Source: Callorhinchus milii (taxonomy: Eukaryota). Taken from it: a stretch of 62,655 bases of DNA. The position numbers and the translations under genes were made by a program. How positions within the stretch are numbered: the stretch's first letter is position 1; the number at the start of each line of letters is the position of its first letter. Of this stretch, positions 1-62,655 are shown piece after piece. Below the pieces are notes generated by a model that did no database searches, was not told where the DNA came from, and saw nothing but the letters and a program-made list of their open reading frames with translations. The stretch is taken from the NCBI RefSeq assembly GCF_018977255.1, contig NW_024705204.1, positions 1 through 62,655 on the forward strand, written 5' to 3'.

Positions 1-663
1 TGTGACTTCAAGGCCGGTCTCAAGATCTTTCTCTTTGACGGTGCCTTCAGCTTCCGTCTCGACTCTCTACCCCCTCCTCGCTCCCTCCCTTCCCTCCCCT
101 CACCCTGACCATTGTCCCTCCAATGCTCGGGTCCTGACCCAACTGTCCAGCGCCTTGGGAGGTCCTCACGTCGTTGAGACGTCTCAAAGTGCTCACCAAT
201 CAACTCGCAACAAGGTTCCGACTTAGTTCTTGGTAAACGGTGGTGAGTGGAGTCTGAAAACATGTTCAAAGTTTCGCTCCACTCGGGACTTGAACCCGGG
301 TCCTCCCATCTCCGAGCCTCACAAGCGTGAGACCTGGGTTCGATTCCGGGCAGGGCAAACGTTGGGCAAGTTTCCTTACTCCACACGCCTCTATTTGCCG
401 AGAGTTGGAACCGGTTGTTAGTTGATGGCGGATCGCTTTTCCAGAGGTAATAACGTCATCGAAAAGTTGATGATGATAAAGTTGTCGCTCAGTCCACGAC
501 TGGTTTGTGGAATGTTGTTGTGTGCAATTGGCTTCAATAGTAATAATAATAATCCTTGCATTTGATATAGCGCTTTTCACGTCGGGAGGACGTCCCAAAG
601 CGCTTCACAGAATATACTGTAAAGCGAATTGACTGTATATTTGTGGGCGAAACGCGGCAGCCT

Positions 664-1636
664 CCGGGTCTGGCCTCCTCCTCATCCCCCGAGTCCTCCG
701 CTCCACTCTCGGTGGCCGAGCCTTCAGCCACTGCGCCCCGAGGCTCTGGAACTCCCTTCCTCATTCCCTTCGTCTCGCTCCCTCCCTTCCCATTTTCAGG
801 TCTCGGCTGAAGACCTTTCTTTTTGATCTTCCTCCCCCTCCCCCTGGCTCCTCCCCCTCCACCTGGCTCCTCCCCCTCCCCTGGCTCCTCCCCCTGGCTC
901 CTCCCCCTCCACCTGGCTCCTCCCCCTCCCCTGGCTACTCCCCCTGACTCCTCCTGCTCCCCATGGCTCCTCCCCTCCCCCTGGCTCCCCCCCTTCCCCT
1001 GGCTCCTCCCCTCCACCTGGCTCCTCCCCTCCACCTGGCTCTCCCCTCCCCCTGGCTACTCCCCCTGACTCCTCCTGCTCCCCATGGCTCCTCCCCTTCC
1101 CCTGACTCCTCCCCTCCCCCTGGTTCCTCCCCCTGGCTCCTCCGCCGGACGGCGTCTCAGAGCGCTTTACAGTTTAGGATCCCGGGACCGAGCCAGGGAA
1201 AGGGGGAGGAGCCAGGGGGAGGAGGAGCCAAGGGAGGGGGCGGAGCCAGGATGATGAGGAGTAGCCAATGGAGGGGGAGGAGCCAGGTGGAGGGGGAGGA
1301 ACCAAGGGGAGGGGGAGGAACCATGGGGTGTAGTCAGGCAGAGGGGAGGAGCCAGGCGGAGGGGGAGGAGTCAGGGGCAGGGGGTGGAGCCAGGGGAGGG
1401 GGAGGGGCCAGGGGAGGGGGAGGGGCCAGGGGGAAGGGGGGGGTGGGGGGGGGAAGGTGACCAAAGGTGTGTTCGAAAAGAAAGGTCTTCAGCAGAGACC
1501 TGAGAACAGGAAGAGAGGGGACGAGGGGAAGGGAGTGAGGAAGGGAGTTCCAGAGCCTCGGGGCGCAGTGGCTGAAGGCGCGGCCACCGAGGGTGGAGCG
1601 GAGGACTCGGGGGACGAGGAGGAGGCCAGACCCGGG
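664..1636. repeat. Tail-to-tail inverted pair of L2 3' fragments with C-rich/G-rich expansions
   Basis: 664-830 is the near reverse complement of about 1460-1636; CCTCCCCCTGG-type array at 826-1143 faces the GGGGGAGGAGCC-type array at 1190-1455. Confidence 0.85.
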
Positions 1637-1865
1637 GGAGAGAAGGTTAAGAGGAGACATCATAAAAGTCTTCAAAATTATGAGGGGATTCGATAGGTCA
1701 GAACCGGAAGCCTCTAACCTGCCGCATCTCCCGCTTGGGAGGCAGTTATCAGCCAAACACACAAAACAATTTGTGGTGTATTATGTGAAGCGCTTTGAGA
1801 CGTTGTGATGTGAACGGGAGTTATATGAAGGCAACGGTTAGCAATATTGCATAACAATTTGCTTT

Positions 1866-2185
1866 GTGGAGACCTGTCGCTCCGTGGTTAGAGCACTCGC
1901 TTTGCGAGCGAGAGACCTGAGTTCAATTCCAGGCAGAGGGCGAAAGTTTCCTTACTCCACACACCTAATAATAATCCCTCCGAAAAAACCCCAAACAATA
2001 ATAAATTGGTCATTTTCAATCTACGACTGTTTGTGGGACATCGCTGTGCGCAATTGGCTGCCGCGTTCGCCCACAAATATACAGTCGATTCACTTTACAG
2101 TGTGTTCTGTGAAGCGCTTTGGGACGTCCTCCCGACGTGAAAAGCGCTACATCAAATGCAAGGATTATTATTATTATATATTATT
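1866..2185 (+). mobile_element. tRNA-derived SINE with L2-like 3' tail
   Basis: Head with A-box/B-box-like motifs (GGTTAGAGC...GAGTTCAATTCC), central body, GGGACGTCCTCCCGACGTGAAAAGCGC and (ATT)n tail. Confidence 0.9.
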
Positions 2186-2186
2186 A

Positions 2187-2701
2187 TAATGTGTTGAACA
2201 GGCAAATGAAAGCGAAAACAGACAGAGGAACAAAAACACGGATAAACTTTTCCAATACTCTCCAGGCGAGCAAAGTGTAACAGCTTGGTTTCAAGGTGCA
2301 GTACCACGGGGTGTTGTTGACTATAATGTGAGGATCAAATATAAAGTAACAGGGAATGCTCACTGAGCAGCTGAAGATAAAGACCGTTCCAATCACCGCT
2401 CTCTCCGTGCAATATCTTGCTTTCAGCTTTGGGCAGGTAATGGCTACAAATCGGTCGACAGTGAAAGCGAAGGTGAACCACAAAGAACTGAGGAAAGCTG
2501 CAGTCAGCAGTGCAAATGTCACGCTGCACACGGGAGTGTAGGATAGGAAACTTGGTGGGAAATAAAGGTTGTTAATTTTGTTCAACACATCCATGAGGAG
2601 TACGAGCAGATCCGCGGTGGCCATGGCGAGCAGGTAGCGAGTGACACACTTCGAGAGACCGCATTTTCCTCTCGACAGGATCGCAATCGCCAGAAAGTTC
2701 A
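2187..2701 (-). pseudogene. GPR139/GPR142-like orphan GPCR, exon 2 (TM1-TM5), truncated
   Basis: Pyrimidine tract plus CAG acceptor at 2702-2704. Class A motifs: SRGKCGLSKCVTRYLLAMATADLLV (TM2), FTVDRFVAITCPKLKARYCTE (DRF). The frame stops at LFNTL* where the (AAT)n tail of a SINE begins. TM6-7 not found in the window. Confidence 0.85.
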
Positions 2702-2907
2702 CTGCCAGAGGGAAAGAAAAGAGAAAAATTACTCCTATCGATAAAATTGTCAGATTAGAAACGTAAAGGCGTGTCATGTTTGGGTGTGTGTTGGTTGAGT
2801 TGATTCAACTATTTTAGAACTTCCTCCATACCACAAGCTTTTTGCAAACCCTTTCATATCGATTGGATGTGTTGCCTGTTGGAAAATAATCTAATAAATG
2901 TAATAAT

Positions 2908-3226
2908 AAATGATAATAATCCTTGCATTTGATATGGCGCTTTTCACGCCTTCTCGACGTCTCAAAGCGCTTCACAGAATAGACTGTAAAGTGAATTGAC
3001 TGTATATTTGTGGGCGAAACGCGGCAGCCAATTGCGCACAGCAACGTCCCACAGACAGTCGTGGATTGAAAATGACCAATTTATTGTTGTTTGTTTTGGA
3101 GGGATTATTATTAGGCTGTGTGTGGAGGAAGGAAACTTGCTCAAGGTTTCCCCCCGGCCGGGAATTGAACCCAAGTCTCTCGCTTGCAAGGCAAGTGCTC
3201 TAACCACTGAGCCACAGGACGCCACT
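2908..3226 (-). mobile_element. tRNA-derived SINE
   Basis: Same family as 1866-2185, full length. Confidence 0.9.
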
Positions 3227-3716
3227 GTAAAAGTAGTCAGCATTAACCAATCAGCAAAATTATTTGAGGAATGCAATTGCGGGCATAACATTTCTTCCTT
3301 TTTCTTGGTTTCTTTCCATCGTGTAATATGCATAGTCCAGTTATTTTGTGAGACATGTTTACGTCACATTGGCCAAGTGCACCACACCTCTCCTCAACTT
3401 ATGAAAGAAACTTGGACAGAGGAAAGCACAGCATCATATTCTGTGAAGATAAGAGTTGACTTTTGTTGGGTTATCTTAGATACGTAGTTTGCGCAACTTT
3501 TCATCCCAGTTCTTTCCACTTCTACTGTAACATGTAAGGACGTATGTAGCTCCAATCCCAAGGCCCTTTGCTCCTTGACATCTTCCAAAATATACTCCTT
3601 ACCTTCTTTTTTTNCTACCAAAATGAATCACCTGACGGGCGATTTTTCATACCAGTACCTATCCAATTGAACGAATCTCTTCAAGAGTGCCGTTGAATGA
3701 CAACTAATAGAATTAC

Positions 3717-3786
3717 CTGGAATTCCAAAGACTACAAGAATGGGGTAATAAATAGACACTATCGCATGCAGCGTTGAAAATTCCAT
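3717..3786 (-). pseudogene. GPR139/GPR142-like orphan GPCR, exon 1
   Basis: ATG at 3786 gives MEFSTLHAIVSIYYPILVVFGIP followed by a phase-1 donor G|GTAATT; it joins in frame to VNFLAIAILSRG of exon 2. Confidence 0.8.
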
Positions 3787-4778
3787 GCCCTGTTTTTTAC
3801 ACGCCTATGTCTTGTTGCTGGAGCTTCAATGGACAAAGTGGTGTCACTCCAGAATAAATTTATACTTATAGGGAATGGGAATCGACCGCTTGCATAATCA
3901 CTGCAATTAGTTCCAGACCTGTGAACAAACAAGAGAGTATTTTCACTTGTGAATTGCAAACATAGTACTTTGATTCATTTGGCTGTTGCAAAATGTATTA
4001 TAAAAAACGGAAAGAGAGCAAAAGAGAATATGATTGAAATCATTTCACGGAACGTAAAGAAAAAGCTTCCACAGCAACTTGAATTCATGAAGCGCCCTTC
4101 GCGCGACGTAAAATCACCGAGAACTTCAAGTTACAAAAAAGTTTACATTCAAACATTTGAAGTAGAATATTAACTCCCGAAATGGGGGGGGGGGGGGTGT
4201 CAAGGGGTTGGGAAGGGAATTGGTTTTCTGTCACATCGCACGTGAAAACCCGTCGCCGTGCTTACGAGTCTCCAAAACAAACTGAGAATTCCCTACATCT
4301 CATCTCATCTACACATGGAAATCCCACAAATAGATTGTTGGAATGGAACGAGCATTCGCTCCCCGGAAGAACGCACGTTGCTTGCTTAATTCCAGAAACT
4401 ATTAGGCGCAGGTTGGCAAGAGCCGGAGTCTCTGCTGGAGTCAAATCAGCTAAATCCACATGACTTGCCACTCGCGGTCCAGACTGACACTCCAGGGCCA
4501 GAGCTGAGGGGAAGCACTGCAATGTCCTTCATGAGCTGTTAACCTCACTCCGTGTCTGGGCTGGTCAGCTGGGGGTTACATGTCTCTCTGTAAGATAATA
4601 TTTGCGATGCTTAGTATCTTTAAGGTTTATTAATTGTAACCTGCTTTGCTTTTAATCCTTCGCGGAGGATTGTAGCCAACTAATTACTAAGGCGTGGATG
4701 GAGTTGGTTGCTTTTCACGGTGAGCTTCGAAGGCTCTGTTGATTAGCAGAAGGTAAAGGTATATTAGCTCGACCCGGT

Positions 4779-5060
4779 TCAGGTCACTTTCTGAGAGCAT
4801 TCCATTGCTCGGAGTTGAAAAATGCGATTAATGACCGAATCGGAAAACAGAGTCAGCGTTGGCAAAGACACAACCGGACAAATCTCTCTGCGCTCAATCT
4901 TTCTGTGTACTTTTTGGAGGAAGAATACTTTTCTCGGGTTTTGTGAGATCTTCATTTTCACCAACTGCGACTCCTCCTCTTTTGACCGGAATGCTCTCTT
5001 CATTTTCTGTCCGGGCTTCCGTCATGTCTCTCGTGTGGTCACCTCCATCCTCAGCTGATC
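4779..5060 (-). other. Possible terminal exon of the lectin gene
   Basis: cctgtcag acceptor; the phase-0 frame reads DQLRMEVTTRET* and then stays open for about 80 more codons (RKPGQKMKRAFRSKEEESQLVKMKISQNPRK...SQKVT*). Assignment uncertain. Confidence 0.3.
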
Positions 5061-7733
5061 CTGACAGGATGTGTGAGCTCTCCGTTTTGTTTTGAAATGC
5101 ATGACATAATAATATGATGAGCGTGTGGCAGTCTGGCCTAACCTTTCTCACTGGAGCCTCTGTGTCAGAAGGTTGGAGGTTCAAGGGACTTGGAACCCAT
5201 CTCGTCTCGGCTGACATCCCAATGCAGTCCTGGGGGAATGCTGCATTGCTGCAGTGCCACCCTTCGGATGAGGTCCCATTAATCTGTCCAGCTGGAGCGT
5301 TGTGAAAGGCAAACCTACTGGAATGATTTCAGGGTGACAGATTACTGCTGTCAGGATCGATATGATAGATTAGGCCTTTCGTTATATAGGATAGATATGA
5401 TAGAAAAGCCCAACACTTTTCAAACCTATTTTCCGAAAGGCTACAATACCAGAAATGTGAAGATTTTGGCAACGGTTTGGCCTCTCTTTTCACTTTCCGC
5501 TTTGGCTCAGTGCAATACTCTAACTTCGGCGTCAAATGGTTATGGATTCTAACCGTATGACTTCAGTTAAGCTTCCAGTCTCGGCTTGCACTCCAGTACA
5601 GAAATGGGCGAGGGGCGGAGGGAACAATAATAACAAAAATAATCCTTGCGTTTGATATAGTGCTTCATCACGTCTTCGAAACACTTCGAAGCGCTGCACT
5701 GAATATACTGTAAAGTGAATGACTGTATATTTTGTGGGTGAAGTGCAGCAGCCAATTGCACACAGAAGTGTCCCTCAAATAGTCGTGGAATGAGTGACCG
5801 AATTCCTGTTACAATTATTGTTTTACTTTTGTTCAAAGGATTATTACCCCCAGAAAAGTGATCCGCGTGTCGACAAACAAGTTCGTTCCTACTTACTAAT
5901 AGAAGCCAAGAAAACAAAAGGCTCATCTTTCCTTCCACTTTATTTCTGATTGACTTGCACGCCATCCCACGAAAATAGAAATTCTCACACGGCCGGAAAT
6001 GAATGCATTTTCTTTATTCCCACTAATTCAAAACCTGGATTTTTGATATGTAACACTACATTCAAATTGTGTGTTTTGTTGCAACAAAGACTCTTGAGCA
6101 CAAGAATTCAAATGTGAATAGAGAGGACAAAACTGCACAGGTCCTGCATTTCATGAGTACGTTTCAAGCCGACAATGATGGTGCCAACAACTGGGTATAT
6201 TCATCCAATAAACGCATTTCTTATCCACTTTATTGGTCACACAAAACTCATCAAATTAAATTGTGGAAATTAAATGAGCACAATCAATTCTCAGAACATG
6301 GAGTAAAGGCTCATCTGATTTCAAGGTCTTTGAAAGAACGAGAGGTTTTGACAGAGAGATCATTTCCATCAGTTAGTGAGTCAGTGTTTGGATGGCATTC
6401 AGTCGAGATCATCAACAAGAAAACAAAGGGAAGGGGATGTGGATGATGTTTTTTTACCCAGAAAGTGGTTATCCCAGAAAGTGGGATATTTTTCCAGGTG
6501 GAGTGAGTGAGTACAGCTTCTGTACAGTGAAATCAAGATGGAACTGGATAGAAATTTAAAGAGGAATAACGTGCAAGGGTATGGGGAAAGACATGCACAT
6601 GGGATGAATGGACTTCTATGCTATAAAGCTATGGTTCAGAGAACAGGATATCCGGAAATACACATTAAAAAAATGTGAAACTGGAATCAGTTATCCACAG
6701 TAGCAAAGAGGATTAATATTGAAGCTGTTCCACGCAGTGACACAAAGTTGTTCTGCGTTCAGTTAATTTGTTCGTTTGGGAGTGTTCTGGCTTGAAGCCT
6801 CCTGATAGTCCATGTTCATCCTTAGCTTTGGATTGGCCACATGGCCTTTGGGGTTGGCCTGCAATAGAGGTAAACACACACCTGAATGTCGCAAATGGAC
6901 ATGAAGAGCAATTCATAGCTACGTCTCTGCTGAAAAATTGCAGTTTTTCTCGGGGAGAAATTATTCAATGAGTTTCAAAGTGACATATTTTGCAAATCAC
7001 AACAACTCGCCTTTGTACAGCTCCGATCGGGAAGTGTGAGTTCTCAAAGTGCTCGCGGATGGAAAGCTGGGATGTTGGAGGACAGGGGAGAATGAAGGTT
7101 ATCGTAGGCACAGTGAAAGATGTAGGTATTCAAGAGGTTTCTGAAGGCAGACAGAGAGTGTCTGGGTGGATGGATGTAAGGGTGGAGGTCCAGAAGGAAG
7201 GTGAATGAAGGAGGATCGAGGCTGGTGTCGATAACAAAATGCAGCGACAATGAAAAGAAAGTGTAATAACAAAATTCTAAAGCACTTTCGCACCATTTTT
7301 ATTCTGTATTACGTAATTCATTCATGATTTCTCCCTGAAAATCTCAAGTTGCAATGGGTACGTTTCAGATTTGTAAGGAGTGATTCAACTTTAGGAGACA
7401 TGGGGGTGACGAGGGGAGAATGAGATACTGTGGGTGATGTGTACAGAGACAAGTCTAAGGCATGAAACATAGGAACAGAGTGAACCAATTTAGCTCATCT
7501 TTCTGATCGTCATAGCAGATCTTTCAATGTAACGTTCCTGTTTTTCCTCAGTAAATCTTTACTTCCTAGGTATCTATCCATCAGTCACTTAAATAGGCAG
7601 ATGGGGCTTTAGCTCAGCATCTCATCTGGTTTCCATCACATCCTTTGGTTCAAGTACTCCAAGTAATTCAATAGTTTTGGTCACGTTTCTTGACAAATTT
7701 GATATAGTGATGTACCTTTTGATTGGCTTTCAC

Positions 7734-7789
7734 CTGGGATTTGACAGCTTCAATTGGAGCAAGTTCCTTCTGTGATAACTGTGCACACC
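7734..7789 (-). CDS. Putative downstream exon, phase 1 to 0
   Basis: ttttcttcttccgcag acceptor; GCAQLSQKELAPIEAVKSQ then CAG|GTGAAA. Read-through would instead end VKANQKVHHYIKFVKKRDQNY*. Confidence 0.45.
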
Positions 7790-8118
7790 CTGCGGAAGAA
7801 GAAAACAACAAGTAGTGCAAGGATCGGATTTAATAAGAGGTCTCACTGATCACGAGATGAAACAAAAACAAAGTGGCTTCACGTCAACTTTAAGCCCCGA
7901 AGGATGTCGGACATTCGAACATTGAAGTCTATGCCACTTGCTCCTTATATAACTAAAAGGTTTGTTTTTTTGCATCAATCACACTTTCCATCTCTCTACC
8001 CAAGTTTTCGGCTCCCAATGCTCCAGAGGCACACAATTTAATCTGGTCTTTCAAGACCACCCTTTCGTACCATGTAATGTCATACAGAATTGTGAAATAT
8101 TTGAGAAAGTGTACTTAC

Positions 8119-8202
8119 CCGGCTCAGACTTCTTTCCACAAAAGCGCTGTGAATGAACAGAAGGCTGGGAATCCTTTGCTAAAGGAATCATTAGCTGGCG
8201 TT
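8119..8202 (-). CDS. Putative downstream exon of the lectin gene, 84 nt, phase 1-1
   Basis: catttcttccacccgtgcag acceptor; ERQLMIPLAKDSQPSVHSQRFCGKKSEP; consensus donor G|GTAAGT. Confidence 0.55.
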
Positions 8203-8867
8203 CTGCACGGGTGGAAGAAATGCAATGAAACACGTTACTGCTCTGAGTCTGTTGTCTTAACAGACCTACTTAGGATACATGCAATGTCACTCTCCACATC
8301 CCCAATCCCATACCCCTCTGTTCCCTTCTCTCTCATATATTTACTTGTTCTAACCAAGTGTTGAAGTTTTTTTTTGTTTTGAGGGCTGAAATCTGAACGC
8401 CTGTGTTCAGAAGAACAAAGTAACATTGTATTTTATACTGTGCAATAAGAATGCGGAATCCACCATTAAATTTCTTTACACATAAGGCAATGGATAATAG
8501 GAACATGTTCTGAGCAATGTGGTTCAGTCATTGGCAGTGCAAATAGGAGGCTGTTCAGTCCCTGAAGCCAATTGTACTGGATTATTAGATAGGTAGATCT
8601 TTTAATCCCAATGTTCTGACATTTCAACAAAATCTTAACAGCTTTATGTCCAAAATGTCTGACAATCGCTTCTTTAAGCATCTCTATTGATTCCACAAAT
8701 TGAGACCGTTGAAAACTGGTACTGGCCTCCTTGAATAATAAAACATAGACCGCATTAGAGGTCTTTCTACCCTTGGAGACCAAGATGATATTAAATAATC
8801 CACTCAATATCTCTCCACCTGCTCTTTCCTACAACCTGCCATCGCCGCATTTTGAAATGATGCCAAT

Positions 8868-9746
8868 GGGAACTACCGGCCAGTCAGCCGGGAACTACCG
8901 GCCAGTCAGCCGGAACTACCGGCCAGTCAGCCGGGAACTACCGGCCAGTCAGCCGGGAACTACCGGCCAGTCAGCCGGGAACTACCGGCCAGTCAGCCGG
9001 GAACTACCGGCCAGTCAGCCGGGAACTACCGGCCAGTCACCCGGGAACTACCGGCCAGTCAGCCGGGAACTGCCGGCCAGTCAGCCCGGAACTCCCGGCC
9101 AGTCAGCCGGGAACTGCCGGCCAGTCAGCCGGGAACTGCCGGCCAGTCACCCGGGAACTCCCGGCCAGTCACCCGGGAACTCCCGGCCAGTCAGCCGGGA
9201 ACTACCGGCCAGTCAGCCGGGAACTGCCGCCCAGTCAGCCGGGAACTGCCGGCCAGTCAGCCGGGAACTACCGGCCAGTCAGCCGGGAACTACCGGCCAG
9301 TCAGCCGGGAACTGCCGGCCAGTCAGCCGGGAACTGCCGGCCAGTCAGCCGGGAACTACCGGCCAGTCACCCGGGAACTGCCGGCCAGTCAGCCGGGAAC
9401 TACCGGCCAGTCACCCGGGAACTGCCGGCCAGTCAGCCGGGAACTACCGGCCAGTCAGCCGGGAACTACCGGCCAGTCACCCGGGAACTGCCGGCCAGTC
9501 AGCCGGGAACTACCGGCCAGTCACCCGGGAACTGCCGGCCAGTCAGCCGGGAACTACCGGCCAGTCAGCCGGGAACTACCGGCCAGTCAGCCGGGAACTA
9601 CCGGCCAGTCAGCCGGGAACTACCGGCCAGTCAGCCGGGAACTACCGGCCAGTCAGCCGGGAACTACCGGCCAGTCACCCGGGAACTACCGGCCAGTCAG
9701 CCGGGAACTACCGGCCAGTCACCCGGGAACTACCGGCCAGTCAGCC
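8868..9746 (+). repeat. 22-bp minisatellite, about 40 units
   Basis: Unit GGGAACTACCGGCCAGTCAGCC with variants (ACTGCC, ACTCCC, TCACCC). Confidence 0.97.
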
Positions 9747-9985
9747 TAACGTCAGTAATGGGGAAACTTCTGGAGATTATAATCCGGGACAAAATAAATT
9801 TTCACTTAGAAAAATGTGCGTTAACAAAGGACAGTCAATACGGGTTTGTTAAAGGCAAATCCTGTCTAACAAACCTGATACTGATTTTCGTTGAAATATG
9901 GAGACGATGAATTAAGGAAGTGCAGTTGACGTAGTTAATATAGAGTTTCAAAAGGCGTTTGATAACGTGCCACATAAGAGACATG
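9725..9985 (+). mobile_element. CR1-clade LINE RT fragment
   Basis: GNYRPVSLTSVMGKLLEIIIRDKI...QYGFVKGKSCLTNLI...FQKAFDNVPH. Confidence 0.9.
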
Positions 9986-10200
9986 TACGACAACAACAAC
10001 AAGAATAAGATTACATTTGTACAGCGCCTTTCACGTCGGGAGGACGTCCCAAGGCGCTGGACAGTGACAGCATTTCAGACCCGAGCTGGGGTCAGGGGGG
10101 AAAAGGGAGGGGAGGGGCAGGTGGTGGGGGGCGATGGCATGGTTGAAGAAGAAGGTCTTGAGGTGGGACATGAAGGAGGCTAAGGAGGGCGCTGTGGGAA

Positions 10201-10582
10201 TGTAAGAGGACTAAATCTCGTAAAGTACAGAGTGTCTGGACTATGAGAAGATTAGAGTTGTTTGTAAGCAACGGTAGGTAATTAGAGCAGAACCAGTGTC
10301 CTTCTCCTGTCTGCAAATGTGTAATCAAGATTGTGATGACTGAATGTCGCTCGTCAATCAACAGCAAGAATTGTTTTGAGACATGAGGGGATCGCAAATA
10401 ATCGTGTATATAAAGTAATGGGACTGCCCCGTTGGTAGAGGGAGAGTACCGACTCTTCTGGGAGATGTGCTATTGTACTGCCTCTCGCTTTCCCTCTCCT
10501 CACCGCAAGTATCTGAATAAACTATATTTCTGAGCCAACTCGGTTTGTGGGCGTTCGTTTAATCCGAGCTGTCGCGACTACG
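10201..10582 (+). mobile_element. Probable solo LTR inserted in an L2 fragment
   Basis: Starts TGTAAG, contains GTATATAAAG and a downstream AATAAA, ends GCGACTAC(G). No clear target-site duplication. Confidence 0.5.
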
Positions 10583-11273
10583 TCCTGGGCTCGACAGGCG
10601 CGAGGTGGAGTGACTGGGGATGGAATTCCAGAGGTTGGGAGCAGAGTGGCTGAAGGCTCTCCCGTCAATTGTGGGGCGGGTGGGTCGGGGGACGTGGAGC
10701 AGCCAGAGCCGGCTGAGCGGAGGGAGCGGGATGGGTGGTAGGGGGTTAGGAGGTGGCAGAGGTAGGGTGGGGCGAGGCCATGGAGGGCTTTGTAGGTGGA
10801 CCAGGATCTTGAACTGGATCCTCTAAAGGATAGGGAGGCAGTGGAGTCGGGCGAGAGTGGGGGAGAGGGGGTCACGGAGTTTGGTGCGGGAGAGGACACG
10901 GGCTGCAGAGTTCTGGATTATCTGAGCTGTGGAGGGAGGAGTTGGGAAGGCCGACAAGCAGGGAGTTTGCATAGTGGAGCCTGGAGGTCATGAAGGCACG
11001 AACAAGAGTTTCAGCGCCTGAGGGGTGAGATAGTGGCGGAGTCGGCCGATGTTACGGAGGTGAGGGAAGGCAGAGCGGGTCATGGCTTGAATGTGGGGAA
11101 GAAAAGACAGTTTGAGGGTTGAACAAGACCCCCAGGTTCTTGACTGGCAGTGAGTTGTAGTGGGCAACCATGGAGGGTGATGCACCCAGAGCCTGAGGTA
11201 CTGAGGCGCTGGCGCGAGACAATCAGGAAAGCCTCAGTCTTGTTCACATTTAACTATAGGAAATTTGGTCCTG

Positions 11274-12398
11274 GAGTTGTAAGCAGAATAGAAGCCCATG
11301 GTATTAAAAGGACATTGATAGCACGAATACAGAATTAGCTGTGAGACAGAAAGCAAAGAGTGTTGGTGAAAGCTTGTTCTTCTGGGGACGTGTGTATTTG
11401 TGCACCCAGGGGTCGGTATTGGAACCAGTGCTATTTTTGATCCATATAAATGACCTGGACTTGGATATAGGGATTACAATTTCCAAGTTTGCAGATGATA
11501 CTGAGATGGAAAAAGTAGTAAACAGTGAGGAGGATAGTAACAGCCTGTAAATGGACATAGACAGACTGGTAAAATGGACAGAAACTTGGCAGATGAAGCT
11601 TAATGTGGATAAATGCGAAGTGATGCGTTTTGGGAGGAAGAATGAGGAGAGACGATACAAGCGAGGGCCGTAGGATCTTAAAGGAGGAAACAAAACCGAG
11701 AAACCTGTGGGTTCATATAAGTAAATCTTTAAAGGTGGCAGGACAGATATTTAAAGCTGTTAAAAAAGCATATGGGATACTAGGCTTTATAAATAGGGGC
11801 ATAAAATAAAAAGGTCAGGAAGCTATGATGAAGCTTTATTAAACATTCATTAGGCCTCACCTAGAGCCTGTGTTCAGTTCTGGGCTACACACTTTAGGAA
11901 GGGTATCAAGGCATTGGAGAGGGTGCAAAGGAGATTTACCAGGATGGTACCAGGAATGAGGGACTTCCGTTAACAGAAGAGGCGAGAGAAGCTTGGATTA
12001 TTCTCCTTCGAGCAGAGGAGGTTAAGAGGAGACTTAATATAAGCTTTCAACATTATGAGGGGATTAGATAGGGTCAACAAGGAGAAATTATTTCCACTGG
12101 CAGGTGGGTCGGTAACAAGGCACCTATTTAAGACAGTTGTTAAAAGAATCATAGGAGAGGTGAGGATTATTTGGGGATCTGGATTGCATTGACTGAAAGG
12201 GAGGTGGAAACCGTTTCGATAACAACTTTTAAGCGAGACGTAGATAACCATTTGGGGAGGACAAGATTGCAAGGCTCTCGTGAGAGAGGGGTGGGAGTGG
12301 GATTGATCTGGAAACTCTTTTCAAAGAGACGCGCTTTTCACAGACACAATGAGCCAAATGGCCTCCTTCTGTGCTGTGTAATTCTATGACTCTATGAT
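11274..12398 (+). mobile_element. CR1 LINE 3' fragment
   Basis: QGSVLEPVLFLIHINDLD...SKFADDT; ends in the CR1-type (ATTCTATG)-like tail. Confidence 0.9.
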
Positions 12399-12415
12399 CA
12401 CATTTCTGATCCTAC

Positions 12416-12778
12416 CTGTGTAACAAATGAAACGGTGCATTTGATAACAGGGTTCAGCCACCCATAAGCCGGCCTTCACCACCACGCAATTCAACCGTCC
12501 GCTCTTAGGAACCATCTTGTCTCTCCACTGTGAATATCTGAATTTGTCTCCATTTGCCCAACTCCATCCAGCACTCGACTTCTTGTCACTGTACAGCCCA
12601 ATCCACGTGGATGTGTTTCCAACAAACAATGGAAAAGTCGCGTTATATTCCTGCTGGTTCCGAATGCTAATAAGATCTGTGCAGTGATTGCGGCAATAAG
12701 TTAGGGCATCCATCCAGTTTTTCCATCGGTCTATCCGGTAATATACTCTGTTTAGAGTTTTAATGCTTGGGTATAAAT
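12416..12778 (-). CDS. CTLD cassette exon J (last), 363 nt
   Basis: ctctctacag acceptor; DLYPSIKTLNRVYYRIDRWKNWMDALTYC...TWIGL...WRDKMVP...C...GLWVAEPC...ICYT; donor G|GTAGGA. Confidence 0.9.
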
Positions 12779-13260
12779 CTGTAGAGAGATTAGGTCAGCA
12801 TAAAGGTTTACTAGTCTCCCTTTGGCCTCTTGATTGACAACTTTAATAGTTATCGAGAAAATAGTAGGAATGTGTGTGGTGGAGCGACCACCAGCACAGA
12901 CAGCTTGAGGAAAGAGAAGGAAATTGGATCGGATAACATTGCCATCGTGCAGCACAGTCACAGCATGAGAAAAGCAGGGAGATGGGACAAACAACATAGA
13001 CTCAAAGCACGAGCGAGAATCTTTGTCATGGAGCCCACAGTGCAGAATCAGCATATTTGACCTATCGAGCCTATGGTGGTAGTCTATCCTCCGTATGACT
13101 AATATTCTTTCATCTGTACCTGTAACAATAGGAAAGATGGAACCAAGACAGGTTTCGGTGGGTGATGCGAAGTCCTGGAGCCGCTGTCAGAGGCAGACAA
13201 TCGATTGGTAAGTGATTTATTTTGGAAAACATGGATTAATCTGTCAAAGTAGCTTCTCAC

Positions 13261-13374
13261 CTGTTGCAACATTGTTCTCGGTGTTGGAAACAAATGTTTT
13301 TTCATTTGAAGGGAATTTTCCAGGTCGTCGATCACTCACTTGCAAGTTACTGGGAATGGATTGTTTCTTCAAGT
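13261..13374 (-). CDS. Stalk/linker exon, 114 nt, phase 1-1
   Basis: ttttctttccatag acceptor; DLKKQSIPSNLQVSDRRPGKFPSNEKTFVSNTENNVAT; donor GCAACAG|GTGAGAA. Confidence 0.7.
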
Positions 13375-13812
13375 CTATGGAAAGAAAATCTCTATTCACA
13401 CAATTTAATTCCTAAAATCACAAGAGATTTGAATCTTCCACTCATTGCATCTCATTTTTCCACCTTACTTACTCTACTATTTTATCATTAGAGCATCGCG
13501 TGGTTTCTGAAATGAGTCCACTGTCTAAACCAACCAGTCTTCCTGGTACCCTTTTGAGATGTAATTACCTTTTGAGGTTTAAGATATGTCTGGTGTCTGT
13601 TCTGAAAATGTTCTTCACATCCCTGAACTTACTGTCTTGAATGACTTAGCTCCCAGAGATATTTTGAAGGTTGAACAGCCCTAAAATATCCATTCATTCC
13701 TCCTAACTGCACATGACAACAACTCTCTGTAACAAGAGAACTGGGCTAGAAAGTAAAAATAGCTGTTTCTGGGAATTCCGTCCCACAATATATTCATCAT
13801 TCTCAATCTTAC

Positions 13813-14184
13813 CTGTATAGCAAACAAAACTGTATGACTGAAAGCAGTTTTCAGAAAACCACAGGCCTTTGTTGACTGCCACACAAATGAAATTAGATTG
13901 TTGATAAGCATTCTCCTGTTCCTTGTCCATCCAATGTTTGGAACTGAACTGATCTCCATTTGTCCACCTCCACCCGGCAACTGTACGGTTAACATTATGC
14001 AGCCCAATCCACAGAGGTGTATCTCCACCAGAGAGATGAAGAGTGATCTTTTGCTCTTCTGGGCTCCGAACGCTGACAAGATCCGTATAGTGAGTGCGGC
14101 AGTAATCCCAGGCAATGGTCCAGTTTTTCCGTCGGTCAATCCGATGATATTCTCTGTCCGCAGTTTTAATGCTTGGGAAATAAT
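13813..14184 (-). CDS. CTLD cassette exon I, 372 nt (missed as one ORF by the track)
   Basis: tctcttcccag acceptor; DYFPSIKTADREYHRIDRRKNWTIAWDYC...LWIGL...WMDKEQEN...C...GLWFSENC...VCYT; donor G|GTAAGA. Confidence 0.9.
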
Positions 14185-14859
14185 CTGGGAAGAGATCACA
14201 TCAAACAATCAGTTGAAGCTCCTCTGGCTCGGGTACCTCAACAAATCCATTTTGAGATCCTTTTCCTCACCTTCAAATCTTCCTTTCCTAACTATAAAAT
14301 GTCATCCAACCCTACTCTCCTGCACGCACCCAATTCACCATTGACTCTGGGCTACTGTTTTCATTGATTGATTTGATTTCTTTCTTTAGTGATCAGCCAC
14401 CAACCATTTCCTCTGGAACTCGCTTGCAAATTTTTGTTACGTTGCTCTATTTTCAACCCCCCGCCCCACTCCTCCTTCCCCCCACTCCTACCCCCCACAC
14501 CTCAAGTAGGCTGGACCAGTTACCATCTCCCATTTGGGTCAGAAGTTTGTCAGTTGGAACCTGATATTCTAGCTCAGGCGGACAATTCAGTGCAATGCTA
14601 ATAAACGCTTCATTTATCAAAGTTACCGTCCTTCAGATGATTAAACCAGGTCCGACTTTCCTGCACTTCAGTTGTTGGTAAAAATCCTGTGATACTTTTG
14701 GAAAAGAGAGATTTGCCCTTGCCAACAATTCTTCAGGAAATTGGTAATTTCATGTCTACCCGTGGGGACCTTGTTGTGCACAAATCGGCACAAACACAGT
14801 CGTCATTTTAACTGCAGATGATAGAATTACCTGCGAAGAGTTTGGAAAAGCTTTGGTCT

Positions 14860-15510
14860 CATCAGTTTTGTGACCAGGGTTCTCTCAGCCTCCTCGTCCT
14901 CCTTGACCTCTCTGCTGCTTTTGACACCGTAGACCACTCTATTCTCATCCACCGCCTCTCCTCTCATTGCAACCTCCACAGCGCTATTCTTGACTGGTTC
15001 AAATCGTACCTCTCACACGGCCTGCGCTTAATCTCCTCAAACGGCTTCTCCTCTAGCCCCCGGACCGCTTCATGTGGCGTTCCTCAGGGCTCTGTCCTTG
15101 GTCCCCTCTTCTTCAATATCTATCTGCTCACTCTTGGTGGCATCATCCGCAGATATGGAGTCAACTTCCACATGTATGTGGATGGCGCCAAACTCTACAT
15201 TTCTGCCTCAATCTTTGACTCCAGGACCCGCTGCTGTGCTGACAGAATGTCTCTCAGACATCAAGTTCTGGATGAGAGCCAACTTTCTTCAGCTGAACAA
15301 CAAAAAAACGAGGCTCTCCAGATTGACTCCCGTCAGCGCCTCCACCCTCCTCCTTGCTAAGCCAGTCCAGAACCTTGGGGTCTTGTTTGACCCTCAACTA
15401 TCCTTTCTATCCCACATCTGCGCCATGACCCGCTCTGCCTTACCCTACCTCCACAATGTCGCCCGACTACAGTTCAAGCTCCTGGTCCTTACCTTGAAGG
15501 CCCTCCACGG
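14860..15510 (+). mobile_element. Older L2 RT fragment
   Basis: [16 protein letters not shown]...[10 protein letters not shown]...FHMYVDG. Confidence 0.9.
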
Positions 15511-15519
15511 TCTTGCTCC

Positions 15520-18500
15520 AGTCGGGGAGCGGCGGCAGGACAGCGCGGGGAGGAGCCTGGGCCTACTGACCCAGGTACTTAAACTCGACGCCGGAGCGAG
15601 TTCAGCCCCGGGGGCGGGGGAGGGGGAGGTGTGGGAGCGGAGCGGAGGAACTGCTGACGTCATAGATTAGTTTTCAGGGGCGTGCGCGCGCAAAAAAAAA
15701 AAAAAAAAAAAACCTCTGCGCGCCCCCACCCTCCAGGGCTCACATCAGAGCCCACTATGGTCCTGTTGGGTTCGCTGCCCCAATCTACGGGATAATGCCA
15801 TCCACCTGACCGCTCCCGGTCCCCGCGTGCGCACTATGGCTGCCGCTTTGACCCGAGCCCCCTCACCTCCTCCCTCCTGCCCCCCTCCTCTCTCCCCCCA
15901 AACCCTCCCCTCTCTGCATCTCTCCCGCTCTCTCCTCCTCTCTCTCCGTCCCTCTCGTCTTCTATCCCCACTTGACCCTCCCACAACCTCCCTCTGCTCC
16001 AGCCTGGGAATCCTCCGCCGGGCTCACCGTAGCACTCAGCGTTGGCTGTCCAGCAGCAGCCACACCAACTGCCCCATTCCCCACTACACTCGCCAGCCAC
16101 CCCGGACACAGACCCGGGGAGTCAACCTCTCCTCCCTCATCCCCATTCCCCCCACCCCTGCCTCACAACCTGGAGCCCCCTCCCCTCCCACACACCCTTC
16201 TGTCAACCGCTCCCTCCACATCGGACTGCAAAATGTCCGCTCCCTCTGCAACAAGGCCCTGGTCATCAACGATCTCATCCTTGATGAGAACGTTGATATC
16301 ATGGCCTTAACAGAAACCTGGCTCACCCCAGGCGACACCTTCCCCCTCACGGAGGCCACACCACCCGGCTACACCTCCCACCACATCCCCCACCCCAACC
16401 GCCGTGGCGGTGGTGTTACCCTTATCTCAAGGACACCACTTGCCCTATCTCCTTACTCCTCTGGCTCTTTCCCCTCCTTTGAGCACCTCACCCTCTCCCA
16501 CCCCTCATTCCTCTCCCTTAAAATCCTCCTCCTCTACCGGCCCCTAAAACCTCTCCCACCTTCATCTCTGACATTTCAACACTCCTCACATCTCTTTGCC
16601 TCTGCTCTGATCGCCTCATCATCCTGGGCGACTTTAACCTACACTTCACCCCCTCCTGCTCCATCTCCACAGACTTCTCTTCCCTGCTCTCCTCACTCAA
16701 CCTTTCCCTACACATAAACTCCCCCACTCACAGTCACGGCCACCCACTCGATTTGGTGATCACCCGGGGCCTCAGTGTCTCGGATGTCACTATTACCGAC
16801 AAGGCCATCTCTGACCACTACTTCATCTCCTTCACCACCTCCACCCCCCTCCCCACCTCCACCAGACCCACCACCATCTTCTACCGCCCTTGGAAGAAGT
16901 TACCCCCACAATCCCTAACCGATGCCTTGGAGTCCTCTGAACTCCTCTCCCTCTGGCCTTCAACCCTCACCGACCCCTCTTCTCCTCTCTCCCTCCTCCA
17001 CAATACCCTCTCCTCCACACTCGATACTCTTGCCCCCATCACTTCCCGCACTGTCTCCTACTCCCGCTCCTCCCCCTGGTACACCACCCACCTCCGCTCA
17101 CTGAAAAGCCAGGTGCGGGCTGCTGAACGCACCTGTGTCAAATCTGGCCTAACGGTCCACCGACAAATCTGGCTGGACCTCCTCAAAATTTACCGCTCCA
17201 CTCTAGCCTCGGCCAAGTCGTCCTTCTACTCCAGGATAATCCTGGAGGCGAAGAACAACCCCAGGCTACTGTTTTCCACCATAACCCGACTCCTCCGTCC
17301 CCCCCGCCACCCCGCGCAGGTCATCTCCTCCAACCTTCACTGCGAGGAGATGCTGGATTTCCTTGAATCCAAGATCAAGGGAATCCGCTCCGCGGTCACT
17401 TCCCCTCCAACTTCCACCAACCCCCCACCCCCTCACTCCCACACTCCGACTCCTACCCATCCTCCCCTACACACCTTCGTACCCGTTTCCCCACCCTCTG
17501 TCACTGAACTCATCCTATCCCTAAAACCAACCACCTGCTCCCTTGACCCCATCCCCACTCCACTCCTTATCTCCCAGCTCCACTTTCTTGCCCCACATAT
17601 CACTGACATCATCAACCTGTCCCTCTCCTCTGGCTCTGTCCCCATTCCCTTAAAAACTGCCATCATCACGCCCACCCTGAAAAAACCCTCCCTTGATGCG
17701 TCGCAGCTATCAAGCTACCGGCCCATCTCCAACCTCCCCTTTCTCTCCAAGGTCTTGGAAAGAGTTGTCGCCTCCCAACTGCGCTCTTTCCTTTCCACCC
17801 ATTCTCTTTTCGAACCCCTTCAGTCAGGTTTCCGTGCTGCCCATAGCACAGAAACTGCCCTGGTCAAGGTCACCAATGATATCCTGACCATCTGTGACCA
17901 GGGCTCCCTCTGTCTCCTCGTCCTCCTCGACCTATCGGCAGCATTCGATACGGTCGACCACGCTATCCTACTCCACCGCTTGTCCTCCCACCTCAACCTT
18001 CAAGGCACTGTCCTTGAATGGTTTAGGTCGTACCTTTCTCACCGTCTTCACTTTGTCTCGACGAATGGCTTCTCCTCCACCCCCCGTACTGTCTCATGTG
18101 GTGTCCCTCAGGGCTCTGTCCTCGGTCCCCTCCTCTTCACCCTCTATATGCTCCCCCTTGGTGACATCATCCGCAGACATGGAGTTAACTTCCACATGTA
18201 TGCGGATGACACCCAACTCTACCTTTCCTCCTCTACTCTCAACTCCACGACCACCGATGTCCTGACAGCTGCCTGTCCGACATCGAGTCCTGGACGAGAG
18301 ACAACTTTCTTCAGCTCAACGTGCGAAAAACCGAGGCCCTCCTGATTGGCTCACGTCAGCGCCTCCGCACCTCAGGCGCTGACACCATCAGCATCCAAGG
18401 CTGCACTCTCCACCTCTCAAAGCCAGTCAGGAACCTCGGCGTTTTGTTCGACCCTGAGCTGTCCTTTCTCCCTCACATCCGCACCACAACTGGCACCGCC

Positions 18501-19277
18501 TTCCATCACCTCCGGAACATCGCCAGACTACGGCACTACCTCACCCCTCACGCTGCTGAAACCCTGGTCCACGCCTTTGTCACCTCAAGGCTGGACTATG
18601 GGAACTCTCTCCTCGCCGGCCTTCCCGGCACCTCCCTCCACAAGCTGCAGGTCATTCAGAACTCTGCAGCTCGTGTACTGTCCCGCACCAGACACCGCGA
18701 CCACATCACTCCCACCCTCGCTCGCCTCCACTGGCTCCCCATCCCCCAGAGGATTGATTTCAAGATCCTCATCCTCACCTACAAGGCCATTCACGGCCTC
18801 GCTCCCTCCTACCTCTCCAACCTACTATCCCCCTACCTACCTGCCCGTACCCTCCGTTCCTCCGGCTCCGGTCTGCTCCACGTCCCCCGCCCCAATCGCC
18901 CTACCATTGGTGGTCGGGCCTTCAGCCCCGAGGCTCTGGAACTCTATCCCCCAGTGCCTTCGCCGCTTCCTCCCTCTCCTCCTTCAAGGCCGGTCTCAAA
19001 ACCTTCCTCTTTGACTGAGCCTTCAGCTCCCCTCTCGACTCTCTTCCCCCTTCTCGCTCCCTCCCATCCCTCCCCTCACCCTGACCATTTCCCTCCTCCT
19101 CGCTCCCTCCCCTCCCCTCACCTTGACCATTTCCCTCCTCCTCGCTCCCTCCCCTCCCCTCACCTTGACCATTTCCCCCCCCGCTCGGGTCATGACCCAA
19201 CTGTGCAGCGTCTTGGGACGTCCTCCTGACGTGAAAGGCGCTTTATAAATGGAATCTTGTTGTTGTTGTTGTTGTTG
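15520..19277 (+). mobile_element. Near full-length L2-clade LINE (APE endonuclease + reverse transcriptase, frameshifted)
   Basis: GLQNVRSL...MALTETWL...GGGV (endonuclease); [17 protein letters not shown]...[38 protein letters not shown] (RT). GC-rich 5' end, (TTG)n tail at 19256-19277. Frameshifts near 16540, 18270 and 18930. Confidence 0.93.
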
Positions 19278-19545
19278 CTCTCACCTACCTCTCGGTCCTC
19301 TTAACACCCTCCGGCCCGCTTCACGTATTCTGCCTCACTCGCCCCACTATTGGCGGTGGACCTTCCGCCACTCTGCCTCCACCCTCTGGAACTCCATCCC
19401 GCAGGCCCTCCGTCTCGCCCCTCCCTCGCCACCTTCAAGACCCACCTCAAGACTCTCCTCTTTGACCGTGCTCTCGATCTTCCTGCTTCCCCCCCTGCCT
19501 TCCACCCTCGATCACAACACCAAAGATTTCACTCCCTGATCTTAC

Positions 19546-19911
19546 CTTCGTAGCAAGTGAACCAGTGTGTTTGGTTGCAGTAATCACCAAACCACAAACC
19601 ATTGCTCATAGCGACACATGTCCTGGAACCTGGGGATGTATTCATCTTCTTATCTCTCCAATGGGTGTAGTTGAACCTGTCTCCATTTACCCACTTCCAA
19701 CCATCAGCAGTTTGATTAATGTTGTACAGCCCAATCCAGAGAGGATGATCTCCATCAAAGAGCTTAGACATCAGGCTATGCTCTTCTGGGCTCCCAATAC
19801 TAATAAGATCAGTGTGATAATTTTGACAGTAATCTCGGGCTTCACTCCAGTTTTTTCGTCGGTCAACCCGATAATACTCTCTGTCTGCTGGTTTTGAGCT
19901 TCTCGACAGAT
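19546..19911 (-). CDS. CTLD cassette exon H, 366 nt, KMN at the EPN position
   Basis: ctcttttgctag acceptor; KNWSEARDYC...LWIGL...WRDKKMN...C...GLWFGDYC...TCYE; donor G|GTAAGA. Confidence 0.9.
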
Positions 19912-20447
19912 CTAGCAAAAGAGAGATACAGAAAATATTTGCAAGCTCCAACACTCCCAGGGAATCACGTTTAAGTTTCTTGTCCTTAACCCTGTGTCGT
20001 TTTGGTCAGACGGGTGTCTGAAACCGAATCAGAAACCCATTATCGTGCTTAAGATTCTCCAAACCAAGCTGAGAATTCCATGCATCCCATCTTTTCATGG
20101 AACTCCCAGAGATAGATTAATGGGACGCACACACTGTCACTCTTTCCTGGAGGGATGAAAGCTGCTTACCAAATTCCAGATAGTGATAGGCGCAGGTTGG
20201 CAAGGTCCAAGGGCTCGGGTAGTAAATGCTGGAGCCTACTCAGTTCAAGCTGCATCGCTTGCCATGGATGATCCTGTCTGGCAAGCTTACCCACTGTTTA
20301 TCCAGCCACCAGCCCCCTCCCCACCCCCCAACCCCCCGCACCCCCCCACACCTCCCACACCCAAGATTCTTCTGGTTATAGTCTATTGCTTATTTTTATT
20401 TCCACTTTCACTCCCATCCAGCTCGGCATCTTATTCCCAGATCTTAC

Positions 20448-20798
20448 CTTTGTAGCAAGTGAAAAGATAACTTTCATTGCAGTAATCACTGAACCACTGA
20501 CCATTTCTCACAGCGACACAGATCACAGAGTCCAGATAATCATTTGGCTCTTTATCTTTCCACTGCGTATAATTAAACTCGTCCCCACTTATCCATTTCC
20601 ACCCGGTAGTGGACACTTTATTATTGTACAGCCCGAGCCAGAGAGGTTCATCTCCAACAAATAGCTGAGATGTGAGCCTGTGCTCTTCCCAGCTACGAAT
20701 ACTGGTAAGACTTGTGTAATGGGTGCGGCAGTAATCCTGAGCTTCAGTCCAGTTTTTCCTTTGTTCAATCCGGTGATACTGTCTGTCCGTGGCCAGAT
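20448..20798 (-). CDS. CTLD cassette exon G, 351 nt, EPN motif
   Basis: cttttcgccag acceptor; KNWTEAQDYC...LWLGL...WKDKEPNDY...C...GQWFSDYC...TCYK; donor G|GTAAGA. Confidence 0.9.
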
Positions 20799-21994
20799 CT
20801 GGCGAAAAGTTAACAGCAGAAAATAAGGTCAAGGCTCCACTTATTTGTTTCGCCAATCCGATCAACATTGCTTGGCCTTATATTCCAATAACCTTACTGT
20901 TTCTTTTTTCACTACTTATAAAATCTCGTCCATTTTTTTCTCCTGTTCTTACAGCCCTATGCTTATAATTCTGGTCTAGTACCAGATCATCTGTATCTTA
21001 ATCCTGAGCCTTGTTGGGAGGTGCTGCCCAGCCCATCCCCCAGGCTATATCAATCTCCTTGACACATTTATCTTGAATGGAAGCAATTACAACAGCAACA
21101 ACAACTTACATTTATTTAGCACCCTTCACACACAGTAGTGTCCACTAAATAAATTCTTCATTAAACTCTTCAGATAAATTGTGTGCATCTGTATTGTTAG
21201 AAAGCCCCAACTGATTTTTGACTGAATTCAACTTTCTTCTTCTGAAACCTTCACTATTTTAAGACAAAATAACCTACCATTGCTAATTCTTGGGTCACAC
21301 TGGAATGTTCCAACTGCAATTATTAATTGTTTCCTGACTAATATATGATTAGAAACAAGGGGAGTTAAGGAGAATTGTTTTGACACAGCGAGTTGTTTGG
21401 ATCGGGAATGCACTGCCTGAAAGGGTGTTGGAAGCAATTTGGACAACTGTCAAGAGAAAAGTGGATAGATATTTGGGGAGAACAAATTTGCAAGCGTATG
21501 GGAAGAGGGCAGGGGACTGGGAATTATTTGTATAGCTCTTTCAAGAGCTGTCAAGGATACAAGGTGCCGAATGGCCTCCTTCTGTGCTGCATAATTCTAT
21601 GATTCTATGACGAACATTTGTGATTGAGAAAAAATCAGCCAGTTACAACTACTGGCTCACCGATTCTTTCCTGCTCTGCACCTGCACACATAACGTTCTA
21701 CATTTTGCTCATAAACTATGCAGACAAATTCACTTCGCATTATATTCTGTGAAGCGCTTCATGACGTCTCGAAGACGTGATAAGGCGCTATGTCAAATGC
21801 AAGTGTTGCTATTTTGCATGCAGTCCAAATGGCTAGCTTGTGATTATGTTTTGTTGTCAACAATATATTCAAGATCTTTTACTCGAAAGTATCTAAACAG
21901 CCACAGTAATGTCTATGTGTAACTGGGTCCCCATTTTTAATTTTGGAAATACTTATCGTGACTTATTGTGTATCGATATAAAGAGCCGATAGCT

Positions 21995-22745
21995 CAATCT
22001 ACACAACAACAACAACAAGGTTCCATTTATTGAGCGCCTTTCACGTCGGGAGGATGTCCCAAGGCGCTGTACAGTTGGGTCAGGACCCGAGCAGGGGGGG
22101 AAATGGTCAGGGTGAAGGGAGGGAAGGGAGGGAGCGAGGAGGGGGTAGAGAGTCGAGAGGAGAGCTGAAGGCACGGTTGAAGAGAAAGGTCTTGAGACCG
22201 GCCTTGAAGGAGGAAAGGGAGGAAGCGGCGAAGGCACTGGGGAATAGAGTTCCAGAGCCTCGGGGCTGAGATGCTGAAGGCCCGGCAACCGATGGTAGGG
22301 CGATTGGGGCGGGGGATGTGGAGCAGATCGGAGCCAGAGGAACGGAGGGTAGGTAGGGGGATAGTAGGTTGGAGAGGTAGGAGGGAGCAAGGCCGTGAAT
22401 GGCCTTGTAGGTGAGGATGAGGAACTTGAATTCGATCCTCTGGGGGATGGGGAGCCAGTGGAGGGGAGCGAGGGTGAGTGAGGGTGGGAGTGATGTGGTC
22501 CCGAAGCCTGGTGCGGGACAGTACACGAGCTGCAGAGTTCTGAATGACCTACAGTGTGGAGGGAGGTGGCGGGAAGGCCGGCGAGGAGAGAGTTCCCATA
22601 GTCCAGCCTTGAGGTGACAAAGGCGTGGACCAGGGTTTCAGCAGCGTGAGGGGTGAGGTAATGCCGTAGTCTGGCGATGTTCCGGAGGTGATGGAAGGCG
22701 GTGCCAGTTGTGGTGCGGATATGGGGGAGAAAGGACAGCTCAGGG
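21995..22745 (-). mobile_element. L2 3' fragment
   Basis: LHWLPIPQRIEFKFLILTYKAIHGLAPSYL and a (TTG)n tail. Similar L2 3' pieces at about 1-185, 10000-10200, 10590-11210, 25560-26080, 27750-28860, 39400-39790, 40420-41190, 42260-42565, 42730-42930, 52420-52895 and 62100-62310. Confidence 0.9.
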
Positions 22746-22882
22746 TCGAACAGAATAGAGTTCAGCTCTACTCATACTCAATTCAGCTGAGTAGCTCAGT
22801 CGCTTCCTTCTGTTTGGCAATTGGTGTAACTGTGGGAAAAGGCAAGTTTGCCACTCTTCAAAATCGCATGTCCTTGTCTTAC

Positions 22883-23245
22883 CTTTGTAGCAAATGAAAC
22901 GATAAGTTTGATTGCAGTAATTATCAAGCCACAGACCATTGCTCATAGTGACACAAATCACAGAAGACACAGAATCATTTGGCTCTTCTTGCCAATGGGT
23001 GTAATTGAACGTGTCTCCATTTGTCCATTTCCACCCAGCGTTCGACCCATTATTATAGTACAGCCCAATCCAAAGAGGGGTGTCGAGGTCAAGCATCTGA
23101 GATGTGAACCTGTGCTTCTCTGGATTCCGGCTGCTGACAAAATCACTGTGTTGATTGCGGCAGTAATCCCCATCTTCTGTCCAGCTTTTCTGCTTGTTGA
23201 TATGTAGGTATTCTCTGTACCAGGGCTTATCAACTTGAGACACAT
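22883..23245 (-). CDS. CTLD cassette exon F, 363 nt, EPN motif
   Basis: tttaatcag acceptor; KSWTEDGDYC...LWIGL...WQEEPNDS...C...GLWLDNYC...ICYK; donor G|GTAAGA. Confidence 0.9.
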
Positions 23246-23858
23246 CTGATTAAATAAAACGATAATAACATACTGTCAATTCACTGTATTCAAGTATTTT
23301 GTGAGCAAAATGTGGTGGCCAATTGCATACGGCAGTATCCCACAAACAGTCGTGAATTGAGTGACCAAGTTAGCATTAGTTTTTTTAAGAGATTAAAACC
23401 CCCCCATCCCGTAAAGTGATTCGCCAATCGTCGAATGATTGGGTTCTTACTTATGCTCGCCAATCAGAGGCATGTGGAATAAGAAAAGTTTCCCAACATT
23501 TCGCCTTGCCCGGGAACTGAATCCAGGTTTACTCACTTGATAGGTGACTTACCTAACCACTAACCTATCGGACTCCACAAAGACTCAGCAGCCTCTTAGG
23601 AAAATAATTAAATTGAAATTCAGAATAAAGGCCCCCAGTAGCTCAACCAATTGACTCTTCAGATCCTTGTCCTCCACTTCAAGCACATTCTCGTCTGGTC
23701 TCTAGCAAATTATACCCTACACCACTCCTCCTGCCGGGATGTTCTGCCCTTCTTATTTACTTTTCACCTTTATTCTTTCCATCTCATCAATGAAACAAGG
23801 AAGCAAACAACTCATGTAGTTTTAAATTCCTTAAATGCTTGTGATTTCCCGATCTTAC

Positions 23859-24218
23859 CTTTGTAGCAAGTAAACTGGTAAGTTTGATTGCAGTCATTAT
23901 TAAGCCACAGAGCGTTGGTCACAGCAACGCAGGTGCTACCCAGATTATCTGGCTCTGCATGTTTCCAGTCATCATTATTGAAACTGTCTCCATTTATCCA
24001 CTTCCACCCTGCAGTGGAGCTCTTATTATTGTACAGTCCAATCCAGAGAGGCGCACCTCTGCTAAACAGCTTGGAAGTCCTCTTCTGCTCCTCTGGGTTC
24101 CTAAAGCTGGTAAGGTCTGTGTAGAAATTACGGCAGTGATCACGGGCTTCACTCCAGCTTTTCTTTTGGTTAACCCTGTGATATGTTCTGTCTTGTGGCT
24201 TTGTGCTCATAGACGGAT
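23859..24218 (-). CDS. CTLD cassette exon E, 360 nt, EPD motif
   Basis: ctcttgttag acceptor; KSWSEARDHC...LWIGL...WKHAEPDN...C...LWLNNDC...TCYK; donor G|GTAAGA. Confidence 0.9.
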
Positions 24219-24749
24219 CTAACAAGAGATGATCAAATCAGAAAATAGGCTCAAGATTAAATGGTTTCCATTTCTTCCAAGGCACTAGGTTTTGAGGATG
24301 AGGGGAGGAGGAAGGAAGGAATTTCATCTTTTGTTCATATCTTGTTTTGCCTCCATAATATACAGTCACTACACTTCGCAGTACATTCTGTGAAGCGATT
24401 TGAGACATCTCAATGACATGATAAAATGCTATATTAAATGCAAGGATTATTATATTATTAGAGTACAACTGGTTAGCAAATTGAAAATCTTATCAAAGCA
24501 ACAATCAGTACAGTAGATTTTGTCTTTCCTAGACCAAGTATTACGCATGTTTATTGAGCCTCACATATTAATAACACTGAAACTGGAACAGAGAAAATAT
24601 TTGGAGAAAAAGATTTCTCCAGGGTGAGGATAAATAGCAGGAAATTTGGACTAAGAGGCATTGCAGGAGGCTTCATGGCTTGAATCTGTAATTGATGTGA
24701 TTTAAGAAAGGGAAGCACTCATGCTTAGCATATTAATCGCTGATCTTAC

Positions 24750-25115
24750 CTTGGTAGCAAATGAACCAGTATGTTCGTTTGCAGTCATCATTAAACCACA
24801 CGCCACTCTTCATCGCGACACAGACCTCAGAACCGAGATGTGCATTCAGCTCATTATCTTTCCAGTGTGCGTAACTGAACTCGTCTTCGTTTATCCACTT
24901 CCACCCAGCAGTAGTGTGGTTACTGTTGTAAAGGCCAATCCAGAGAGGTTTGTCTCCATCGAACATCTTAGATATAATCTTCTGCTCCTCAGCGCTCCGA
25001 ACACTGATAAGATCCATGTAATGATTGCGGCAGTAATCCCGCGCTTCAGTCCAGTTTTTGCGTTGATCTATCCAGTAATAATCTCTGTGCGCTGGTTTTG
25101 TGGTTGTGGACAGAG
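24750..25115 (-). CDS. CTLD cassette exon D, 366 nt, ELN motif
   Basis: ctcaccag acceptor; KNWTEARDYC...LWIGL...WKDNELN...C...GVWFNDDC...ICYQ; donor G|GTAAGA. Confidence 0.9.
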
Positions 25116-27359
25116 CTGGTGAGTGTAGAAGACAACAGAAAATAGGTGCAAGTTCCTGCAGTTTCAATTTCTTCTAACTTTAATTTACATGTGGTATATT
25201 AAATTCTCAGGTTTTACATCCTTTCCTCATCCTTATTCTTTCTACCTGACTTATTCTCTCCTCAGAATACTCTTTAAAGTTCTACCTCTTCAACTGTCTT
25301 TTGGTCCACAGCATTGAATCTTCCCTTTGCCTATACAGTTGCCTCCATTAAACCATCCCCTGTGATTTCAGCTAAGCAACGGATGTGGATGCTTTTGATG
25401 GTGACAGATAGTGAAGAGTGGGACTGCAGCCATTTGTGGTTTCTAGAAATACATTCTTACCTGGTAAATGATTGCTCTGTGAGCTTGGAGGTATCGTTGG
25501 TTTGGGCAGAGATTTTACTTTTGTAGAAAGTTTTATGCGCTGTGAAGATGGTGGCTTAAGAACTGTTGAGGGGAGAACGAGACAGCATATAAGTCCTTAT
25601 AAGATGCCAAAGCTCTTGTTCAAGCCTCTCGACTGCACTACTCAAATGCCCTCCACTGCCCTCCACACCAAACTCCCCTACTCCACAATTCACAGAATTC
25701 AACTCATCCAGAACTTCACCACCTGCATTCTCACTTGCACTAAACTCTGCAACCAGATTACCCCAATCCTTGCCCAAACCCACTGGCTCCCTGGTCACAG
25801 AGCAGATCAACTTCAAGATCCTCACTCTAGTGTTTAAATCCCTTCACTCGTTGACACTCCCATCTCTCCAACCGCTTCTCCCCTCGCAGCACTACCCGCT
25901 GCCTCCACTCTCCTGGCTCCAGCCTCAGCTTGAGTATGAAGACCTTCCTCTTCGACCGTGCCTATGGTCACCTTGCTGCACCCCTGGCTTGGCATCGGGC
26001 TCCACCATTGTTAAGCACTCTCGAACACTGCCCGGCGTGAAGAGCGCTACATCAATGCAAGTTGTTGTTGCTGTTGTTGTTATTAGACTGGCATTCTGTT
26101 GAGCGTACACTGAACAAGTTAAGCCAAAACGACTCACAGCCTGTGTCACTGGAGGTATTGACCGGGACTTTAGAACTCTTTTAGGCGGAATCATAAAATC
26201 ACAGAATTATACAGCGCAGAAGCAGACCGATCGGCTCATCTGTCGTGTCTCTTTGAAACAAGATATCTTGTTCAATCCCACTCTCTCCTCATGGCTCTGC
26301 AAACTTGTCCTCCCGCAATAATTATAGACTTCAATCTCAAAAGTTGTTATCGAATCGGCTTCTCCTGTCCTTCCAGGCGGAAGTCAAAGATTTTGCTAAA
26401 AGGTGGTCATTGCAGCGTAAAATAAGTTATGCCAAAGGGCATTGAGTGTTTTGTCAAAATGAAGCGTGTTATCTGGGGATTCAATGGAAATGGAACGATG
26501 AGCGGGCAATTGGAATGAGCTTGTATTGTTCCAATTCAGGAACTGATACCAAAAGAGATTTAATGAGCCCAGGGGAGGAAGAGAAGTAATAATAATAATA
26601 ATAATCCTTTCATTTCATATAGCACCGTTTCACGCCTTCGAGACGTCTCAAAGAACTTCTCAGAATATACTGTAAAATTAATTGATTGTATATATTGTGG
26701 AAGAAACGCAGCAGTCGGTTGCACATAGCAGTGTCCCACAAACAGTCGTGAGTTGACTGAAAAATTATAATTTTTAAAAAATATATATTTTTCAAGGAAA
26801 TAATACCCACAGAAAAGCGATCCGTGAATGACGAGCACCGGCTTCCTACTTACTGCTAGTCAATAGTGGCATGTTAACTATTCCCACTGGCGGTGGGTCG
26901 ATAGCCCGAGGACCCCGATTTAAAATAGTTGTTAAAAGAAACAGAGGGGAGGGGAGGAGAATTTTTTTTCACGCAGTGTGTTGTTCAGATCTGGAATGCA
27001 TTGCCTGAAAGGCTGGTGGAAGCCGACTCGATAACAACATTTAAGAGAGAAGTAGATAATTATTTGAGGAGGAAGACTTTGCAGGGCTATGGGGAGAGCG
27101 CGGGGTGGGAGTGGGGTTGATTTGGGTGGCACAAGGCGCCGACGTGATGAATGGTCTTCTTTTGTGCTGTTTAATTCTTTGATTCTGTGTGGAGTCAGGA
27201 AATTTGCGCACCATATCACACTGCCGGGAATCAAACCAAGGTCTCTTACTTGCGAAATGAGGGCTCTAACCAGTGAGTTGCAGGACTGTGCCGATAGAAG
27301 ATGTTAGCATGACAGGACAGAACTGGATGTCATACTAACATCATGCTCCCCAATCTTAC

Positions 27360-27713
27360 CTTTGTAGCACATGAACCAATATGTCTGATTGCAATAATCA
27401 TCGAACCACATGCCATTGGTCACAGCCACACAGATCATGGCACCTCGGTATCCATTAGGCTCCTTTTCTTTCCAGTGTGTATAATTGAACTTGTCTCCAT
27501 TTAACCACTTCCATCCTGTTTCAGAGTGGTTACTATTATATAGCCCGATCCAAAAAGCAATGTTTCTGTCAAACATTGAAGTGAAGATCTTCTGCTCCTC
27601 TGGGTTCCGGATGCTGACCAGATCGATGTGGTGTTTGCGGCAGTAATCCCGTGCTTCAAACCATCTTTTCTTTTTGTAGATCAGGTGATACCCTCTATCT
27701 GGGGAATTCATTT
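27360..27713 (-). CDS. CTLD cassette exon C, 354 nt, EPN motif
   Basis: ctctcaccag acceptor; RWFEARDYC...FWIGL...WKEKEPNGY...C...GMWFDDYC...MCYK; donor G|GTAAGA. Confidence 0.9.
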
Positions 27714-29165
27714 CTGGTGAGAGAAGGTAACATTGGGAAGTGAGATGTCCAAATTCGACTTACACCCAGTCTCAAATAGGACTGGCTCATCAAATCCATT
27801 TAAGACCTCATCCCTCCCAGTGCACTGCATATTCTTCCAAAACTTTAGAGGGCCCATACTCTCATCTTTTCTATTCAAGATCAATCCTTCCTTCCATTGC
27901 CACCATCAACTATTCAGTTCCATGATCGTCCCATTCATAGATCCCAATCCAAGATCTTCTTCCATGCATTATAAAACATTCTGGCTCCACCTTTGAGTCC
28001 AGAACTACTTCTGTCCTGAAAGAATGTCTCTCAGACATCAAGTCCTGGATCAACTAACTTTCTTCAGTTGAACGTCAACAAGATTGGTTGGTTCCCATCA
28101 GTGCCTGATGGCATCACCATCAATGGTTGCGCATTCCACCTTAATCAGCCAGTCAAGAACCTTAGCGTCTTTTGACCTCAACTACCCTTTCTACCCTACA
28201 TTCGTGCCATGACCCGCTCTGCCTTCTCCCATTGCCCGACTCTGCCCACTCTCTCATGTAGTAGGGCACCGAAACCCCCATACACGCCTTCATAATATCC
28301 CGGCTTCACAATGCAAAAATCCTGCCTGTCGGCATCCCCAACTCCTCCATCCATAGACTTCAAATCATCCAGAACTCTGTAACTGGTGTCCTCTCCCACA
28401 CCAGGCCCTGTGACCCTATCACTCGCATCCTCGCCCCATCCCACTGGCTTCCCAACTCACACAGGATACAGTTCAAGATCCTGGTCCTTACCATCAAAGC
28501 GCTTTATGGCCTTGCTCCCCCTACCTCTGCAACCTCCTAACCCCCTACTAACCTGAGCACTCCCTCTGCTCAGCATGCTTCAGCTTTTTCACGTTCCCCA
28601 ACCTTGACCGCTCTACCATTATTGGTCGAGCCTTCAATCATTCTACCCCCGCCTTCTGGAACTGCTTCCCACAATCACTCCGCCTCGCTCCTCCCTTGCC
28701 TCTACCTTCAAGACCCATCTTAAGACCCCCCCCTCTTCGACCGTGCCTTCGATCACCCTCCTTTCCCCCCTGCCTCCCCGATCCCAACCCCCAGCTTGGG
28801 TCGAAAACATTGAATATCTAATGCCTTGGGACATCATCCTGACGTGAAATGCGCAATGCAGATGTGTTTTTGTTTTTGGTAGTTGTGGGACTTGGATTTT
28901 GGTCAATGTTTCTTCATCTTCATTGACTATTGCTTTCCAATATGACTAAGAATCTAAGAAAGGATCATTTCTCTGTGACATTAACAGGTGTGAAGTGTGC
29001 TATATAAATGCAAGTTCTTGTTCGTTATGCACGAGGGAGCGTTTGGAAATGTCTGCTATTGTTAATATGGAGGGCAAGACTGTGTCGCATTTTATAATGT
29101 CTGAAACATGTCCTTACGTTCCATGGAATAAAACAAGGTGGGATTTTTCAAATCTGGGCGAATTC

Positions 29166-29240
29166 CTGTTGCAAGAGGACTTACAGGCTTCAGAGATATT
29201 GGCAATCGCTCACTGAAAGTGGAAGAATCTTCTATGACTT
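29166..29240 (-). CDS. Possible short linker exon
   Basis: Strong acceptor ttttttccctctctcctcag; EVIEDSSTFSERLPISLKPVSPLAT ends GCAACAG like the other linkers but is followed by GA rather than GT. An internal GTAAGT (exon end 29185) would give phase 0. Confidence 0.4.
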
Positions 29241-29539
29241 CTGAGGAGAGAGGGAAAAAATAATGCCATCAATACTGATCTGATATTCTTATTAGTACAG
29301 GAAAGAAGGAAGGAAAACAGGAAAGAAAAACATTGATATGTTTTTTATCACCTTATTACATGATTGCACTTGTCACTGAAGTGATCGATGAGTAAACTCT
29401 AATAACTGCCTCTTTGACTTTGCCTATAATTATCTTCCCCTTTCTCGCTCCCCTCTCTATTTTCCCTGACTCCCTCATTCTGAAGGAAGGTAAATAAATG
29501 CAAGTTGATGTTGCTGTGATAATTTGGAATTGAATGCAT

Positions 29540-29696
29540 ATATCTAATGTACGAATCTGTGCTTCTCCGGGCTCCTAATGCTTATAATATTTGTATAATA
29601 ACTGACAATATATATATATATTGACTTCAGCCCAGTTGTTCCTGAGATTAATCCGGTGATATTCTCTGGCCATGGATTCAGTTCTCTTGAGACCAT
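29540..29696 (-). pseudogene. 5' half of a CTLD pseudo-exon
   Basis: ttttttgacag acceptor; DGLKRTESMAREYHRINLRNNWAEV, an (AT)n run, YC, then frameshifted TNIISIRSPEKHRF; remainder missing. Left boundary approximate. Confidence 0.7.
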
Positions 29697-29818
29697 CTGT
29701 CAAAAAACGATTGCATATGAAATAGATTCAAATCTCAATGCCTCCCAGCACAGCAGCAGCTGGAGTTTAAGATCTGTGGCAATGCAGCGATTCGCTGTCC
29801 TGAGAAATAAGTCCATAC

Positions 29819-29932
29819 CTTCTATGGAATTATTTTGAGTGATTGTAAGATCCAAAATTGTGTGTTGATTTTTTTCTGTAGGTCGTGGCGAGGAAGGTGT
29901 TGGTTCACGGGCAATTGCAGATTCACGAAGTT
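29819..29932 (-). CDS. Pro/Ser/Thr-rich stalk exon, 114 nt, phase 1-1
   Basis: ttttctttgtctctccacag acceptor; ELRESAIAREPTPSSPRPTEKNQHTILDLTITQNNSIE; donor G|GTATGG. Confidence 0.7.
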
Positions 29933-30252
29933 CTGTGGAGAGACAAAGAAAATAACATATTTTATTGCTGATTTGTCAATCTGTTTGGTTTATAACCTGC
30001 TGTCTATCAAACTCTCACATTCTACATGCTTAAGATATGAACAGAATCCCAGAAACAGGACGGTGATGGACTAACGATTGGCATTCCACCTGAAAACAGC
30101 AGATGAACCATGTCTCTTGTTGTGACTCCAACATATACTCAATTATTTCACTGAATTGGATATGCCATTATAATTAACTTATCTAATTTGTTTTATGAAG
30201 ACAGCCTGCTGTTTTTGCAAAGGTATTGCGGAGAAGGGGAGAGAATAAAAAA

Positions 30253-30337
30253 GGAAGGAAGGAAGAAAGGAAGGAAGGAAGGAAGGAAGGAAGGAAGGAA
30301 GGAAGGAAGGAAGGAAGGAAGGAAGGAAGGAAGGAAA
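30253..30337 (+). repeat. (GGAA)n microsatellite
   Basis: Direct reading. Confidence 0.97.
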
Positions 30338-30589
30338 GAAATTTCTTCTGGAGTTCTCTGATAAAATCACGTACCCTTGCTTTATCTCTTCTTGTCTTCC
30401 AAATGATGCCATAAACCTGTCTGTTAGACTGTGCTTTTGGTTTGTATAATTGATGACCCTAGCTCTTGACTGCTCTCCGTAAGATCTGCAAAATGCTTTG
30501 AGAAACCCAGACTACAATAATGGCGCAATACATTTGTTGGTTAGTACAAATTGGGTGGAGATTTGTAACTATTACAATTTGTAATTGTA

Positions 30590-30917
30590 ATAATAATAGT
30601 AAAAATAATCCTTGCATTTGGTATAGCGCTTTTCACGTCGGGAGGACGTCCCAAAGTGCTTTACAGAACACACTGTAAAGCGAATTGACTGTATATTTGT
30701 GGGCGAACGCGGCAGCCAATTGCACACAGCAATGTCCCACAAACAGTAGATTGAAAATGACCAATTTATTATTGTTCTTTTTTGTTTTGGAGGGATTATT
30801 ATTAGGCTCTGTGTGGAGTAAGGAAACTTGCCCAAGGTTTCGCCCTCCGCCTGGGATTGAACTCGGGTCTCTCACTTGCAAAGCGAGTGCTCTAACCACT
30901 GAGCTACAGGACTCCAT
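30590..30917 (-). mobile_element. tRNA-derived SINE
   Basis: TAGCTCAGTGGTTAGAGC...GAGTTCAATCC head and (AAT)n tail. Confidence 0.9.
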
Positions 30918-31439
30918 TGTAATTATTAAGGGCCACTTAATGATTTATGGATTATGAAAAATAAGTTCTTGCCCTCCTCAGAATTGATTTTAGAGATGGG
31001 AAGCTGTAAAGGAGTACTTGGCATTTCTTCTGTTTTAAAAAGGATTCTGGGCTGTATCAATGTCAGTGTTAGCTCACTAGGAGTTGAAGATTTCTGAATG
31101 TCTGTCGAGACAGATGAAACATCACACCCATTGTATTTGACCTAATTCGATTTGTTTTATCAATTATTTCATAATACTAAACTTTCAGTTGCTATGTCGA
31201 CTCACGTTCAATGTTAAAAGATGGAAATCATAGCCACAAGTGAATGTGGAGGATACAATCTGCAAATTGTAATGGCTGTCTATTTTGTGGACTAAGTACG
31301 GCAACCAATCGCACACAGCAGTGTCCCACAAACAGTCGCGGAGTGAGTGAGTGACCAAATTATACATTTTTTGGAGGATGGTAATTTGAGAGGAACGAAG
31401 TAAAGTGTTTCATCTTTGCTCACAGAATCTCTGCTAAAT

Positions 31440-31757
31440 TGGACGAGATGCCAACAGACTCAGCTGTATAGACAACACAGATTAGGGCCCTGAGGTAATC
31501 ATTGGGCTCCATAAATTTCCAGTTTGTTTAATTGACCTTGTCGAAATTTGTTCACATCCAATGTTGATTGGATCGCTTATGATTGTACATCCCGATCCAG
31601 AGAGGCGTAGATCTGTCAATCAGCTCAGATATAAACTTGTTCTCCTCTGTGTCCCAAATACTAAGATCATGTAATCGCAACAGCAGAATTACAGTGCTCG
31701 AGTCCAGTTTATCTTTTGGTGGATGCTCTATCATTTGTTTACTTATCAAAGGCTCAT
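31440..31757 (-). pseudogene. CTLD pseudo-exon (frameshift, stops, 3' end lost)
   Basis: LWIGMYNHKRSNQHWM*TNFDKVN*TNWKFMEPNDYLRALICVV; acceptor atcag present, no donor seen. Left boundary approximate. Confidence 0.8.
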
Positions 31758-32087
31758 CTGATAATAAATCACATCAGAAAATAAGTTCAAGCTCCAGTTG
31801 TTTGAGTTGTTCAAGGCAGATCCAATCTAAGATCCTTACCAGCAAATTCCTTCTCAGAATTTATCGATATAAATTCTGCCTGCTCTAATCTGTAACTTTA
31901 TCTCTATCTTAAAATATTTCTGTTCAAATAGTATACCTCTTGGATAAAGGTTGCTATTGTTAATATTGAAGCGAACCCTATGTTTTAAATAAGTGTGTTT
32001 GAAATAAGTAATGTGAAAATACATCCGTATTTTATGATGCTCAAAAGAGCAGCGCAAAATCATGCTCAACTCTCTTCCCGATCTTAC

Positions 32088-32451
32088 CTTTCTGGCCCAT
32101 GAACTTGTATGTTTGATTGCGGAAATCATCAAACCACAGCCCATTGTGCACAGCCACACACATTGGAGAACTTAGGTTATCATTTGGTACCATAAATTTC
32201 TAGTGTGTATTATTTATTTGTTCTCCAGTTGTCTACATCCAGTTGGCTTTGGAGCCCTTTTTTATTGCAGAGCCCAATCCAGAAAGGCAAATATTTGTCA
32301 AACTTCTTGGAAATAAATCCGTCCTCATAGTTCTGAATGCTGATCAGATTTGTGTAGTGGATGCGGCAATAAATCAGGGCTTCAGTCCAGTTTTTCTCTT
32401 GATCAATCAGGTAACATATCCTGGTTACTGACTTATTCTTCACTGCAGGAT
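32088..32451 (-). pseudogene. CTLD pseudo-exon (frameshift, two Trp-to-stop changes) with intact AG/GT
   Basis: 364 nt. KNWTEALIYC...FWIGL, then a +1 frameshift, TAG at both W positions, VPND...CVAVHNGLWFDD, last two Cys lost; donor G|GTAAGA retained. Confidence 0.85.
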
Positions 32452-32839
32452 CTGATGAGAATCCATGAGACAAAGAGTCAGACTTCAGTGGAATTTGAGT
32501 AGATGTGAATCAGGTATAAGATACCTCTCCTTATTTCAAAACTTCAAACCCTATCCAATTTGACCACTCCCTTTCCCATGCAATATTCTGATTTTAATTT
32601 CAAACCCATCCCCTTCACTTTTCTGCTGTTGTCTTCTGCATGATGCTCACTTTGTCTTCCCACTCGCAGTGACACCTCCCTGGGCCATTAGGTCCTTATC
32701 CAATTGAACCATCCCAACAGTTTATTTTCCTTCATGCCCAACAAATTTGTCAGTTAAAGATTTTCTGCAAATAATGGGCTAATTCATCACTTGGGAATAC
32801 GTTGTTAGCTGATTCTGGGTTATTTTGAGAGTTGAAAAG

Positions 32840-32938
32840 TTTAAAAGTTGTGACGAGATCTTTCTTTGTTGCAATACCGTTTATATGGATTTGGGAGCTT
32901 GCCTGATGGTTCGCTGGGAGTTGCAGATATACGAAAGT
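32840..32938 (-). pseudogene. Decayed stalk exon with mutated acceptor (AG to AA)
   Basis: ACTTTCGTATATCTGCAACTCCCAGCGAACCATCA aligns with the start of the 29932 stalk exon (AACTTCGTGAATCTGCAATTGCCCGTGAACCAACA), but the acceptor reads cacAA. Left boundary approximate. Confidence 0.55.
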
Positions 32939-33160
32939 TTGTGAAAACAGACAGAACAAAATGCGTTCTTATTCGGTTGGGTATGCAACCAGGTTCTTCA
33001 ATTGGGTAATCCAGGATGCATATTTACTGTACCGAAGGGTGGAGGTGAATCAGATTCTGACTTCAATGATGGAGGTAAGTATTCTTCCCATTCAGCTGGG
33101 GGGTGGGGGGTCGCAGGTGAACCAAGTAGAAAATTGATAACTCTGGACAGAAGTTCTCAC

Positions 33161-33268
33161 CTGTTGCCAAATTAGTGTTATTCAGAGCTATGCCTGAAGC
33201 TTTTTCTATTGTGGAACAGATTGAGGCTTCTAAAGAGATCTGGCTGGAGAGTAAAGATTTCTTCTCAT
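33161..33268 (-). CDS. Stalk/linker exon, 108 nt, phase 1-1
   Basis: tctccacag acceptor; DEKKSLLSSQISLEASICSTIEKASGIALNNTNLAT; donor GCAACAG|GTGAGAA, identical to the donor of the 13.3 kb linker. Confidence 0.7.
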
Positions 33269-33666
33269 CTGTGGAGACACAGCCCGTACCATTATTTGCC
33301 TGGCGGTTTGCTTGGTATACTGTGCAGAGAGCGGGAGATGAAAAGAGAGACAAAGTGCGAAAGAAAAAGACGGTGATAATTCATCAGACCCATTGATCTG
33401 GATTTGTCCGCTAAATTCTCCTTCCCTTGTTATCTCAGTCTCTCCTTTTCTTCAAAGCCCTCTTAGAAAATTGCATTTTCCATCCTGTTTAGGTTTTCAC
33501 AATTGAATATCACTTTTATCATGTCTGCTTTCATTAACACCTATTGAAGGTTTCCAGATGCTCATCCCGTGTGAGAGGAATTATATTGGTCCAAGCATTT
33601 GGTATCATTGACAGACACAAATGAAGAGGTTGACATCGCACAGTGATTCGCTGGCACTGGTCTTAC

Positions 33667-33786
33667 CTGCTGGACTTCGTAACAGGGGATTCTTCCAAGC
33701 TGTGAGTGAAACTTTTTTGGATGGAAGCTTTGCAGGTCGTGGAGACCTGAACGTTGGATTCATAGGAGGGGAAAATCTCCGAAGGT
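33667..33786 (-). CDS. Pro/Ser/Thr-rich stalk exon, 120 nt, phase 1-1
   Basis: tttctttctgtctccatag acceptor; DLRRFSPPMNPTFRSPRPAKLPSKKVSLTAWKNPLLRSPA; donor G|GTAAGA. Confidence 0.7.
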
Positions 33787-34334
33787 CTATGGAGACAGAA
33801 AGAAATTGATATGCCGTATTGTTCAGCTGACATTCTGCTTGCTACACTTAAATTAAGCTCCACCTATTATATTACACGGGCTTTGTACTGTTTGTGAGAA
33901 AGATGAAGTGATAATCAAGTGACTCCTCTTAAGGTATTTATGTTTATGGGCAACACTTATTCGAAAGATGTCTTGTTTTTGTGAGATCTACCAAAGATTC
34001 AATAATTTCAGTTAGTTCCATACCTCACTGTGATCAACATATCTACTTATTTTGATGAAGGAAGGAAGCAAGCAAGAAAGCAGGCAGGCAGGCAAGCAAG
34101 CAATTCTATCCAGGCATCCAATCTAGCAACCATCAGGACCATTTACTTTCGACTTCTCTTCTCGGATTTCAATTGGAAAAAGTATTTTGGAGGAGTGAAA
34201 TAAATGGTTTGGAGTCAACCTCTGCAAATTGAGATTGGAGTATTCAGCTCGATTGAAAGAGTCAGCCACAGGATGGCCTCCTCCTGTCCTGCAAGGAAGC
34301 ACATAAAGCTGACCATTCCACTGCCTGAACTTAC

Positions 34335-34700
34335 CTTTGTAGCACATAGACTGGTATGTTTTATTGCAGTAGTCATCAAACCACAAGCCATTGATCACAG
34401 CGACACAGCTTTCAGAGTTAAGGTAATCATTTGGCTCCATATATTTCCACTGCGTATAATTGACCGCTTCTCCATTTGTCCACTTCCACGCGGCAGTGGA
34501 ACCCTTTTTACTGAACAGCCCGATCCAGAGAGTGCGATCTTCAACAATCAGCTGAGACATGTACTTGGCCTCCTCTGGACTCTGGATACTGACCAGATCT
34601 ACGTAGTGACTGCGGCAGTGATCCCGAGCTTCAGTCCAGTTTTTCAGTTGCTTGATTGGGTAATATTCTCTGTCCACAAATTTATTCTTCAAGGCCAAAA
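34335..34700 (-). CDS. CTLD cassette exon B, 366 nt, EPN motif
   Basis: ctag acceptor; KNWTEARDHC...LWIGL...WKYMEPNDY...C...GLWFDDYC...MCYK; donor G|GTAAGT. Confidence 0.9.
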
Positions 34701-36028
34701 CTAGATAGAAACCATCACATCAGCGAACATTATAGATTCAAGATTCATTATTGTTAAACACTGAAGGCATAACCTTCACATAACTTTACAATAATAATCC
34801 CTCCAAAAAACAAAACAATAATAAATTGGTCATTTTCAATCCACGACTGTCTGTGCGACACTGCTGTGCGCAATTGGCTGCCGCGTTCGCCCACAAATAT
34901 ACAGTCAATTCACTTTAAAGTATATTCTGTGAAGCGCTTTGGGATGTCTAGAAGACGTGAAAAGTGCTATATCAAATGCAAGGATTATTATTTTTATTAA
35001 TATCACTCCTTCCTACCTCAGTAAAATTGTCTTGCTTTGTTTTCGTACAATCACCTTTATGTAAGCTATTGCTCATTCTTCTGCCCTATCATTTTTGGCC
35101 AGACTTTTGGCCACCATTTCCCTATCTAATGGAAGTACGGTACTTCCAAATCGCTCAACCTTGCTGCCTCCATTTTCACCCAACCCCCATTTGAAAGTTA
35201 TCTCCCTTAATTCAGCTTTTCTTCAATAGCATTAAATCTTTCACCCAAAGTGCTGTACAAGTGCAATTTGTTATCCATTAAACTTCAGATGACCATTTGG
35301 GCAATGGCACAAACAGAGAGAACTGACAAATGTAAAAAATATTTGTCAAAAACAGCAGCAAAAACACCTAAGGAAGTAACATCTGTACATTGCCCCATAC
35401 TGAAAAGTGTTACATTGATGAATCAATGAATGAAGACATGGAGATATGTAACCTGCTGAGGAAATCTTTGAAAAGTTGGAGTATTTCAAAGCTGTAATTT
35501 GAGTGTTTTCTGATACAGAAAGGTGTATGAGCTGTGAAGACTTGTTGGTGGTCGAAGCATTTTGAAGATCTGTGAAGGTAAAAGGAGTAAAACAGCTTTA
35601 ATGATAACAATCCTTGCATTTTATGTAGTGCCCTCTCATGACAATGAGACGACTCAAAGTGCTTCAAAGTATAGTATGCTGTAACATCAATTGGCTGTAT
35701 ATTTTGTGGGCGAAACTCAGCAGCCAATTACACACAGAAGTGTCTCACAAACAGTTGTGAATCAAGTGACCAATATTTGGGGTGAAAGAGTTATTACCCC
35801 CGGAAAACGATCTACCAATTATCTAACGATAGGTTCCTGGCTGCTGGTAGGTAAACCGAGACGTGTGGAGAAAGGAAACTTGTCCAAAAGTTCACCTTGT
35901 CCAGGTGTTCTCATTGCAAGGTGAGTGCTCAAACCACTAAGCTACGGGACGCAATAATGGATATTCAGTTAAGGCTACAAGGACTCTATCAAGATCCCAA
36001 TCCAAGAAATTGTATGTGTCAATCTTAC

Positions 36029-36400
36029 CTTCATAGCAAATGAACAAATGTGTTTGATTGCAGTAAGCGGGAAACCACAGTCCATTGTTTATAGCCACAC
36101 AGATCCCAGAAGTTCGGTTACCATTCATCTTTTTATCTTTCCAGTGCATATGATTGAATGCATCGCCATTGGTCCATTGCCATTGCCATCCAACAGTGGT
36201 TAAATTTTTACTGTACAGCCCAATCCAATACGATACTCCATAATTGAGCAGACGGGCGGTTTCATAATTTTCCTTTGGGCTCCGGATGCTGACAAGATCC
36301 GTGTGGTGAGCGCGGCAGTAACCCCGGGCTTTTGCCCATTTTTTCTTTTCATTGACCGTGTGATACTTTCTGTCCAAGGATGGAACAATCTGGGGCAGAG
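36029..36400 (-). CDS. CTLD cassette exon A (first after leader), 372 nt, phase 1-1
   Basis: ttttccag acceptor; WAKARGYC...YWIGL...WKDKKMN...C...GLWFPAYC...FICYE; donor G|GTAAGA. Confidence 0.9.
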
Positions 36401-36917
36401 CTGGAAAAGGGCAAATGCGTCAGTCTTGGACAAAAACGACATCGACTTGGACAAAAACAACTTGCATTATATAGCATCCGTCGTGAAGGTTAGCATCCCA
36501 GAGCACTTGACAATATAGATAGTGGATGGTTCTGGTAGAAAGAGTCAGAAAAGGAGGAGGTCATCTTAAAACTAAACCACTGAGCACGAAGATCAGAAGC
36601 AGAGAATTGGGAGAATGTGGTCAAAACTAGTGCAGAAGGCCATAATCGAGATAATAATAATCATAATAATACTAATCATTGCATTTAATATTGTGCCTTA
36701 TCACAGCTTGAAGACGTCTCAAAGCACTTCACGGAATATACTGTAAAGTTAATTGACTGTATCTTGTGGGCAAGATATGTAAATTGGAAATGGATAGACA
36801 CTTAGGGGGACAGGGGTTAGGAGATCTCCTGCATTGGTATAATAAACTGGTGGAACAGACTGAGTGGGCGCCTATCCTGATGTTCCACTGGAACGGACAT
36901 GATAAAAATGGGCTCAC

Positions 36918-36963
36918 CTTGAGTAAGAAGGAGGAGGGGTAAGAAAACTCGCATTTTACTCAT
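36918..36963 (-). CDS. Signal-peptide (leader) exon of the multi-CTLD lectin gene
   Basis: MSKMRVFLPLLLLTQ then phase-1 donor G|GTGAGC; in frame with the first CTLD exon (ALPQIVPSLDRKYH...). Confidence 0.8.
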
Positions 36964-39900
36964 CCTCTCAAAAGAAATTTGTTTCAAATATATGGAGTAT
37001 GTTGCTAGGCAGACAAAATAGCAGTCATTTTACACCAGCAGCGACCTGTAAATAGAAACGAGAGTGATATAAGGCAGGGTATTTAGGAGACATGCCCCCG
37101 CCCACCCCGCACCCCCCTCCAGTCACCATGAACACACACATAAACATATAAATTGTCAACTCCGTGAAATGCTAATAGAGTAAATGTCAACCCAGATGCA
37201 ATTATCAGATAGAATGTACTTATTTTAATGATTTCTTGCAAAACGAAAGGAAAATCTAGAGTAAGTGCTAATTATTATTACAATACTACAACATTACAAT
37301 GTAACATGATGCAACTCATCATTCTGAAAACAACACTCTGAATTTCCAAAGTAAGCATTAATCTGGAATTTTACACAATTCAACTCGAATTTAAATGCTT
37401 AGAGAGAAATGGTCTTGAGTGTTAAGAGGTGGAATTTTGGCCTTAGGTTGTTATTTTATTGATAGACCTTTATGGCCATTAGCAGAAACAATGCTTGCCT
37501 TCCCTACCTATAAAACAGGCCTCAGAAACAAGGTTGATCTAGCCAGATCTCTTGCTAAATCTATCATCTTAGCATTTCAACTCACATTCTCAGCGCTGCT
37601 TTGGGATACATCACTGGGGAACTAACTGAGACATTCACTGTCATGTCATAACCAAGCTCCAATGTGAGCAAATTATATTTATTCCCCCAAAGAGTTACCT
37701 GAATCAAAGTCAAACGAGACATTTTGGAAGTACCTGGTGCTACTGTAATAGAAGCGTTTGGATTCTGCTTACCAGATCTTCTCCACCCTCGCTCGAAGTC
37801 CACACTTCTAGTGCAGAATCTGCCATAAAGTCCAATTGAAGGTCTCAGTTGCATTGAGCAGCAATGTAACAAGTGGTGTGTGGGACAACTGGCGACAGAC
37901 AGCAACTGGTGACAGACACTCCCCCCCTTCCCCCCATTCCCCTACTCCCCCAGGGCAATGAAGAGGTTGGTTTGTTTCACCAGAGATTAATAATGATGAT
38001 CATAATCCTTGCATTTGATATAATGCCTCACAGATTATACTACCAAGTGAATTGACTGTATGTTTTGGGGGCGAACCGAGGCAGCCAATTGTGCGCATCA
38101 GTATCCAGCAAACAGTTGTGGATTGAGTGTCCAATTTATTTTTCTTATTCTTATTATTGCAGAGGGATAATTACCCCCTGAAAAGCGATCAGCATATCGA
38201 TTATTATTAACCAGGTTCCTAATTACTGCTAGTGAAACAGAGGCATGTGGAATAAGGAAACTTGCTCAACGTTTTGCCATGGCCGGTCCTCTCATCTGCG
38301 AGGCAAGTGCTCCAGCCTCTAAGCTACAGGACTCCAGCCTTGAATCTCAGCCTTGAATCAGAGGAAGCAGTGCTTTTATTGGTTGAGCACACTGGTGGAC
38401 TGGGGAGAAACTGGGTTCTTTTGAGAAACGTCCAGGAAAAAACAGTCCGTTTTCTGAAAACTAACAATCTCTTCTCTTAAGCACAAATCCGGATTACAGA
38501 CTCTCCTATCGCTTACTGCACAAGAAACACAGGAAGATGAAGATCCATCTTGTCCGCCTGCTACCACCCTGGTCATCACATGCGGCAATAATAGAGATAT
38601 TATTAGCAATTAATTCTGTATGGATTAATGGACCATCACAGTGGGAAGCTTTGGGAAACTTAGATCCCAAATTCCATAGTTCTTCCAAGCGTACTACATT
38701 TGTAACGTCTCAAATTACTCGTATACTGTATAAAAGTAGCACTGATAAATTCACCCCATTCTGGCTCTTGTGAAACAACTATGCATTAAGCAGAGGTATA
38801 TAAGGATCTCCCCCACCCACACCCCCCATCAACACACTTCCATTACAATCTGTTTTATTTAGCTCCTTCAGATACATTTTCGTGTGTGATACTTTTACGC
38901 TCGGGGAGTGCAATTTGTCACTGTTTCCTTTGACGTACTGCTTAAAAAAAAGCAAACTGACTGCTCATTAAGTGAAAGACTGTCTTAGAACTGGATGTAT
39001 TCTTGGGAAATAAAAAAACAAAGTAAAAGCGTGACGCAACAGCAAAGGAAACGTTTTATACTGTTGCTCTTTTGTTGCAGTAGAGAACACAAGACAATGG
39101 ATCCACTTTGGACTGAATTTGGTGGAAAATTATTATTCAAGGAAAGGTTGATTTATGACTTAACGTGGCTTACTGGGGGCAAAGATGTACAGCCAAACCT
39201 GTTCAAGAAACCACCTCCATTCAGCAATCACCCCCTGTTAATAGTAAAACTTTCATTGTATTTTGTCCGGCAGAGGATAGGAGGATTTTGGATAGAGATG
39301 TTCCAGAAAGCAGTGAAGGAGAATGGGGGATGGTATCATGGATAGATAGATGGTTAAATTGACTGATTGATTGGTGCATGAATTTGTCACCTCCTGCTTG
39401 GATTACTCCAACACACTCCTTACCGGTCTCCCCACAACACCATTCACAAGGTCCAACTCATTCAAAGCTCTATGGCCCCAATACTGACCCGGACTAAATT
39501 CCGTACCCAAATCTCACTGGTTCTGGCCAAGATCCACTGCCTCCTCATCACTGAAAGAATCGACTTCAAGATCCTCAAAATCATATTCAATTCCATTCAC
39601 TCCCTGGAACCTCCCTCCCTCTTCGACTACCTCACTCCCCGCCTCTGCTCGACGGGCAGCGGCTTCCTGCTCATCCCACGCACCCTACGACCCATCATTG
39701 GATGTCGCACTTTCAGCCACTGAACCCCAAAAACTCTGGAACACTCTCCCTCAATTTCTCGGCCTTCCCCCCCCCCCCCCCCCCCGCCCACTCCTTCTCC
39801 CCTCTTGCAATATGTAGGTATTGAGGGATTTGGAAAAAAAATTAACAAAATGGCAGAGCAGTTTCATGGGCTGAAATGGCCATCTCGTGTTCCTTCGGAT

Positions 39901-42900
39901 TCTGAGGAACAAACTGATTTGTACTGAACAAAAGGCAACTTTCAGATTTGTGTGTGAGTACATCTGAAAACTGGGCTGCGTTGCTGTGAATTGTATCAAT
40001 ATAGTTTTCCTGTGATTGCTTTCTCTTTCAAAGCAACAAAATTATCAACCAAAATAGAAGTGCGTTGTTTGTGCTTAGATCAACATTTCTCGAATGCAGC
40101 GCTGGCAATTTCTCCCTCCCTCTCTCCCCGTCACTCCTAATGTATCGGGACTTTGACCTCACGTACACTTCAGTGCTGTGCTTGCCATGTCAACCCGTCC
40201 GCTCCCTCTACTCCACAGCCTCCGGGCCTTCAGCCACTCTGACCCCAACGTTTGGAATGTGACAAAAAATTGCAATTGTGTAGTGCCTTTCAAGCCGGGA
40301 GGACGCCCCAAGGTAGTGGACAGTAGGTGTTTCGGTCCGGAGCTGGGGGTTGTGGTCGGGGGCCAGTGAAGGGTGGGTGGGGGTGAGGGGGACGGGGGGT
40401 GGGGTTAACAACAACAACAAAATGAGATTTACAGAGCGCCTTTCACGTCGGGAGGACGTCCCAAAGCGCTGAACAGTCAGGTGTCGAGGCCCGAGCATGG
40501 GGGAGGGGTGGTATAGGAGTGAGGGAAGGCAGAGAGGTGGGAGGGAGACCAAAGGCACGGACGAAGAGAAGGGTCTTGAGACTGGCCTTGAAGGAAGCGC
40601 GGGAGGAAGCGAGGCAAAGGTACCATGGGATGGGGTTCCAGAGTGTGGGGGCAAAGAGGCTTAAAGTCTGGCCACTGTAGGGCGGGTCAGGCGGGAGACA
40701 CGGAGCAGGCCAGAGCCCGCTGAATGGAGGGAGAGGGCAGATTGGTAGGGAGTCAGCAGGTCAGAGAGGTAGGAGGGGGCAAGGCCATGGATGGCCTTAA
40801 ATGTGAGGACGAGGATCGTGATGTGACGAATGTGTGGGTGAGGGTTTCGGCAGCCTGAGGGGTGAGGCAGTGGCGGAGTCTGGCAATGTTGCAGAGGTGG
40901 TGGTAGGCAGTGCCGGTCATGGCGCGGATGTGGGGAAGAAAGGAAAGTTCAGGCACGTTCGAAGAGGAGGGTCTTGAGATGGGTCTTGAAGGAGGCAAGG
41001 GAGGGGGTGCATCTCAAGATACATCTCAAGACCCTCCTCTTCGACCGCACCTTTGGTCACCCTCCTGTACCTAGCCTCCCTGCCCTCCACCCCTCCTGAT
41101 CCAAATCCCTCTGCTCGGGTCCAAATCTATGATTGTCCAAAGCCTTAGGACATCCTCCCAATGTGAAAGGCGCTGTGTAAATATAATTTCTTGTTGTTGT
41201 TGGGAGGTGTGCTGCATTGTTGGAGGCTTCTTCACTCAGATGAAATGTTATCTCGAGCTCCCCAACTACCTGTTCAGACAGATGTCCAAAATCTTATGGC
41301 ACTGGTTGAAAAGAATTTCTTTTCCCAGTGTCGCAGTGACAACTCCCCGATGAAATGGGTCACCTTCTTCATGGCTTTTGTGGATGTTGCTGTGCACATT
41401 TTAGCTGTCGTATTCACCGACAAACACAGTCACTCTACATTAATGTAAATTCGCAAAGTACATTGAGATGTTGCCCTAATGTGAAAGGCACTGCATCAAA
41501 TGTAAGGATCATATTCATTTACATTTTACATATTTTTTGATCATATTATATTGATGTTTGCCCACAAAATATACCATTTATTTGCTTCATAGTATGCTCT
41601 GTGAAGCGCTTTGAGACATCTCAAAGACGTGATAAGTCGCTATATCAAATGGAAAGATTATTATTATCTTCATTGGCTGTTTGTGGAATATTTCTGAGCG
41701 GCTCTTTGCATTATGAGATGCCACAAGTGTACCAGCAGATGGCTCCATTGCTTTGCTTAAACCGTTCGTCATCTGCTTTCACTAAGGGTTCAACCCAACC
41801 TGCCAGTGTTGGCACTGGCAGGTTGCAGACGAGGAGTCTCTCACAATCTGTAGGTGGAGGATCCCTGGAGGGAAGTGCAGAAGTTTGGAGCAAGGAGGTT
41901 GATCCATCCAGTTAAACAGTTGGAGGGATAAGCTGTGAAGAATGATTAGGTAACCTGGGACTCAGACTCAGAATCCAAATGAAAACCATCTCATTTGTTA
42001 GGGCATGGGCCTCGCTTGCAGCCGAGCCTCCACCCAGAAACTAAGTTCAATCTTAACAAACCAAAATAGCGGATTTATTAAACATACAAATAATGTTGGT
42101 TATACAGAATTAATGCAGTATAAAGTAACAGCAATCCTACCAGTCCTTCTGCCCTGGAGAGACCTCTAAAGACCACCCCCTTTGCCCAAGCTTACATATC
42201 TTTTTTCTTTCCTTTCTGCCTTATTTGGGCTTGTTTCTCACTGTTCTAGTCCCCCGCCCCAACCGCCCTACCATCGATGGCCGGACCTTCAGCCTCTCAA
42301 CCCCGAGGCTCTGGAACTCCATCCCCCAGTGCCTTCGCCGCCTCCTCCCTTTCCTCCTTCAAGGCCGGTCTCAAGTCCTTTATCTTTGACCGAGCCTTCA
42401 GCTCCCCTCTCGACTCTCTACCCCCTCCTCGCTCCCTCCCTTCCCTCCCCTCACCCTGACCATTTCCCCTTTGCTCGGGTCCTGACCCAACTGTACAGCG
42501 CCTTGGGACGTCCTCCCGACGTGAAAGGCGCTCTATAAATGGAATCTTGTTGTTGTTGTTGTTGATGTACCTGTCCTGGCACCCTCAAATATTTACTTAT
42601 ATGAACGCCCAGGTCTCTCTCTAACGTTCTACCATCGGCTTATATCGCCTCTCCTCATTCTTCCTCCCAAAATGCAACGGTTCGCATTTCTCCACATTAA
42701 ACTGAATCTCCCAACGTGTTTGCCTATTTTATCAGTCGCTGGAGCCAGAGGAACGGAGCGTACAGGCAGATAGGTAGAGGGATAGTAGGTCGGAGAGGTA
42801 GGAGGGAGCGAGACCGTGAATGGCCTTGTAGGTGAGGATGAGGATCTTGAAATCGATCCTGTGGGGGATGGGGAGCCAGTGGAGGTGAGCGAGGGTGGGA

Positions 42901-42929
42901 GTGATGTGGTCCCGAAGCCTGGTGCGGGA

Positions 42930-43562
42930 GATGAATATTTTAAAAAAGCGTACGGTATGATAGGCTTTATGAATATGGGCACAGAATACAAAAGTCAGGA
43001 TGTTATGGTGAACCTTTTCAAAACACTGGTTAGGTCTCAGTGAGAGACGGTGTTCAGTTCTGGGCACCACACTTTAGGAAGGATGTCAAGGCATTGAAAG
43101 GGTGCAAAGGAGATTGACCAGGAAGGTTCCAGGAATGAGAGACTTCAGGTATCAGGAAAGGTGAGAGAAGCTAAATTTATTCTCCTTGGAACGGACAAGT
43201 TAAGAGTAGACTTAATTTTCAAAATTATGATGGGATTCGATAGGGTGAACAAGGGGAAACTATTTCCACTGGCGGGTGGGTGGGTCACCCGAGGACACCG
43301 ATTTAAAATATTTAAGTGAAACAGAGGGGAAGTTTCTTCACACAGCGGATTGTTGAGATCTGGAATCCATTGCCTGAATGCGTGTGGAAGCCGATTCGAT
43401 AACAGCTTTTAGGAGAGAAGTAGATAAATATTTGGGGAGGACAAGTTTGCAGGGCTATGGGCAGAGAGCGGAGGAATGGGATTGATTTGGATAGATCTTT
43501 TCAAACAGCTGGCACAGACATGATGGGCCAAATGGCCTTCTTATGCGCTGTATGATCCTAGA
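42930..43562 (+). mobile_element. CR1 LINE 3' fragment
   Basis: KKAYGMIGFMNMGTEYKSQDVMVNLFKTLVR... and a CR1 3' UTR. Similar fragments at about 21290-21610, 26880-27190, 49305-49560, 50105-50240 and 26205-26390 (minus). Confidence 0.85.
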
Positions 43563-44691
43563 AGCTTTCGCAATTAGTTCTGTATTTGTGCCTCATTAAC
43601 ACTCTTTATTGGGCAATATCGGTGAATCAGATGGATGGGTAGACAAGAATATAGAATAGGTTATTGGTAGTGAAAGGTGAAAGGGTTTGACGATAAAATG
43701 GATCGTAATAATAATCCTTCCTTTTGATATAGAACCTTATCACGGTTTTGGTGCCTCTCGAAATACTTCGCAGAATATAATGTAAAGCGAATTGACTATA
43801 ACTCGTGATCGAAAATTTTCGGATTGAAATGTGCCCGTTTAGGATGTGAATGTAATGTAAAATGATTGGAGGAGTCTCAAAACGCCTACAGCAATGAGAG
43901 AGACAAGATAATGAGGCGGGGCTAAAAGATGACCTCTCAAATGCATCACTTCTACATTTACTTCTCTAGTGTCAGAAGGTGTCAAGAGGAACAGGACGTG
44001 AACACTGTTTTGTGGTGTCTGAACATTATGGGATTGGAACATGTTCTCTTCCCAGTCATCACAATCTCTCTATTTGGTTAGTTAATCTATTTATGTGATC
44101 CGTCAGGCTATACAGTCAAGACTCGACTAGCACCAACATTCACATGGGTCATCTCCAACCCCAATCTCAGTCAATACACTTTACAGAATATTCTATGAAG
44201 CACAATGAGACACTTCAGTGACATGATGAAGAGCTGTACCAAATGCAATGATTGTATTTTTTGTTTTCTTAATATTGTAAATTAATTTTCTGATGATGTT
44301 AATTAAGTTGGTGCCCCTCTCTTGAGTAACTGGTAACTTGGTGGAAATTATTTTTACTGTTGACCCTCTGGTAAAGATTTCATATGCTTTTGCCTCTTTG
44401 ATCTCTTGTTTTGTTTTGTATCTCAGGATGGGATGGATGGGCAGAAAGGAAATGCAGAACAGCCTATTGGTGGTGATAATGAAAGAAATGAGGTTTTGAT
44501 GATCAAACAAATCATAATAATAATAATTCTTGTATTTGATAGAATGCCTTATCACATTGTTGAGAAGTCTCAAAGTGCTTCACAGTATATATTGTAAAGT
44601 GAATTGACTGGATATTGTAGATGAAATTCTGACGCCTATTGCATTTTTTATTAATTGTTCAAACACTGAACAACACATTTTGTTTCTGTAG

Positions 44692-44986
44692 GTATCAGTG
44701 CTGGGGATTCGGTGAGGCAGAGCCCGAGAGCAGTGTGGCGTTTGGAAACAGTCTCAGTTAACATCAGCTGTGATGCCTCAACAACTGCCGACAGCATTTC
44801 GATGCTGCTGTTTCGCCATCGACGTGGTGAACGGCCCGCTTTTCTCATCCAAAGGCATTCCTACGGGAAGGATATAAGTGAGGAACGCTTCTCTGTCCGG
44901 ATGGATTCTTCGAAGAAAAGTTTCATTTTCAGCATCGCTGACCTCCAGCTGAGTGACAGCACTATTTATTTTTGCGCACTGAAGCC
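44692..44986 (+). pseudogene. TCR alpha/delta-type V segment V1 (open frame, conserved Trp replaced by Leu)
   Basis: GISAGDSVRQSP...VNISC...SMLLFRH...RFSV...LQLSDSTIYFCALKP. Candidate leader 44384-44426 has an in-frame TGA and a GA donor. Confidence 0.85.
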
Positions 44987-45024
44987 CACAGCAAAGGCAT
45001 CCCCGAGAGAACCGTACAAAAACT
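44987..45024 (+). promoter_or_regulatory. RSS of V1 (22-bp spacer)
   Basis: CACAGCA + 22 nt + ACAAAAACT. Confidence 0.85.
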
Positions 45025-45338
45025 GCTGTGGGGGTATGTAGCCCATTGGTTAGATGCTCGCCTCGAAAGCGGCAGGATGTGGGTTGGATTCCTGGGCAGG
45101 ACAACATCCGAGGCAAGTTTCCTTACTTCACACATCTCTGTTACCTTGCAGTAAGTGTGAACCCGGTTACTATTAAATTGGTGGATCACTTTCCCACGGG
45201 TAATAATCCCTTAAAAAATGTAAAAAAAATAGAAAAAAATGTACGCCCACTTCACGACTGGTTGTGTGACAACTGTGCACAATTCGCTGTTCATTTCGCC
45301 CACGATATACACAGTTAATTCACTTTACAGTGTATTCT

Positions 45339-45645
45339 GTAGCTCGGTGGTTAGAGCACTCGCCTTGCAAGCGAGAGACCTGGGTTCGATTCCCAGCAGA
45401 GTGAAACCTTGGGCAAGTTTCCTTGCTCCACATGCCCGATAATAATCCCTCCAAAAAAAGAACATTAATAATTTGGCCACTTAGGGTTAGGGTTAGGGTG
45501 GGACGCTGCTGTGCGCATTTGGTGCCACGTTTTGCCCACAAGTATACAGTCAATTCACTTTACAGTCTATTCTGTGAAGCGCTTTGAGACGTCGAGAAGA
45601 CGTGAAAAGCGCAATATCAAATGCAAGAAATATTATTATTATTAT
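45339..45645 (+). mobile_element. tRNA-derived SINE
   Basis: TAGCTCGGTGGTTAGAGC...GGTTCGATTCC head, same tail. Confidence 0.85.
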
Positions 45646-46395
45646 TCTGTGAAGCGCTTTGAAGTTGGGGAGCAAGTATAAGCAGAGATATATCACAGTA
45701 AGAGCCATGAATAAGATTGTTATCGAATGTTCCAGTGAAGCACAGACAATACGAGGAACGAGCATGAGACTAATGTATTGTAATAATAATAATAATCCTT
45801 GCATTTGATATAGCGCTTTTCACATCTTGTAGACGACTCAAAGTGCTTCACAGAATAGACTGTAAAGTGAATTAACTGTATATTTGTGGACGAAATGCGG
45901 CAACCAATTGCGCACAGCAGCGTCCCACAAACAGTAATGGATTGAGTGACCAAATCATAATTTTTTTAAACTTCCAATGGAGGAGATTGGACCAGGAAGG
46001 GTGAGATGGGCCGAAAACAATCTGCTGTCAAATAACTCCAAGTCTACACGTACTGTAGCTGCAATCCACCAGCAGATGGTACACTGAAGACCTCTTTAGA
46101 TCTTTTTTTGGGACATCCTCCCGACATGAAAGGCACTGTACAAATGTAATCTTGAAATCTTGTTTAAAGACACAAATAACATGAGCCGTAACTCACGTAA
46201 CTTGCCACGTTCCTTTCTGCTACTAACTTCCTTGGCAGAAAGAACAGGTGCTTCCTTTTGCCGTTGACATTGGTTGCCCCCTATACGCTGTTGTTGCTTC
46301 AGCTGAAATGTTTAAAGATTTGTCTAAAGTACGATAACACAAGGCTAAAGAGGCAATTTCTGTGTCACTTGTTATATATTATTTTCTCTCTGCCA

Positions 46396-46498
46396 ATAAG
46401 TAGTGGACCTCCCTGGGTTAGATAAGTAGTGGACCTCCCTGGGTTAGATAAGTAGTGGACCTCCCTGGGTTAGATAAGTAGTGGACCTCCCTGGGTTA
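46396..46498 (+). repeat. 26-bp tandem repeat, 4 copies
   Basis: ATAAGTAGTGGACCTCCCTGGGTTAG x4, no spacers. Confidence 0.95.
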
Positions 46499-47569
46499 AA
46501 TGGGTTAGATTTTGTAAATGGTAACAGTTCCTGCTTGGCCAAGAAATGGCACTTGGTTTGATTTGGGAAGGAAATAAAAACTGACCTCGTTTAATTTAAT
46601 TTAGGGATTGGAGAACTATCTTAATCAGACGCTTCCTGCATTGGAAGCAATTCCAAATAGCACTAAATAACAAATATAATAATAATAATAATCCTTACCT
46701 TTGATACATCGCCTTTCACCTTGGAGGTGGTAGCAAAGCATTTAATATGAGTTTGGGTAAAAAAAAAAGCGACTGTATTTTGAATTTCAGTCCAGGCGGT
46801 TTGCTCAATGTGCCGGACTTGGGTCCTGAACCAACAACTCGTAAGAGAAATAATAATAATAATAATAATCCTTGCATTTGATACAGCACTTTTCATGTCT
46901 TCTCGACGTCTCAAAGCGCTTCACAGAATATGCTGTAAAGTGAATTGACTGCATATTTGTGTGCGAACGAAAGTACCACCAACAGAGGCAGGTTGGTGCC
47001 TCATCCTTTATGATAGAAAGTAAACCTTTATTCCTTTAGGCTAGAATGCATAGTTCCACGATTCACCAATTAAATCCATAGACTACACCAACTCTCTCTC
47101 ACTGTATGACGTGCCCCTTCCCTTCACAAATTGTAGACTATACAGAAATCTGTTTTCTGTGTTGTGACTGCACATGATTCCGCGAGTCTTTGCTCCCATC
47201 CTCGCCCGGATCCACTGGCTTCCAATCCCCAGCAGATCGAGTTCGAGACCTTCAGCCTTATCTTTACATCCTTCCATAATATTACCCCATCCTACCTCTG
47301 TGGTATCCTTGAAATCTACAAATCTCGACATCTTCCTGCCAAGCTTGTCACCAATCCGAATTAGCTCGAAGGGGACTTACATTCCCCCCTCCCTCCCCCA
47401 GAGGATAAAGTGTGATACGTTAGTTTCCTCCCATATTGACCAGGTGATGTCCATGTCGCTCGATAAGGAAATAAGATCACAGCGATAAAGTGTCATCTGA
47501 CTCAGAGCTTTATGTCCCAGATCACCACCAACATCTTACCAACATCAGGACACAGCTGTGGAGTCAGTG

Positions 47570-47621
47570 ATGGGGTTGTGGGGAGACAGTGCGTGTCTGG
47601 GTCTGGCTGCCATTTTAATAG
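47570..47621 (+). CDS. Leader exon of V2
   Basis: MGLWGDSACLGLAAILI then G|GTAATC, phase 1. Confidence 0.85.
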
Positions 47622-48112
47622 GTAATCCGTGGTAACAATAGTAAACGATTCAATCAATTTTCAAATTCATTTCATTGAGTTGGTTTCTCTTTTCTCCTCC
47701 TTATGTTTACCATAAAAAAATGATCGTTGCTTTTGGTGTAGCGCTTCAATTCGTCTTTGGGACGTCCCCAAGCGCTTTACAGGACACATTGCAAACTGCA
47801 GTGACTGTGTATGTTAGGAACAATGTGGCAGCCAATTGCACACTACAGTGTCCCACAAACAATCGTGGATTGACTGACCAATTTTTAAAATATATATTAT
47901 TTTCTTTTTGAACGGATTATTATCCCCGGAAAAGCGATCTGCCTATCGAGAAGCGACTGCGATCCTACTTACCTCGAGGTAAACAGAGGTGTTTGTAATA
48001 AACAAACTTGCCTGAGGTCTCACCCCGCCAGAGAATCGAACCCCAGACCCCTCACTTGCGAGGCGAGTGCTCCGACCACTGAGCAACAGAACTCCACGTT
48101 CTTGTCTTTCAG

Positions 48113-48420
48113 GCCTGACCCACGGGGATTCTGTCAGGGAGAAGGTGGCTTCAGTGACTGAAAAAGAAGGAGGAAGTGTGACCATGGAATGTCATTATTC
48201 TACATCTCTGATCGACCACTATTTACAATGGTACCGAGAACAGAAAGAAACACCGCCACGGTATGTCATTGAAAAGCATTCTGGTGGTGCGACCTATAAA
48301 GCAGACTTTGCTGAAAAGCGGTTCGCTGTTGAGCTCCAGACCTTGACAAAATCCAGCAGTTTGACTATCACTCAATTGGAGCTGTCTGACAGCGCTGTGT
48401 ATTACTGTGCTCTGAAACCA
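48113..48420 (+). CDS. TCR alpha/delta-type V segment V2, apparently functional
   Basis: GLTHGDSVREKVASVTEKEGGSVTMEC...WYREQ...KRFAV...LELSDSAVYYCALKP, with both Cys, the Trp, acceptor, leader and RSS intact. Confidence 0.93.
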
Positions 48421-48459
48421 CACAGTGCTGAGAACCAGTCTGAGACTCGTACACAAACT
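48421..48459 (+). promoter_or_regulatory. 23-RSS of V2
   Basis: CACAGTG + 23 nt + ACACAAACT. Confidence 0.95.
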
Positions 48460-49622
48460 GGCCGTGTTTAGCAGGTGTGCGCTTGGCTGGCAGCAGCGCT
48501 ATCTGGTAGGAAGGGAGACCAGACAAAGAAAACAACACATTGCAGCACATCTGACTGCTACAGAAACCCTCAATGATCCCATGAGCGAAGCACTCATAAC
48601 CCTGGTAAATAATTAGTCGTCTCAAATCGCTTCAAAGTATATCCCGTATCTTTTGTGGGCCAAACGCAGGAGCCAATTGCGCACAGCAGTGTCAAGTTAT
48701 GGACTGGATGACCATCTTATTTTTATTATGTTTTATTTATTAATTAATTTATTTTTTGGAGGGATTATTACCCCCAGAAATTAATCGCCAATCAAATAAC
48801 AACCGGGTTCCTAATTACTACTTGGTAAACAGAGGCGCACCCATGTTGTGGAGTAAGGAAACTTGACCAAAGGTATTGACCAAAGGTATTGCTGTTATTG
48901 TCTAAATATGCAAAGATCACATGAAATAAAATAAATGCAATGAAAATCGTTCATTGGAAAGTGTTTCTTTTCACATGGCTGTTTCACCCTTTTCAGAAAT
49001 AGACTTTTGGAACGGAACGAGCACTCTCTTCCTAGAAGAACCTATGCCGTTTACCTAATTCTGGAAAGCGTTACGCACATGTTGGCGAGAGCCAAGACTT
49101 AGGGACCCCAGAGTGAGCATTGGGGTAACTGCTGGAGTCTAACCAGCTAATGTGATATAGCTTACAAATCCACATTGCTGTCTGGCAAGTTTTCTCATTG
49201 TTTGTCCAGCTAACACCATCCAACCTGTTAAGGTTTTGACTTATAAGGTTAGCAGCAGCTCATTGGGATGCCTCCTTCTCCCCCAATGACTATTCTGCCC
49301 TTCCAGTGCCGGTTGGGGTCGGTAACCCGAGGGCACAATTTAAAATAGTTCCTTACAGAAACAGAGGAAATGTGGGGAGAATCTTTTTCACACAGCGAGT
49401 TGTCGACATCTGGAATCCATTACCTAAAAGGCTGGTGGATGCCGATCGATGACAACTTTTAAGAGAGAAGTAGACGTATATTTGGGGAGGACAAGTTTGC
49501 AGGGCTGTGGGGAGAGCGCGGGGGAGTGAGCTTGAATTGGACAGCGTTTCTTTCTATGAATTGCATAGAGTTTCTTAAACCTGTTCAATGATAGTTTCTT
49601 TTATTTTAAACATGCATTTCAG

Positions 49623-49929
49623 GTCTGACGCATGGAGATTCTGATACTCAGATCGTGCCTTCAGTCACTCCGACACAAGGAAGACAGATGACTTTGGAGA
49701 GTAACTATGCTGCATCCTTGAGGAGCTATTGTATACATTGCTGCCGTCAACTCTCAGAGAAAGAAACCGAGTATACCCTGCAAATCTGGACCAATTCTTT
49801 CGAAGATAAAGCGAGTTTTGCTCAATTTTGTTTCCTGGTTGTGCTGCAGACCTCGAGAGATGTCACCAGTTTAACTATTTCCACGATACAGCTATCTGAC
49901 TCCGCTACGCATTGCTGTGCAGTCAGCCC
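49623..49929 (+). pseudogene. V segment V3, open frame but invariant residues lost
   Basis: GLTHGDSDTQIVPSVT... paralogous to V2; first Cys changed to Ser, Trp to Cys, YYC to HCC. No leader recognised. Confidence 0.88.
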
Positions 49930-49968
49930 CACAGTCTGGGAAACTAGTTACAGCCTCGTACAAAAACT
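49930..49968 (+). promoter_or_regulatory. 23-RSS of V3
   Basis: CACAGTC + 23 nt + ACAAAAACT. Confidence 0.9.
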
Positions 49969-51040
49969 ACCCTGGCTTTATGAGGTGCCAATCAGGCGAG
50001 CAATGCTACCTGCAGGAAGTCTGTCTCACAGGAACCACTTTCACCACAAATCAACCTGTCTACTGAAGACTCACAAAATGATGCGTCACTATCACGACAC
50101 ATAATTGGGGTGGGACAAGTTTGCAGGGCTATGGGAGAGCGCGGAGGAATGGGACTGATTTGAAAGCTCTTTCCAAAGGGCCAGCGAAGACACAATGGGT
50201 CGAATGGCCTCCTTCTGTGCTGTATAATTCTATGATTCTGTAAATGCAGAGTGTGACGTTACAGGGCTGTCCTTCCTGACTCTCACCTACTTTTCAGAAT
50301 GTGCCTTTTTTAAAGAAAAAAGTCGTCGCGTTTGACATCTCCGTAACATTTCGGCTCAGCCCTTTCATGTCCTGGCAATTATTCTAACACTTACACTGAA
50401 TCCCGAAGCATCGTGGAAGGACCTCTCAACTCGCAAGAAACAAGGGCCGGGTTCGATTCCAGGGCGGGGCCAAACCTAAGGAAAATTTCCTTACTACACA
50501 TGCCCCCGTTTAACTAAAAGCAATTATAAAACCCACTTTGATAGTCAATTGTCTGTCCGCTTTTCAGGGTGTGACAATCCCTTAATAATTATAATAATAA
50601 TTTCACAACTCAATCCACTAATGTTGGTTGGACACTGTGTGTGCAATTGCCTGTTGTGTTTTTCCCACAGAATACGTAACATACACTTAACTATATATGA
50701 AGCGATTTGTGACGGCTCAATGACCCGATAAGGCACGATATCAAATATGTAGATGATTATTACTCGATACAGTGCTTTTCCAAATCAGCAGGAAGTGTCA
50801 TATAATACTTGTAGAGGTCAATGTGCGTTTTGAGGGCGAACACTGTTTCTCTCACAAAATATATAGTCAATTTACTTTACGGTATATCATGTGAAGCGCT
50901 TTGAGACGTCTCGAAGACGTGATAAGGCGCTATATCAAATGCAAGGATGATGATGATTATTATTATTAGAATAACCCTTTCCAAACTGTGACTTGTGGCA
51001 TGATCTGGTTGGATTTATTTGCAAATTCACTTTAACCCAG

Positions 51041-51239
51041 GACTCGTCAATGGTGATTCAGTACTCAGACCCCTGGTGAAATGACAGTGACAGAGAGTGC
51101 AGTTACTAGGTTGGAGTGAACCACACCATCTTCACCTCAACAGCTAATTACAGCCTCTCTTGGTTTTGCCGGGGACACCCGGTCAGGCCCCGCGGTGTCT
51201 CCTGGTATAAAAGTCACTGCGGAGGGCTTTGACCATTTC

Positions 51240-51280
<41 letters not shown>

Positions 51281-52179
51281 CCTTGCATTTGATATAGCGC
51301 TTTTCACGTCGGGAGGATGTCCCAAAGCGCTTCACAGAACACACTGTAAAGTGAATTGACTGTATATTTGTGGGCGAACGCGGCAGCCAATTGCGCACAG
51401 CAATGTCCCACAGACAGTCGTGGATTAAAAATGACCAATTTTATTATTGTTTTTGGTTTTGGAGGATTATTATTAGGCTCTGTGTGGAGTAAGGAAACTT
51501 GCCCGAGGTTTGGCCCTCTGCCTGGGATTGAACTCAGGTCTCTCACTTGCAAAGCGAGTGCTCTAACCACTAAGATGCAGGACTCCACAATGGCGACTTC
51601 ATGGCGACTCTAAACATGGAGAGGAGGACCTACCCTTTATTCATAGATAATGCTACTAGTAATAAAAATAATAATAATCTGAAAGCATTTGATATAGCGC
51701 CTTAGCACATCTTGGAGACATCTCAAAGTGCTTCACGGGATATACTGTAAAGTGGATTGGCTGTGTTGAACAAGGCAGTCAATTGTTACATCCCACAAAC
51801 AGCCATAGAGTGAGTGACCAAATCATTACTTAATAAGAATAATACTTGTGTTTGACATAATGACTGATCACATCTTCGACACTTCTAAAAGCGCTTCATA
51901 GAATATATTGCAAAATGAATCGACTGTATTTTCGAGGACGAAACTTGGCAGCCAATTAACCATAGCAACATTCCATAAATAGCCGTGGATTAAAGTAACT
52001 AAATTATTATTATTATTATTTTTGAGGAATCGTTAACCCCGGAAAGTGACCCGCCAGTCAACTAAGAAACAGGTTCCAAACTGCAAACAGAGGCGTCTGA
52101 AAGCCACAGACATTGTGGTATGTCGTTGTGCTCTGAGACTCACAAGTGTAAAATGTGCACTAATCCTCCCACACAAACT
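51041..52179 (+). pseudogene. V segment V4, split into three pieces by SINE insertions, RSS retained
   Basis: 51041-51240 GLVNGDSV/QTPGEMTVTE...YSLSWF; about 51590-51655 FMATLNMERRTYPLFIDN; 52095-52140 LKATDIVVCRCALR; then CACAAGT + 23 nt + ACACAAACT at 52141-52179. Confidence 0.75.
51241..51588 (-). mobile_element. tRNA-derived SINE inside V4
   Basis: Full length with a long (AAT)n tail. Confidence 0.9.
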
Positions 52180-53085
52180 CTTTCCATCTGACATTGAAAA
52201 TATGGCAGTTGACAGGTGGACTTTTTTCAGAGAAACAGCTATGCATAATTGCGTGCCTCTGTTTCTCTGAATCCAAACCATAGCTCACCAACAGGCCACG
52301 GAGGATGGTTGGAAGCATAATGTTCTCCGTTTTATAACCGTTATGATTCAGGGAACCGCTAACATTTCCTTTACTGGAGAGATAAAGTGAAGTCTGAAAA
52401 TGCCGCTGCATGTAGCCCCGCTCCCTTTCGTAATCGTTAACTATTTCGAATTCAAGATCCTCATCCACACCTACAAGGCCACTCACGGCCTCGCTCCCTC
52501 CTACCTCTCCGACCTACTATCCCCCTACCTACCTGCCAGTACCCTCCGTTCCTCTGGCTCCGGTCTGCTCCACATCCCCCGCCCCAACCGCCCTACCATC
52601 GGTTGCCGGGCCTTCAGCCTCTCAGCCCCGAGGCTCTGGAACTCTATCCCCCAGTGCCTTCGCCACCTCCTCCCTTTCCTCCTTCAAGGCCGGTCTCAAG
52701 ACATTTCTCTTTGACCGAGCCTTCAGCTCCCCTCTCGACTCTCTACCCCCTCCTCGCTCCCTCCCTCCCTTCCCTCCCCTCACCCTGACCATCTCCCCCC
52801 CTTGCTCAGGTCCTGACCCAACTGTACAGCGCCTTGGGACGTCCTCCCGACGTGAAAGGCGCTCAATAAATGGAATATTGTTGTTGTTGTTGTTGTTTAC
52901 ATACGTTTGAAAGTACCTTCCATGGAAAATCTAGACAACAAAATAAAAATAGAATTTTAATGGTAGAGATTACTCCATACGGGGGGCACTATTGAGCCCG
53001 CAATGGGACATCCAACAACAGAATTACCCATTGAACCTATTGCCTATTGAACACATACATTGTTGATACCAATGATACAACAACC

Positions 53086-53131
53086 ATGTATGTGCTGAGT
53101 GTGTGCATCGTGTTTGGGATGTTGTTTACAG
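53086..53131 (+). pseudogene. Leader exon of V5
   Basis: MYVLSVCIVFGMLFT then G|GTACGT, phase 1. Confidence 0.8.
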
Positions 53132-53297
53132 GTACGTGGACGGGAAACACAGGTTAGATGCTGATTATTAAATAGAGGGAAACATAGTTCAGATAATGGC
53201 TAAGTTTGTGGAAGTTGGGGCTTTTTCGACGGAATTTACCTTAAGGAGGTGAATAAATTATAAATTGATTATTATAATCTAAATAGATTATTCCATT

Positions 53298-53621
53298 ATA
53301 ATAATAATCCTTGCATTTGATATAGCACTTTCCACGTCGGGAGGACGTCCCAAAGCGCTTCACAGAACACACTGTAAAGTGAATTGACTGTATATATATT
53401 TGTGGGCGAACGCGGCAGCCAATTGCGCACAGCAATGTTCCACAAACAGTCGTAGATTGAAAATGACCAATTTTATTATTGTTTTTGGTTTTGGAGGGAT
53501 TATTATTAGGCTCTGTGTGGAGTAAGGAAACTTGCCCGAGGTTTGGCCCTCTGCCTGGAATTGAACTCAGGTCTCTCGCTCGCAAAGCGAGTGCTCTAAC
53601 CACTGAGCTACAGGACTCCAT
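53298..53621 (-). mobile_element. tRNA-derived SINE in the V5 leader intron
   Basis: Full length, near-identical to the 51241 and 61118 copies. Confidence 0.9.
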
Positions 53622-54247
53622 TGGTTTGACCATTGGTTTGAAATTCAGTAACTACACGTCCATAATAGCCACTAAAATCAAAGGGAAGCGAGAAACAAGA
53701 TAATTTACCGATCTGGATGTCCAGGCCACACAAGTTTGTTGAACCCGAGGGCAATAGTTCTTGAAAAAAGGGAATTAAAATATGCTTAAATGAGGAATGT
53801 TCACAGAGCATGATGGCCAGTGGATAGAGCACTCGCCTCCAAACGAGAGGACCTGGGTTTGATTCCCCGGGCAGGACGAAACATTGGGCAAGTTTCCCTG
53901 TTCCATATACACGCCTAAGTTTACCTCGCAGTAAATAGGAATCCGGTTGTCAGTCAATGAGTGGATTTCTCTCTGGATGTAAAAATCCATTCAAAAATAA
54001 TAATAATTACTCAATCCACAGCTGTGTGTGCGGGACACTTCTGTGCGGAATTGGTTGCCACATTTTTTGCACAAAAAATACACAGTCAAATCACTTGACT
54101 GACATCTCGGAGGCACGAGAAGGCATCATATCAAATACAAGGGATATTATTATTATTATTATTATTATTAATATGACATGCAAGTACAAGGGCCTGTGTA
54201 AAATCAGGGACGGATGGTTGATTTGTTTCTTGTTGAATTGCACACAG

Positions 54248-54555
54248 TTCCCAGTCACCAGGGCTCTCTTGCCGTGAACGTCTCGTCAACGTCGAAGAGA
54301 GAAGGAGACATTGTGTCTGTGGGATGTGCTAATTCTACTCACAACAATTCTTACATCATATATTGGTATCGACAACATGGCGACGAGATTCCAGAGTTTA
54401 TTGTTTGGAAATATTCTGGTGGGAATGAGGTAAAAGCGGGTTTTGCCAAATCCGGTTTCTCTGTTGCGTTCTTAAATCGACGACAGTTGTGAACTTAATA
54501 ATCAATCAACTGCAGCTCACTGACAGCGCAACGTATTACTGCGCGTTGAGGCCAA
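54248..54555 (+). pseudogene. V segment V5, single-base frameshift in FR3
   Basis: ...KREGDIVSVGC...IYWYRQHG...GFAKSGFSVAFL / STTVVNLIINQLQLTDSATYYCALRP; the frame shifts near 54478. Confidence 0.88.
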
Positions 54556-54594
54556 CACAGGGATAGAAAGGAAGCACATCATTGTACAAAAACT
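54556..54594 (+). promoter_or_regulatory. 23-RSS of V5
   Basis: CACAGGG + 23 nt + ACAAAAACT. Confidence 0.88.
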
Positions 54595-56082
54595 TCTGCC
54601 TTCAGCTGCTGCTACCGTCCAGTCCAGGTTCAGGGCTGGAAAGATTCTTTTCGATTATTGATGAGATGCTACTAAACCGTTCATAAGCGAAACCTGTTTT
54701 TGCTGCAGAAGAGCACACGCCAGATGCGCTTAAATTATAAAGAGTTTGATAAGGTTTCTATAAATATGATGTTCCCACTGGTTGATAAGTCAGTTACCTC
54801 AGGAAACAGGGATAAGATAACGACAAACAACAACACATCACATTAGGATAGCAGTTTTCACGTCATGTGGATATCCCAAGGCATTGGACATTTAGGGAAT
54901 TGGACTTAAGGAGGACGTTGGAATGAGGAGGGATGGAGGGCAGGGATTTTAGGGGTAGGTTGGTGACTGAAGAAGCGGTTAAAGAGGAGGGTTTTAAGAC
55001 ATGCCTCGCTGTAGGCAAAGGGACTATCGGATGGACTTCCAAGGAAAAGGGGTATTAAATAGAATTGATGAAGTGATACTTCACGTGGAGGACAGTGAGA
55101 TTGTGAAAGTGAGCGGCCAAATCGGCGGTCCAAATAAACTGTCCAGAGATTCTGAAGAGAAAGCTAGAACTTGACATGAGTGAGATGGCAGAGGAAGAGG
55201 GAATATTGAATGAGTGGAGACTAAGGATCCCGCAGCACACGCGGAGCCCATTCGGCACATCATTGCCAGTGGCAGCTCTTTAAAAGCTACAACCATTCAA
55301 TTAGTCCCAGATCCCACCGAACATCTAATGTATTCTAAGTAAATCACTTAATACATTTTACCTCTCACCAACATATGCTGCAAAACATTATTTCAATTTC
55401 TCGTTTCTCAAGAAAATAGTGGGAGATTGAGAATATTACATTTTCAGCAAATCAAGTGACGAGATGTCGGTTTAGATCTAATAAAAAGTGACATCAGAAT
55501 GACAGTCCCAGGCTGTGGGACAAACAGTATTCGGATCCAACTGCCTCTTTCGGGTTTAGTTCATCGTGATGTTGGATGCTGACTGAATTCTGCTAAATCA
55601 CCCAAACCGTTATTGATGACGACTGAACGATCTCCCCCCCCCCCCCCCCCCCCCCACTCCGCCACTTTCCACTCATCTTCAGGGCACCCCATCTCCTGCA
55701 TCCAATTCACAATCCTCCATTGCACCTTTATCTCCCTCTATAGTCTTGAAGCATTATACCTCAGTGACTTCCCAGAACCATTTTTGACATTTCTTCTGCC
55801 GAGGGAACCCTGACTATGCACTGCAAAGTGACTTGTTTGTATATTTTCAGCATGTCCACAATATCAGATCTGGCACTTGCGGATAAGGTGTGAGACCTTC
55901 TGCCTCTGCTCATTGTAACTCTATCCCGAATTCTTTCCGACTCCCTCCCTCCGTCCTTAACCACATAACATAGCAGCTCAGATACGGGATGTGGGTGAGA
56001 CGCGTTGAGCAGTCAGGAAGCTAAGAGGGTGCAGTGAGGGCTGAATACCACTCGAGTGTTGCTCAGGCGTCAGACAGTCACC

Positions 56083-56125
56083 ATGATACTGCTTTGGGTT
56101 TTCACCTGAACAGCGCTCTCTCAAT
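56083..56125 (+). pseudogene. Leader exon of the NAR-type V-J, with in-frame stop
   Basis: MILLWVFT*TALSQ then T|GTAAGA, phase 1. Confidence 0.7.
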
Positions 56126-56647
56126 GTAAGAACCAACATTAACTGTTTGAATCAACACCTTGTGTTTGACATCGCGCTTTATCACGTCGCTGAGTGTCTA
56201 AAAGCGCTTCACGGGATGCACTGCAAAGTGACTTGTTTGTATATTTTCAGCAAATTGCACACAGTATTTGGCCACAAATAATCCTGGATTGAGTGGCCCA
56301 ATTTTGTTTTAAATGAGTGGATTATTATCCCCGAAGGGTATCCATCAATCGACTATCAATCGTGTTCCTACTTACTGCTAGTAATTATTATTATTACTGT
56401 TTTATACATGTGCAAATTTTATTTTCAAATAATAATAAGAGGAATTACTGTTAATAATGATTATTGTTACTCCTTGATACATTCATATATTTAGTTTTGA
56501 AATAATAGTAATTACAACCAGGAATTAATTATGATGATTAGCGTTTGTTACATCTGTCAATTAATTTTGAAAGCTGAAGTGAAGTGCTCTCTTCTCGTGG
56601 TTGTGACTCCAGAATAAAAACGGATTGTCCCGCTCATGTCGCTGAAG

Positions 56648-56980
56648 GTCTACGCTGTCAGGAGGTCAGACAGTTCCCAGCCGGTCTGGTCAAGGAGGAG
56701 TGTCAGTCAGACGCGATCAGCTGCAGTCTCAGCCGCCACCTGGACACAACTTCTTGGTTCCGACAATATCCGGGCAAGGGTCGGAGCTACTGTCAATTCA
56801 GGGTCGTTTTAAACAATCCATCTATCGATCGGCGAGAAGCTTCTCCCTGGAAATCCTGGGCCTGAGAGTAGAAGACAGCGCCGTGTGCTGGTGCAGGGCC
56901 TGGTTCAGTGAGTCTCTGGGTCTCACATATCGAGACGGAAATGGCACATTGCTAAATGTCAACTCTAAAGCTCATTGTAC
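56648..56980 (+). pseudogene. NAR-type (CDR2-less) V domain fused to a J-like segment, no RSS
   Basis: QEVRQFP...AISC...TTSWFRQYPGKG / SELLSIQGRFKQSIYRSARSFSLEILGLRVEDSAVCWCRA-WFSESLGLTYR-DGNGTLLNVN-SKAHC. The short C'-C'' region, SFSLxI, CRA and DGxGTxLxVN match VNAR hallmarks. One frameshift. Confidence 0.75.
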
Positions 56981-58886
56981 GGCTATGGCTTTCACTCCAA
57001 CAATGTCCTCCCCCAGTACCCCCCACCCACACATACACACGCAACTCATTGTACAACCATGACTTCCTCTCCAACAATGTACAGTGTATTCTATAAAGCG
57101 CTTTGATGCTTTATAGATCCCCTCAAATGCAAGAAACATTATCGAAAGAAACGATGGTGAAGTGAAATGACCGTATATTTTGCAGGAAAAAAAAACACCA
57201 GTCAATTGTGCACAACAGTGTCCCAGAAACAGTGTGGGATTGATTGACCAATATATTATTATTATATTTTTAAAGGAAGAACTAGTGAGGCCTTCTGAAA
57301 GAGTGAAGAAGGGATTGTGAGTCAGAGTGAAATGGCAAAAAATTGTTTTAAGAGCAATCTACTTTCAAATATAAATATCTCAATTGTGTTTAACCCACTA
57401 CGTACCGGATAATATCTGGGAGCAAATTACAAAGAAGAGGTCGAGCATTCAATCAAGAGGCGGGACATGACCATAGGTGAGGCCAAAGAGGTAGGAATTA
57501 AGACGGGAGTTCAAGATGGAATGAGAGTGACCAGGGAATGGATCCAGAGTTGCGTTGCTTCCACGTGTTAGGAGAGACATAGCGATCGCAGTGCGACGTG
57601 TCCGGAGTTGGTGCCGGGTTCAACGGGAGACCACCAGAACTGAAACTGGCAGATGTTGGGTGGGATGCCACAGGTAGAGCATTTTGAAAATAAATAGGGA
57701 AGGAATTCATGCTGAGGTAGAAAAAATAATCATTTGTCGTTGAGATATAACTGGTGCAACAATGATCACAGCCCAAGATAATAATATTGACGATTATCAA
57801 TATTAATAATACCATGGTATTCTATTAAAACATATAATATAATATTATATCAATAATTATTTCATAATACTACAGTGCAGTGTAAAGTGCATTGTTCGCC
57901 CATTTGACAAGACAGACCGCCAGCACCCTCATCATTGCTCTTCAACCTTCGCAATTGGTAAGCGACGTCAGTTTGCTGATATCTCACTGTGATTGTTGTC
58001 GATATCAGTCATACGTCACTGCTTTGATATGTCACATGCATTTCCTTCACAACTTCATGCGGTCGTTGTGGTGAGGGAGAGAATATTGTTTGTCTATTCT
58101 GTGAAGCGCTTTGAAACATCGAGAAGACGTGAAAAGCGCTATATCAAATGCCAGGATTATTATTGTTATTATTCCTGTTGTTGTATCAAGTGTTCAGTGA
58201 CACAAGAACATAAAAAAGAATCAAAGATAGAAACTATGCTCTGAATACGTGACTATCCCTTTTCATCCTTTGTTGCAAAACAAATATTTCAGAAGCAAGT
58301 GTTCTTAAGAGGGATTTGCAAATGAAATAATTAAACCATTTGAACCTTCTCTTTGCAGATTAGTTTGCATCTGCACTTATTGAGAGCTACAATCATGAAA
58401 AAGATTTGCAATCGAATTATCCACCTCAAACCTTTCCATCTATTTGTTGTTTACATTCCTGCGTAGTTTTCTCATTTGCATGGTTTGCCACTTGTATAAT
58501 AACTTCCATAAAATTGTAATTATACTTTCCTATTTCACAGCGCCGTTGGTAATTTGGGTAATTTTTGGTAATTTTCTCCCAACCCCACCTTCGCTGGCTC
58601 CAACACCCAGCGCAGGTGACAAGCTCGGGCTCTCTGATGCCTGAGGATGTCCTCATCAAACTGAAAGGCGCTGTATTAATAGTTTTTTTTTACTGTTGTT
58701 CTTGTAACCATGCTCTCCCAGAACCGATCTGAGCCCTTCTTCTATAAAAAAAATAAAAATCCTTGAATTTGAGATAACACCTTATCGTGTCGTTAAGACG
58801 TCTCAAATCGCTTCACAAAACACGCTGTAAATTGTAGTGACTGTACCTTCGGTGAAATGCATTGCAACGGCCGTCTCCCCCGAAAT

Positions 58887-59930
58887 TGTTGGGTTCCTTT
58901 TACCGTAATTGGATCCTTGCCATTGAACCAATAAAGGTCTGAACGCAGAGTTGTACAATCAAGACAGTTTATTCAACAATGCAACGACGATCCACGTAAC
59001 AGAAATATACTACCAGACAAGCAGTCTGGCCTGAAGACCAGCTCTGGGCTCAGCGACCTGCAATTCTGATTCTGTGGAGCTCGAGCTTAACGTTCCTTGT
59101 GTGTCCGTTGTGTTTATACCCAGTTGGTTGGTATAGCCGTGATCTGCTCGTGAGGGTACCTTTCCACTAGCCTACGTGCCCTTGTGTATGTCCCCCTTGC
59201 TTGCTAAGACTACTTTACCTCCTTATCCAGCTCCTTGTCCGTATTCCCTGTTCTTCCTCAATCAGTATGTTTCCATAACCGTGTGTTCCCGTGGTCTCTA
59301 GTCAGGCGCCCTACTCACAGGCCGCTGCATATGAGCCATCTATTCTGCTAACCTTTTCTTATACTAACAGCCCCCTTCTCCTCACCTAGTTGAACTCTGA
59401 AACCTTCACCTCTTCCTTCCACTCTTTTCCTCAGGTACTAGGATTTTGAACGAGGCTTCCCGTGCTTTCTATCACAGTGGAAGGAACCACCAGAGCGCGT
59501 TGATCGATGGCTGCGTCTGTCGCTTGAATTGAGAGAAGATCAAAAGGCTGATGTTTTTGGCAGTGTCCAGGGTGGCAGATATGTGATCCCTAGTGGCTGG
59601 ACCCCAATCTCCATCTCCCAATGCCCGTTTGTGCAGCAGGTGGGTGGGCGCCTGATGTCGCCAGTGCAGCGAGTGGCGTAGTTACAGTGTAAACCCATTA
59701 TCTTCCTCCCAAAACCTGGGGAAAGTAACAGCTGAAGTGACACAGAAAATCTTTGGCTTGACCTTGCAGGTTAACAATTAGTCAGTTAGTGCGCTGAACA
59801 CACTGGATAGACTCCACAAGTTCCCCGAGCCATCCATATTGCTGCCTGGCAAACGTTTCTGCTGTTTATCCAGCTTGCACTATTCTACCTGTTAGAGCTT
59901 TGGTTTACAGGGTTGAGAGGAGCTGAGTGG
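58887..59930 (-). mobile_element. Probable 3' LTR (58887-59369) with polypurine tract and decayed internal sequence
   Basis: Minus strand reads GAGGAGAAGGGGGC-TGTTAG...GGGTATAAAC...AATAAA...CCCAACA. Confidence 0.55.
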
Positions 59931-59979
59931 GACTACTCCCTGCCCCCGATGACTGGTCTGCACTTTCAAGTCTTGCGGA

Positions 59980-60500
59980 TTCATAGATTCATAGATTCAT
60001 AGAATGTTACGGCACAGAAGGAGGCCATTCGGCCCATCGAGTCTGTGCGGCTCTTTGACAGATCGTCACTTTCACTAACCCCAATCACCAGCTTTCCTTC
60101 TCCCCATAACCCTGCAAACCCGTCCTCCCCAGATACCTCTCCAGTTCTCTCTTAAAAGCTGTTATCGAATCGGACTTCACTGCCCTTTCGGGCGGATCAT
60201 TCCAAATCCCAACAACTCGCTGAGTGAAAAAATATCTTCTAACCTCCCCTCTGCTTCTTTTGGTAGATATCCACTGGTCACAGACACACCGATCAGCGGA
60301 AACAGCTTTTCCCCATGTCGCCTGTCGAAACCTTTCATGATCTTGAAGTCCACTATCAGGTCCCCGCGTAACCTTCTTTGCTCTAATGGGAAAAGTCCGA
60401 ACTTCTCCAGCCTGTCCTCATAGCTAAGCTTCCCCATTCCAGGTATCATTCTCGTGAATCTCCTCTGCACCCTTTCCAGTGCCTTAATGTCCGATGAGCC
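59980..60500 (-). mobile_element. CR1 LINE 3' fragment
   Basis: DIKALERVQRRFTRMIPG...LSYEDRLEKFGLFPLEQRRLRGDL; tail (ctatgaat)n. Confidence 0.9.
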
Positions 60501-61117
60501 AAGTTGGGCTGCGCTGTCATGATCAATGCCATGGAATAGTTTGGACCCGCCTGGCTCAGGAACGGGTCTCGAGAACGCCACAGACCGCTGGCTCGATTCT
60601 GACGTCCCGTTACCAAACATGTTACTTTGGAGCCGGTTTCACTCCAAAGGCGCTCTCGCTCACCTCTCCACCCAAGAAGCGCAAGGGAAGGATTCCAAGA
60701 CAACCCTCTGAGAACGGCCTATTTCGTACGGAAATTTCTGACCGTCTTGCGTGGAGTGAGCAATCTGTTCACCCAATCCCACGGGGTTCAGGCATGGGAT
60801 GACAGGAATGAAAGGTTTTGGATGTTAGTGTGTGCGCTGGGAGCAACTGCTGGGATGTAATCAGCTAAATCTTCGCGTTTTCATTGTTTGGCTTCGGCTT
60901 TACCGGTCCAGGCGACAATATAGTTAAAGTGTAGGTCATAGTGTTGGTTATTTGTTACAGCGCCTTCCACATCGTGAAAAACATTTCAAAAGCGCTTCAC
61001 AGCCCTTTCCATAAAGTGTCGTTTCTGTGTATTTTGTAGGCAAACTCAAGTTAGAAGAGATTTAACAGAAGGTACGGAATGCTGTGCGGTTTAAAGGTGC
61101 GGGGATTGGAATTGATG

Positions 61118-61439
61118 AATAATAATAATAATAATAATAATAATCCTTGCATTTGATATAGCACTTTTCACATCGGAAGGACGTCCCAAAGCGCTTCACA
61201 GAACACACTGTAAAGTGAATTGACTGTATATTTGTGGGCGAACGCGGCAGCCAATGTCCCACAAACAGTCGTAGATTGAAAATGACCAATTTATTATTGT
61301 TTTTGGTTTTGGAGGGATTGTCATTAGGCGCTGTGTGGAGTAAGGAAACTTGCCCAAGGTTTCGCCCTCTGCCTGGAATTGAACTCAGGTCTCTCGCTCG
61401 CAAAGCGAGTGCTCTAACCACTGAGCTACAGGACTCCAC
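61118..61439 (-). mobile_element. tRNA-derived SINE
   Basis: Full length. Dozens of additional truncated copies occur across the window. Confidence 0.9.
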
Positions 61440-61477
61440 GAGTATGAGTTACTATGGGAAGAAACGTTCTTCCCTCA

Positions 61478-61516
61478 GGTTTTTGTACAAGTGTCACTGA
61501 GCTTCCTGTCACTGTG
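61478..61516 (-). promoter_or_regulatory. Perfect consensus 23-RSS of the inverted V
   Basis: CACAGTG + 23 nt + ACAAAAACC. Confidence 0.96.
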
Positions 61517-61822
61517 AATCCAGCCGCAGAGCACAGTAATACACAGCCGAGTCTGTCAGTCGCTGCCTGAAGATGGTTAATCGGCTGACTCTCTTGTTGG
61601 GTTCTCGCGACACAGAAATGTGACCGCTGGGGAGCGTGTCTTCCCCATCTCCTTGATCACCTCTTTGCAGTAGAAATGTGGGCTGCTGTCCCGGGTACTG
61701 ACGGTACCAGTGAACGCTGATGTGGCTTTCACACCGTGTGGAGAAGCCGCAGGTTATAGTGGCAGTGGTGTCGGCTACAGAGGTCTCCTGCCCGGGTTGC
61801 TGAGACACTGAAAGCGTGGAGT
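61517..61822 (-). CDS. Inverted TCR delta-type V segment with CDR1 Cys, candidate NAR-TCR supporting V
   Basis: ctctgtcctttag acceptor; STLSVSQQPGQETSVADTTATITCGFSTRCESHISVHWYRQYPG...RLTDSAVYYCALRLD, intact. No leader exon seen upstream. Confidence 0.9.
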
Positions 61823-62452
61823 CTAAAGGACAGAGAAGCCAAGTTACCGCCGTCCGTCACTGGAACGCTGTGACCAATTTACGCAGCCTGTGTCTCCATG
61901 TCGCTGCCTCAACTCTGAGCCCAAAAGTTTGAGCAATCAAGACCCAAATCTCAAAAATTCTAGATGTCCAGAGTCCCGTAGCACAGTGGCTGGAGCAAAC
62001 GAAAGGACCTGGGTTTGAATCGCTACAGGGTGAAACGTTGGGCAGATTTCTTTTCTCCACACACCACTGTTTAACTAGCCTTCTGCCACTCTGCCCCCAC
62101 CCACTGGTACTCCACCCCCCCCCACCCACCCAGCCACCTTCAACACCTATCTCAAGATCCTCCTCTTCGACCGTGCTTTCGATATCCCTGATTCCCCCCT
62201 ACCTCACTCTCCTGGACCCCGACCTCCAGCCGGGGTCCGAAACTCTGCCTTTCCAGCGCCTTGGGATGTCCTCCTGACATGAAAGGCACTTTACAGATGT
62301 AATTTTGTTGTTGTGCTGTTAACAGTATATGCTGTAAAGTGCTTTGAGACGCTTCAATGACATAATAAGGTGCTACATCATATGCAAGGTTAATATTATT
62401 ATAATATTATTACAGGACAGCGCAAGGGATGCATGTGGGGATTAGGGCTCAC

Positions 62453-62513
62453 TGCATTGCCCGAGGAGGGTTCCTTGGGGTGACATGATAAACTCTGTGC
62501 CACGATCAAATAG
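62453..62513 (-). other. J-like exon with terminal Cys upstream of the inverted V
   Basis: LFDRGTEFIMSPQGTLLGQC then A|GTGAGC (phase 1, compatible with the V acceptor at 61823). No convincing RSS 5' of it. Confidence 0.4.
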
Positions 62514-62655
62514 ACATTCAGGATTCCGGAGCTGTTTCTTCAAAAGAGATTCGTGACCAAATCGTGACCAACAGTCATTCAGATACAACTGATCATTCAC
62601 TTCAGAGCTGTTTGAGGGACATTGCTATTCACAAATTGACTGCCGTGTTCGCCTA

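Follow-up and report, generated by a model that had tools for sequence, protein, structure and literature searches.

A predicted secreted gene of the elephant shark Callorhinchus milii appears to carry ten C-type lectin domains (CTLDs) in which the replacement of a Ca2+-binding asparagine by a hydrophobic residue, mostly phenylalanine, is a family signature, and in which cassettes with a conserved ligand site are combined with cassettes whose site has degenerated. This reading of the array is the one we favor, and we hold it with slightly better than even confidence.

A predicted gene of ten lectin cassettes

Six-frame scanning and splice-site analysis of the window (the whole stretch of 62,655 nt that was analyzed) revealed ten intact CTLD cassettes, designated C1 to C10, on the minus strand from 36400 to 12416. 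The limits given in the original prediction are the exact outer coordinates of C1 and C10. All ten cassettes are single exons of 351-372 nt in phase 1-1, flanked on one side by a polypyrimidine/AG acceptor and on the other by the donor G|GTAAG, which in C10 reads G|GTAGG, and all score between 57 and 75 bits against Pfam Lectin_C, for which the cutoff is 22.6. Exact matches were found to the C. milii UniProt models P0122, P0128 and P0132. With exon joining modelled from sequence, these cassettes are predicted to form the repeat body of a single secreted multi-CTLD gene extending from about 36963 to 6763 on the minus strand.

The predicted spliced model comprises 1439 aa, with ten Lectin_C domains and no other Pfam domain type, 42 cysteines and 30 N-x-S/T sequons. 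Its predicted order is a signal peptide, the ten CTLDs with Ser/Thr/Pro-rich linker exons, and a short hydrophilic tail; no membrane anchor was found in the spliced model, which has no hydrophobic segment other than the signal peptide. This peptide, the linkers and the tail were located by tblastn similarity to paralogue models. The signal-peptide exon, MSKMRVFLPLLLLTQ (36918..36963, minus strand, phase 1, donor G|GTGAG), was detected with the N-termini of P0125, P0126 and P0138 and reads ...LLLTQ-A-LPQIVPSLDRKYH when spliced to C1, and the C1-C2 junction is the same as that in Ensembl model P0132. The tail is encoded by two minus-strand exons with splice signals, G-CAQLSQKELAPIEAVKSQVKANQK (7716..7789), which contains an unpaired Cys and is 59% identical to the P0121 tail, and ANPKGHVANPKLRMNMDYQEASSQNTPKRTN followed by a stop (6763..6858), which was recognized by its similarity to paralogue models.

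Four linker exons on the minus strand are in phase 1-1: the Ser/Pro-rich DLRRFSPPMNPTFRSPRPAKLPSKKVSLTAWKNPLLRSPA (33667..33786; AG/GTAAG), 56% identical to the P0125 linker; ELRESAIAREPTPSSPRPTEKNQ... (29819..29932), included in predicted model P0144; EVIEDSSTFSERLPISLKPVSPLATG... (29118..29240), which joins C3 at the junction ...MEQ|MNSPDRGYH, as in P0144; and DLKKQSIPSNLQVSDRRPGKFPSNEKTFVSNTENNVAT (13261..13374), 63% identical to the linker of XP_007910316.1 (P0121). A linker-like exon, DIQKSSTPSELTLT... (30974..31102, minus strand), is 81% identical to the P0126 tail/linker and has GC in place of a GT donor, and its use is uncertain. Decayed pieces lie on the same strand. A frameshifted linker exon (32801..32945) was recovered as two tblastn pieces that match the P0126 linker in different frames and contain stops. 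Pseudo-cassette psiA (32044..32509), detected as hmmsearch pieces and by tblastn against P0126_208, has a frameshift, in-frame stops, two missing Cys and VPN in place of EPN, and its cassette type is intact in both paralogous arrays. Pseudo-cassette psiB (31423..31773) is divergent in its N-terminal half and interrupted by two in-frame stops; over 64 aa, stops included, it is 73% identical to the intact P0126_330. The third, psiC (29520..29727), preserves only a frameshifted piece of the N-terminal half of an 'X-type' cassette, which also contains a stop.

The GC-rich, strongly skewed block at 14200..19500 in the C8-C9 intron is accounted for by the remains of a LINE retrotransposon on the plus strand, opposite to the gene, with endonuclease and reverse transcriptase matches (Exo_endo_phos_2; RVT_1, 108.6 and 57.7 bits), and lies outside the gene product. 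T-cell-receptor V segments adjoin the lectin-array locus.

Motif states at Ca2+ site 2

The residues at the EPN and WND positions reproduce, letter for letter, those listed in the original prediction. They are KMN and WFP in C1 (36029..36400; Lectin_C 60 bits, phase 1-1, identical to part of Ensembl P0132); EPN and WFD, with Glu at position C-2, in C2 (34335..34700; 70.8 bits); EPN and WFD in C3 (27360..27713; 74.9 bits, phase 1-1); ELN and WFN, again with Glu at C-2, in C4 (24750..25115; identical to part of P0122); and EPD and WLN in C5 (23859..24218), whose loop is shorter by two residues. Further along the minus strand they are EPN and WLD in C6 (22883..23245), EPN and WFS in C7 (20448..20798), and KMN and WFG in C8 (19546..19911), each a phase 1-1 Lectin_C match, followed by EQE and WFS in C9 (13813..14184), with a loop longer by two residues, and KMV and WVA in C10 (12416..12778), the most divergent cassette, which has one extra Cys. 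Loop length is canonical in seven of the ten. The framework was said to be conserved, and so it is: all ten cassettes share the four Cys, the two Trp of W-x-W and, within WIGL, the W, G and L, and nine of them have the Ile.

Ca2+ site 2 was scored on five ligand positions (Glu, Asn, Glu, Asn and Asp), and comparison with CTLD4 and CTLD5 of macaque MRC1 (EPN...E-x-C...WND) confirmed the column assignment. A complete canonical site occurs in none of the ten cassettes, which bears out the expectation of non-canonical sites. Four of the five ligands are kept in C2, three in C3, C4 and C6, two in C5 and C7, one in C1 and C8, one or two in C9, and none in C10. The Asn of WND is always replaced by a hydrophobic residue, as had been claimed (Phe in seven cassettes, Leu in two, Val in one). 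Because the cassettes are paralogues, this loss represents inheritance rather than ten separate events, and the codon of the replacing residue evolves with beta (0.3) below alpha (p=0.045). Judged from these data, the change from Asn to Phe (or Leu/Val) appears to be an inherited family signature under purifying selection.

Conservation and drift between arrays

At least two further paralogous arrays are present in C. milii (RefSeq XP_007910097.1, which is P0125, and XP_007910316.1, which is P0121, plus Ensembl models). The paralogues match cassette for cassette, with 66-86% identity outside the loop, and eight positional classes join members of other arrays with 100% bootstrap support. The cassette types thus appear to have diverged before the array duplications, and since the cassettes already differed when whole arrays were duplicated, most of the loop diversity between cassettes is old divergence. 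The C3 loop is 92-100% identical across all three arrays. The paralogues of C7 read VPG and EPT at the EPN position, and the C7 site was therefore assigned to the degenerate type; a positional paralogue of C6 was sought among the other C. milii arrays and not recovered.

Rates were compared between arrays on amino acids only, with two or three sequences per class; these were taken from gene predictions that include chimeras, three of which were left out. On this basis, the loop plus WxDxxC of the classes with EPN and WFD shows 0.088 changes per opportunity versus 0.177 in the rest of the domain (OR 0.45, p 0.017), whereas the corresponding values in the other classes are 0.34 and 0.19 (OR 2.2, p<1e-4). 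Grouping classes by motif retention is partly circular, which is mitigated by dropping the motif columns; the loop rates are then 0.115 and 0.351 (p 2e-4), such that loops of types lacking EPN and WFD change about three times faster. No difference between the groups was seen in the linkers (0.36 and 0.36), alpha-2, L1 or the remainder of the domain. Across six cassette classes the loops outpace the rest of the domain 2.7-fold, and their rate of 0.39 is close to the 0.36 of unstructured linkers, a near-neutral rate that suggests relaxed constraint. The claim of a hypervariable loop thus holds between arrays only for cassette types without EPN/WFD.

These rates separate two groups within the mosaic that we favor. 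In the first, EPN and WFD (or its Asp) are kept; C2, C3 and possibly C6 belong here, together with two types of which only the sister arrays have intact copies. The site of this group is more conserved between arrays than the rest of the domain and may still work, either as a weakened four-ligand Ca2+/sugar site or with Phe plugging the site or stacking. The second group, comprising C1, C4, C5, C7, C8, C10 and probably C9, has lost EPN/WFD, and its loop drifts at the rate of an unstructured linker. Constraint would have been relaxed here, much as in the CTLDs of the mannose-receptor family that do not bind sugar, and these cassettes might be spacers, or might use other surfaces to bind non-glycan ligands.

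Structural comparison and the question of sugar binding

An AF2 model of C2 adopts the CTLD fold (pLDDT 73.5), with a Foldseek TM of 0.75 to Endo180 CTLD2, SRCL and CD23; other matches include the type II antifreeze protein 2zib, Ly49 and CLEC-2. The long-loop region of the model, at pLDDT 52-65, is too unreliable to position the Phe side chain.

A different interpretation, which we consider unlikely although it is the strongest competitor, is that no cassette binds sugar. Phe and the hydrophobic residue at the second-Glu position would fill the Ca2+ cavity, the loop would fold without metal, conservation of EPN and WFD would be structural, and every ligand would be a protein or another non-glycan molecule. 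Indeed, none of the ten cassettes has the Asn ligand, C2 and C4 alone retain the second Glu, and the Asp is confined to C2, C3 and C6; in half of the ten a hydrophobic residue takes the place of the second Glu, and V, M, L or F occupies position C-2 in 15 of 29 C. milii domains. The Ca2+-independent protein 2zib is also among the best structural matches. The auxiliary-site positions of loop L1, as aligned with MBP-A, are N, S or K and not acidic. In MRC1, LY75 and PLA2R, too, the majority of CTLDs are non-lectin. Less readily accommodated are the four ligands of C2, which retain canonical spacing, and the conservation of the whole loop, beyond EPN itself, in the classes with EPN and WFD, which a structural role would not obviously need. 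Moreover, rockfish SsCTL4, oyster CgCLec-2 and scallop CfLec-2, which share the EPN...WFD pairing of C2 and C3 or have EPD/WFD, are reported to bind mannose or LPS/PGN, two of them with recorded Ca2+ dependence, although the assays are weak (200 mM inhibitor; weak reported affinities) (PMC11084180; PMC12842671). Unlike the window gene, these proteins belong to unrelated lineages and are mostly single domains, and the likeness is judged at the level of the CTLD superfamily.

In the bivalve SPL-2, sugar is bound by aromatic stacking without Ca2+ (PMC12842671). In Ca2+-independent CTLDs (the longsnout-poacher type II antifreeze protein 2zib, bivalve SPL-1/2 and NK-receptor CTLDs) the fold is kept and the metal site replaced; this is a likeness to the window cassettes in principle only.

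Selection within the window

Within the window, pN is 0.44 for the loop, 0.45 for linkers and 0.41 for alpha-2. When all regions share one synonymous rate, omega comes to 0.75 in the loop, 0.72 in alpha-2, 0.90 in linkers and 0.45 in the whole gene, values that are rough owing to synonymous saturation (3.4 synonymous substitutions per codon across the tree). The loop value lies below 1 (2dlnL 4.5), is about that of alpha-2 and is below that of linkers, and hypervariability of the loop is thus not upheld within the window.

The possibility that diversifying selection on the loops has made the ten cassettes a germline-encoded panel of specificities, an immune-type recognition array, we regard as improbable, more so than a general lack of sugar binding. 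Model M2a does outperform M1a (2dlnL 8.8-10.6, p 0.005-0.012), with 5-7% of sites at omega 2.6-3.4, although this result is fragile because of the synonymous saturation. The site-model analysis that the original prediction had proposed finds a small class with omega near 3, but its best sites lie in alpha-2 and at the free x position of an N-x-T sequon in loop L1, outside EPN and WND. Codons of EPN and WND do not show beta>alpha, and no codon of the loop does so at p<0.1; at two positions in the loop, EPN+2 and the C-2 'Glu', the posterior probability is 0.5-0.6. The 2.7-fold excess of loop change in the six classes would fit such a panel, as would the birth and death of cassettes, the three array copies and the adjoining T-cell-receptor V segments; yet the fast loops match the linkers, as relaxed constraint predicts, and the best-preserved sites have the most conserved loops. 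Some positive selection may have acted in the array. Neutral decay of a pseudogene is a very improbable source of the motif changes: the window does contain three dead cassettes and a dead linker exon, and the C1 branch is five times as long as that of its paralogue, but open frames, the four Cys, symmetrical phase and both splice sites are all retained in the ten cassettes, omega over the gene is 0.45, 20 codons show significant purifying selection, and true decay here takes the form of stops, frameshifts and lost Cys, as in the dead cassettes.

A family of secreted lectin arrays

Like the mannose-receptor family (MRC1, MRC2/Endo180, PLA2R1 and LY75/DEC-205), the window gene has tandem CTLDs in the range of eight to ten, most of them without sugar-binding residues. 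LY75 is its best PDB sequence match (151 bits across several domains), as Endo180 CTLD2 is its best fold match. Unlike that family, it lacks a ricin-type Cys-rich domain, a fibronectin type II domain, a transmembrane segment and a cytoplasmic tail, and a single exon encodes each of its CTLDs. Taken domain by domain, its similarity to that family does not exceed its similarity to L-selectin (54 bits), and given these differing parts, the name 'mannose receptor-like' describes a likeness of architecture; orthology to the mannose receptor was rejected on the same grounds.

Closer relatives are the C. milii paralogues and the elasmobranch arrays annotated as 'macrophage mannose receptor 1-like' (Scyliorhinus P0004/P0012, Pristis P0003 and Heptranchias P0017/P0243). 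They share with the window gene the signal peptide followed by tandem CTLDs with Ser/Thr/Pro or short linkers, PF00059 as the sole Pfam domain, the lack of an anchor, the N-terminal framework REYH.I...KNWTEARDYC..YTDL.SI and the missing Asn after the Trp of WxD. At that position, 33 of 40 C. milii domains have F, 4 have L, 2 have V and 1 has E; Asn is found in 0 of 76 elasmobranch array domains, and T, F or Y predominates in otophysan arrays. Elasmobranch arrays differ in being only about 30% identical to the window gene, in having wholly lost EPN (YPM, YPR, HPY) and in more commonly having K, L, H or S than F after the Trp. The catshark homologue has annotated cassette-skipping isoforms, P0004 and P0012, whose difference is exactly one 118-aa cassette. 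The searched literature yielded no experimental study of C. milii or elasmobranch array proteins.

From these sequence relationships, the gene appears to be one of a family of secreted CTLD arrays that occurs in chondrichthyans and fishes. Its anatomy, motif states, selection patterns and paralogy are read from sequence; for its cassettes, we infer the type of ligand, the dependence on Ca2+ and the structural role of Phe and of the hydrophobic residue that replaces the second Glu, and protein ligands are possible. As lectins with EPN/WFD have already been described, the array in the window looks like an ordinary lineage-specific lectin family rather than a hypervariable receptor, and like a further case of these.

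A predicted secreted protein of ten tandem lectin-like domains

A six-frame scan for WIGL-type motifs revealed a series of C-type-lectin-like segments along the minus strand, from 12.4 to 36.4 kb, and no long prokaryote-type ORFs were found in the window. Ten of these segments are intact CTLD cassettes, which in the order of transcription are C1 (36400-36029), C2 (34700-34335), C3 (27713-27360), C4 (25115-24750), C5 (24218-23859), C6 (23245-22883), C7 (20798-20448), C8 (19911-19546), C9 (14184-13813) and C10 (12778-12416). Each occupies a single exon of 351-372 nt, in phase 1 at both ends, with a polypyrimidine/AG acceptor and a G/GTAAG donor (G/GTAGG in C10), and the ten exons joined form an open frame of 1210 residues. 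All ten match Pfam PF00059 (Lectin_C) at 57.4-74.9 bits (cutoff 22.6). Columns C28, C98, C111, C119, W58, G60, L61, W71 and W73 are invariant, and these comprise the four cysteines, the W-G-L of WIGL and both tryptophans of W-x-W, a framework already described as conserved in the original prediction. These domains are unambiguous CTLDs. The AF2 model of C2 (pLDDT 73.5, pTM 0.70) is of low confidence in the long-loop region (pLDDT 52-65), where it is unusable for positioning the Phe side chain of the altered WND motif; Foldseek aligned it to Endo180 CTLD2, SRCL and CD23 at TM 0.75-0.77, with a Ca2+-independent antifreeze protein also matched. C2 is thus modeled as a CTLD fold with a sound core.

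A profile built from the cassettes detected three decayed copies on the same strand and no further ones in the window. These are psiA (32509-32044), with a frameshift, stops and two lost cysteines; psiB (31773-31423), with in-frame stops; and the X-type psiC (29727-29520), a leftover of an N-terminal half. All three are intact in two sister arrays, the further paralogous C. milii runs of such cassettes, and two are of types with a conserved EPN/WFD site, so that half of the site types presumed to be functional have been lost from the window array.

Non-cassette exons were located on the minus strand using the non-lectin parts of paralogues as probes. A signal-peptide exon (36963-36918; MSKMRVFLPLLLLTQ, donor G/GTGAG) joins C1 directly over a 517-nt intron. 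Ser/Thr/Pro-rich linker exons lie at 33786-33667, 29932-29819, 29240-29118 and 13374-13261, together with a decayed linker (32945-32801) and a doubtful one (31102-30974), and two tail exons follow at 7789-7716 and 6858-6763, the second carrying the stop. The spliced model, whose exons were connected by inference from splice signals and from models of paralogues, has 1439 residues, ten Lectin_C stretches (525 bits in Pfam), 42 cysteines and 30 N-glycosylation sequons. The single N at window position 3614 was left unchanged. Pfam identified no domain besides Lectin_C in this model, and no hydrophobic 19-mer occurs in it beyond the signal peptide; the tail is hydrophilic, and paralogue XP_007910316.1 has the same tail. 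The predicted gene product is a secreted protein and no membrane receptor.

Several further features of the cassettes were observed. C10 carries a fifth cysteine (NHCTDL), and the exon at 7789-7716 begins G-C-AQL with another unpaired cysteine, giving the 42 cysteines for ten domains; these extra residues could form an additional disulfide or an intermolecular link. An N-x-T/S sequon is present in loop L1 of C1, C3, C4, C8 and C9, and the sequon C-N-Q-T follows the third cysteine in seven cassettes, such that glycans may crowd the canonical binding face.

Ca2+-site positions without the WND asparagine

Five ligand positions of Ca2+ site 2 are known from MBP-A, the selectins and mannose receptor CTLD4. 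The corresponding columns of the cassettes were checked by profile alignment with macaque MRC1, in which EPN-x5-E-x-C ... WND-x2-C of CTLD4 and CTLD5 fall in the same columns, and the triplets originally read from the sequence proved exact. The EPN tripeptide is present in C2, C3, C6 and C7, with EPD in C5, KMN in C1 and C8, ELN in C4, EQE in C9 and KMV in C10. At the WND position, C1 to C10 read WFP, WFD, WFD, WFN, WLN, WLD, WFS, WFG, WFS and WVA. The replacement of Asn by a hydrophobic residue, as had been claimed, therefore holds in ten of ten cassettes (seven Phe, two Leu, one Val), and because Asn is missing throughout, none of them qualifies as a canonical Ca2+-dependent CRD. The sites are also partly non-canonical elsewhere, in agreement with that earlier reading. 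The second Glu, which precedes the third cysteine by two residues, occurs only in C2 and C4 (otherwise G, M, S, V, V, R, F and L), and the Asp of WND only in C2, C3 and C6, with Asn in C4 and C5 and P, S, G, S and A in the rest. Four of the five ligand positions are kept in C2, three in C3, C4 and C6, two in C5 and C7, one or two in C9, one in C1 and C8, and none in C10. C2 (EPN-DYLNS-E-S-C ... WFDDYC) departs from the MRC1 pattern by the change of Asn to Phe alone. The residue after the "Asp" position (W+3 of WxDxxC) is D, E or N in nine of ten cassettes, and is more conserved than the "Asp" position itself.

The missing asparagine is not peculiar to this array. It is absent from 40 of 40 C. 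milii array domains, 39 of which have F, L or V after the tryptophan; all 76 elasmobranch array domains also lack it, with K, L, H, S, M or F in its place, and in otophysan arrays the residue is mostly T, F or Y. This distribution indicates an inherited, family-level state rather than ten independent alterations. Within the window, the site test finds the Phe codon under purifying selection (beta 0.3, p 0.045), and the hydrophobic state of this codon is maintained by selection. The second-Glu position is likewise hydrophobic in roughly half the C. milii domains, and we infer that these side chains may take up the space left by the metal and keep the loop in place without Ca2+. Non-canonical motifs are commonplace among CTLDs, being the rule rather than the exception. 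Nor is the EPN/WFD combination unprecedented, as rockfish SsCTL4 (EPN/WFD; PMC11084180), oyster CgCLec-2 (EPN/WFD) and scallop CfLec-2 (EPD/WFD; both PMC12842671) are described lectins with reported binding.

Loop variability among the cassettes of the window

Pairwise identity of the ten cassettes is 37-59%, and synonymous sites are saturated (mean pS 0.61; 3.4 synonymous substitutions per codon over the tree). We fitted our own implementation of a GY94/F3x4 codon model, in which the whole gene has one set of branch lengths and one synonymous rate; per-partition IQ-TREE codon fits with free branch lengths were discarded, as they yielded implausible values of 13-20 substitutions per codon and unstable omegas. 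Omega is 0.45 for the whole gene, 0.75 for the EPN loop, 0.72 for alpha-2, 0.90 for the inter-domain linker, 0.60 for L1 and 0.39 for W-x-D-x-x-C. The canonical loop length is retained in seven of ten cassettes. The proposal that the ligand-binding loop is hypervariable is only partly borne out. The loop omega exceeds the gene mean (2dlnL 13.3) and is below 1 (2dlnL 4.5), and nonsynonymous divergence is on a par in the loop (pN 0.44), the linker (0.45) and the alpha-2 region (0.41).

A site-by-site test yielded no EPN or W-x-D codon with beta>alpha at p<0.1, the most variable position of the WxD motif being the "Asp" (beta 1.7 vs alpha 0.3, p 0.12). Site models, the check suggested with the original prediction, favor M2a over M1a (2dlnL 8.8-10.6, p 0.005-0.012), with a small class at omega ~3, a result that is weak evidence because of the synonymous saturation. 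The confident members of this class lie outside EPN and WND: two positions in alpha-2 and one in L1, the free residue at the center of an N-x-T sequon. EPN+2 and the second-Glu position reach only 0.5-0.6 as members.

Two regimes of loop evolution between arrays

Window cassettes C1-C7 are present letter for letter in Ensembl/UniProt protein models (P0132 for C1-C3, P0122 for C4-C6, P0128 for C5-C7), and further C. milii models represent the two other arrays: XP_007910097.1 (P0125), XP_007910316.1 (P0121), P0123, P0124, P0126, P0127 and P0130. Three chimeric Ensembl domains (P0124_110, P0139_16 and P0142_103) were excluded. A tree of all domains places eight of the window cassettes beside their respective sister-array counterparts at 100% bootstrap, and the cassette types are thus older than the duplication of the array as a whole. 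Divergence between arrays is recent (66-86% identity), and changes were counted per opportunity within positional classes; these between-array tests use amino acids only, from predicted gene models, with 2-3 members per class. The values are 0.28 for the loop, 0.20 overall, 0.28 for alpha-2 and 0.36 for the linker, and site rates from a 29-domain alignment agree with the per-class counts.

Two groups of classes behave differently. Those with EPN+WFD are C2, C3, the psiA-type and the X-type, the last two intact only in the sister arrays; their loop and W-x-D-x-x-C columns change at 0.088, the rate being 0.177 in the remainder of the domain (OR 0.45, p 0.017), and the C3 loop is 92-100% identical across all three arrays. 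In the other classes (C1, C4, C5, C7, C8 and C10), the same columns change at 0.34, compared with 0.19 for the rest (OR 2.2, p<1e-4). When the six motif columns are removed as a control for circularity, the values are 0.115 and 0.351 for the two groups (p 2e-4). The rest of the domain, the linker (0.36 in both), alpha-2 and L1 evolve at a similar pace in the two groups. Between arrays, then, rapid loop change is real in the classes that lack EPN+WFD, whereas the loop is conserved in those that have it. Separately, the C1 branch (0.345) exceeds the branch of its array B paralogue (0.067) about fivefold in length and includes a change from WFD to WFP; C1 is alone among the window cassettes in an acceleration of this size.

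A family distinct from mannose receptors

Members of the mannose-receptor family (MRC1/MRC2/PLA2R1/LY75) have a ricin-type Cys-rich domain, a fibronectin type II domain, 8-10 CTLDs, and a type I anchor with an endocytic tail. The ten intact cassettes match the eight to ten tandem CTLDs of that family, but the window gene has neither the type I transmembrane segment nor the endocytic tail, and Pfam found no ricin-type or fibronectin type II domain in the model, in which the signal exon leads straight to C1. With three of four defining features missing (ricin domain, FNII domain and anchor), orthology to mannose receptors was rejected, and the database name "mannose receptor-like" reflects likeness of architecture only. 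Selectins differ in that their one lectin domain is followed by EGF repeats, sushi repeats and an anchor in the membrane, whereas the model has Lectin_C only; the likeness to L-selectin (54 bits) extends no further than the lectin domain, encoded by a single exon, and the motifs YTDLVSI and W-x-D-D.

The best matches to three joined cassettes are C. milii proteins, and the nearest relatives outside this species are pure-CTLD arrays at about 30% identity. The closest relatives carry PF00059 only; true MRC1 matches carry PF00040 and PF00652, and true mannose receptors (ricin plus FNII) score far below the pure-CTLD arrays. Per-domain profile scores fall from 147-161 bits in C. milii to 127 in Heptranchias and about 105 in other elasmobranchs. 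With its signal peptide, exclusively tandem single-exon CTLDs and a residue other than Asn in WxD, the window gene belongs to a chondrichthyan/fish family of secreted CTLD arrays that is so far unstudied and appears in databases as "MRC1-like" or "MRC2-like". Two annotated isoforms of a Scyliorhinus canicula homologue (P0004 and P0012) differ by exactly one 118-residue CTLD cassette, which is consistent with exon skipping because phase 1-1 exons are symmetrical. Nothing specific to this family was found in the searched literature on sharks and chimaeras, and it is not among the proteins listed in a shark skin-mucus proteome paper.

Neighboring features

Immediately upstream of the lectin gene are immunoglobulin V-set exons at 44670-45038 (+), 48016-48468 (+) and 61512-61856 (-), with weaker plus-strand copies at 49610-50101, 54202-54489 and 56578-56862. 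The V-set exons end in ...YYCAL or YFCAL, and in two cases a recombination signal comes next (CACAGTG, a 23-bp spacer, and ACAAAAACC or ACACAAACT). They are T-cell-receptor (alpha/delta-type) V gene segments, some decayed, which here adjoin a lectin gene in a basal jawed vertebrate. Downstream, an open 206-residue segment at 2187-2804 (-) matches 7tm_1, the rhodopsin-type 7TM receptor family, at 38.8 bits and is a GPCR gene or a piece of one.

A LINE retrotransposon with both endonuclease and reverse transcriptase (RVT_1 at 108.6 and 57.7 bits) occupies 14200-19500 (+), also detected at 14812-15357, within the C8-C9 intron on the strand opposite to the lectin gene. Its C-rich plus strand accounts for the GC-rich block at 14.2-19.5 kb and its GC-skew anomaly of -0.53; a mucin exon was considered for this block and rejected, the LINE being on the other strand. 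A perfect-looking tandem array at 8868-9746 (22-bp unit, GGGAACTACCGGCCAGTCAGCC; 40 copies, 95% match) gives rise, in three frames, to spurious ORFs 300-370 aa long. At 830-1454, a low-complexity CCTCCCC(T)GGC repeat is followed by its reverse complement (GAGCCAGGGGAGGGGG), the two simple-repeat blocks forming an inverted pair where the GC content is 59%.

Two kinds of cassette

The account that we hold to be somewhat better than evenly probable is that of a secreted, heavily glycosylated, multivalent protein with two kinds of cassette. A minority (C2, C3 and perhaps C6) would keep a conserved EPN...WFD(D) site and probably still bind through it; in the majority, the canonical site would have been abandoned and be drifting. 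These latter cassettes resemble the non-lectin CTLDs contained in MRC1, LY75 and PLA2R. The conservation of the site could instead be structural, with no cassette binding sugar, a reading that we consider unlikely. Diversifying selection on the loops, as first suggested, has the M2a result in its favor; however, in the classes without EPN+WFD the loop changes at 0.39, compared with 0.36 for the linker, and a loop at linker rate is what relaxed constraint, rather than selection for change, would be expected to produce. We judge that reading improbable.

A bolder scenario strikes us as more doubtful still. EPN plus W-F-D would be a distinct, selectively maintained site chemistry in which Phe in place of Asn provides either an aromatic platform or a plug without metal; the array would act in recognition as a modular protein of skippable phase 1-1 cassettes, those with conserved sites having fixed specificity while degenerate loops explore new, possibly protein, ligands; and the adjacency of T-cell-receptor V segments would be more than coincidence. 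That the array is a decaying pseudogene can scarcely be credited, given open frames, intact cysteines and splice sites, and an omega of 0.45.

The two-regime pattern is the most useful new point to emerge, as it predicts which cassettes are functional lectins. It also cautions that diversity between old paralogous domains is easily misread as hypervariability: the excess of loop change is limited to cassettes without the binding residues, where it proceeds at a neutral-looking linker rate, and the EPN/WFD cassettes are conserved. An uncharacterized and automatically misnamed gene family of cartilaginous fishes is thereby properly described, its window member being a secreted ten-CTLD protein and not a mannose receptor. 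Scattered reports of WFD, WSD and WHD lectins from fish and invertebrates leave unanswered the question of a C-type lectin site that lacks the WND asparagine; if the EPN/WFD site proves functional, this family would offer a clean natural experiment on exactly such a site.

Follow-up and report, generated by a model that had tools for sequence, protein, structure and literature searches.

A C-type lectin domain array in Callorhinchus milii that probably encodes one long secreted protein

Exons and reading frame of the locus

The window analysed here, a 62,655-nucleotide stretch of Callorhinchus milii contig NW_024705204.1, contains on its minus strand one leader exon followed by ten intact C-type lectin domain (CTLD) exons, three decayed CTLD exons and several stalk exons. 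When one CTLD exon, or cassette, was used as a tblastn query, the CTLD matches consisted of ten full-length and three partial or decayed copies, all on the minus strand and confined to 12414-36368. The gene as a whole extends from about 36963 to 6763, and serial inclusion of 18 exons yields a single open frame of 1,482 aa. The locus adjoins antigen-receptor V segments, and a LINE lies inside the intron between cassettes C8 and C9. The exons are listed below from the leader to the stop codon; percentages compare an exon with the counterpart named, and splice junctions are marked ^.

36918..36963, minus strand: leader (signal-peptide) exon MSKMRVFLPLLLLTQ, 46 nt, from ATG at 36963 to G at 36918, phase-1 donor G^GTGAGC
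36029..36400, minus strand: cassette C1, 372 nt, phase 1-1, 71% to the same-type paralog domain
34335..34700, minus strand: cassette C2, 366 nt, phase 1-1, EPN, Glu and Asp kept, 82% to the paralog counterpart
33667..33786, minus strand: stalk S_a, 120 nt, phase 1-1, Pro/Ser-rich, 56% to the stalk after C2' in XP_007910097.1
32801..32939, minus strand: decayed stalk S_b, frameshift, acceptor AG gone
32089..32446, minus strand: decayed CTLD cassette psi3, frameshift and stops, 74-76% to P0279_d2 / P0177_d1 in two reading frames
31471..31665, minus strand: decayed CTLD cassette psi4, about 65 codons left, with stops, 72% to P0279_d3
30973..31101, minus strand: stalk S_c, 129 nt, phase 1-1, open, GC donor in place of GT, 81% to the P0279 stalk
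29819..29932, minus strand: stalk S_d, 114 nt, phase 1-1, contained in the old NCBI model P0242
29550..29664, minus strand: CTLD cassette remnant psi5, short
29118..29240, minus strand: stalk S_e, 123 nt, phase 1-1, end C^GT, joins C3 to give ...SMEQMNSP..., junction as in P0242
27360..27713, minus strand: cassette C3, 354 nt, phase 1-1, 82% to the paralog counterpart
24750..25115, minus strand: cassette C4, 366 nt, phase 1-1, 81% to P0126_d3
23859..24218, minus strand: cassette C5, 360 nt, phase 1-1, 76% to the paralog counterpart
22883..23245, minus strand: cassette C6, 363 nt, phase 1-1, close counterpart absent from the sampled paralog models
20448..20798, minus strand: cassette C7, 351 nt, phase 1-1, 76% to the paralog counterpart
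19546..19911, minus strand: cassette C8, 366 nt, phase 1-1, 83% to the paralog counterpart
13813..14184, minus strand: cassette C9, 372 nt, phase 1-1, close counterpart absent from the sampled paralog models
13261..13374, minus strand: stalk S_f, 114 nt, phase 1-1, 63% to the stalk before the last CTLD of XP_007910316.1
12416..12778, minus strand: cassette C10 (last CTLD), 363 nt, phase 1-1, 72% to the paralog counterpart
7716..7789, minus strand: tail exon T_a GCAQLSQKELAPIEAVKSQVKANQK, phase 1 in and phase 0 out, 59% to the XP_007910316.1 tail (E = 1.7e-7)
6763..6858, minus strand: terminal coding exon T_b, stop TAA at 6765-6763

A preliminary description of this DNA had listed ten intact CTLD exons of 351-372 nt, each phase 1-1 and a multiple of 3, and this account was borne out by the tblastn search and by a check of lengths, acceptors and donors. 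Every intact cassette has a phase-1 acceptor consisting of a polypyrimidine stretch and AG, and a phase-1 donor that reads G^GTAAGA, G^GTAAGT or G^GTAGGA; the donor is AAG^GTAAGA-like in nine of the ten, and the splice sites are near consensus. The AF2 model of C2 has the CTLD fold. The three decayed CTLD exons and the stalk exons of that description were likewise recovered. The former (psi3, psi4 and psi5), which contain stops or a frameshift or are reduced to a short remnant, have intact counterparts in C. milii paralogs, while the latter comprise five open exons (S_a, S_c, S_d, S_e and S_f), confirmed through homology to paralog gene models, and one decayed exon. Because of the decayed exons in the 6.6-kb interval between C2 and C3 and the GC donor of S_c, it is uncertain which stalk exons are included.

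The leader exon shares 63% identity with that of paralog model P0279. The earlier claim that it is the only leader held up: a strict scan of the window for an ATG, a hydrophobic core and a phase-1 donor returned the known leader only, further matches in a relaxed scan were at chance level, and with paralog leader peptides as queries the sole match was at 36999-36910. The other end of the gene, previously placed at 12416, had to be moved. The parts are arranged in the same order in the C. milii paralog models XP_007910097.1 and XP_007910316.1, through homology to which the tail and stalk exons were located. The two tail exons lie beyond the interval 12416-36963 and close the 1,482-aa frame; an AATAAA is found at 6234, about 530 nt downstream of T_b. 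The same homology search gave one tail only.

The public annotation cuts the locus into several models of 240-400 aa, and the largest C. milii model in this array family has 571 aa. The models of the locus join C1-C2-C3, C4-C5-C6 and C5-C6(part)-C7, and here as in the paralogs neighbouring cassettes are joined in genomic order; these public gene models are predictions whose support is unknown, and some of their junctions are odd. A transcript-derived (Logan) product of the locus was not found in the protein database.

The predicted protein and related arrays

A Pfam scan of the 1,482-aa model gave ten Lectin_C matches and nothing else, that is, no ricin, FN2, EGF or sushi domain, in agreement with the earlier remark that ricin and FN2 domains are missing. 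No transmembrane segment was found in the model, the top 19-residue hydropathy windows all falling within the signal peptide. The model contains 30 N-glycosylation sequons and ends in a short, hydrophilic, Lys-rich tail. Since it has neither a transmembrane nor a cytoplasmic part, the full-inclusion product is predicted to be secreted and is not the receptor proposed in the preliminary description. The ligand set of Ca2+ site 2 (EPN/QPD, the Glu before the beta-3 Cys, and the Asn-Asp of WND) is incomplete in all ten cassettes: the WND Asn is replaced by F, L or V in every one, EPN is restricted to C2, C3, C6 and C7, and the Glu to C2 and C4. With the canonical Ca2+/sugar site thus incomplete throughout, true lectin activity is uncertain. 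The protein may function in solution as a multivalent binding molecule or an agglutinin.

The same architecture of single-exon phase-1 CTLDs and stalk exons is found in 3-4 paralogous C. milii arrays, in sharks, in rays and in one teleost, and automatic annotation names all these arrays "mannose receptor 1-like". The C. milii paralogs are separate loci that share the leader type MTKLLVIFPLLLLIQ, the types and order of the cassettes, the stalk positions and the Lys-rich tail, and the three cassettes decayed at the studied locus are still intact in them. Eight of the ten cassettes match the same-type paralog domain at 71-83%, compared with at most 59% for any other cassette in their own array, and the clades that unite a cassette with its same-type paralog domain have SH-aLRT values of 98-99. 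Counterparts of C6 and C9 were not seen in the sampled C. milii paralog models. Among these, XP_007910316.1 is without C6-type and C9-type domains, which could mean either that the cassettes were skipped or that they are missing from that copy. The median dN/dS of cassette pairs is 0.31 with dS of at least 0.66, and introns cannot be aligned between cassettes, which indicates that the duplicates are old and under purifying selection.

Profile scores per domain amount to 110-190 bits for the C. milii paralogs, 90-130 for elasmobranch members and about 50-57 for the best solved CTLDs. A signal peptide followed by tandem CTLDs and stalks, with no other domain or transmembrane segment, also characterizes proteins P0002, P0282, P0277 and P0272, and the arrangement of one phase 1-1 exon per CTLD with the donor directly after a CY-x motif is common to the studied locus and those of Chiloscyllium punctatum (L001) and Triplophysa (L003). 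The elasmobranch members are CTLD-only proteins annotated as 'macrophage mannose receptor 1-like' in Scyliorhinus canicula, S. torazame, Pristis, Heptranchias, Chiloscyllium and Mobula. Like the C. milii gene they have a signal peptide, stalks and no transmembrane segment and end soon after the last CTLD; they contain 4-7 CTLDs, encoded by single phase-1 exons ending in CY(T/K)-G^GT, and are only 44-49% identical per domain to those of C. milii. In the tree, the domains of C. milii cluster in a clade to themselves (SH-aLRT 96); the ten-cassette array therefore underwent its expansion independently of the elasmobranch ones. A teleost 'lymphocyte antigen 75-like' protein with 12 CTLDs (Triplophysa rosa XP_057182988.1) and its cyprinid relatives likewise combine a signal peptide with many single-exon CTLDs (327-348 nt), but in T. 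rosa two types of CTLD alternate and the introns are very short, and the protein is distant (about 58 bits per domain). The earlier remark that in mannose-receptor family genes each CTLD is split over several exons is correct for the true family but overlooks this widespread fish family of single-exon CTLD arrays.

Serial inclusion and competing readings

The locus is probably one gene for one long secreted ten-CTLD protein made by serial inclusion of its cassettes, rather than a source of a splicing-diversified repertoire. The signal-peptide exon would be spliced serially to the ten single-exon CTLDs, with Pro/Ser/Thr-rich stalk exons between them, and the main product would be a secreted, heavily N-glycosylated 'string of CTLD beads' of about 1,480 aa with no membrane anchor. 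Of the two outcomes considered in the preliminary description, a single ten-CTLD protein of roughly 1,400 aa agrees with the open 1,482-aa frame and with the public models that join cassettes in genomic order. The array probably originated when a CTLD exon of phase 1-1 was duplicated in tandem, after which the whole array would have been duplicated to give the 3-4 paralogous arrays in the C. milii genome, the studied copy later losing three cassettes and one stalk exon by decay. Diversity would then be germline-encoded, in the form of ten diverged domains in cis and of arrays multiplied through gene duplication. Regulated splicing would not be its source, although ordinary skipping of single cassettes is plausible and would likely occur now and then in frame.

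The other outcome, a Dscam- or protocadherin-like splicing-diversified system, is not supported. In its combinatorial form, regulated skipping of cassettes would let one gene produce numerous isoforms that differ in which of the ten CTLDs they contain, and hence a variable poly-lectin repertoire. All cassette and stalk exons are multiples of 3 and phase 1-1, so that any subset stays in frame, but no internal exon can be duplicated in tandem without such symmetry, and extracellular modules show it as a rule (PMC6335736); as an inherited by-product of tandem exon duplication it is not evidence for combinatorial use. For a related gene in two catsharks, NCBI predicts isoforms that omit just a single CTLD exon, a single stalk exon or the two together, yet these affect three adjacent exons only and amount to ordinary alternative splicing. 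The model XP_007910316.1, with its missing C6-type and C9-type domains, also speaks for skipping. Given that the cassette splice sites are near consensus and that the cassettes have no common intronic regulatory element except a polypyrimidine-region similarity in four of them, we consider the combinatorial form unlikely. A choice of one cassette per transcript, either mutually exclusive as in Dscam or by variable first exons as in protocadherin and UGT1A genes, might be suggested by the layout, in which a leader and a shared tail flank a series of homologous exons. Variable exons of clustered protocadherin and UGT1A genes have their own promoter and start and only a donor, and are joined to shared constant exons. 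The cassettes, in contrast, carry acceptors as well as donors, lack an individual ATG or leader and are not built as promoter-linked first exons, so the protocadherin mode is excluded. When the leader intron was compared with the 300 nt in front of each cassette, the longest stretches of complementarity measured 9-14 nt (shuffled means 11.5-13 nt), no common docking position was seen, and steric exclusion is impossible with introns of 0.5-6.6 kb. Moreover, the position-specific conservation of the ten types across paralogs is hard to explain with a one-CTLD product, and we regard this choice as extremely improbable.

The two remaining readings concern the integrity of the locus. It could be a decaying copy that is no longer expressed, a unitary pseudogene in the making whose function is carried by the paralogs. 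The disruption of three CTLD cassettes and one stalk exon with intact paralog counterparts, the GC donor of S_c, the LINE in the C8-C9 intron and the failure to find a transcript-derived protein in the protein database point in this direction. Against it, 1,482 codons across ten cassettes, five stalks, leader and tail are open with intact splice sites, next to decayed exons that have accumulated stops and frameshifts, and decayed symmetric exons can be skipped without harm to the frame. This makes a decaying copy very unlikely. A division of the interval into several independent genes that each have a start, as the 240-400-aa models would have it, is highly improbable in view of the single leader-like exon and the single tail; the split models start or stop within introns or in mid-domain, as typically happens when repeated domains lead to a gene being predicted in fragments.

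Read as a single serially spliced gene, the locus is real but fairly ordinary. The corrected gene model replaces public fragments of 240-400 aa with an 18-exon gene for a 1,482-aa secreted ten-CTLD protein, and it helps to delimit a family of secreted CTLD-only proteins with single-exon CTLDs that automatic pipelines mislabel as 'mannose receptor-like'. The family has undergone independent expansions in chimaeras, in sharks and rays and in teleosts; if its members are soluble multivalent pattern-binding molecules, cartilaginous fish would possess in them an arm of innate recognition specific to their lineage. The analysis also carries a caution, namely that a frame-symmetric exon array is the expected footprint of exon duplication and by itself no sign of splicing-generated diversity. 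There is a rather small chance that the 3-4 paralogous C. milii arrays of ten to thirteen cassettes are expressed with regulated, cell-specific cassette skipping, in which case a holocephalan would make secreted poly-CTLD recognition proteins in a large combinatorial repertoire, and a basal jawed vertebrate would have a splicing-based innate diversity system.

Comparison with known systems

The mannose receptor family (MRC1, MRC2/Endo180, PLA2R1 and LY75/DEC-205) has 8-10 tandem CTLDs, a range that the ten of the C. milii gene fit, and provides the best-scoring solved structures by sequence (50-57 bits per domain). The resemblance of the C. milii domains to this family is, however, no closer than to collectins, CD23 and selectins. 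The gene has no ricin-type domain, FN2 domain, transmembrane segment or cytoplasmic tail, its leader is spliced straight to the first CTLD, and its CTLDs are single exons whereas each CTLD of the mannose receptor family is split over exons. With selectins, in which the CTLD is followed by EGF and sushi repeats and a transmembrane segment, the C. milii gene shares the single-exon CTLD only, EGF and Sushi matches being absent from the Pfam scan.

In layout, the gene resembles DMBT1 (gp-340, salivary agglutinin), a secreted protein with many tandem single-exon frame-symmetric binding domains and short Ser/Thr/Pro-rich spacer exons between them. The likeness is in layout only and does not reflect homology, as the domains of DMBT1 are SRCR domains and not CTLDs. 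By description, the gene can also be likened to Fugu group F1, which consists of fish-specific soluble dual- or triple-CTLD proteins that contain CTLDs only and were initially taken for mannose-receptor fragments (Zelensky & Gready 2004, PMC514892), with two or three CTLDs in place of the ten in C. milii. The trait in common with the Dscam1 exon clusters and the clustered protocadherins is an array of homologous in-frame exons; the C. milii cassettes differ from both in that each is a complete internal exon flanked by strong splice sites, has neither its own promoter nor its own leader, and shows no docking/selector pairing.

Exon composition and predicted product of the gene

When one CTLD reading frame was compared with the window by tblastn, ten full-length and three partial CTLD matches were found, all on the minus strand between 12414 and 36368, and the translated CTLD exons were recognized by Pfam as Lectin_C with E-values of 1e-16 to 1e-18. 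The upstream edge of each intact cassette consists of a polypyrimidine tract and AG; the donor directly follows the CY-x motif and reads G|GTAAGA in eight copies and G|GTAAGT or G|GTAGGA in the others. Both boundaries are in phase 1 in every intact cassette, and the exon lengths from C1, nearest the leader, to C10 are 372, 366, 354, 366, 360, 363, 351, 366, 372 and 363 nt, in agreement with the range of 351-372 nt in the preliminary description. Its account of one leader, ten intact and three decayed CTLD exons likewise holds, coordinates included.

Several Ensembl/UniRef models (among them A0A4W3GH16 and A0A4W3JCH6) and one old NCBI model match the window at ~100% identity. Further C. milii models, with 70-83% identity to it, originate from paralogous loci; these paralogous models served as probes for stalk and tail exons.

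Features of the lectin gene other than the intact cassettes
36963 (ATG) to 36918, minus: leader exon, encodes MSKMRVFLPLLLLTQ, phase-1 donor
33786-33667, minus: intact stalk exon S_a, phase 1-1, paralog-probe homology
32939-32801, minus: decayed stalk exon S_b, acceptor lost, frameshifted
32089-32446, minus: decayed CTLD copy psi3, mid-copy frame change and stop codons
31471-31665, minus: decayed CTLD copy psi4, ~65 codons left, stop codons
31101-30973, minus: intact stalk exon S_c, phase 1-1, GC donor, paralog-probe homology
29932-29819, minus: intact stalk exon S_d, phase 1-1, paralog-probe homology
29550-29664, minus: decayed CTLD copy psi5, short remnant
29240-29118, minus: intact stalk exon S_e, phase 1-1, paralog-probe homology
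13374-13261, minus: intact stalk exon S_f, phase 1-1, paralog-probe homology
7789-7716, minus: tail exon T_a, downstream of the interval first reported, paralog-probe homology
6858-6763, minus: tail exon T_b, ends TAA, downstream of the interval first reported
19912-19950, 20799-20840, 24219-24260, 25116-25156, minus: motif shared upstream of four cassettes

The several stalk exons noticed earlier thus comprise, by homology to the paralog models, five intact phase 1-1 exons and one decayed exon. The interval 12416-36963 first reported holds for the array but not for the gene end, as the two tail exons reach 6763; apart from these tail exons, comparing the window by tblastn with a cassette and six homologs revealed no CTLDs or exons of the gene outside 12.3-36.4 kb. 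The donor of S_c at 30973 is G|GCAAGA instead of GT, with the exon frame intact and 81% identical to its paralog; it represents either a rare GC-AG intron or the first step toward exon loss.

The minus strand was scanned for leaders, defined as ATG, hydrophobic core and phase-1 donor. The strict scan returned the known leader only, paralog leaders match the window at 36999-36910 only, and the relaxed scan gave the same number of hits as in shuffled sequence; the absence of a second leader was therefore correctly recognized at the outset. Candidates for extra leaders were at chance level only; two examples, at 24661-24565 and 8506-8464, have no homology to any leader. An ATG in frame with C7 (MLIGLAKQISGALTLFSAVNFSP...) lies upstream of that cassette and was rejected as a private leader because no other cassette shares it; C4, C5 and C8 have a similar upstream stretch, which lacks an ATG and resembles a conserved branch-point/polypyrimidine region. 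About 40 nt upstream of the C4, C5, C7 and C8 acceptors lies a common motif, (C)TTG..CCTATTTTCTG, not present at the other six cassettes; it probably marks a branch point and polypyrimidine region conserved from the more recent duplications.

Joined together, 18 exons give a single open frame of 1,482 aa with 30 N-glycosylation sequons. Pfam found no domains in this product other than ten Lectin_C, in line with the reported lack of ricin and FN2 domains. Since the sole hydrophobic segment is the signal peptide and Lectin_C is the only domain type, the product is predicted to be secreted and not a membrane receptor.

Serial joining versus cassette choice

The preliminary description proposed either one long multi-CTLD protein or a receptor system diversified by splicing. 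The open 1,482-aa frame with its ten Lectin_C domains favors the former, and we consider it the probable reading. The proposal of a diversified receptor system is not supported: a transmembrane segment and docking pairing are lacking, and the symmetry of the cassettes is generic. Frame symmetry is no argument for splicing diversification, because tandem duplication of an internal exon requires it, because all ten copies inherited it from one ancestor, and because 1-1 modules are the general rule among extracellular mosaic proteins (PMC6335736).

Mutually exclusive choice of the kind known from Dscam is not supported. Complementarity between the leader intron and the 300 nt preceding each cassette extends over runs of at most 9-14 nt, compared with averages of 11.5-13 nt in shuffled controls, and the docking/selector search over all cassettes found no common docking position among them; the introns are 0.5-6.6 kb long and the cassette splice sites near-consensus, which also speaks against such choice. 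Nor is a protocadherin-like arrangement supported, since each cassette is a complete internal exon and none has its own start. Two sets of models speak for some alternative use, of the ordinary cassette-skipping kind: NCBI predicts isoforms of the related catshark gene, in S. canicula and S. torazame alike, that lack exactly CTLD3, CTLD4, the intervening stalk, or CTLD3 together with the stalk, and the paralog model XP_007910316.1 lacks the C6-type and C9-type domains. A large protein collection contains no transcript-derived protein product of the lectin locus in the window. Extensive regulated cassette choice in this gene seems improbable, and serial joining of the ten domains is the best-supported reading.

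An in-phase acceptor 27 nt inside C5 (24191/24192) is joined to C4 in the Ensembl model A0A4W3GF.. (P0271), where the junction reads ...CYQ|DRTYH... and DPSMSTKPQ is left out. Similar in-phase AGs occur shortly before the D-R-x-Y motif in C3, C4 and C8, such that linker length could vary via alternative acceptor choice.

History and surroundings of the array

The cassettes are 66-76% identical at the DNA level, and similarity between them ends within ~40 nt of the exon edges, the introns being unalignable. Pairwise dS of at least 0.66 and a median dN/dS of 0.31 indicate, along with the diverged introns, that the duplications are old and that purifying selection has preserved the exons. A tree built from 80 CTLDs places every C. 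milii domain of the array family in one clade apart from their elasmobranch relatives (SH-aLRT 96). Within this clade, eight cassettes (C1, C2, C3, C4, C5, C7, C8 and C10) each cluster with paralog domains of the same type (support 98-99), with 71-83% identity to their counterparts versus at most 59% to any neighbor in their own array. In the paralog models the parts follow one another as they do here: leader-C1-C2-stalk-(psi3 type), and C5-C7-C8-stalk-C10-tail. Clustering and order together indicate that fixed, position-specific domains were in place before the array was duplicated into 3-4 loci, after which this copy lost three cassettes still intact at other loci. The sister group of the entire family in the tree is P0287, a further C. 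milii gene on unplaced scaffold MU249956.1 (locus L002), which has two CTLDs that are nearly identical and, behind them, a tail rich in Pro and Thr.

Neighboring genes and repeats in the window
2184-2777, minus: 197-aa ORF with a match to 7TM receptors of rhodopsin type (7tm_1, 1.2e-9), located downstream of the lectin gene
8868-9746: tandem repeat in the intron that separates C10 from the tail exon, 40 copies of a 22-nt unit (GGGAACTACCGGCCAGTCAGCC), 95% matches; yields a spurious 359-aa plus-strand ORF
14818-19229, plus: LINE-type retroelement, antisense within the 5.4-kb C8-C9 intron
15827-16717, plus: LINE endonuclease
16753-18345, plus: LINE reverse transcriptase
10596-11241, 22095-22755, 28111-28750: fragments related to the retroelement
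1866-2190, 2885-3230, 30582-30916, 45337-45646, 51254-51588, 53295-53620, 61118-61439: copies of a SINE-like repeat of ~330 nt (79-94% identity); many shorter copies too, several copies within lectin-gene introns
48110-48460, plus: intact Ig V-set reading frame ending ...YYCALKP (Pfam V-set, 1.2e-16), directly followed by CACAGTG, 23 nt and ACACAAACT
49655-50104, 56700-57062, plus: two weaker V-like ORFs
61478-61516, minus: perfect CACAGTG-N23-ACAAAAACC

The V-set frame and the signal directly behind it identify a germline V segment of an antigen receptor, its RSS having a 23-bp spacer. With this segment, the weaker V-like ORFs nearby and the minus-strand signal, a V cluster of TCR or Ig type adjoins the lectin gene. 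The ORF at 2184-2777 is a GPCR gene or gene fragment.

Binding function and comparison with known lectins

In an alignment to Endo180 CTLD2, EPN is kept only in C2, C3, C6 and C7 (C5 has EPD and C4 ELN), only C2 and C4 retain the Glu that precedes the beta-3 cysteine, and none of the ten cassettes has the WND Asn, its place being taken by Phe, Leu or Val. The Ca2+ site is most complete in C2, whereas C10 has none. With these residues incomplete, canonical Ca2+-dependent sugar binding is doubtful for most cassettes. No part of the domain varies more than the loop bearing them, and the AlphaFold model of C2 (mean pLDDT 70.8) has low confidence in the binding-loop region; it resembles many CTLDs at TM 0.6-0.67, a generic CTLD fold, and the fold search gave no subgroup assignment. 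We infer a putative soluble, multivalent, heavily glycosylated binding protein with ten different domains acting in cis.

Of the solved structures, those of true mannose-receptor family proteins match best by sequence, but they score level with collectins, CD23 and selectins (~50-57 bits per domain). That family is defined by ricin, FN2, transmembrane and tail parts, and all four are absent from the lectin gene. A gene of like type in Chiloscyllium punctatum has one exon per CTLD, ending CY(T/K)-G|GT, and stalks on separate exons; the 12-CTLD 'lymphocyte antigen 75-like' gene of the teleost Triplophysa rosa likewise has one exon per CTLD. The single-exon phase-1 CTLD array thus characterizes the family in fishes and is not restricted to this locus. 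The literature on elephant-shark and shark multi-CTLD proteins yielded no study of the array family, and the gene is a new, better-defined member of a family already catalogued yet unstudied; the nearest idea described is Fugu group F1, which consists of soluble dual-CTLD proteins (PMC514892).

What the first reader, a model, noticed from the sequence alone, without database searches (positions are those of the whole stretch)
29540..32951. Dead cassettes in the middle of a live array
Seen: three CTLD pseudo-exons and one acceptor-less stalk are clustered between intact exons. The 32088-32451 exon has stops and a frameshift yet keeps AG and G|GTAAGA. Inference: constitutive inclusion would truncate everything downstream, yet eight downstream cassettes are intact, so this exon is skipped (exon-level birth and death), or a hidden gene boundary lies here.
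Basis: partly seen in the sequence, partly recalled or inferred. Interest (0 to 1): 0.72.

Follow-up and report, generated by a model that had tools for sequence, protein, structure and literature searches.

The report
Dead lectin exons inside live gene
An elephant-shark gene for a secreted protein with ten C-type lectin domains has three decayed lectin exons and a decayed linker exon in its middle, and it reads from start to stop only if they are spliced out. This is a clean but ordinary case of exon death in a repeat-domain gene.

Summary
On the minus strand lie three decayed C-type lectin (CTLD) exons: p32 at 32451-32088, p31 at 31757-31414 and p29 at 29696-~29480. With them is a decayed linker exon, st32 at 32938-32809. 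p32 has one frameshift, two TGG>TAG stops and two lost cysteines. It keeps an acceptor and a G|GTAAGA donor that score as well as those of live exons.

The window is Callorhinchus milii. The array is most likely one ~30-kb gene. There is one leader (ATG 36963), ten intact phase-1/phase-1 CTLD exons, linker exons, and a two-exon tail ending at TAA 6765-6763. The tail was found here by homology. Any splice path that omits the four dead elements gives one ORF of 1,320-1,569 codons. Including any one of them gives an early stop.

Each dead CTLD has an intact counterpart in sister arrays of the same genome, so these are copy-specific exon deaths. No recent exon birth was seen. No second leader or tail supports a hidden gene boundary.

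Skipping itself is inferred, not shown. One all-GT-AG Ensembl model even joins p32's donor to p31's acceptor.

The closest precedent is KIR pseudoexon 3. Interest is modest.

The parts
36918..36963 (-). Leader exon. It encodes MSKMRVFLPLLLLTQ from ATG 36963 and has a phase-1 donor CAAG|gtgagc.
   Evidence: Sequence. 67% identical, 5'UTR included, to the leader of sister-array model P0153. It starts the long ORF. No similar copy lies elsewhere in the array.
36029..36400 (-). Intact CTLD exon c36 (372 nt, phase 1-1).
   Evidence: Pfam Lectin_C, E 4e-16. It is the counterpart of domain 1 of P0012.
34335..34700 (-). Intact CTLD exon c34 (366 nt, phase 1-1).
   Evidence: It is the counterpart of domain 2 of P0012/P0151.
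33667..33786 (-). Linker (stalk) exon S1a, 120 nt, open, AG/GT intact.
   Evidence: 56% identical to the linker between domains 2 and 3 of RefSeq model P0151.
33161..33319 (-). Candidate linker exon S2, 159 nt, open, AG/GT intact. No homologue was found.
   Evidence: It is supported only by the excess of open phase-1 AG..GT candidates on this strand (14 against 2 on the other strand and 1.35 in shuffles).
32809..32938 (-). Dead linker exon st32: acceptor AG>AA, internal frameshift, donor GT>CT.
   Evidence: Alignment with the three other S1-type exons. It matches the P0153 linker in two frames.
32088..32451 (-). Dead CTLD exon p32 (364 nt). It has a +1 shift, two TGG>TAG stops and two cysteines lost. 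AG and G|GTAAGA are kept.
   Evidence: Intact counterparts are in P0151, P0153, P0012 and P0061.
31414..31757 (-). Dead CTLD exon p31 (344 nt). It has stops, frame shifts, a scrambled 3' end and donor GT>AT. The acceptor is kept.
   Evidence: 73% identical over 64 codons to an intact CTLD of P0153.
30973..31101 (-). Linker exon st31, 129 nt, open, with acceptor AG and donor G|GCAAGA (a GC donor).
   Evidence: 81% identical over all 43 codons to a linker of P0153. Frame check.
30076..30089 (-). A 14-nt micro-exon used only by the public model P0126 (cag|...|gttagt). Its status is unknown.
   Evidence: Exact threading of P0126 on the window with all GT-AG introns.
29819..29932 (-). Linker exon st29, 114 nt, open, AG/GT intact.
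   Evidence: It is an S1-type exon, homologous to st32, S1a and S1d.
29480..29696 (-). Dead CTLD remnant p29. Only the 5' third remains, with a shift at an (AT)n run and a stop. There is no 3' half and no donor. The acceptor is kept.
   Evidence: It groups with the intact first domain of P0009 (85/91 support). 10 of 30 residues are unique to this lineage.
29118..29240 (-). Candidate linker exon e29240, 123 nt, open, AG/GT intact.
   Evidence: It is used by model P0126. No homologue was found elsewhere.
27360..27713 (-). Intact CTLD exon c27, the first live cassette after the dead zone.
   Evidence: Lectin_C, E 1e-20. It is the counterpart of domain 2 of P0009.
12416..25115 (-). Seven further intact CTLD exons: c24 25115-24750, c23 24218-23859, c22 23245-22883, c20 20798-20448, c19 19911-19546, c13 14184-13813 and c12 12778-12416. 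Linker S1d lies at 13374-13261.
   Evidence: dN/dS among the live exons has a median of 0.31.
6763..7789 (-). C-terminal tail. Exon T1 is 7789-7716 and exon T2 is 6858-6763, ending in TAA 6765-6763.
   Evidence: Homology to the tail of RefSeq model P0154 (59% and 41%). Splice sites and frame.

Best explanation
The region is the middle of one ~30-kb gene of the elephant shark. The gene encodes a secreted protein built from tandem single-exon C-type lectin domains and short Pro/Ser/Thr-rich linker exons.

In this copy of the gene, three lectin exons (p32, p31, p29) and one linker exon (st32) stopped being part of the coding message and have decayed. This happened after the whole array was duplicated.

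Every cassette starts and ends in phase 1. The spliceosome can therefore join an upstream donor (33161, 33667 or 34335) to a downstream acceptor (31101, 29932, 29240 or 27713) without breaking the frame. That transcript encodes a 1,320-1,569-residue protein with ten lectin domains.

Transcripts that still take in p32 would carry an early stop with many junctions downstream. By the usual rule they would be removed by nonsense-mediated decay.

Shown here:
- the lesions;
- the single leader and single tail;
- the open frame of every skipping path;
- intact counterparts of the dead exons in sister arrays;
- long-term purifying selection on the live exons.

Inferred: that the dead exons are actually skipped, which junctions are used, and how p32 is avoided despite its good splice sites.
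For: 1. Ten intact phase-1/1 CTLD exons carry conserved AG and G|GTAAG-type sites (c12: G|GTAGGA).
2. There is one leader, homologous to the leader of a sister array, and one two-exon tail, homologous to the tail of RefSeq model P0154. Neither occurs anywhere else in the array.
3. All five tested paths without the dead elements are open from ATG 36963 to TAA 6765-6763 (1,320-1,569 codons). Including st32, p32, p31 or p29 stops translation after 386-475 codons, with 12-15 junctions downstream.
4. Taking p32's three frame-breaking lesions in 364 nt as a clock, about 24 such lesions are expected in the eight downstream exons if they were neutral. None is seen (P 4e-11). At least 12 disabling lesions all fall in 22.5% of the CTLD/linker sequence (P 2e-8).
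5. dN/dS among the live exons is 0.18-0.50, median 0.31.
6. p32, p31 and p29 each have an intact counterpart in sister arrays of the same genome, in the same order.
7. The family architecture in skate and shark RefSeq models is leader + single-exon CTLDs alternating with ~40-residue linker exons, with no membrane anchor.
8. Catshark RefSeq isoforms differ by exactly one CTLD (119 aa) or by one CTLD plus a linker (156 aa). Whole-cassette skipping is therefore annotated in this family.
9. A decayed CTLD lies in an intron of the Heptranchias RefSeq gene and is left out of its model.
Against: - No transcript data could be examined, so skipping is not shown.
- p32's acceptor and donor score like those of live exons. 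Nothing in the splice sites themselves explains exclusion.
- The public model P0126 joins p32's donor to p31's acceptor. It then passes through a 14-nt micro-exon to st29, e29240 and c27, all with GT-AG introns. If that model rests on RNA reads, p32 and part of p31 are at least sometimes included.
- No database searched holds a long protein model of this gene. Only short Ensembl fragments exist, several with implausible GC donors inside exons.
- S2, e29240 and e25562 have no homologues and may not be exons.
Confidence: 0.62

Rival explanations
1. This gene copy is failing. p32 is still spliced in constitutively because its splice sites are intact. The locus then yields only NMD-targeted messages, or a truncated two-lectin product. 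The sister arrays carry the function, and the downstream exons look intact only because too little time has passed.
For: - p32's splice-site scores equal those of live exons.
- Model P0126 uses p32's donor and p31's acceptor.
- p32 has hardly more lineage-specific changes than live exons, so it died recently.
- At least two sister arrays exist in the genome.
- No full-length model exists in public sets.
Against: - In the time p32 gained 3 frame-breaking lesions in 364 nt, the eight downstream exons (2,895 nt) gained none (P 4e-11; P 0.008 even at a five-fold lower rate).
- p31, p29 and st32 are much more decayed than p32, so the zone has been out of use for longer. Even so, leader, tail and all ten CTLDs stay open and in one frame.
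Confidence: 0.15
2. A hidden gene boundary. An upstream gene (leader, c36, c34, linkers) ends in the dead zone, and a second gene (c27 to tail) starts there from an unrecognised promoter and first exon.
For: - AATAAA hexamers lie at 32726 and 32266 on the coding strand.
- Public models of a sister array are also split into a 5' piece (P0153) and a 3' piece (P0154).
- The dead zone would be a natural place for a former junction.
Against: - No leader-like exon or leader homologue lies between 36.9 kb and 12 kb. The one spurious candidate lies in a SINE/low-complexity tail.
- No tail homologue lies near 33 kb.
- c27 begins in phase 1 behind a normal acceptor and has no start codon of its own.
- Seven hexamers in 6.6 kb is about the number I estimate from base composition (roughly 10).
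- The dead exons' counterparts in sister arrays are internal coding exons of single models, for example P0153: c34-type, linker, p32-type, p31-type, linkers.
- P0154 starts at an internal Met of a CTLD exon, so it is a truncated model and not a true gene start.
Confidence: 0.1
3. Artefact. The lesions are sequencing or assembly errors in an otherwise intact exon block.
For: The p32 frameshift lies in an A-run, a typical error site.
Against: There are at least 12 independent lesions of different kinds: substitutions to stop, cysteine losses, splice-site substitutions, multi-base deletions and a missing exon half. Ensembl-derived proteins carry the same altered residues, for example FRNQTYKFMGQK in P0126.
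Confidence: 0.02

Closest known systems
KIR pseudoexon 3 (human lineage III killer-cell Ig-like receptor genes)
   Same: An exon encoding a whole extracellular domain remains in the gene but is not incorporated into mRNA. The neighbouring exons stay in frame. Related genes keep a functional version of the exon, which shows that the shorter receptor came from a longer one (PMC3504360, citing Vilches et al. 2000).
   Different: The domain here is a C-type lectin, not Ig. Here several adjacent cassettes and a linker are dead, with stops and frameshifts. Exclusion from mRNA is documented for KIR but only inferred here.
Cartilaginous-fish secreted poly-CTLD genes annotated 'macrophage mannose receptor 1-like' or 'C-type mannose receptor 2-like' (Leucoraja XP_055486625, Heptranchias XP_067829860, Scyliorhinus isoforms)
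   Same: - A leader followed directly by tandem CTLDs, each in one ~350-370-nt exon, alternating with ~40-residue linker exons, and no membrane anchor.
- Isoforms that differ by whole cassettes.
- A decayed CTLD in an intron of the Heptranchias gene.
   Different: Only about 40-45% identical to the window's domains. They have 4-6 CTLDs against ten live ones here. None of these has been characterised experimentally as far as my searches show.
Mannose receptor family (MRC1, MRC2/Endo180, PLA2R1, LY75/DEC-205)
   Same: Many CTLDs in tandem. These are the best-scoring solved structures when scores are summed over domains.
   Different: The window's gene has no ricin-type cysteine-rich domain, no fibronectin type II domain and no transmembrane segment. 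Its CTLDs are single exons with selectin-like compact length. A single domain scores no better against this family than against CD23, selectins or collectins (~53-57 bits).

Membership tests
C-type lectin-like domain (Pfam PF00059) | Profile match above the curated cut-off | tested here: met
   c27, c36 and c12 score 75, 60 and 63.5 bits against a cut-off of 22.6.
C-type lectin-like domain (Pfam PF00059) | Four conserved cysteines and the WIGL core motif | tested here: met
   Invariant C24, C94, C107, C115 and W-I/L-G-L in all ten live exons. p32 has lost two of the four cysteines.
C-type lectin-like domain, sugar-binding subtype | Ca2+/sugar site motifs EPN or QPD plus WND | tested here: inconclusive
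   EPN is present in c34, c27, c22 and c20 only. WND is replaced by W-F/L/V-x plus variable residues (mostly D/N) in all ten. Binding cannot be judged from sequence.
Mannose receptor family (CTLD group VI) | N-terminal ricin-type cysteine-rich domain and fibronectin type II domain | tested here: not met
   The leader splices straight onto the first CTLD. Homologous shark and skate proteins carry only PF00059, while true MRC1 hits carry PF00040, PF00652 or PF24562.
Mannose receptor family (CTLD group VI) | Transmembrane segment and cytoplasmic tail | tested here: not met
   The tail exons encode a hydrophilic Lys/Gln-rich end (...ANQKANPKGHVANPKLRMNMDYQEASSQNTPKRTN) with no hydrophobic stretch.
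Selectins | Single-exon CTLD followed by EGF and complement-control repeats and a membrane anchor | tested here: not met
   The single-exon CTLD is shared. No EGF or CCP exon follows, only further CTLDs and linkers.
Cartilaginous-fish secreted poly-CTLD family | Leader, tandem single-exon CTLDs, ~40-residue linker exons, no anchor | tested here: met
   The window's exon map compared with the exon maps of Leucoraja L001 and Heptranchias L002. Linker type D-L-R/K... is shared.
Pseudoexon within a functional multi-domain gene (KIR pseudoexon 3 type) | Domain exon homologous to functional exons, with a functional counterpart in related genes | tested here: met
   p32, p31 and p29 match intact domains of P0151, P0153, P0009 and P0162.
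Pseudoexon within a functional multi-domain gene (KIR pseudoexon 3 type) | The rest of the gene stays open and in frame when the exon is left out | tested here: met
   ORF of 1,320-1,569 codons for every skipping path.
Pseudoexon within a functional multi-domain gene (KIR pseudoexon 3 type) | The exon is absent from mature mRNA | not testable with these tools
   No transcript reads are available. The only hint, model P0126, points the other way for p32's donor and p31's acceptor.

The most novel reading that the evidence does not exclude
p32 is not simply skipped. It acts as a recently made 'poison' cassette: with splice sites as strong as those of live exons, it is included in part of the transcripts and sends them to nonsense-mediated decay. 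Output of the ten-lectin protein is then set by a splicing choice. More broadly, cassette choice in this frame-symmetric array would be regulated to vary the lectin's domain make-up.
Probability: 0.12. Interest if true: 0.55.

Novelty: new member of a known kind. Interest (0 to 1): 0.35.

Why it matters
It gives a dated, internally controlled example of how a repeat-domain gene loses domains. Exons that are frame-symmetric can drop out of the message and decay while the rest of the gene stays under selection, and sister copies in the same genome still show the ancestral state.

It also yields a full gene model: leader, ten lectin domains, linkers and tail over about 30 kb. Public annotation has only fragments of it.

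It also leaves a concrete splicing question. p32 has splice sites indistinguishable from those of its live neighbours, so something else must decide its fate.

The biology of this secreted poly-lectin family of cartilaginous fishes is unstudied. The finding itself does not open a new kind of mechanism.

Tried and rejected
- **DNA of the sister arrays.** Exact look-ups of P0012, P0009, P0151 and P0154 (and of the catshark protein P0002) found no contig. Comparisons with sister arrays therefore rest on protein models only. No dN/dS on the window lineage alone could be made.
- **A full-length annotated protein.** The exhaustive profile search, a 400-aa query and a 1,163-aa query found no long Callorhinchus protein of this family.
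- **Ensembl fragments as transcript evidence.** I rejected this for P0073, P0038, P0155 and P0160, which need GC donors inside CTLD exons. Only P0126 is fully GT-AG, and its basis is unknown.
- **A second leader.** No blastn similarity was found. The single signal-like candidate (30617-30548) lies in SINE/low-complexity sequence.
- **Poly(A) hexamers as a sign of a boundary.** Seven in 6.6 kb is about the number I estimate from base composition (roughly 10).
- **Candidate exon 8202-8119.** This came from my exon scan and was dropped once the true tail exons were found.
- **tRNA scan of the zone.** None was found, so the SINE head is not a called tRNA.
- **Literature.** There is no paper on elephant-shark multi-CTLD genes. 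A general pseudoexon search was unhelpful.
Full report
**What is there**

The window is from the elephant shark, Callorhinchus milii. Ensembl-derived UniRef proteins of that species are 97-100% identical to pieces of it.

I searched the window with the intact lectin exons as queries. This finds 13 C-type lectin domain (CTLD) segments, all on the minus strand between 36.4 and 12.4 kb. Ten are intact and three are decayed, at 32050-32464, 31462-31773 and 29520-29748 (E 2e-27, 7e-15, 9e-6).

In a DNA alignment all 13 share the acceptor AG. The ten intact exons are 351-372 nt, each a multiple of 3. They begin and end in phase 1 and have the near-invariant donor AAG|GTAAGA (c12: CAG|GTAGGA). Their translations match Pfam Lectin_C well above the cut-off and keep four cysteines and the WIGL core.

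**The dead elements**

- **p32 (32451-32088)** is 364 nt. Compared with its intact counterparts it has a one-base insertion in an A-run, two TGG>TAG stops, Cys>Arg and Cys>Gly at two of the four conserved cysteines, and EPN>VPN. In the real phase-1 frame it runs into TAA about 80 codons in.
- **p31 (31757-31414)** has at least three stops, frame shifts, an unalignable 3' end and a donor changed from GT to AT.
- **p29 (29696-~29480)** keeps only about the first 58 codons, with a shift at an (AT)n run and a stop. Its 3' half and donor are gone.
It belongs to a family of four homologous linker exons. In st32 the acceptor is AA instead of AG, the donor is CT instead of GT, and the frame shifts in the middle.

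It is open and 81% identical to a sister-array linker. Its donor is G|GCAAGA.

**Is it one gene?**

A leader exon (ATG 36963, MSKMRVFLPLLLLTQ, donor at 36918) precedes c36. It is homologous, 5'UTR included, to the leader of a sister-array model. It has no copy elsewhere in the array.

Using the C-terminus of the RefSeq model XP_007910316 (P0154) from a sister array, I found a two-exon tail downstream of c12. Exon T1 is 7789-7716 and exon T2 is 6858-6763, ending at TAA 6765-6763. Both have proper splice sites and the right phase. No tail-like sequence lies near the dead zone.

I joined the exons in silico. Every tested path that omits st32, p32, p31 and p29 is open from the ATG to that TAA, for 1,320 to 1,569 codons depending on which linkers are used. 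Including any one dead element stops translation after 386-475 codons, with 12-15 junctions still downstream.

A scan for open, phase-1, AG..GT segments gives 14 on this strand. The other strand gives 2, and shuffles give 1.35 on average. Most of the non-CTLD candidates are therefore probably real linker exons. S2, e29240 and e25562 have no homologues, however, and remain candidates.

**Are the live exons really under selection?**

Pairwise dN/dS among the ten live exons is 0.18-0.50, median 0.31, with dS of 0.66 or more. The exon duplications are thus old and have been constrained.

I then used p32 as an internal clock (3 frame-breaking lesions in 364 nt). If neutral, the eight downstream exons should carry about 24 such lesions. 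They carry none (P 4e-11; P 0.008 even at a fifth of that rate). All of at least 12 disabling lesions fall in the 22.5% of sequence that is dead (P 2e-8).

This excludes the idea that everything downstream of p32 has been untranslated since p32 broke.

**Where the dead exons came from**

The same genome holds at least two sister arrays. They are known here only through protein models (P0012, P0151, P0009, P0153, P0154, P0156, P0162 and others; 70-83% identical).

In a tree, c36, c34, c27, c24 and c23 each pair with one sister-array domain at 99-100% support. p32 pairs with intact domains of P0012 and P0061. p29 pairs with the intact first domain of P0009. p31 aligns at 73% over 64 codons with an intact domain that follows the p32-type domain in P0153. 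The order of domains is the same in the sister arrays.

The three dead exons were therefore ordinary coding exons of the ancestral gene and died in this copy only. There is no sign of recent exon birth.

Counting residues unique to each lineage gives 17/114 for p32. Live c34 has 14/122 and live c27 has 14/113. p29 has 10/30. So p32 died recently, and p29 (and by its state p31) died earlier.

That p32 'keeps AG and G|GTAAGA' needs no selection. Of the eight splice sites of the four dead elements, four are already lost.

**How it probably works**

Because all cassettes are phase 1-1, leaving out any block keeps the frame.

The family behaves this way elsewhere:
- Skate and shark RefSeq genes have the same layout of single-exon CTLDs and ~40-residue linker exons.
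- Catshark RefSeq isoforms differ by exactly one CTLD (119 aa) or one CTLD plus a linker (156 aa) and are otherwise 97-99.9% identical.
- The Heptranchias gene has a decayed CTLD in an intron that its model leaves out.

The most likely reading is that the productive message joins S2, S1a or c34 to st31, st29, e29240 or c27. Messages that take in p32 would be unproductive.

**What remains open**

Skipping is inferred, not seen. Matrices built from the live exons score p32's acceptor at 11.7 bits and its donor at 15.5 bits. The live range is 2.5-18.8 for acceptors and 6.7-15.3 for donors, so the splice sites do not explain exclusion.

One public model, P0126, threads exactly onto the window with only GT-AG introns. 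It runs p32 donor > p31 acceptor > a cryptic donor in p31 > a 14-nt micro-exon (30089-30076) > st29 > e29240 > c27. If it is RNA-based, p32 and part of p31 are sometimes included.

The other Ensembl fragments need GC donors inside exons and are not evidence. No database searched holds a long model of this gene.

A gene boundary is unlikely but not excluded. A failing gene copy is disfavoured by the lesion statistics.

**What it is called and what it is like**

The domains are generic CTLDs. Single domains score no better against mannose receptors than against CD23, selectins or collectins. The gene lacks the ricin-type domain, the FNII domain and the transmembrane segment that define the mannose receptor family, so the RefSeq name 'mannose receptor-like' used for its relatives describes only the tandem CTLDs.

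The closest precedent for the phenomenon is KIR pseudoexon 3. That is a domain exon left in the gene but not incorporated into mRNA, with functional versions in related genes (PMC3504360).

**Verdict**

This is a real and well-defined feature: copy-specific exon death inside an otherwise intact, selected, frame-symmetric poly-lectin gene. It is a new example of a known kind. Its main by-products are a complete gene model and a testable question about why p32 is, or is not, spliced in.

Noticed in passing
window 6763-7789 (-): Two-exon C-terminal tail of the lectin gene, about 4.6 kb beyond the last CTLD.
   Followed up: yes
window 6763-36963 (-): Public protein sets hold only short, partly implausible fragments of this gene (242-398 aa). 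The 1,320-1,569-codon model assembled here has no counterpart in the databases searched.
   Followed up: partly
window 14800-19300 (+): A long retroelement insertion, with long open reading frames rich in Pro/Ser and TE-typical motifs seen elsewhere in the window, fills the 5.4-kb intron between c19 and c13. A related fragment lies at 21956-22771 between c22 and c20.
   Followed up: no
window 30575-30954 (-): A SINE copy (the same element recurs at least 8 times in the window) sits about 55 nt downstream of the GC donor of linker exon st31. An (AAGG)22 microsatellite follows at 30251-30340.
   Followed up: partly
window 2187-2804 (-): An open reading frame with a rhodopsin-family 7TM match (Pfam 7tm_1, E 1e-9). 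It is probably part of a single-exon GPCR gene downstream of the lectin gene.
   Followed up: no
window 44600-62000, both strands: Several V-segment-like open frames with YYCA-type ends (YYCAL at 47.9-48.5 and 61.5-61.9 kb; YFCAL at 44.7-45.0 kb). This agrees with the scan's notes of a TCR V cluster head-to-head with the lectin gene.
   Followed up: no
L002:15120-15386 and L002:10327-10651, 4969-5337: Heptranchias perlo: decayed CTLD copies lie in an intron of, and upstream of, the RefSeq poly-CTLD gene XP_067829860. Dead cassettes therefore seem common in this family.
   Followed up: partly
window 36029-36400 (-): The first CTLD (c36) has a two-residue WQ insertion in the WxW motif and a much longer branch than its sister-array counterpart (0.40 against 0.055). 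It may be evolving fast.
   Followed up: no
all ten live CTLD exons: The mannose-type EPN motif is kept in only four domains (c34, c27, c22, c20), and the WND motif is altered at its Asn (W-F/L/V-x) in all ten. Classical Ca2+-dependent sugar binding is therefore doubtful for most domains.
   Followed up: no
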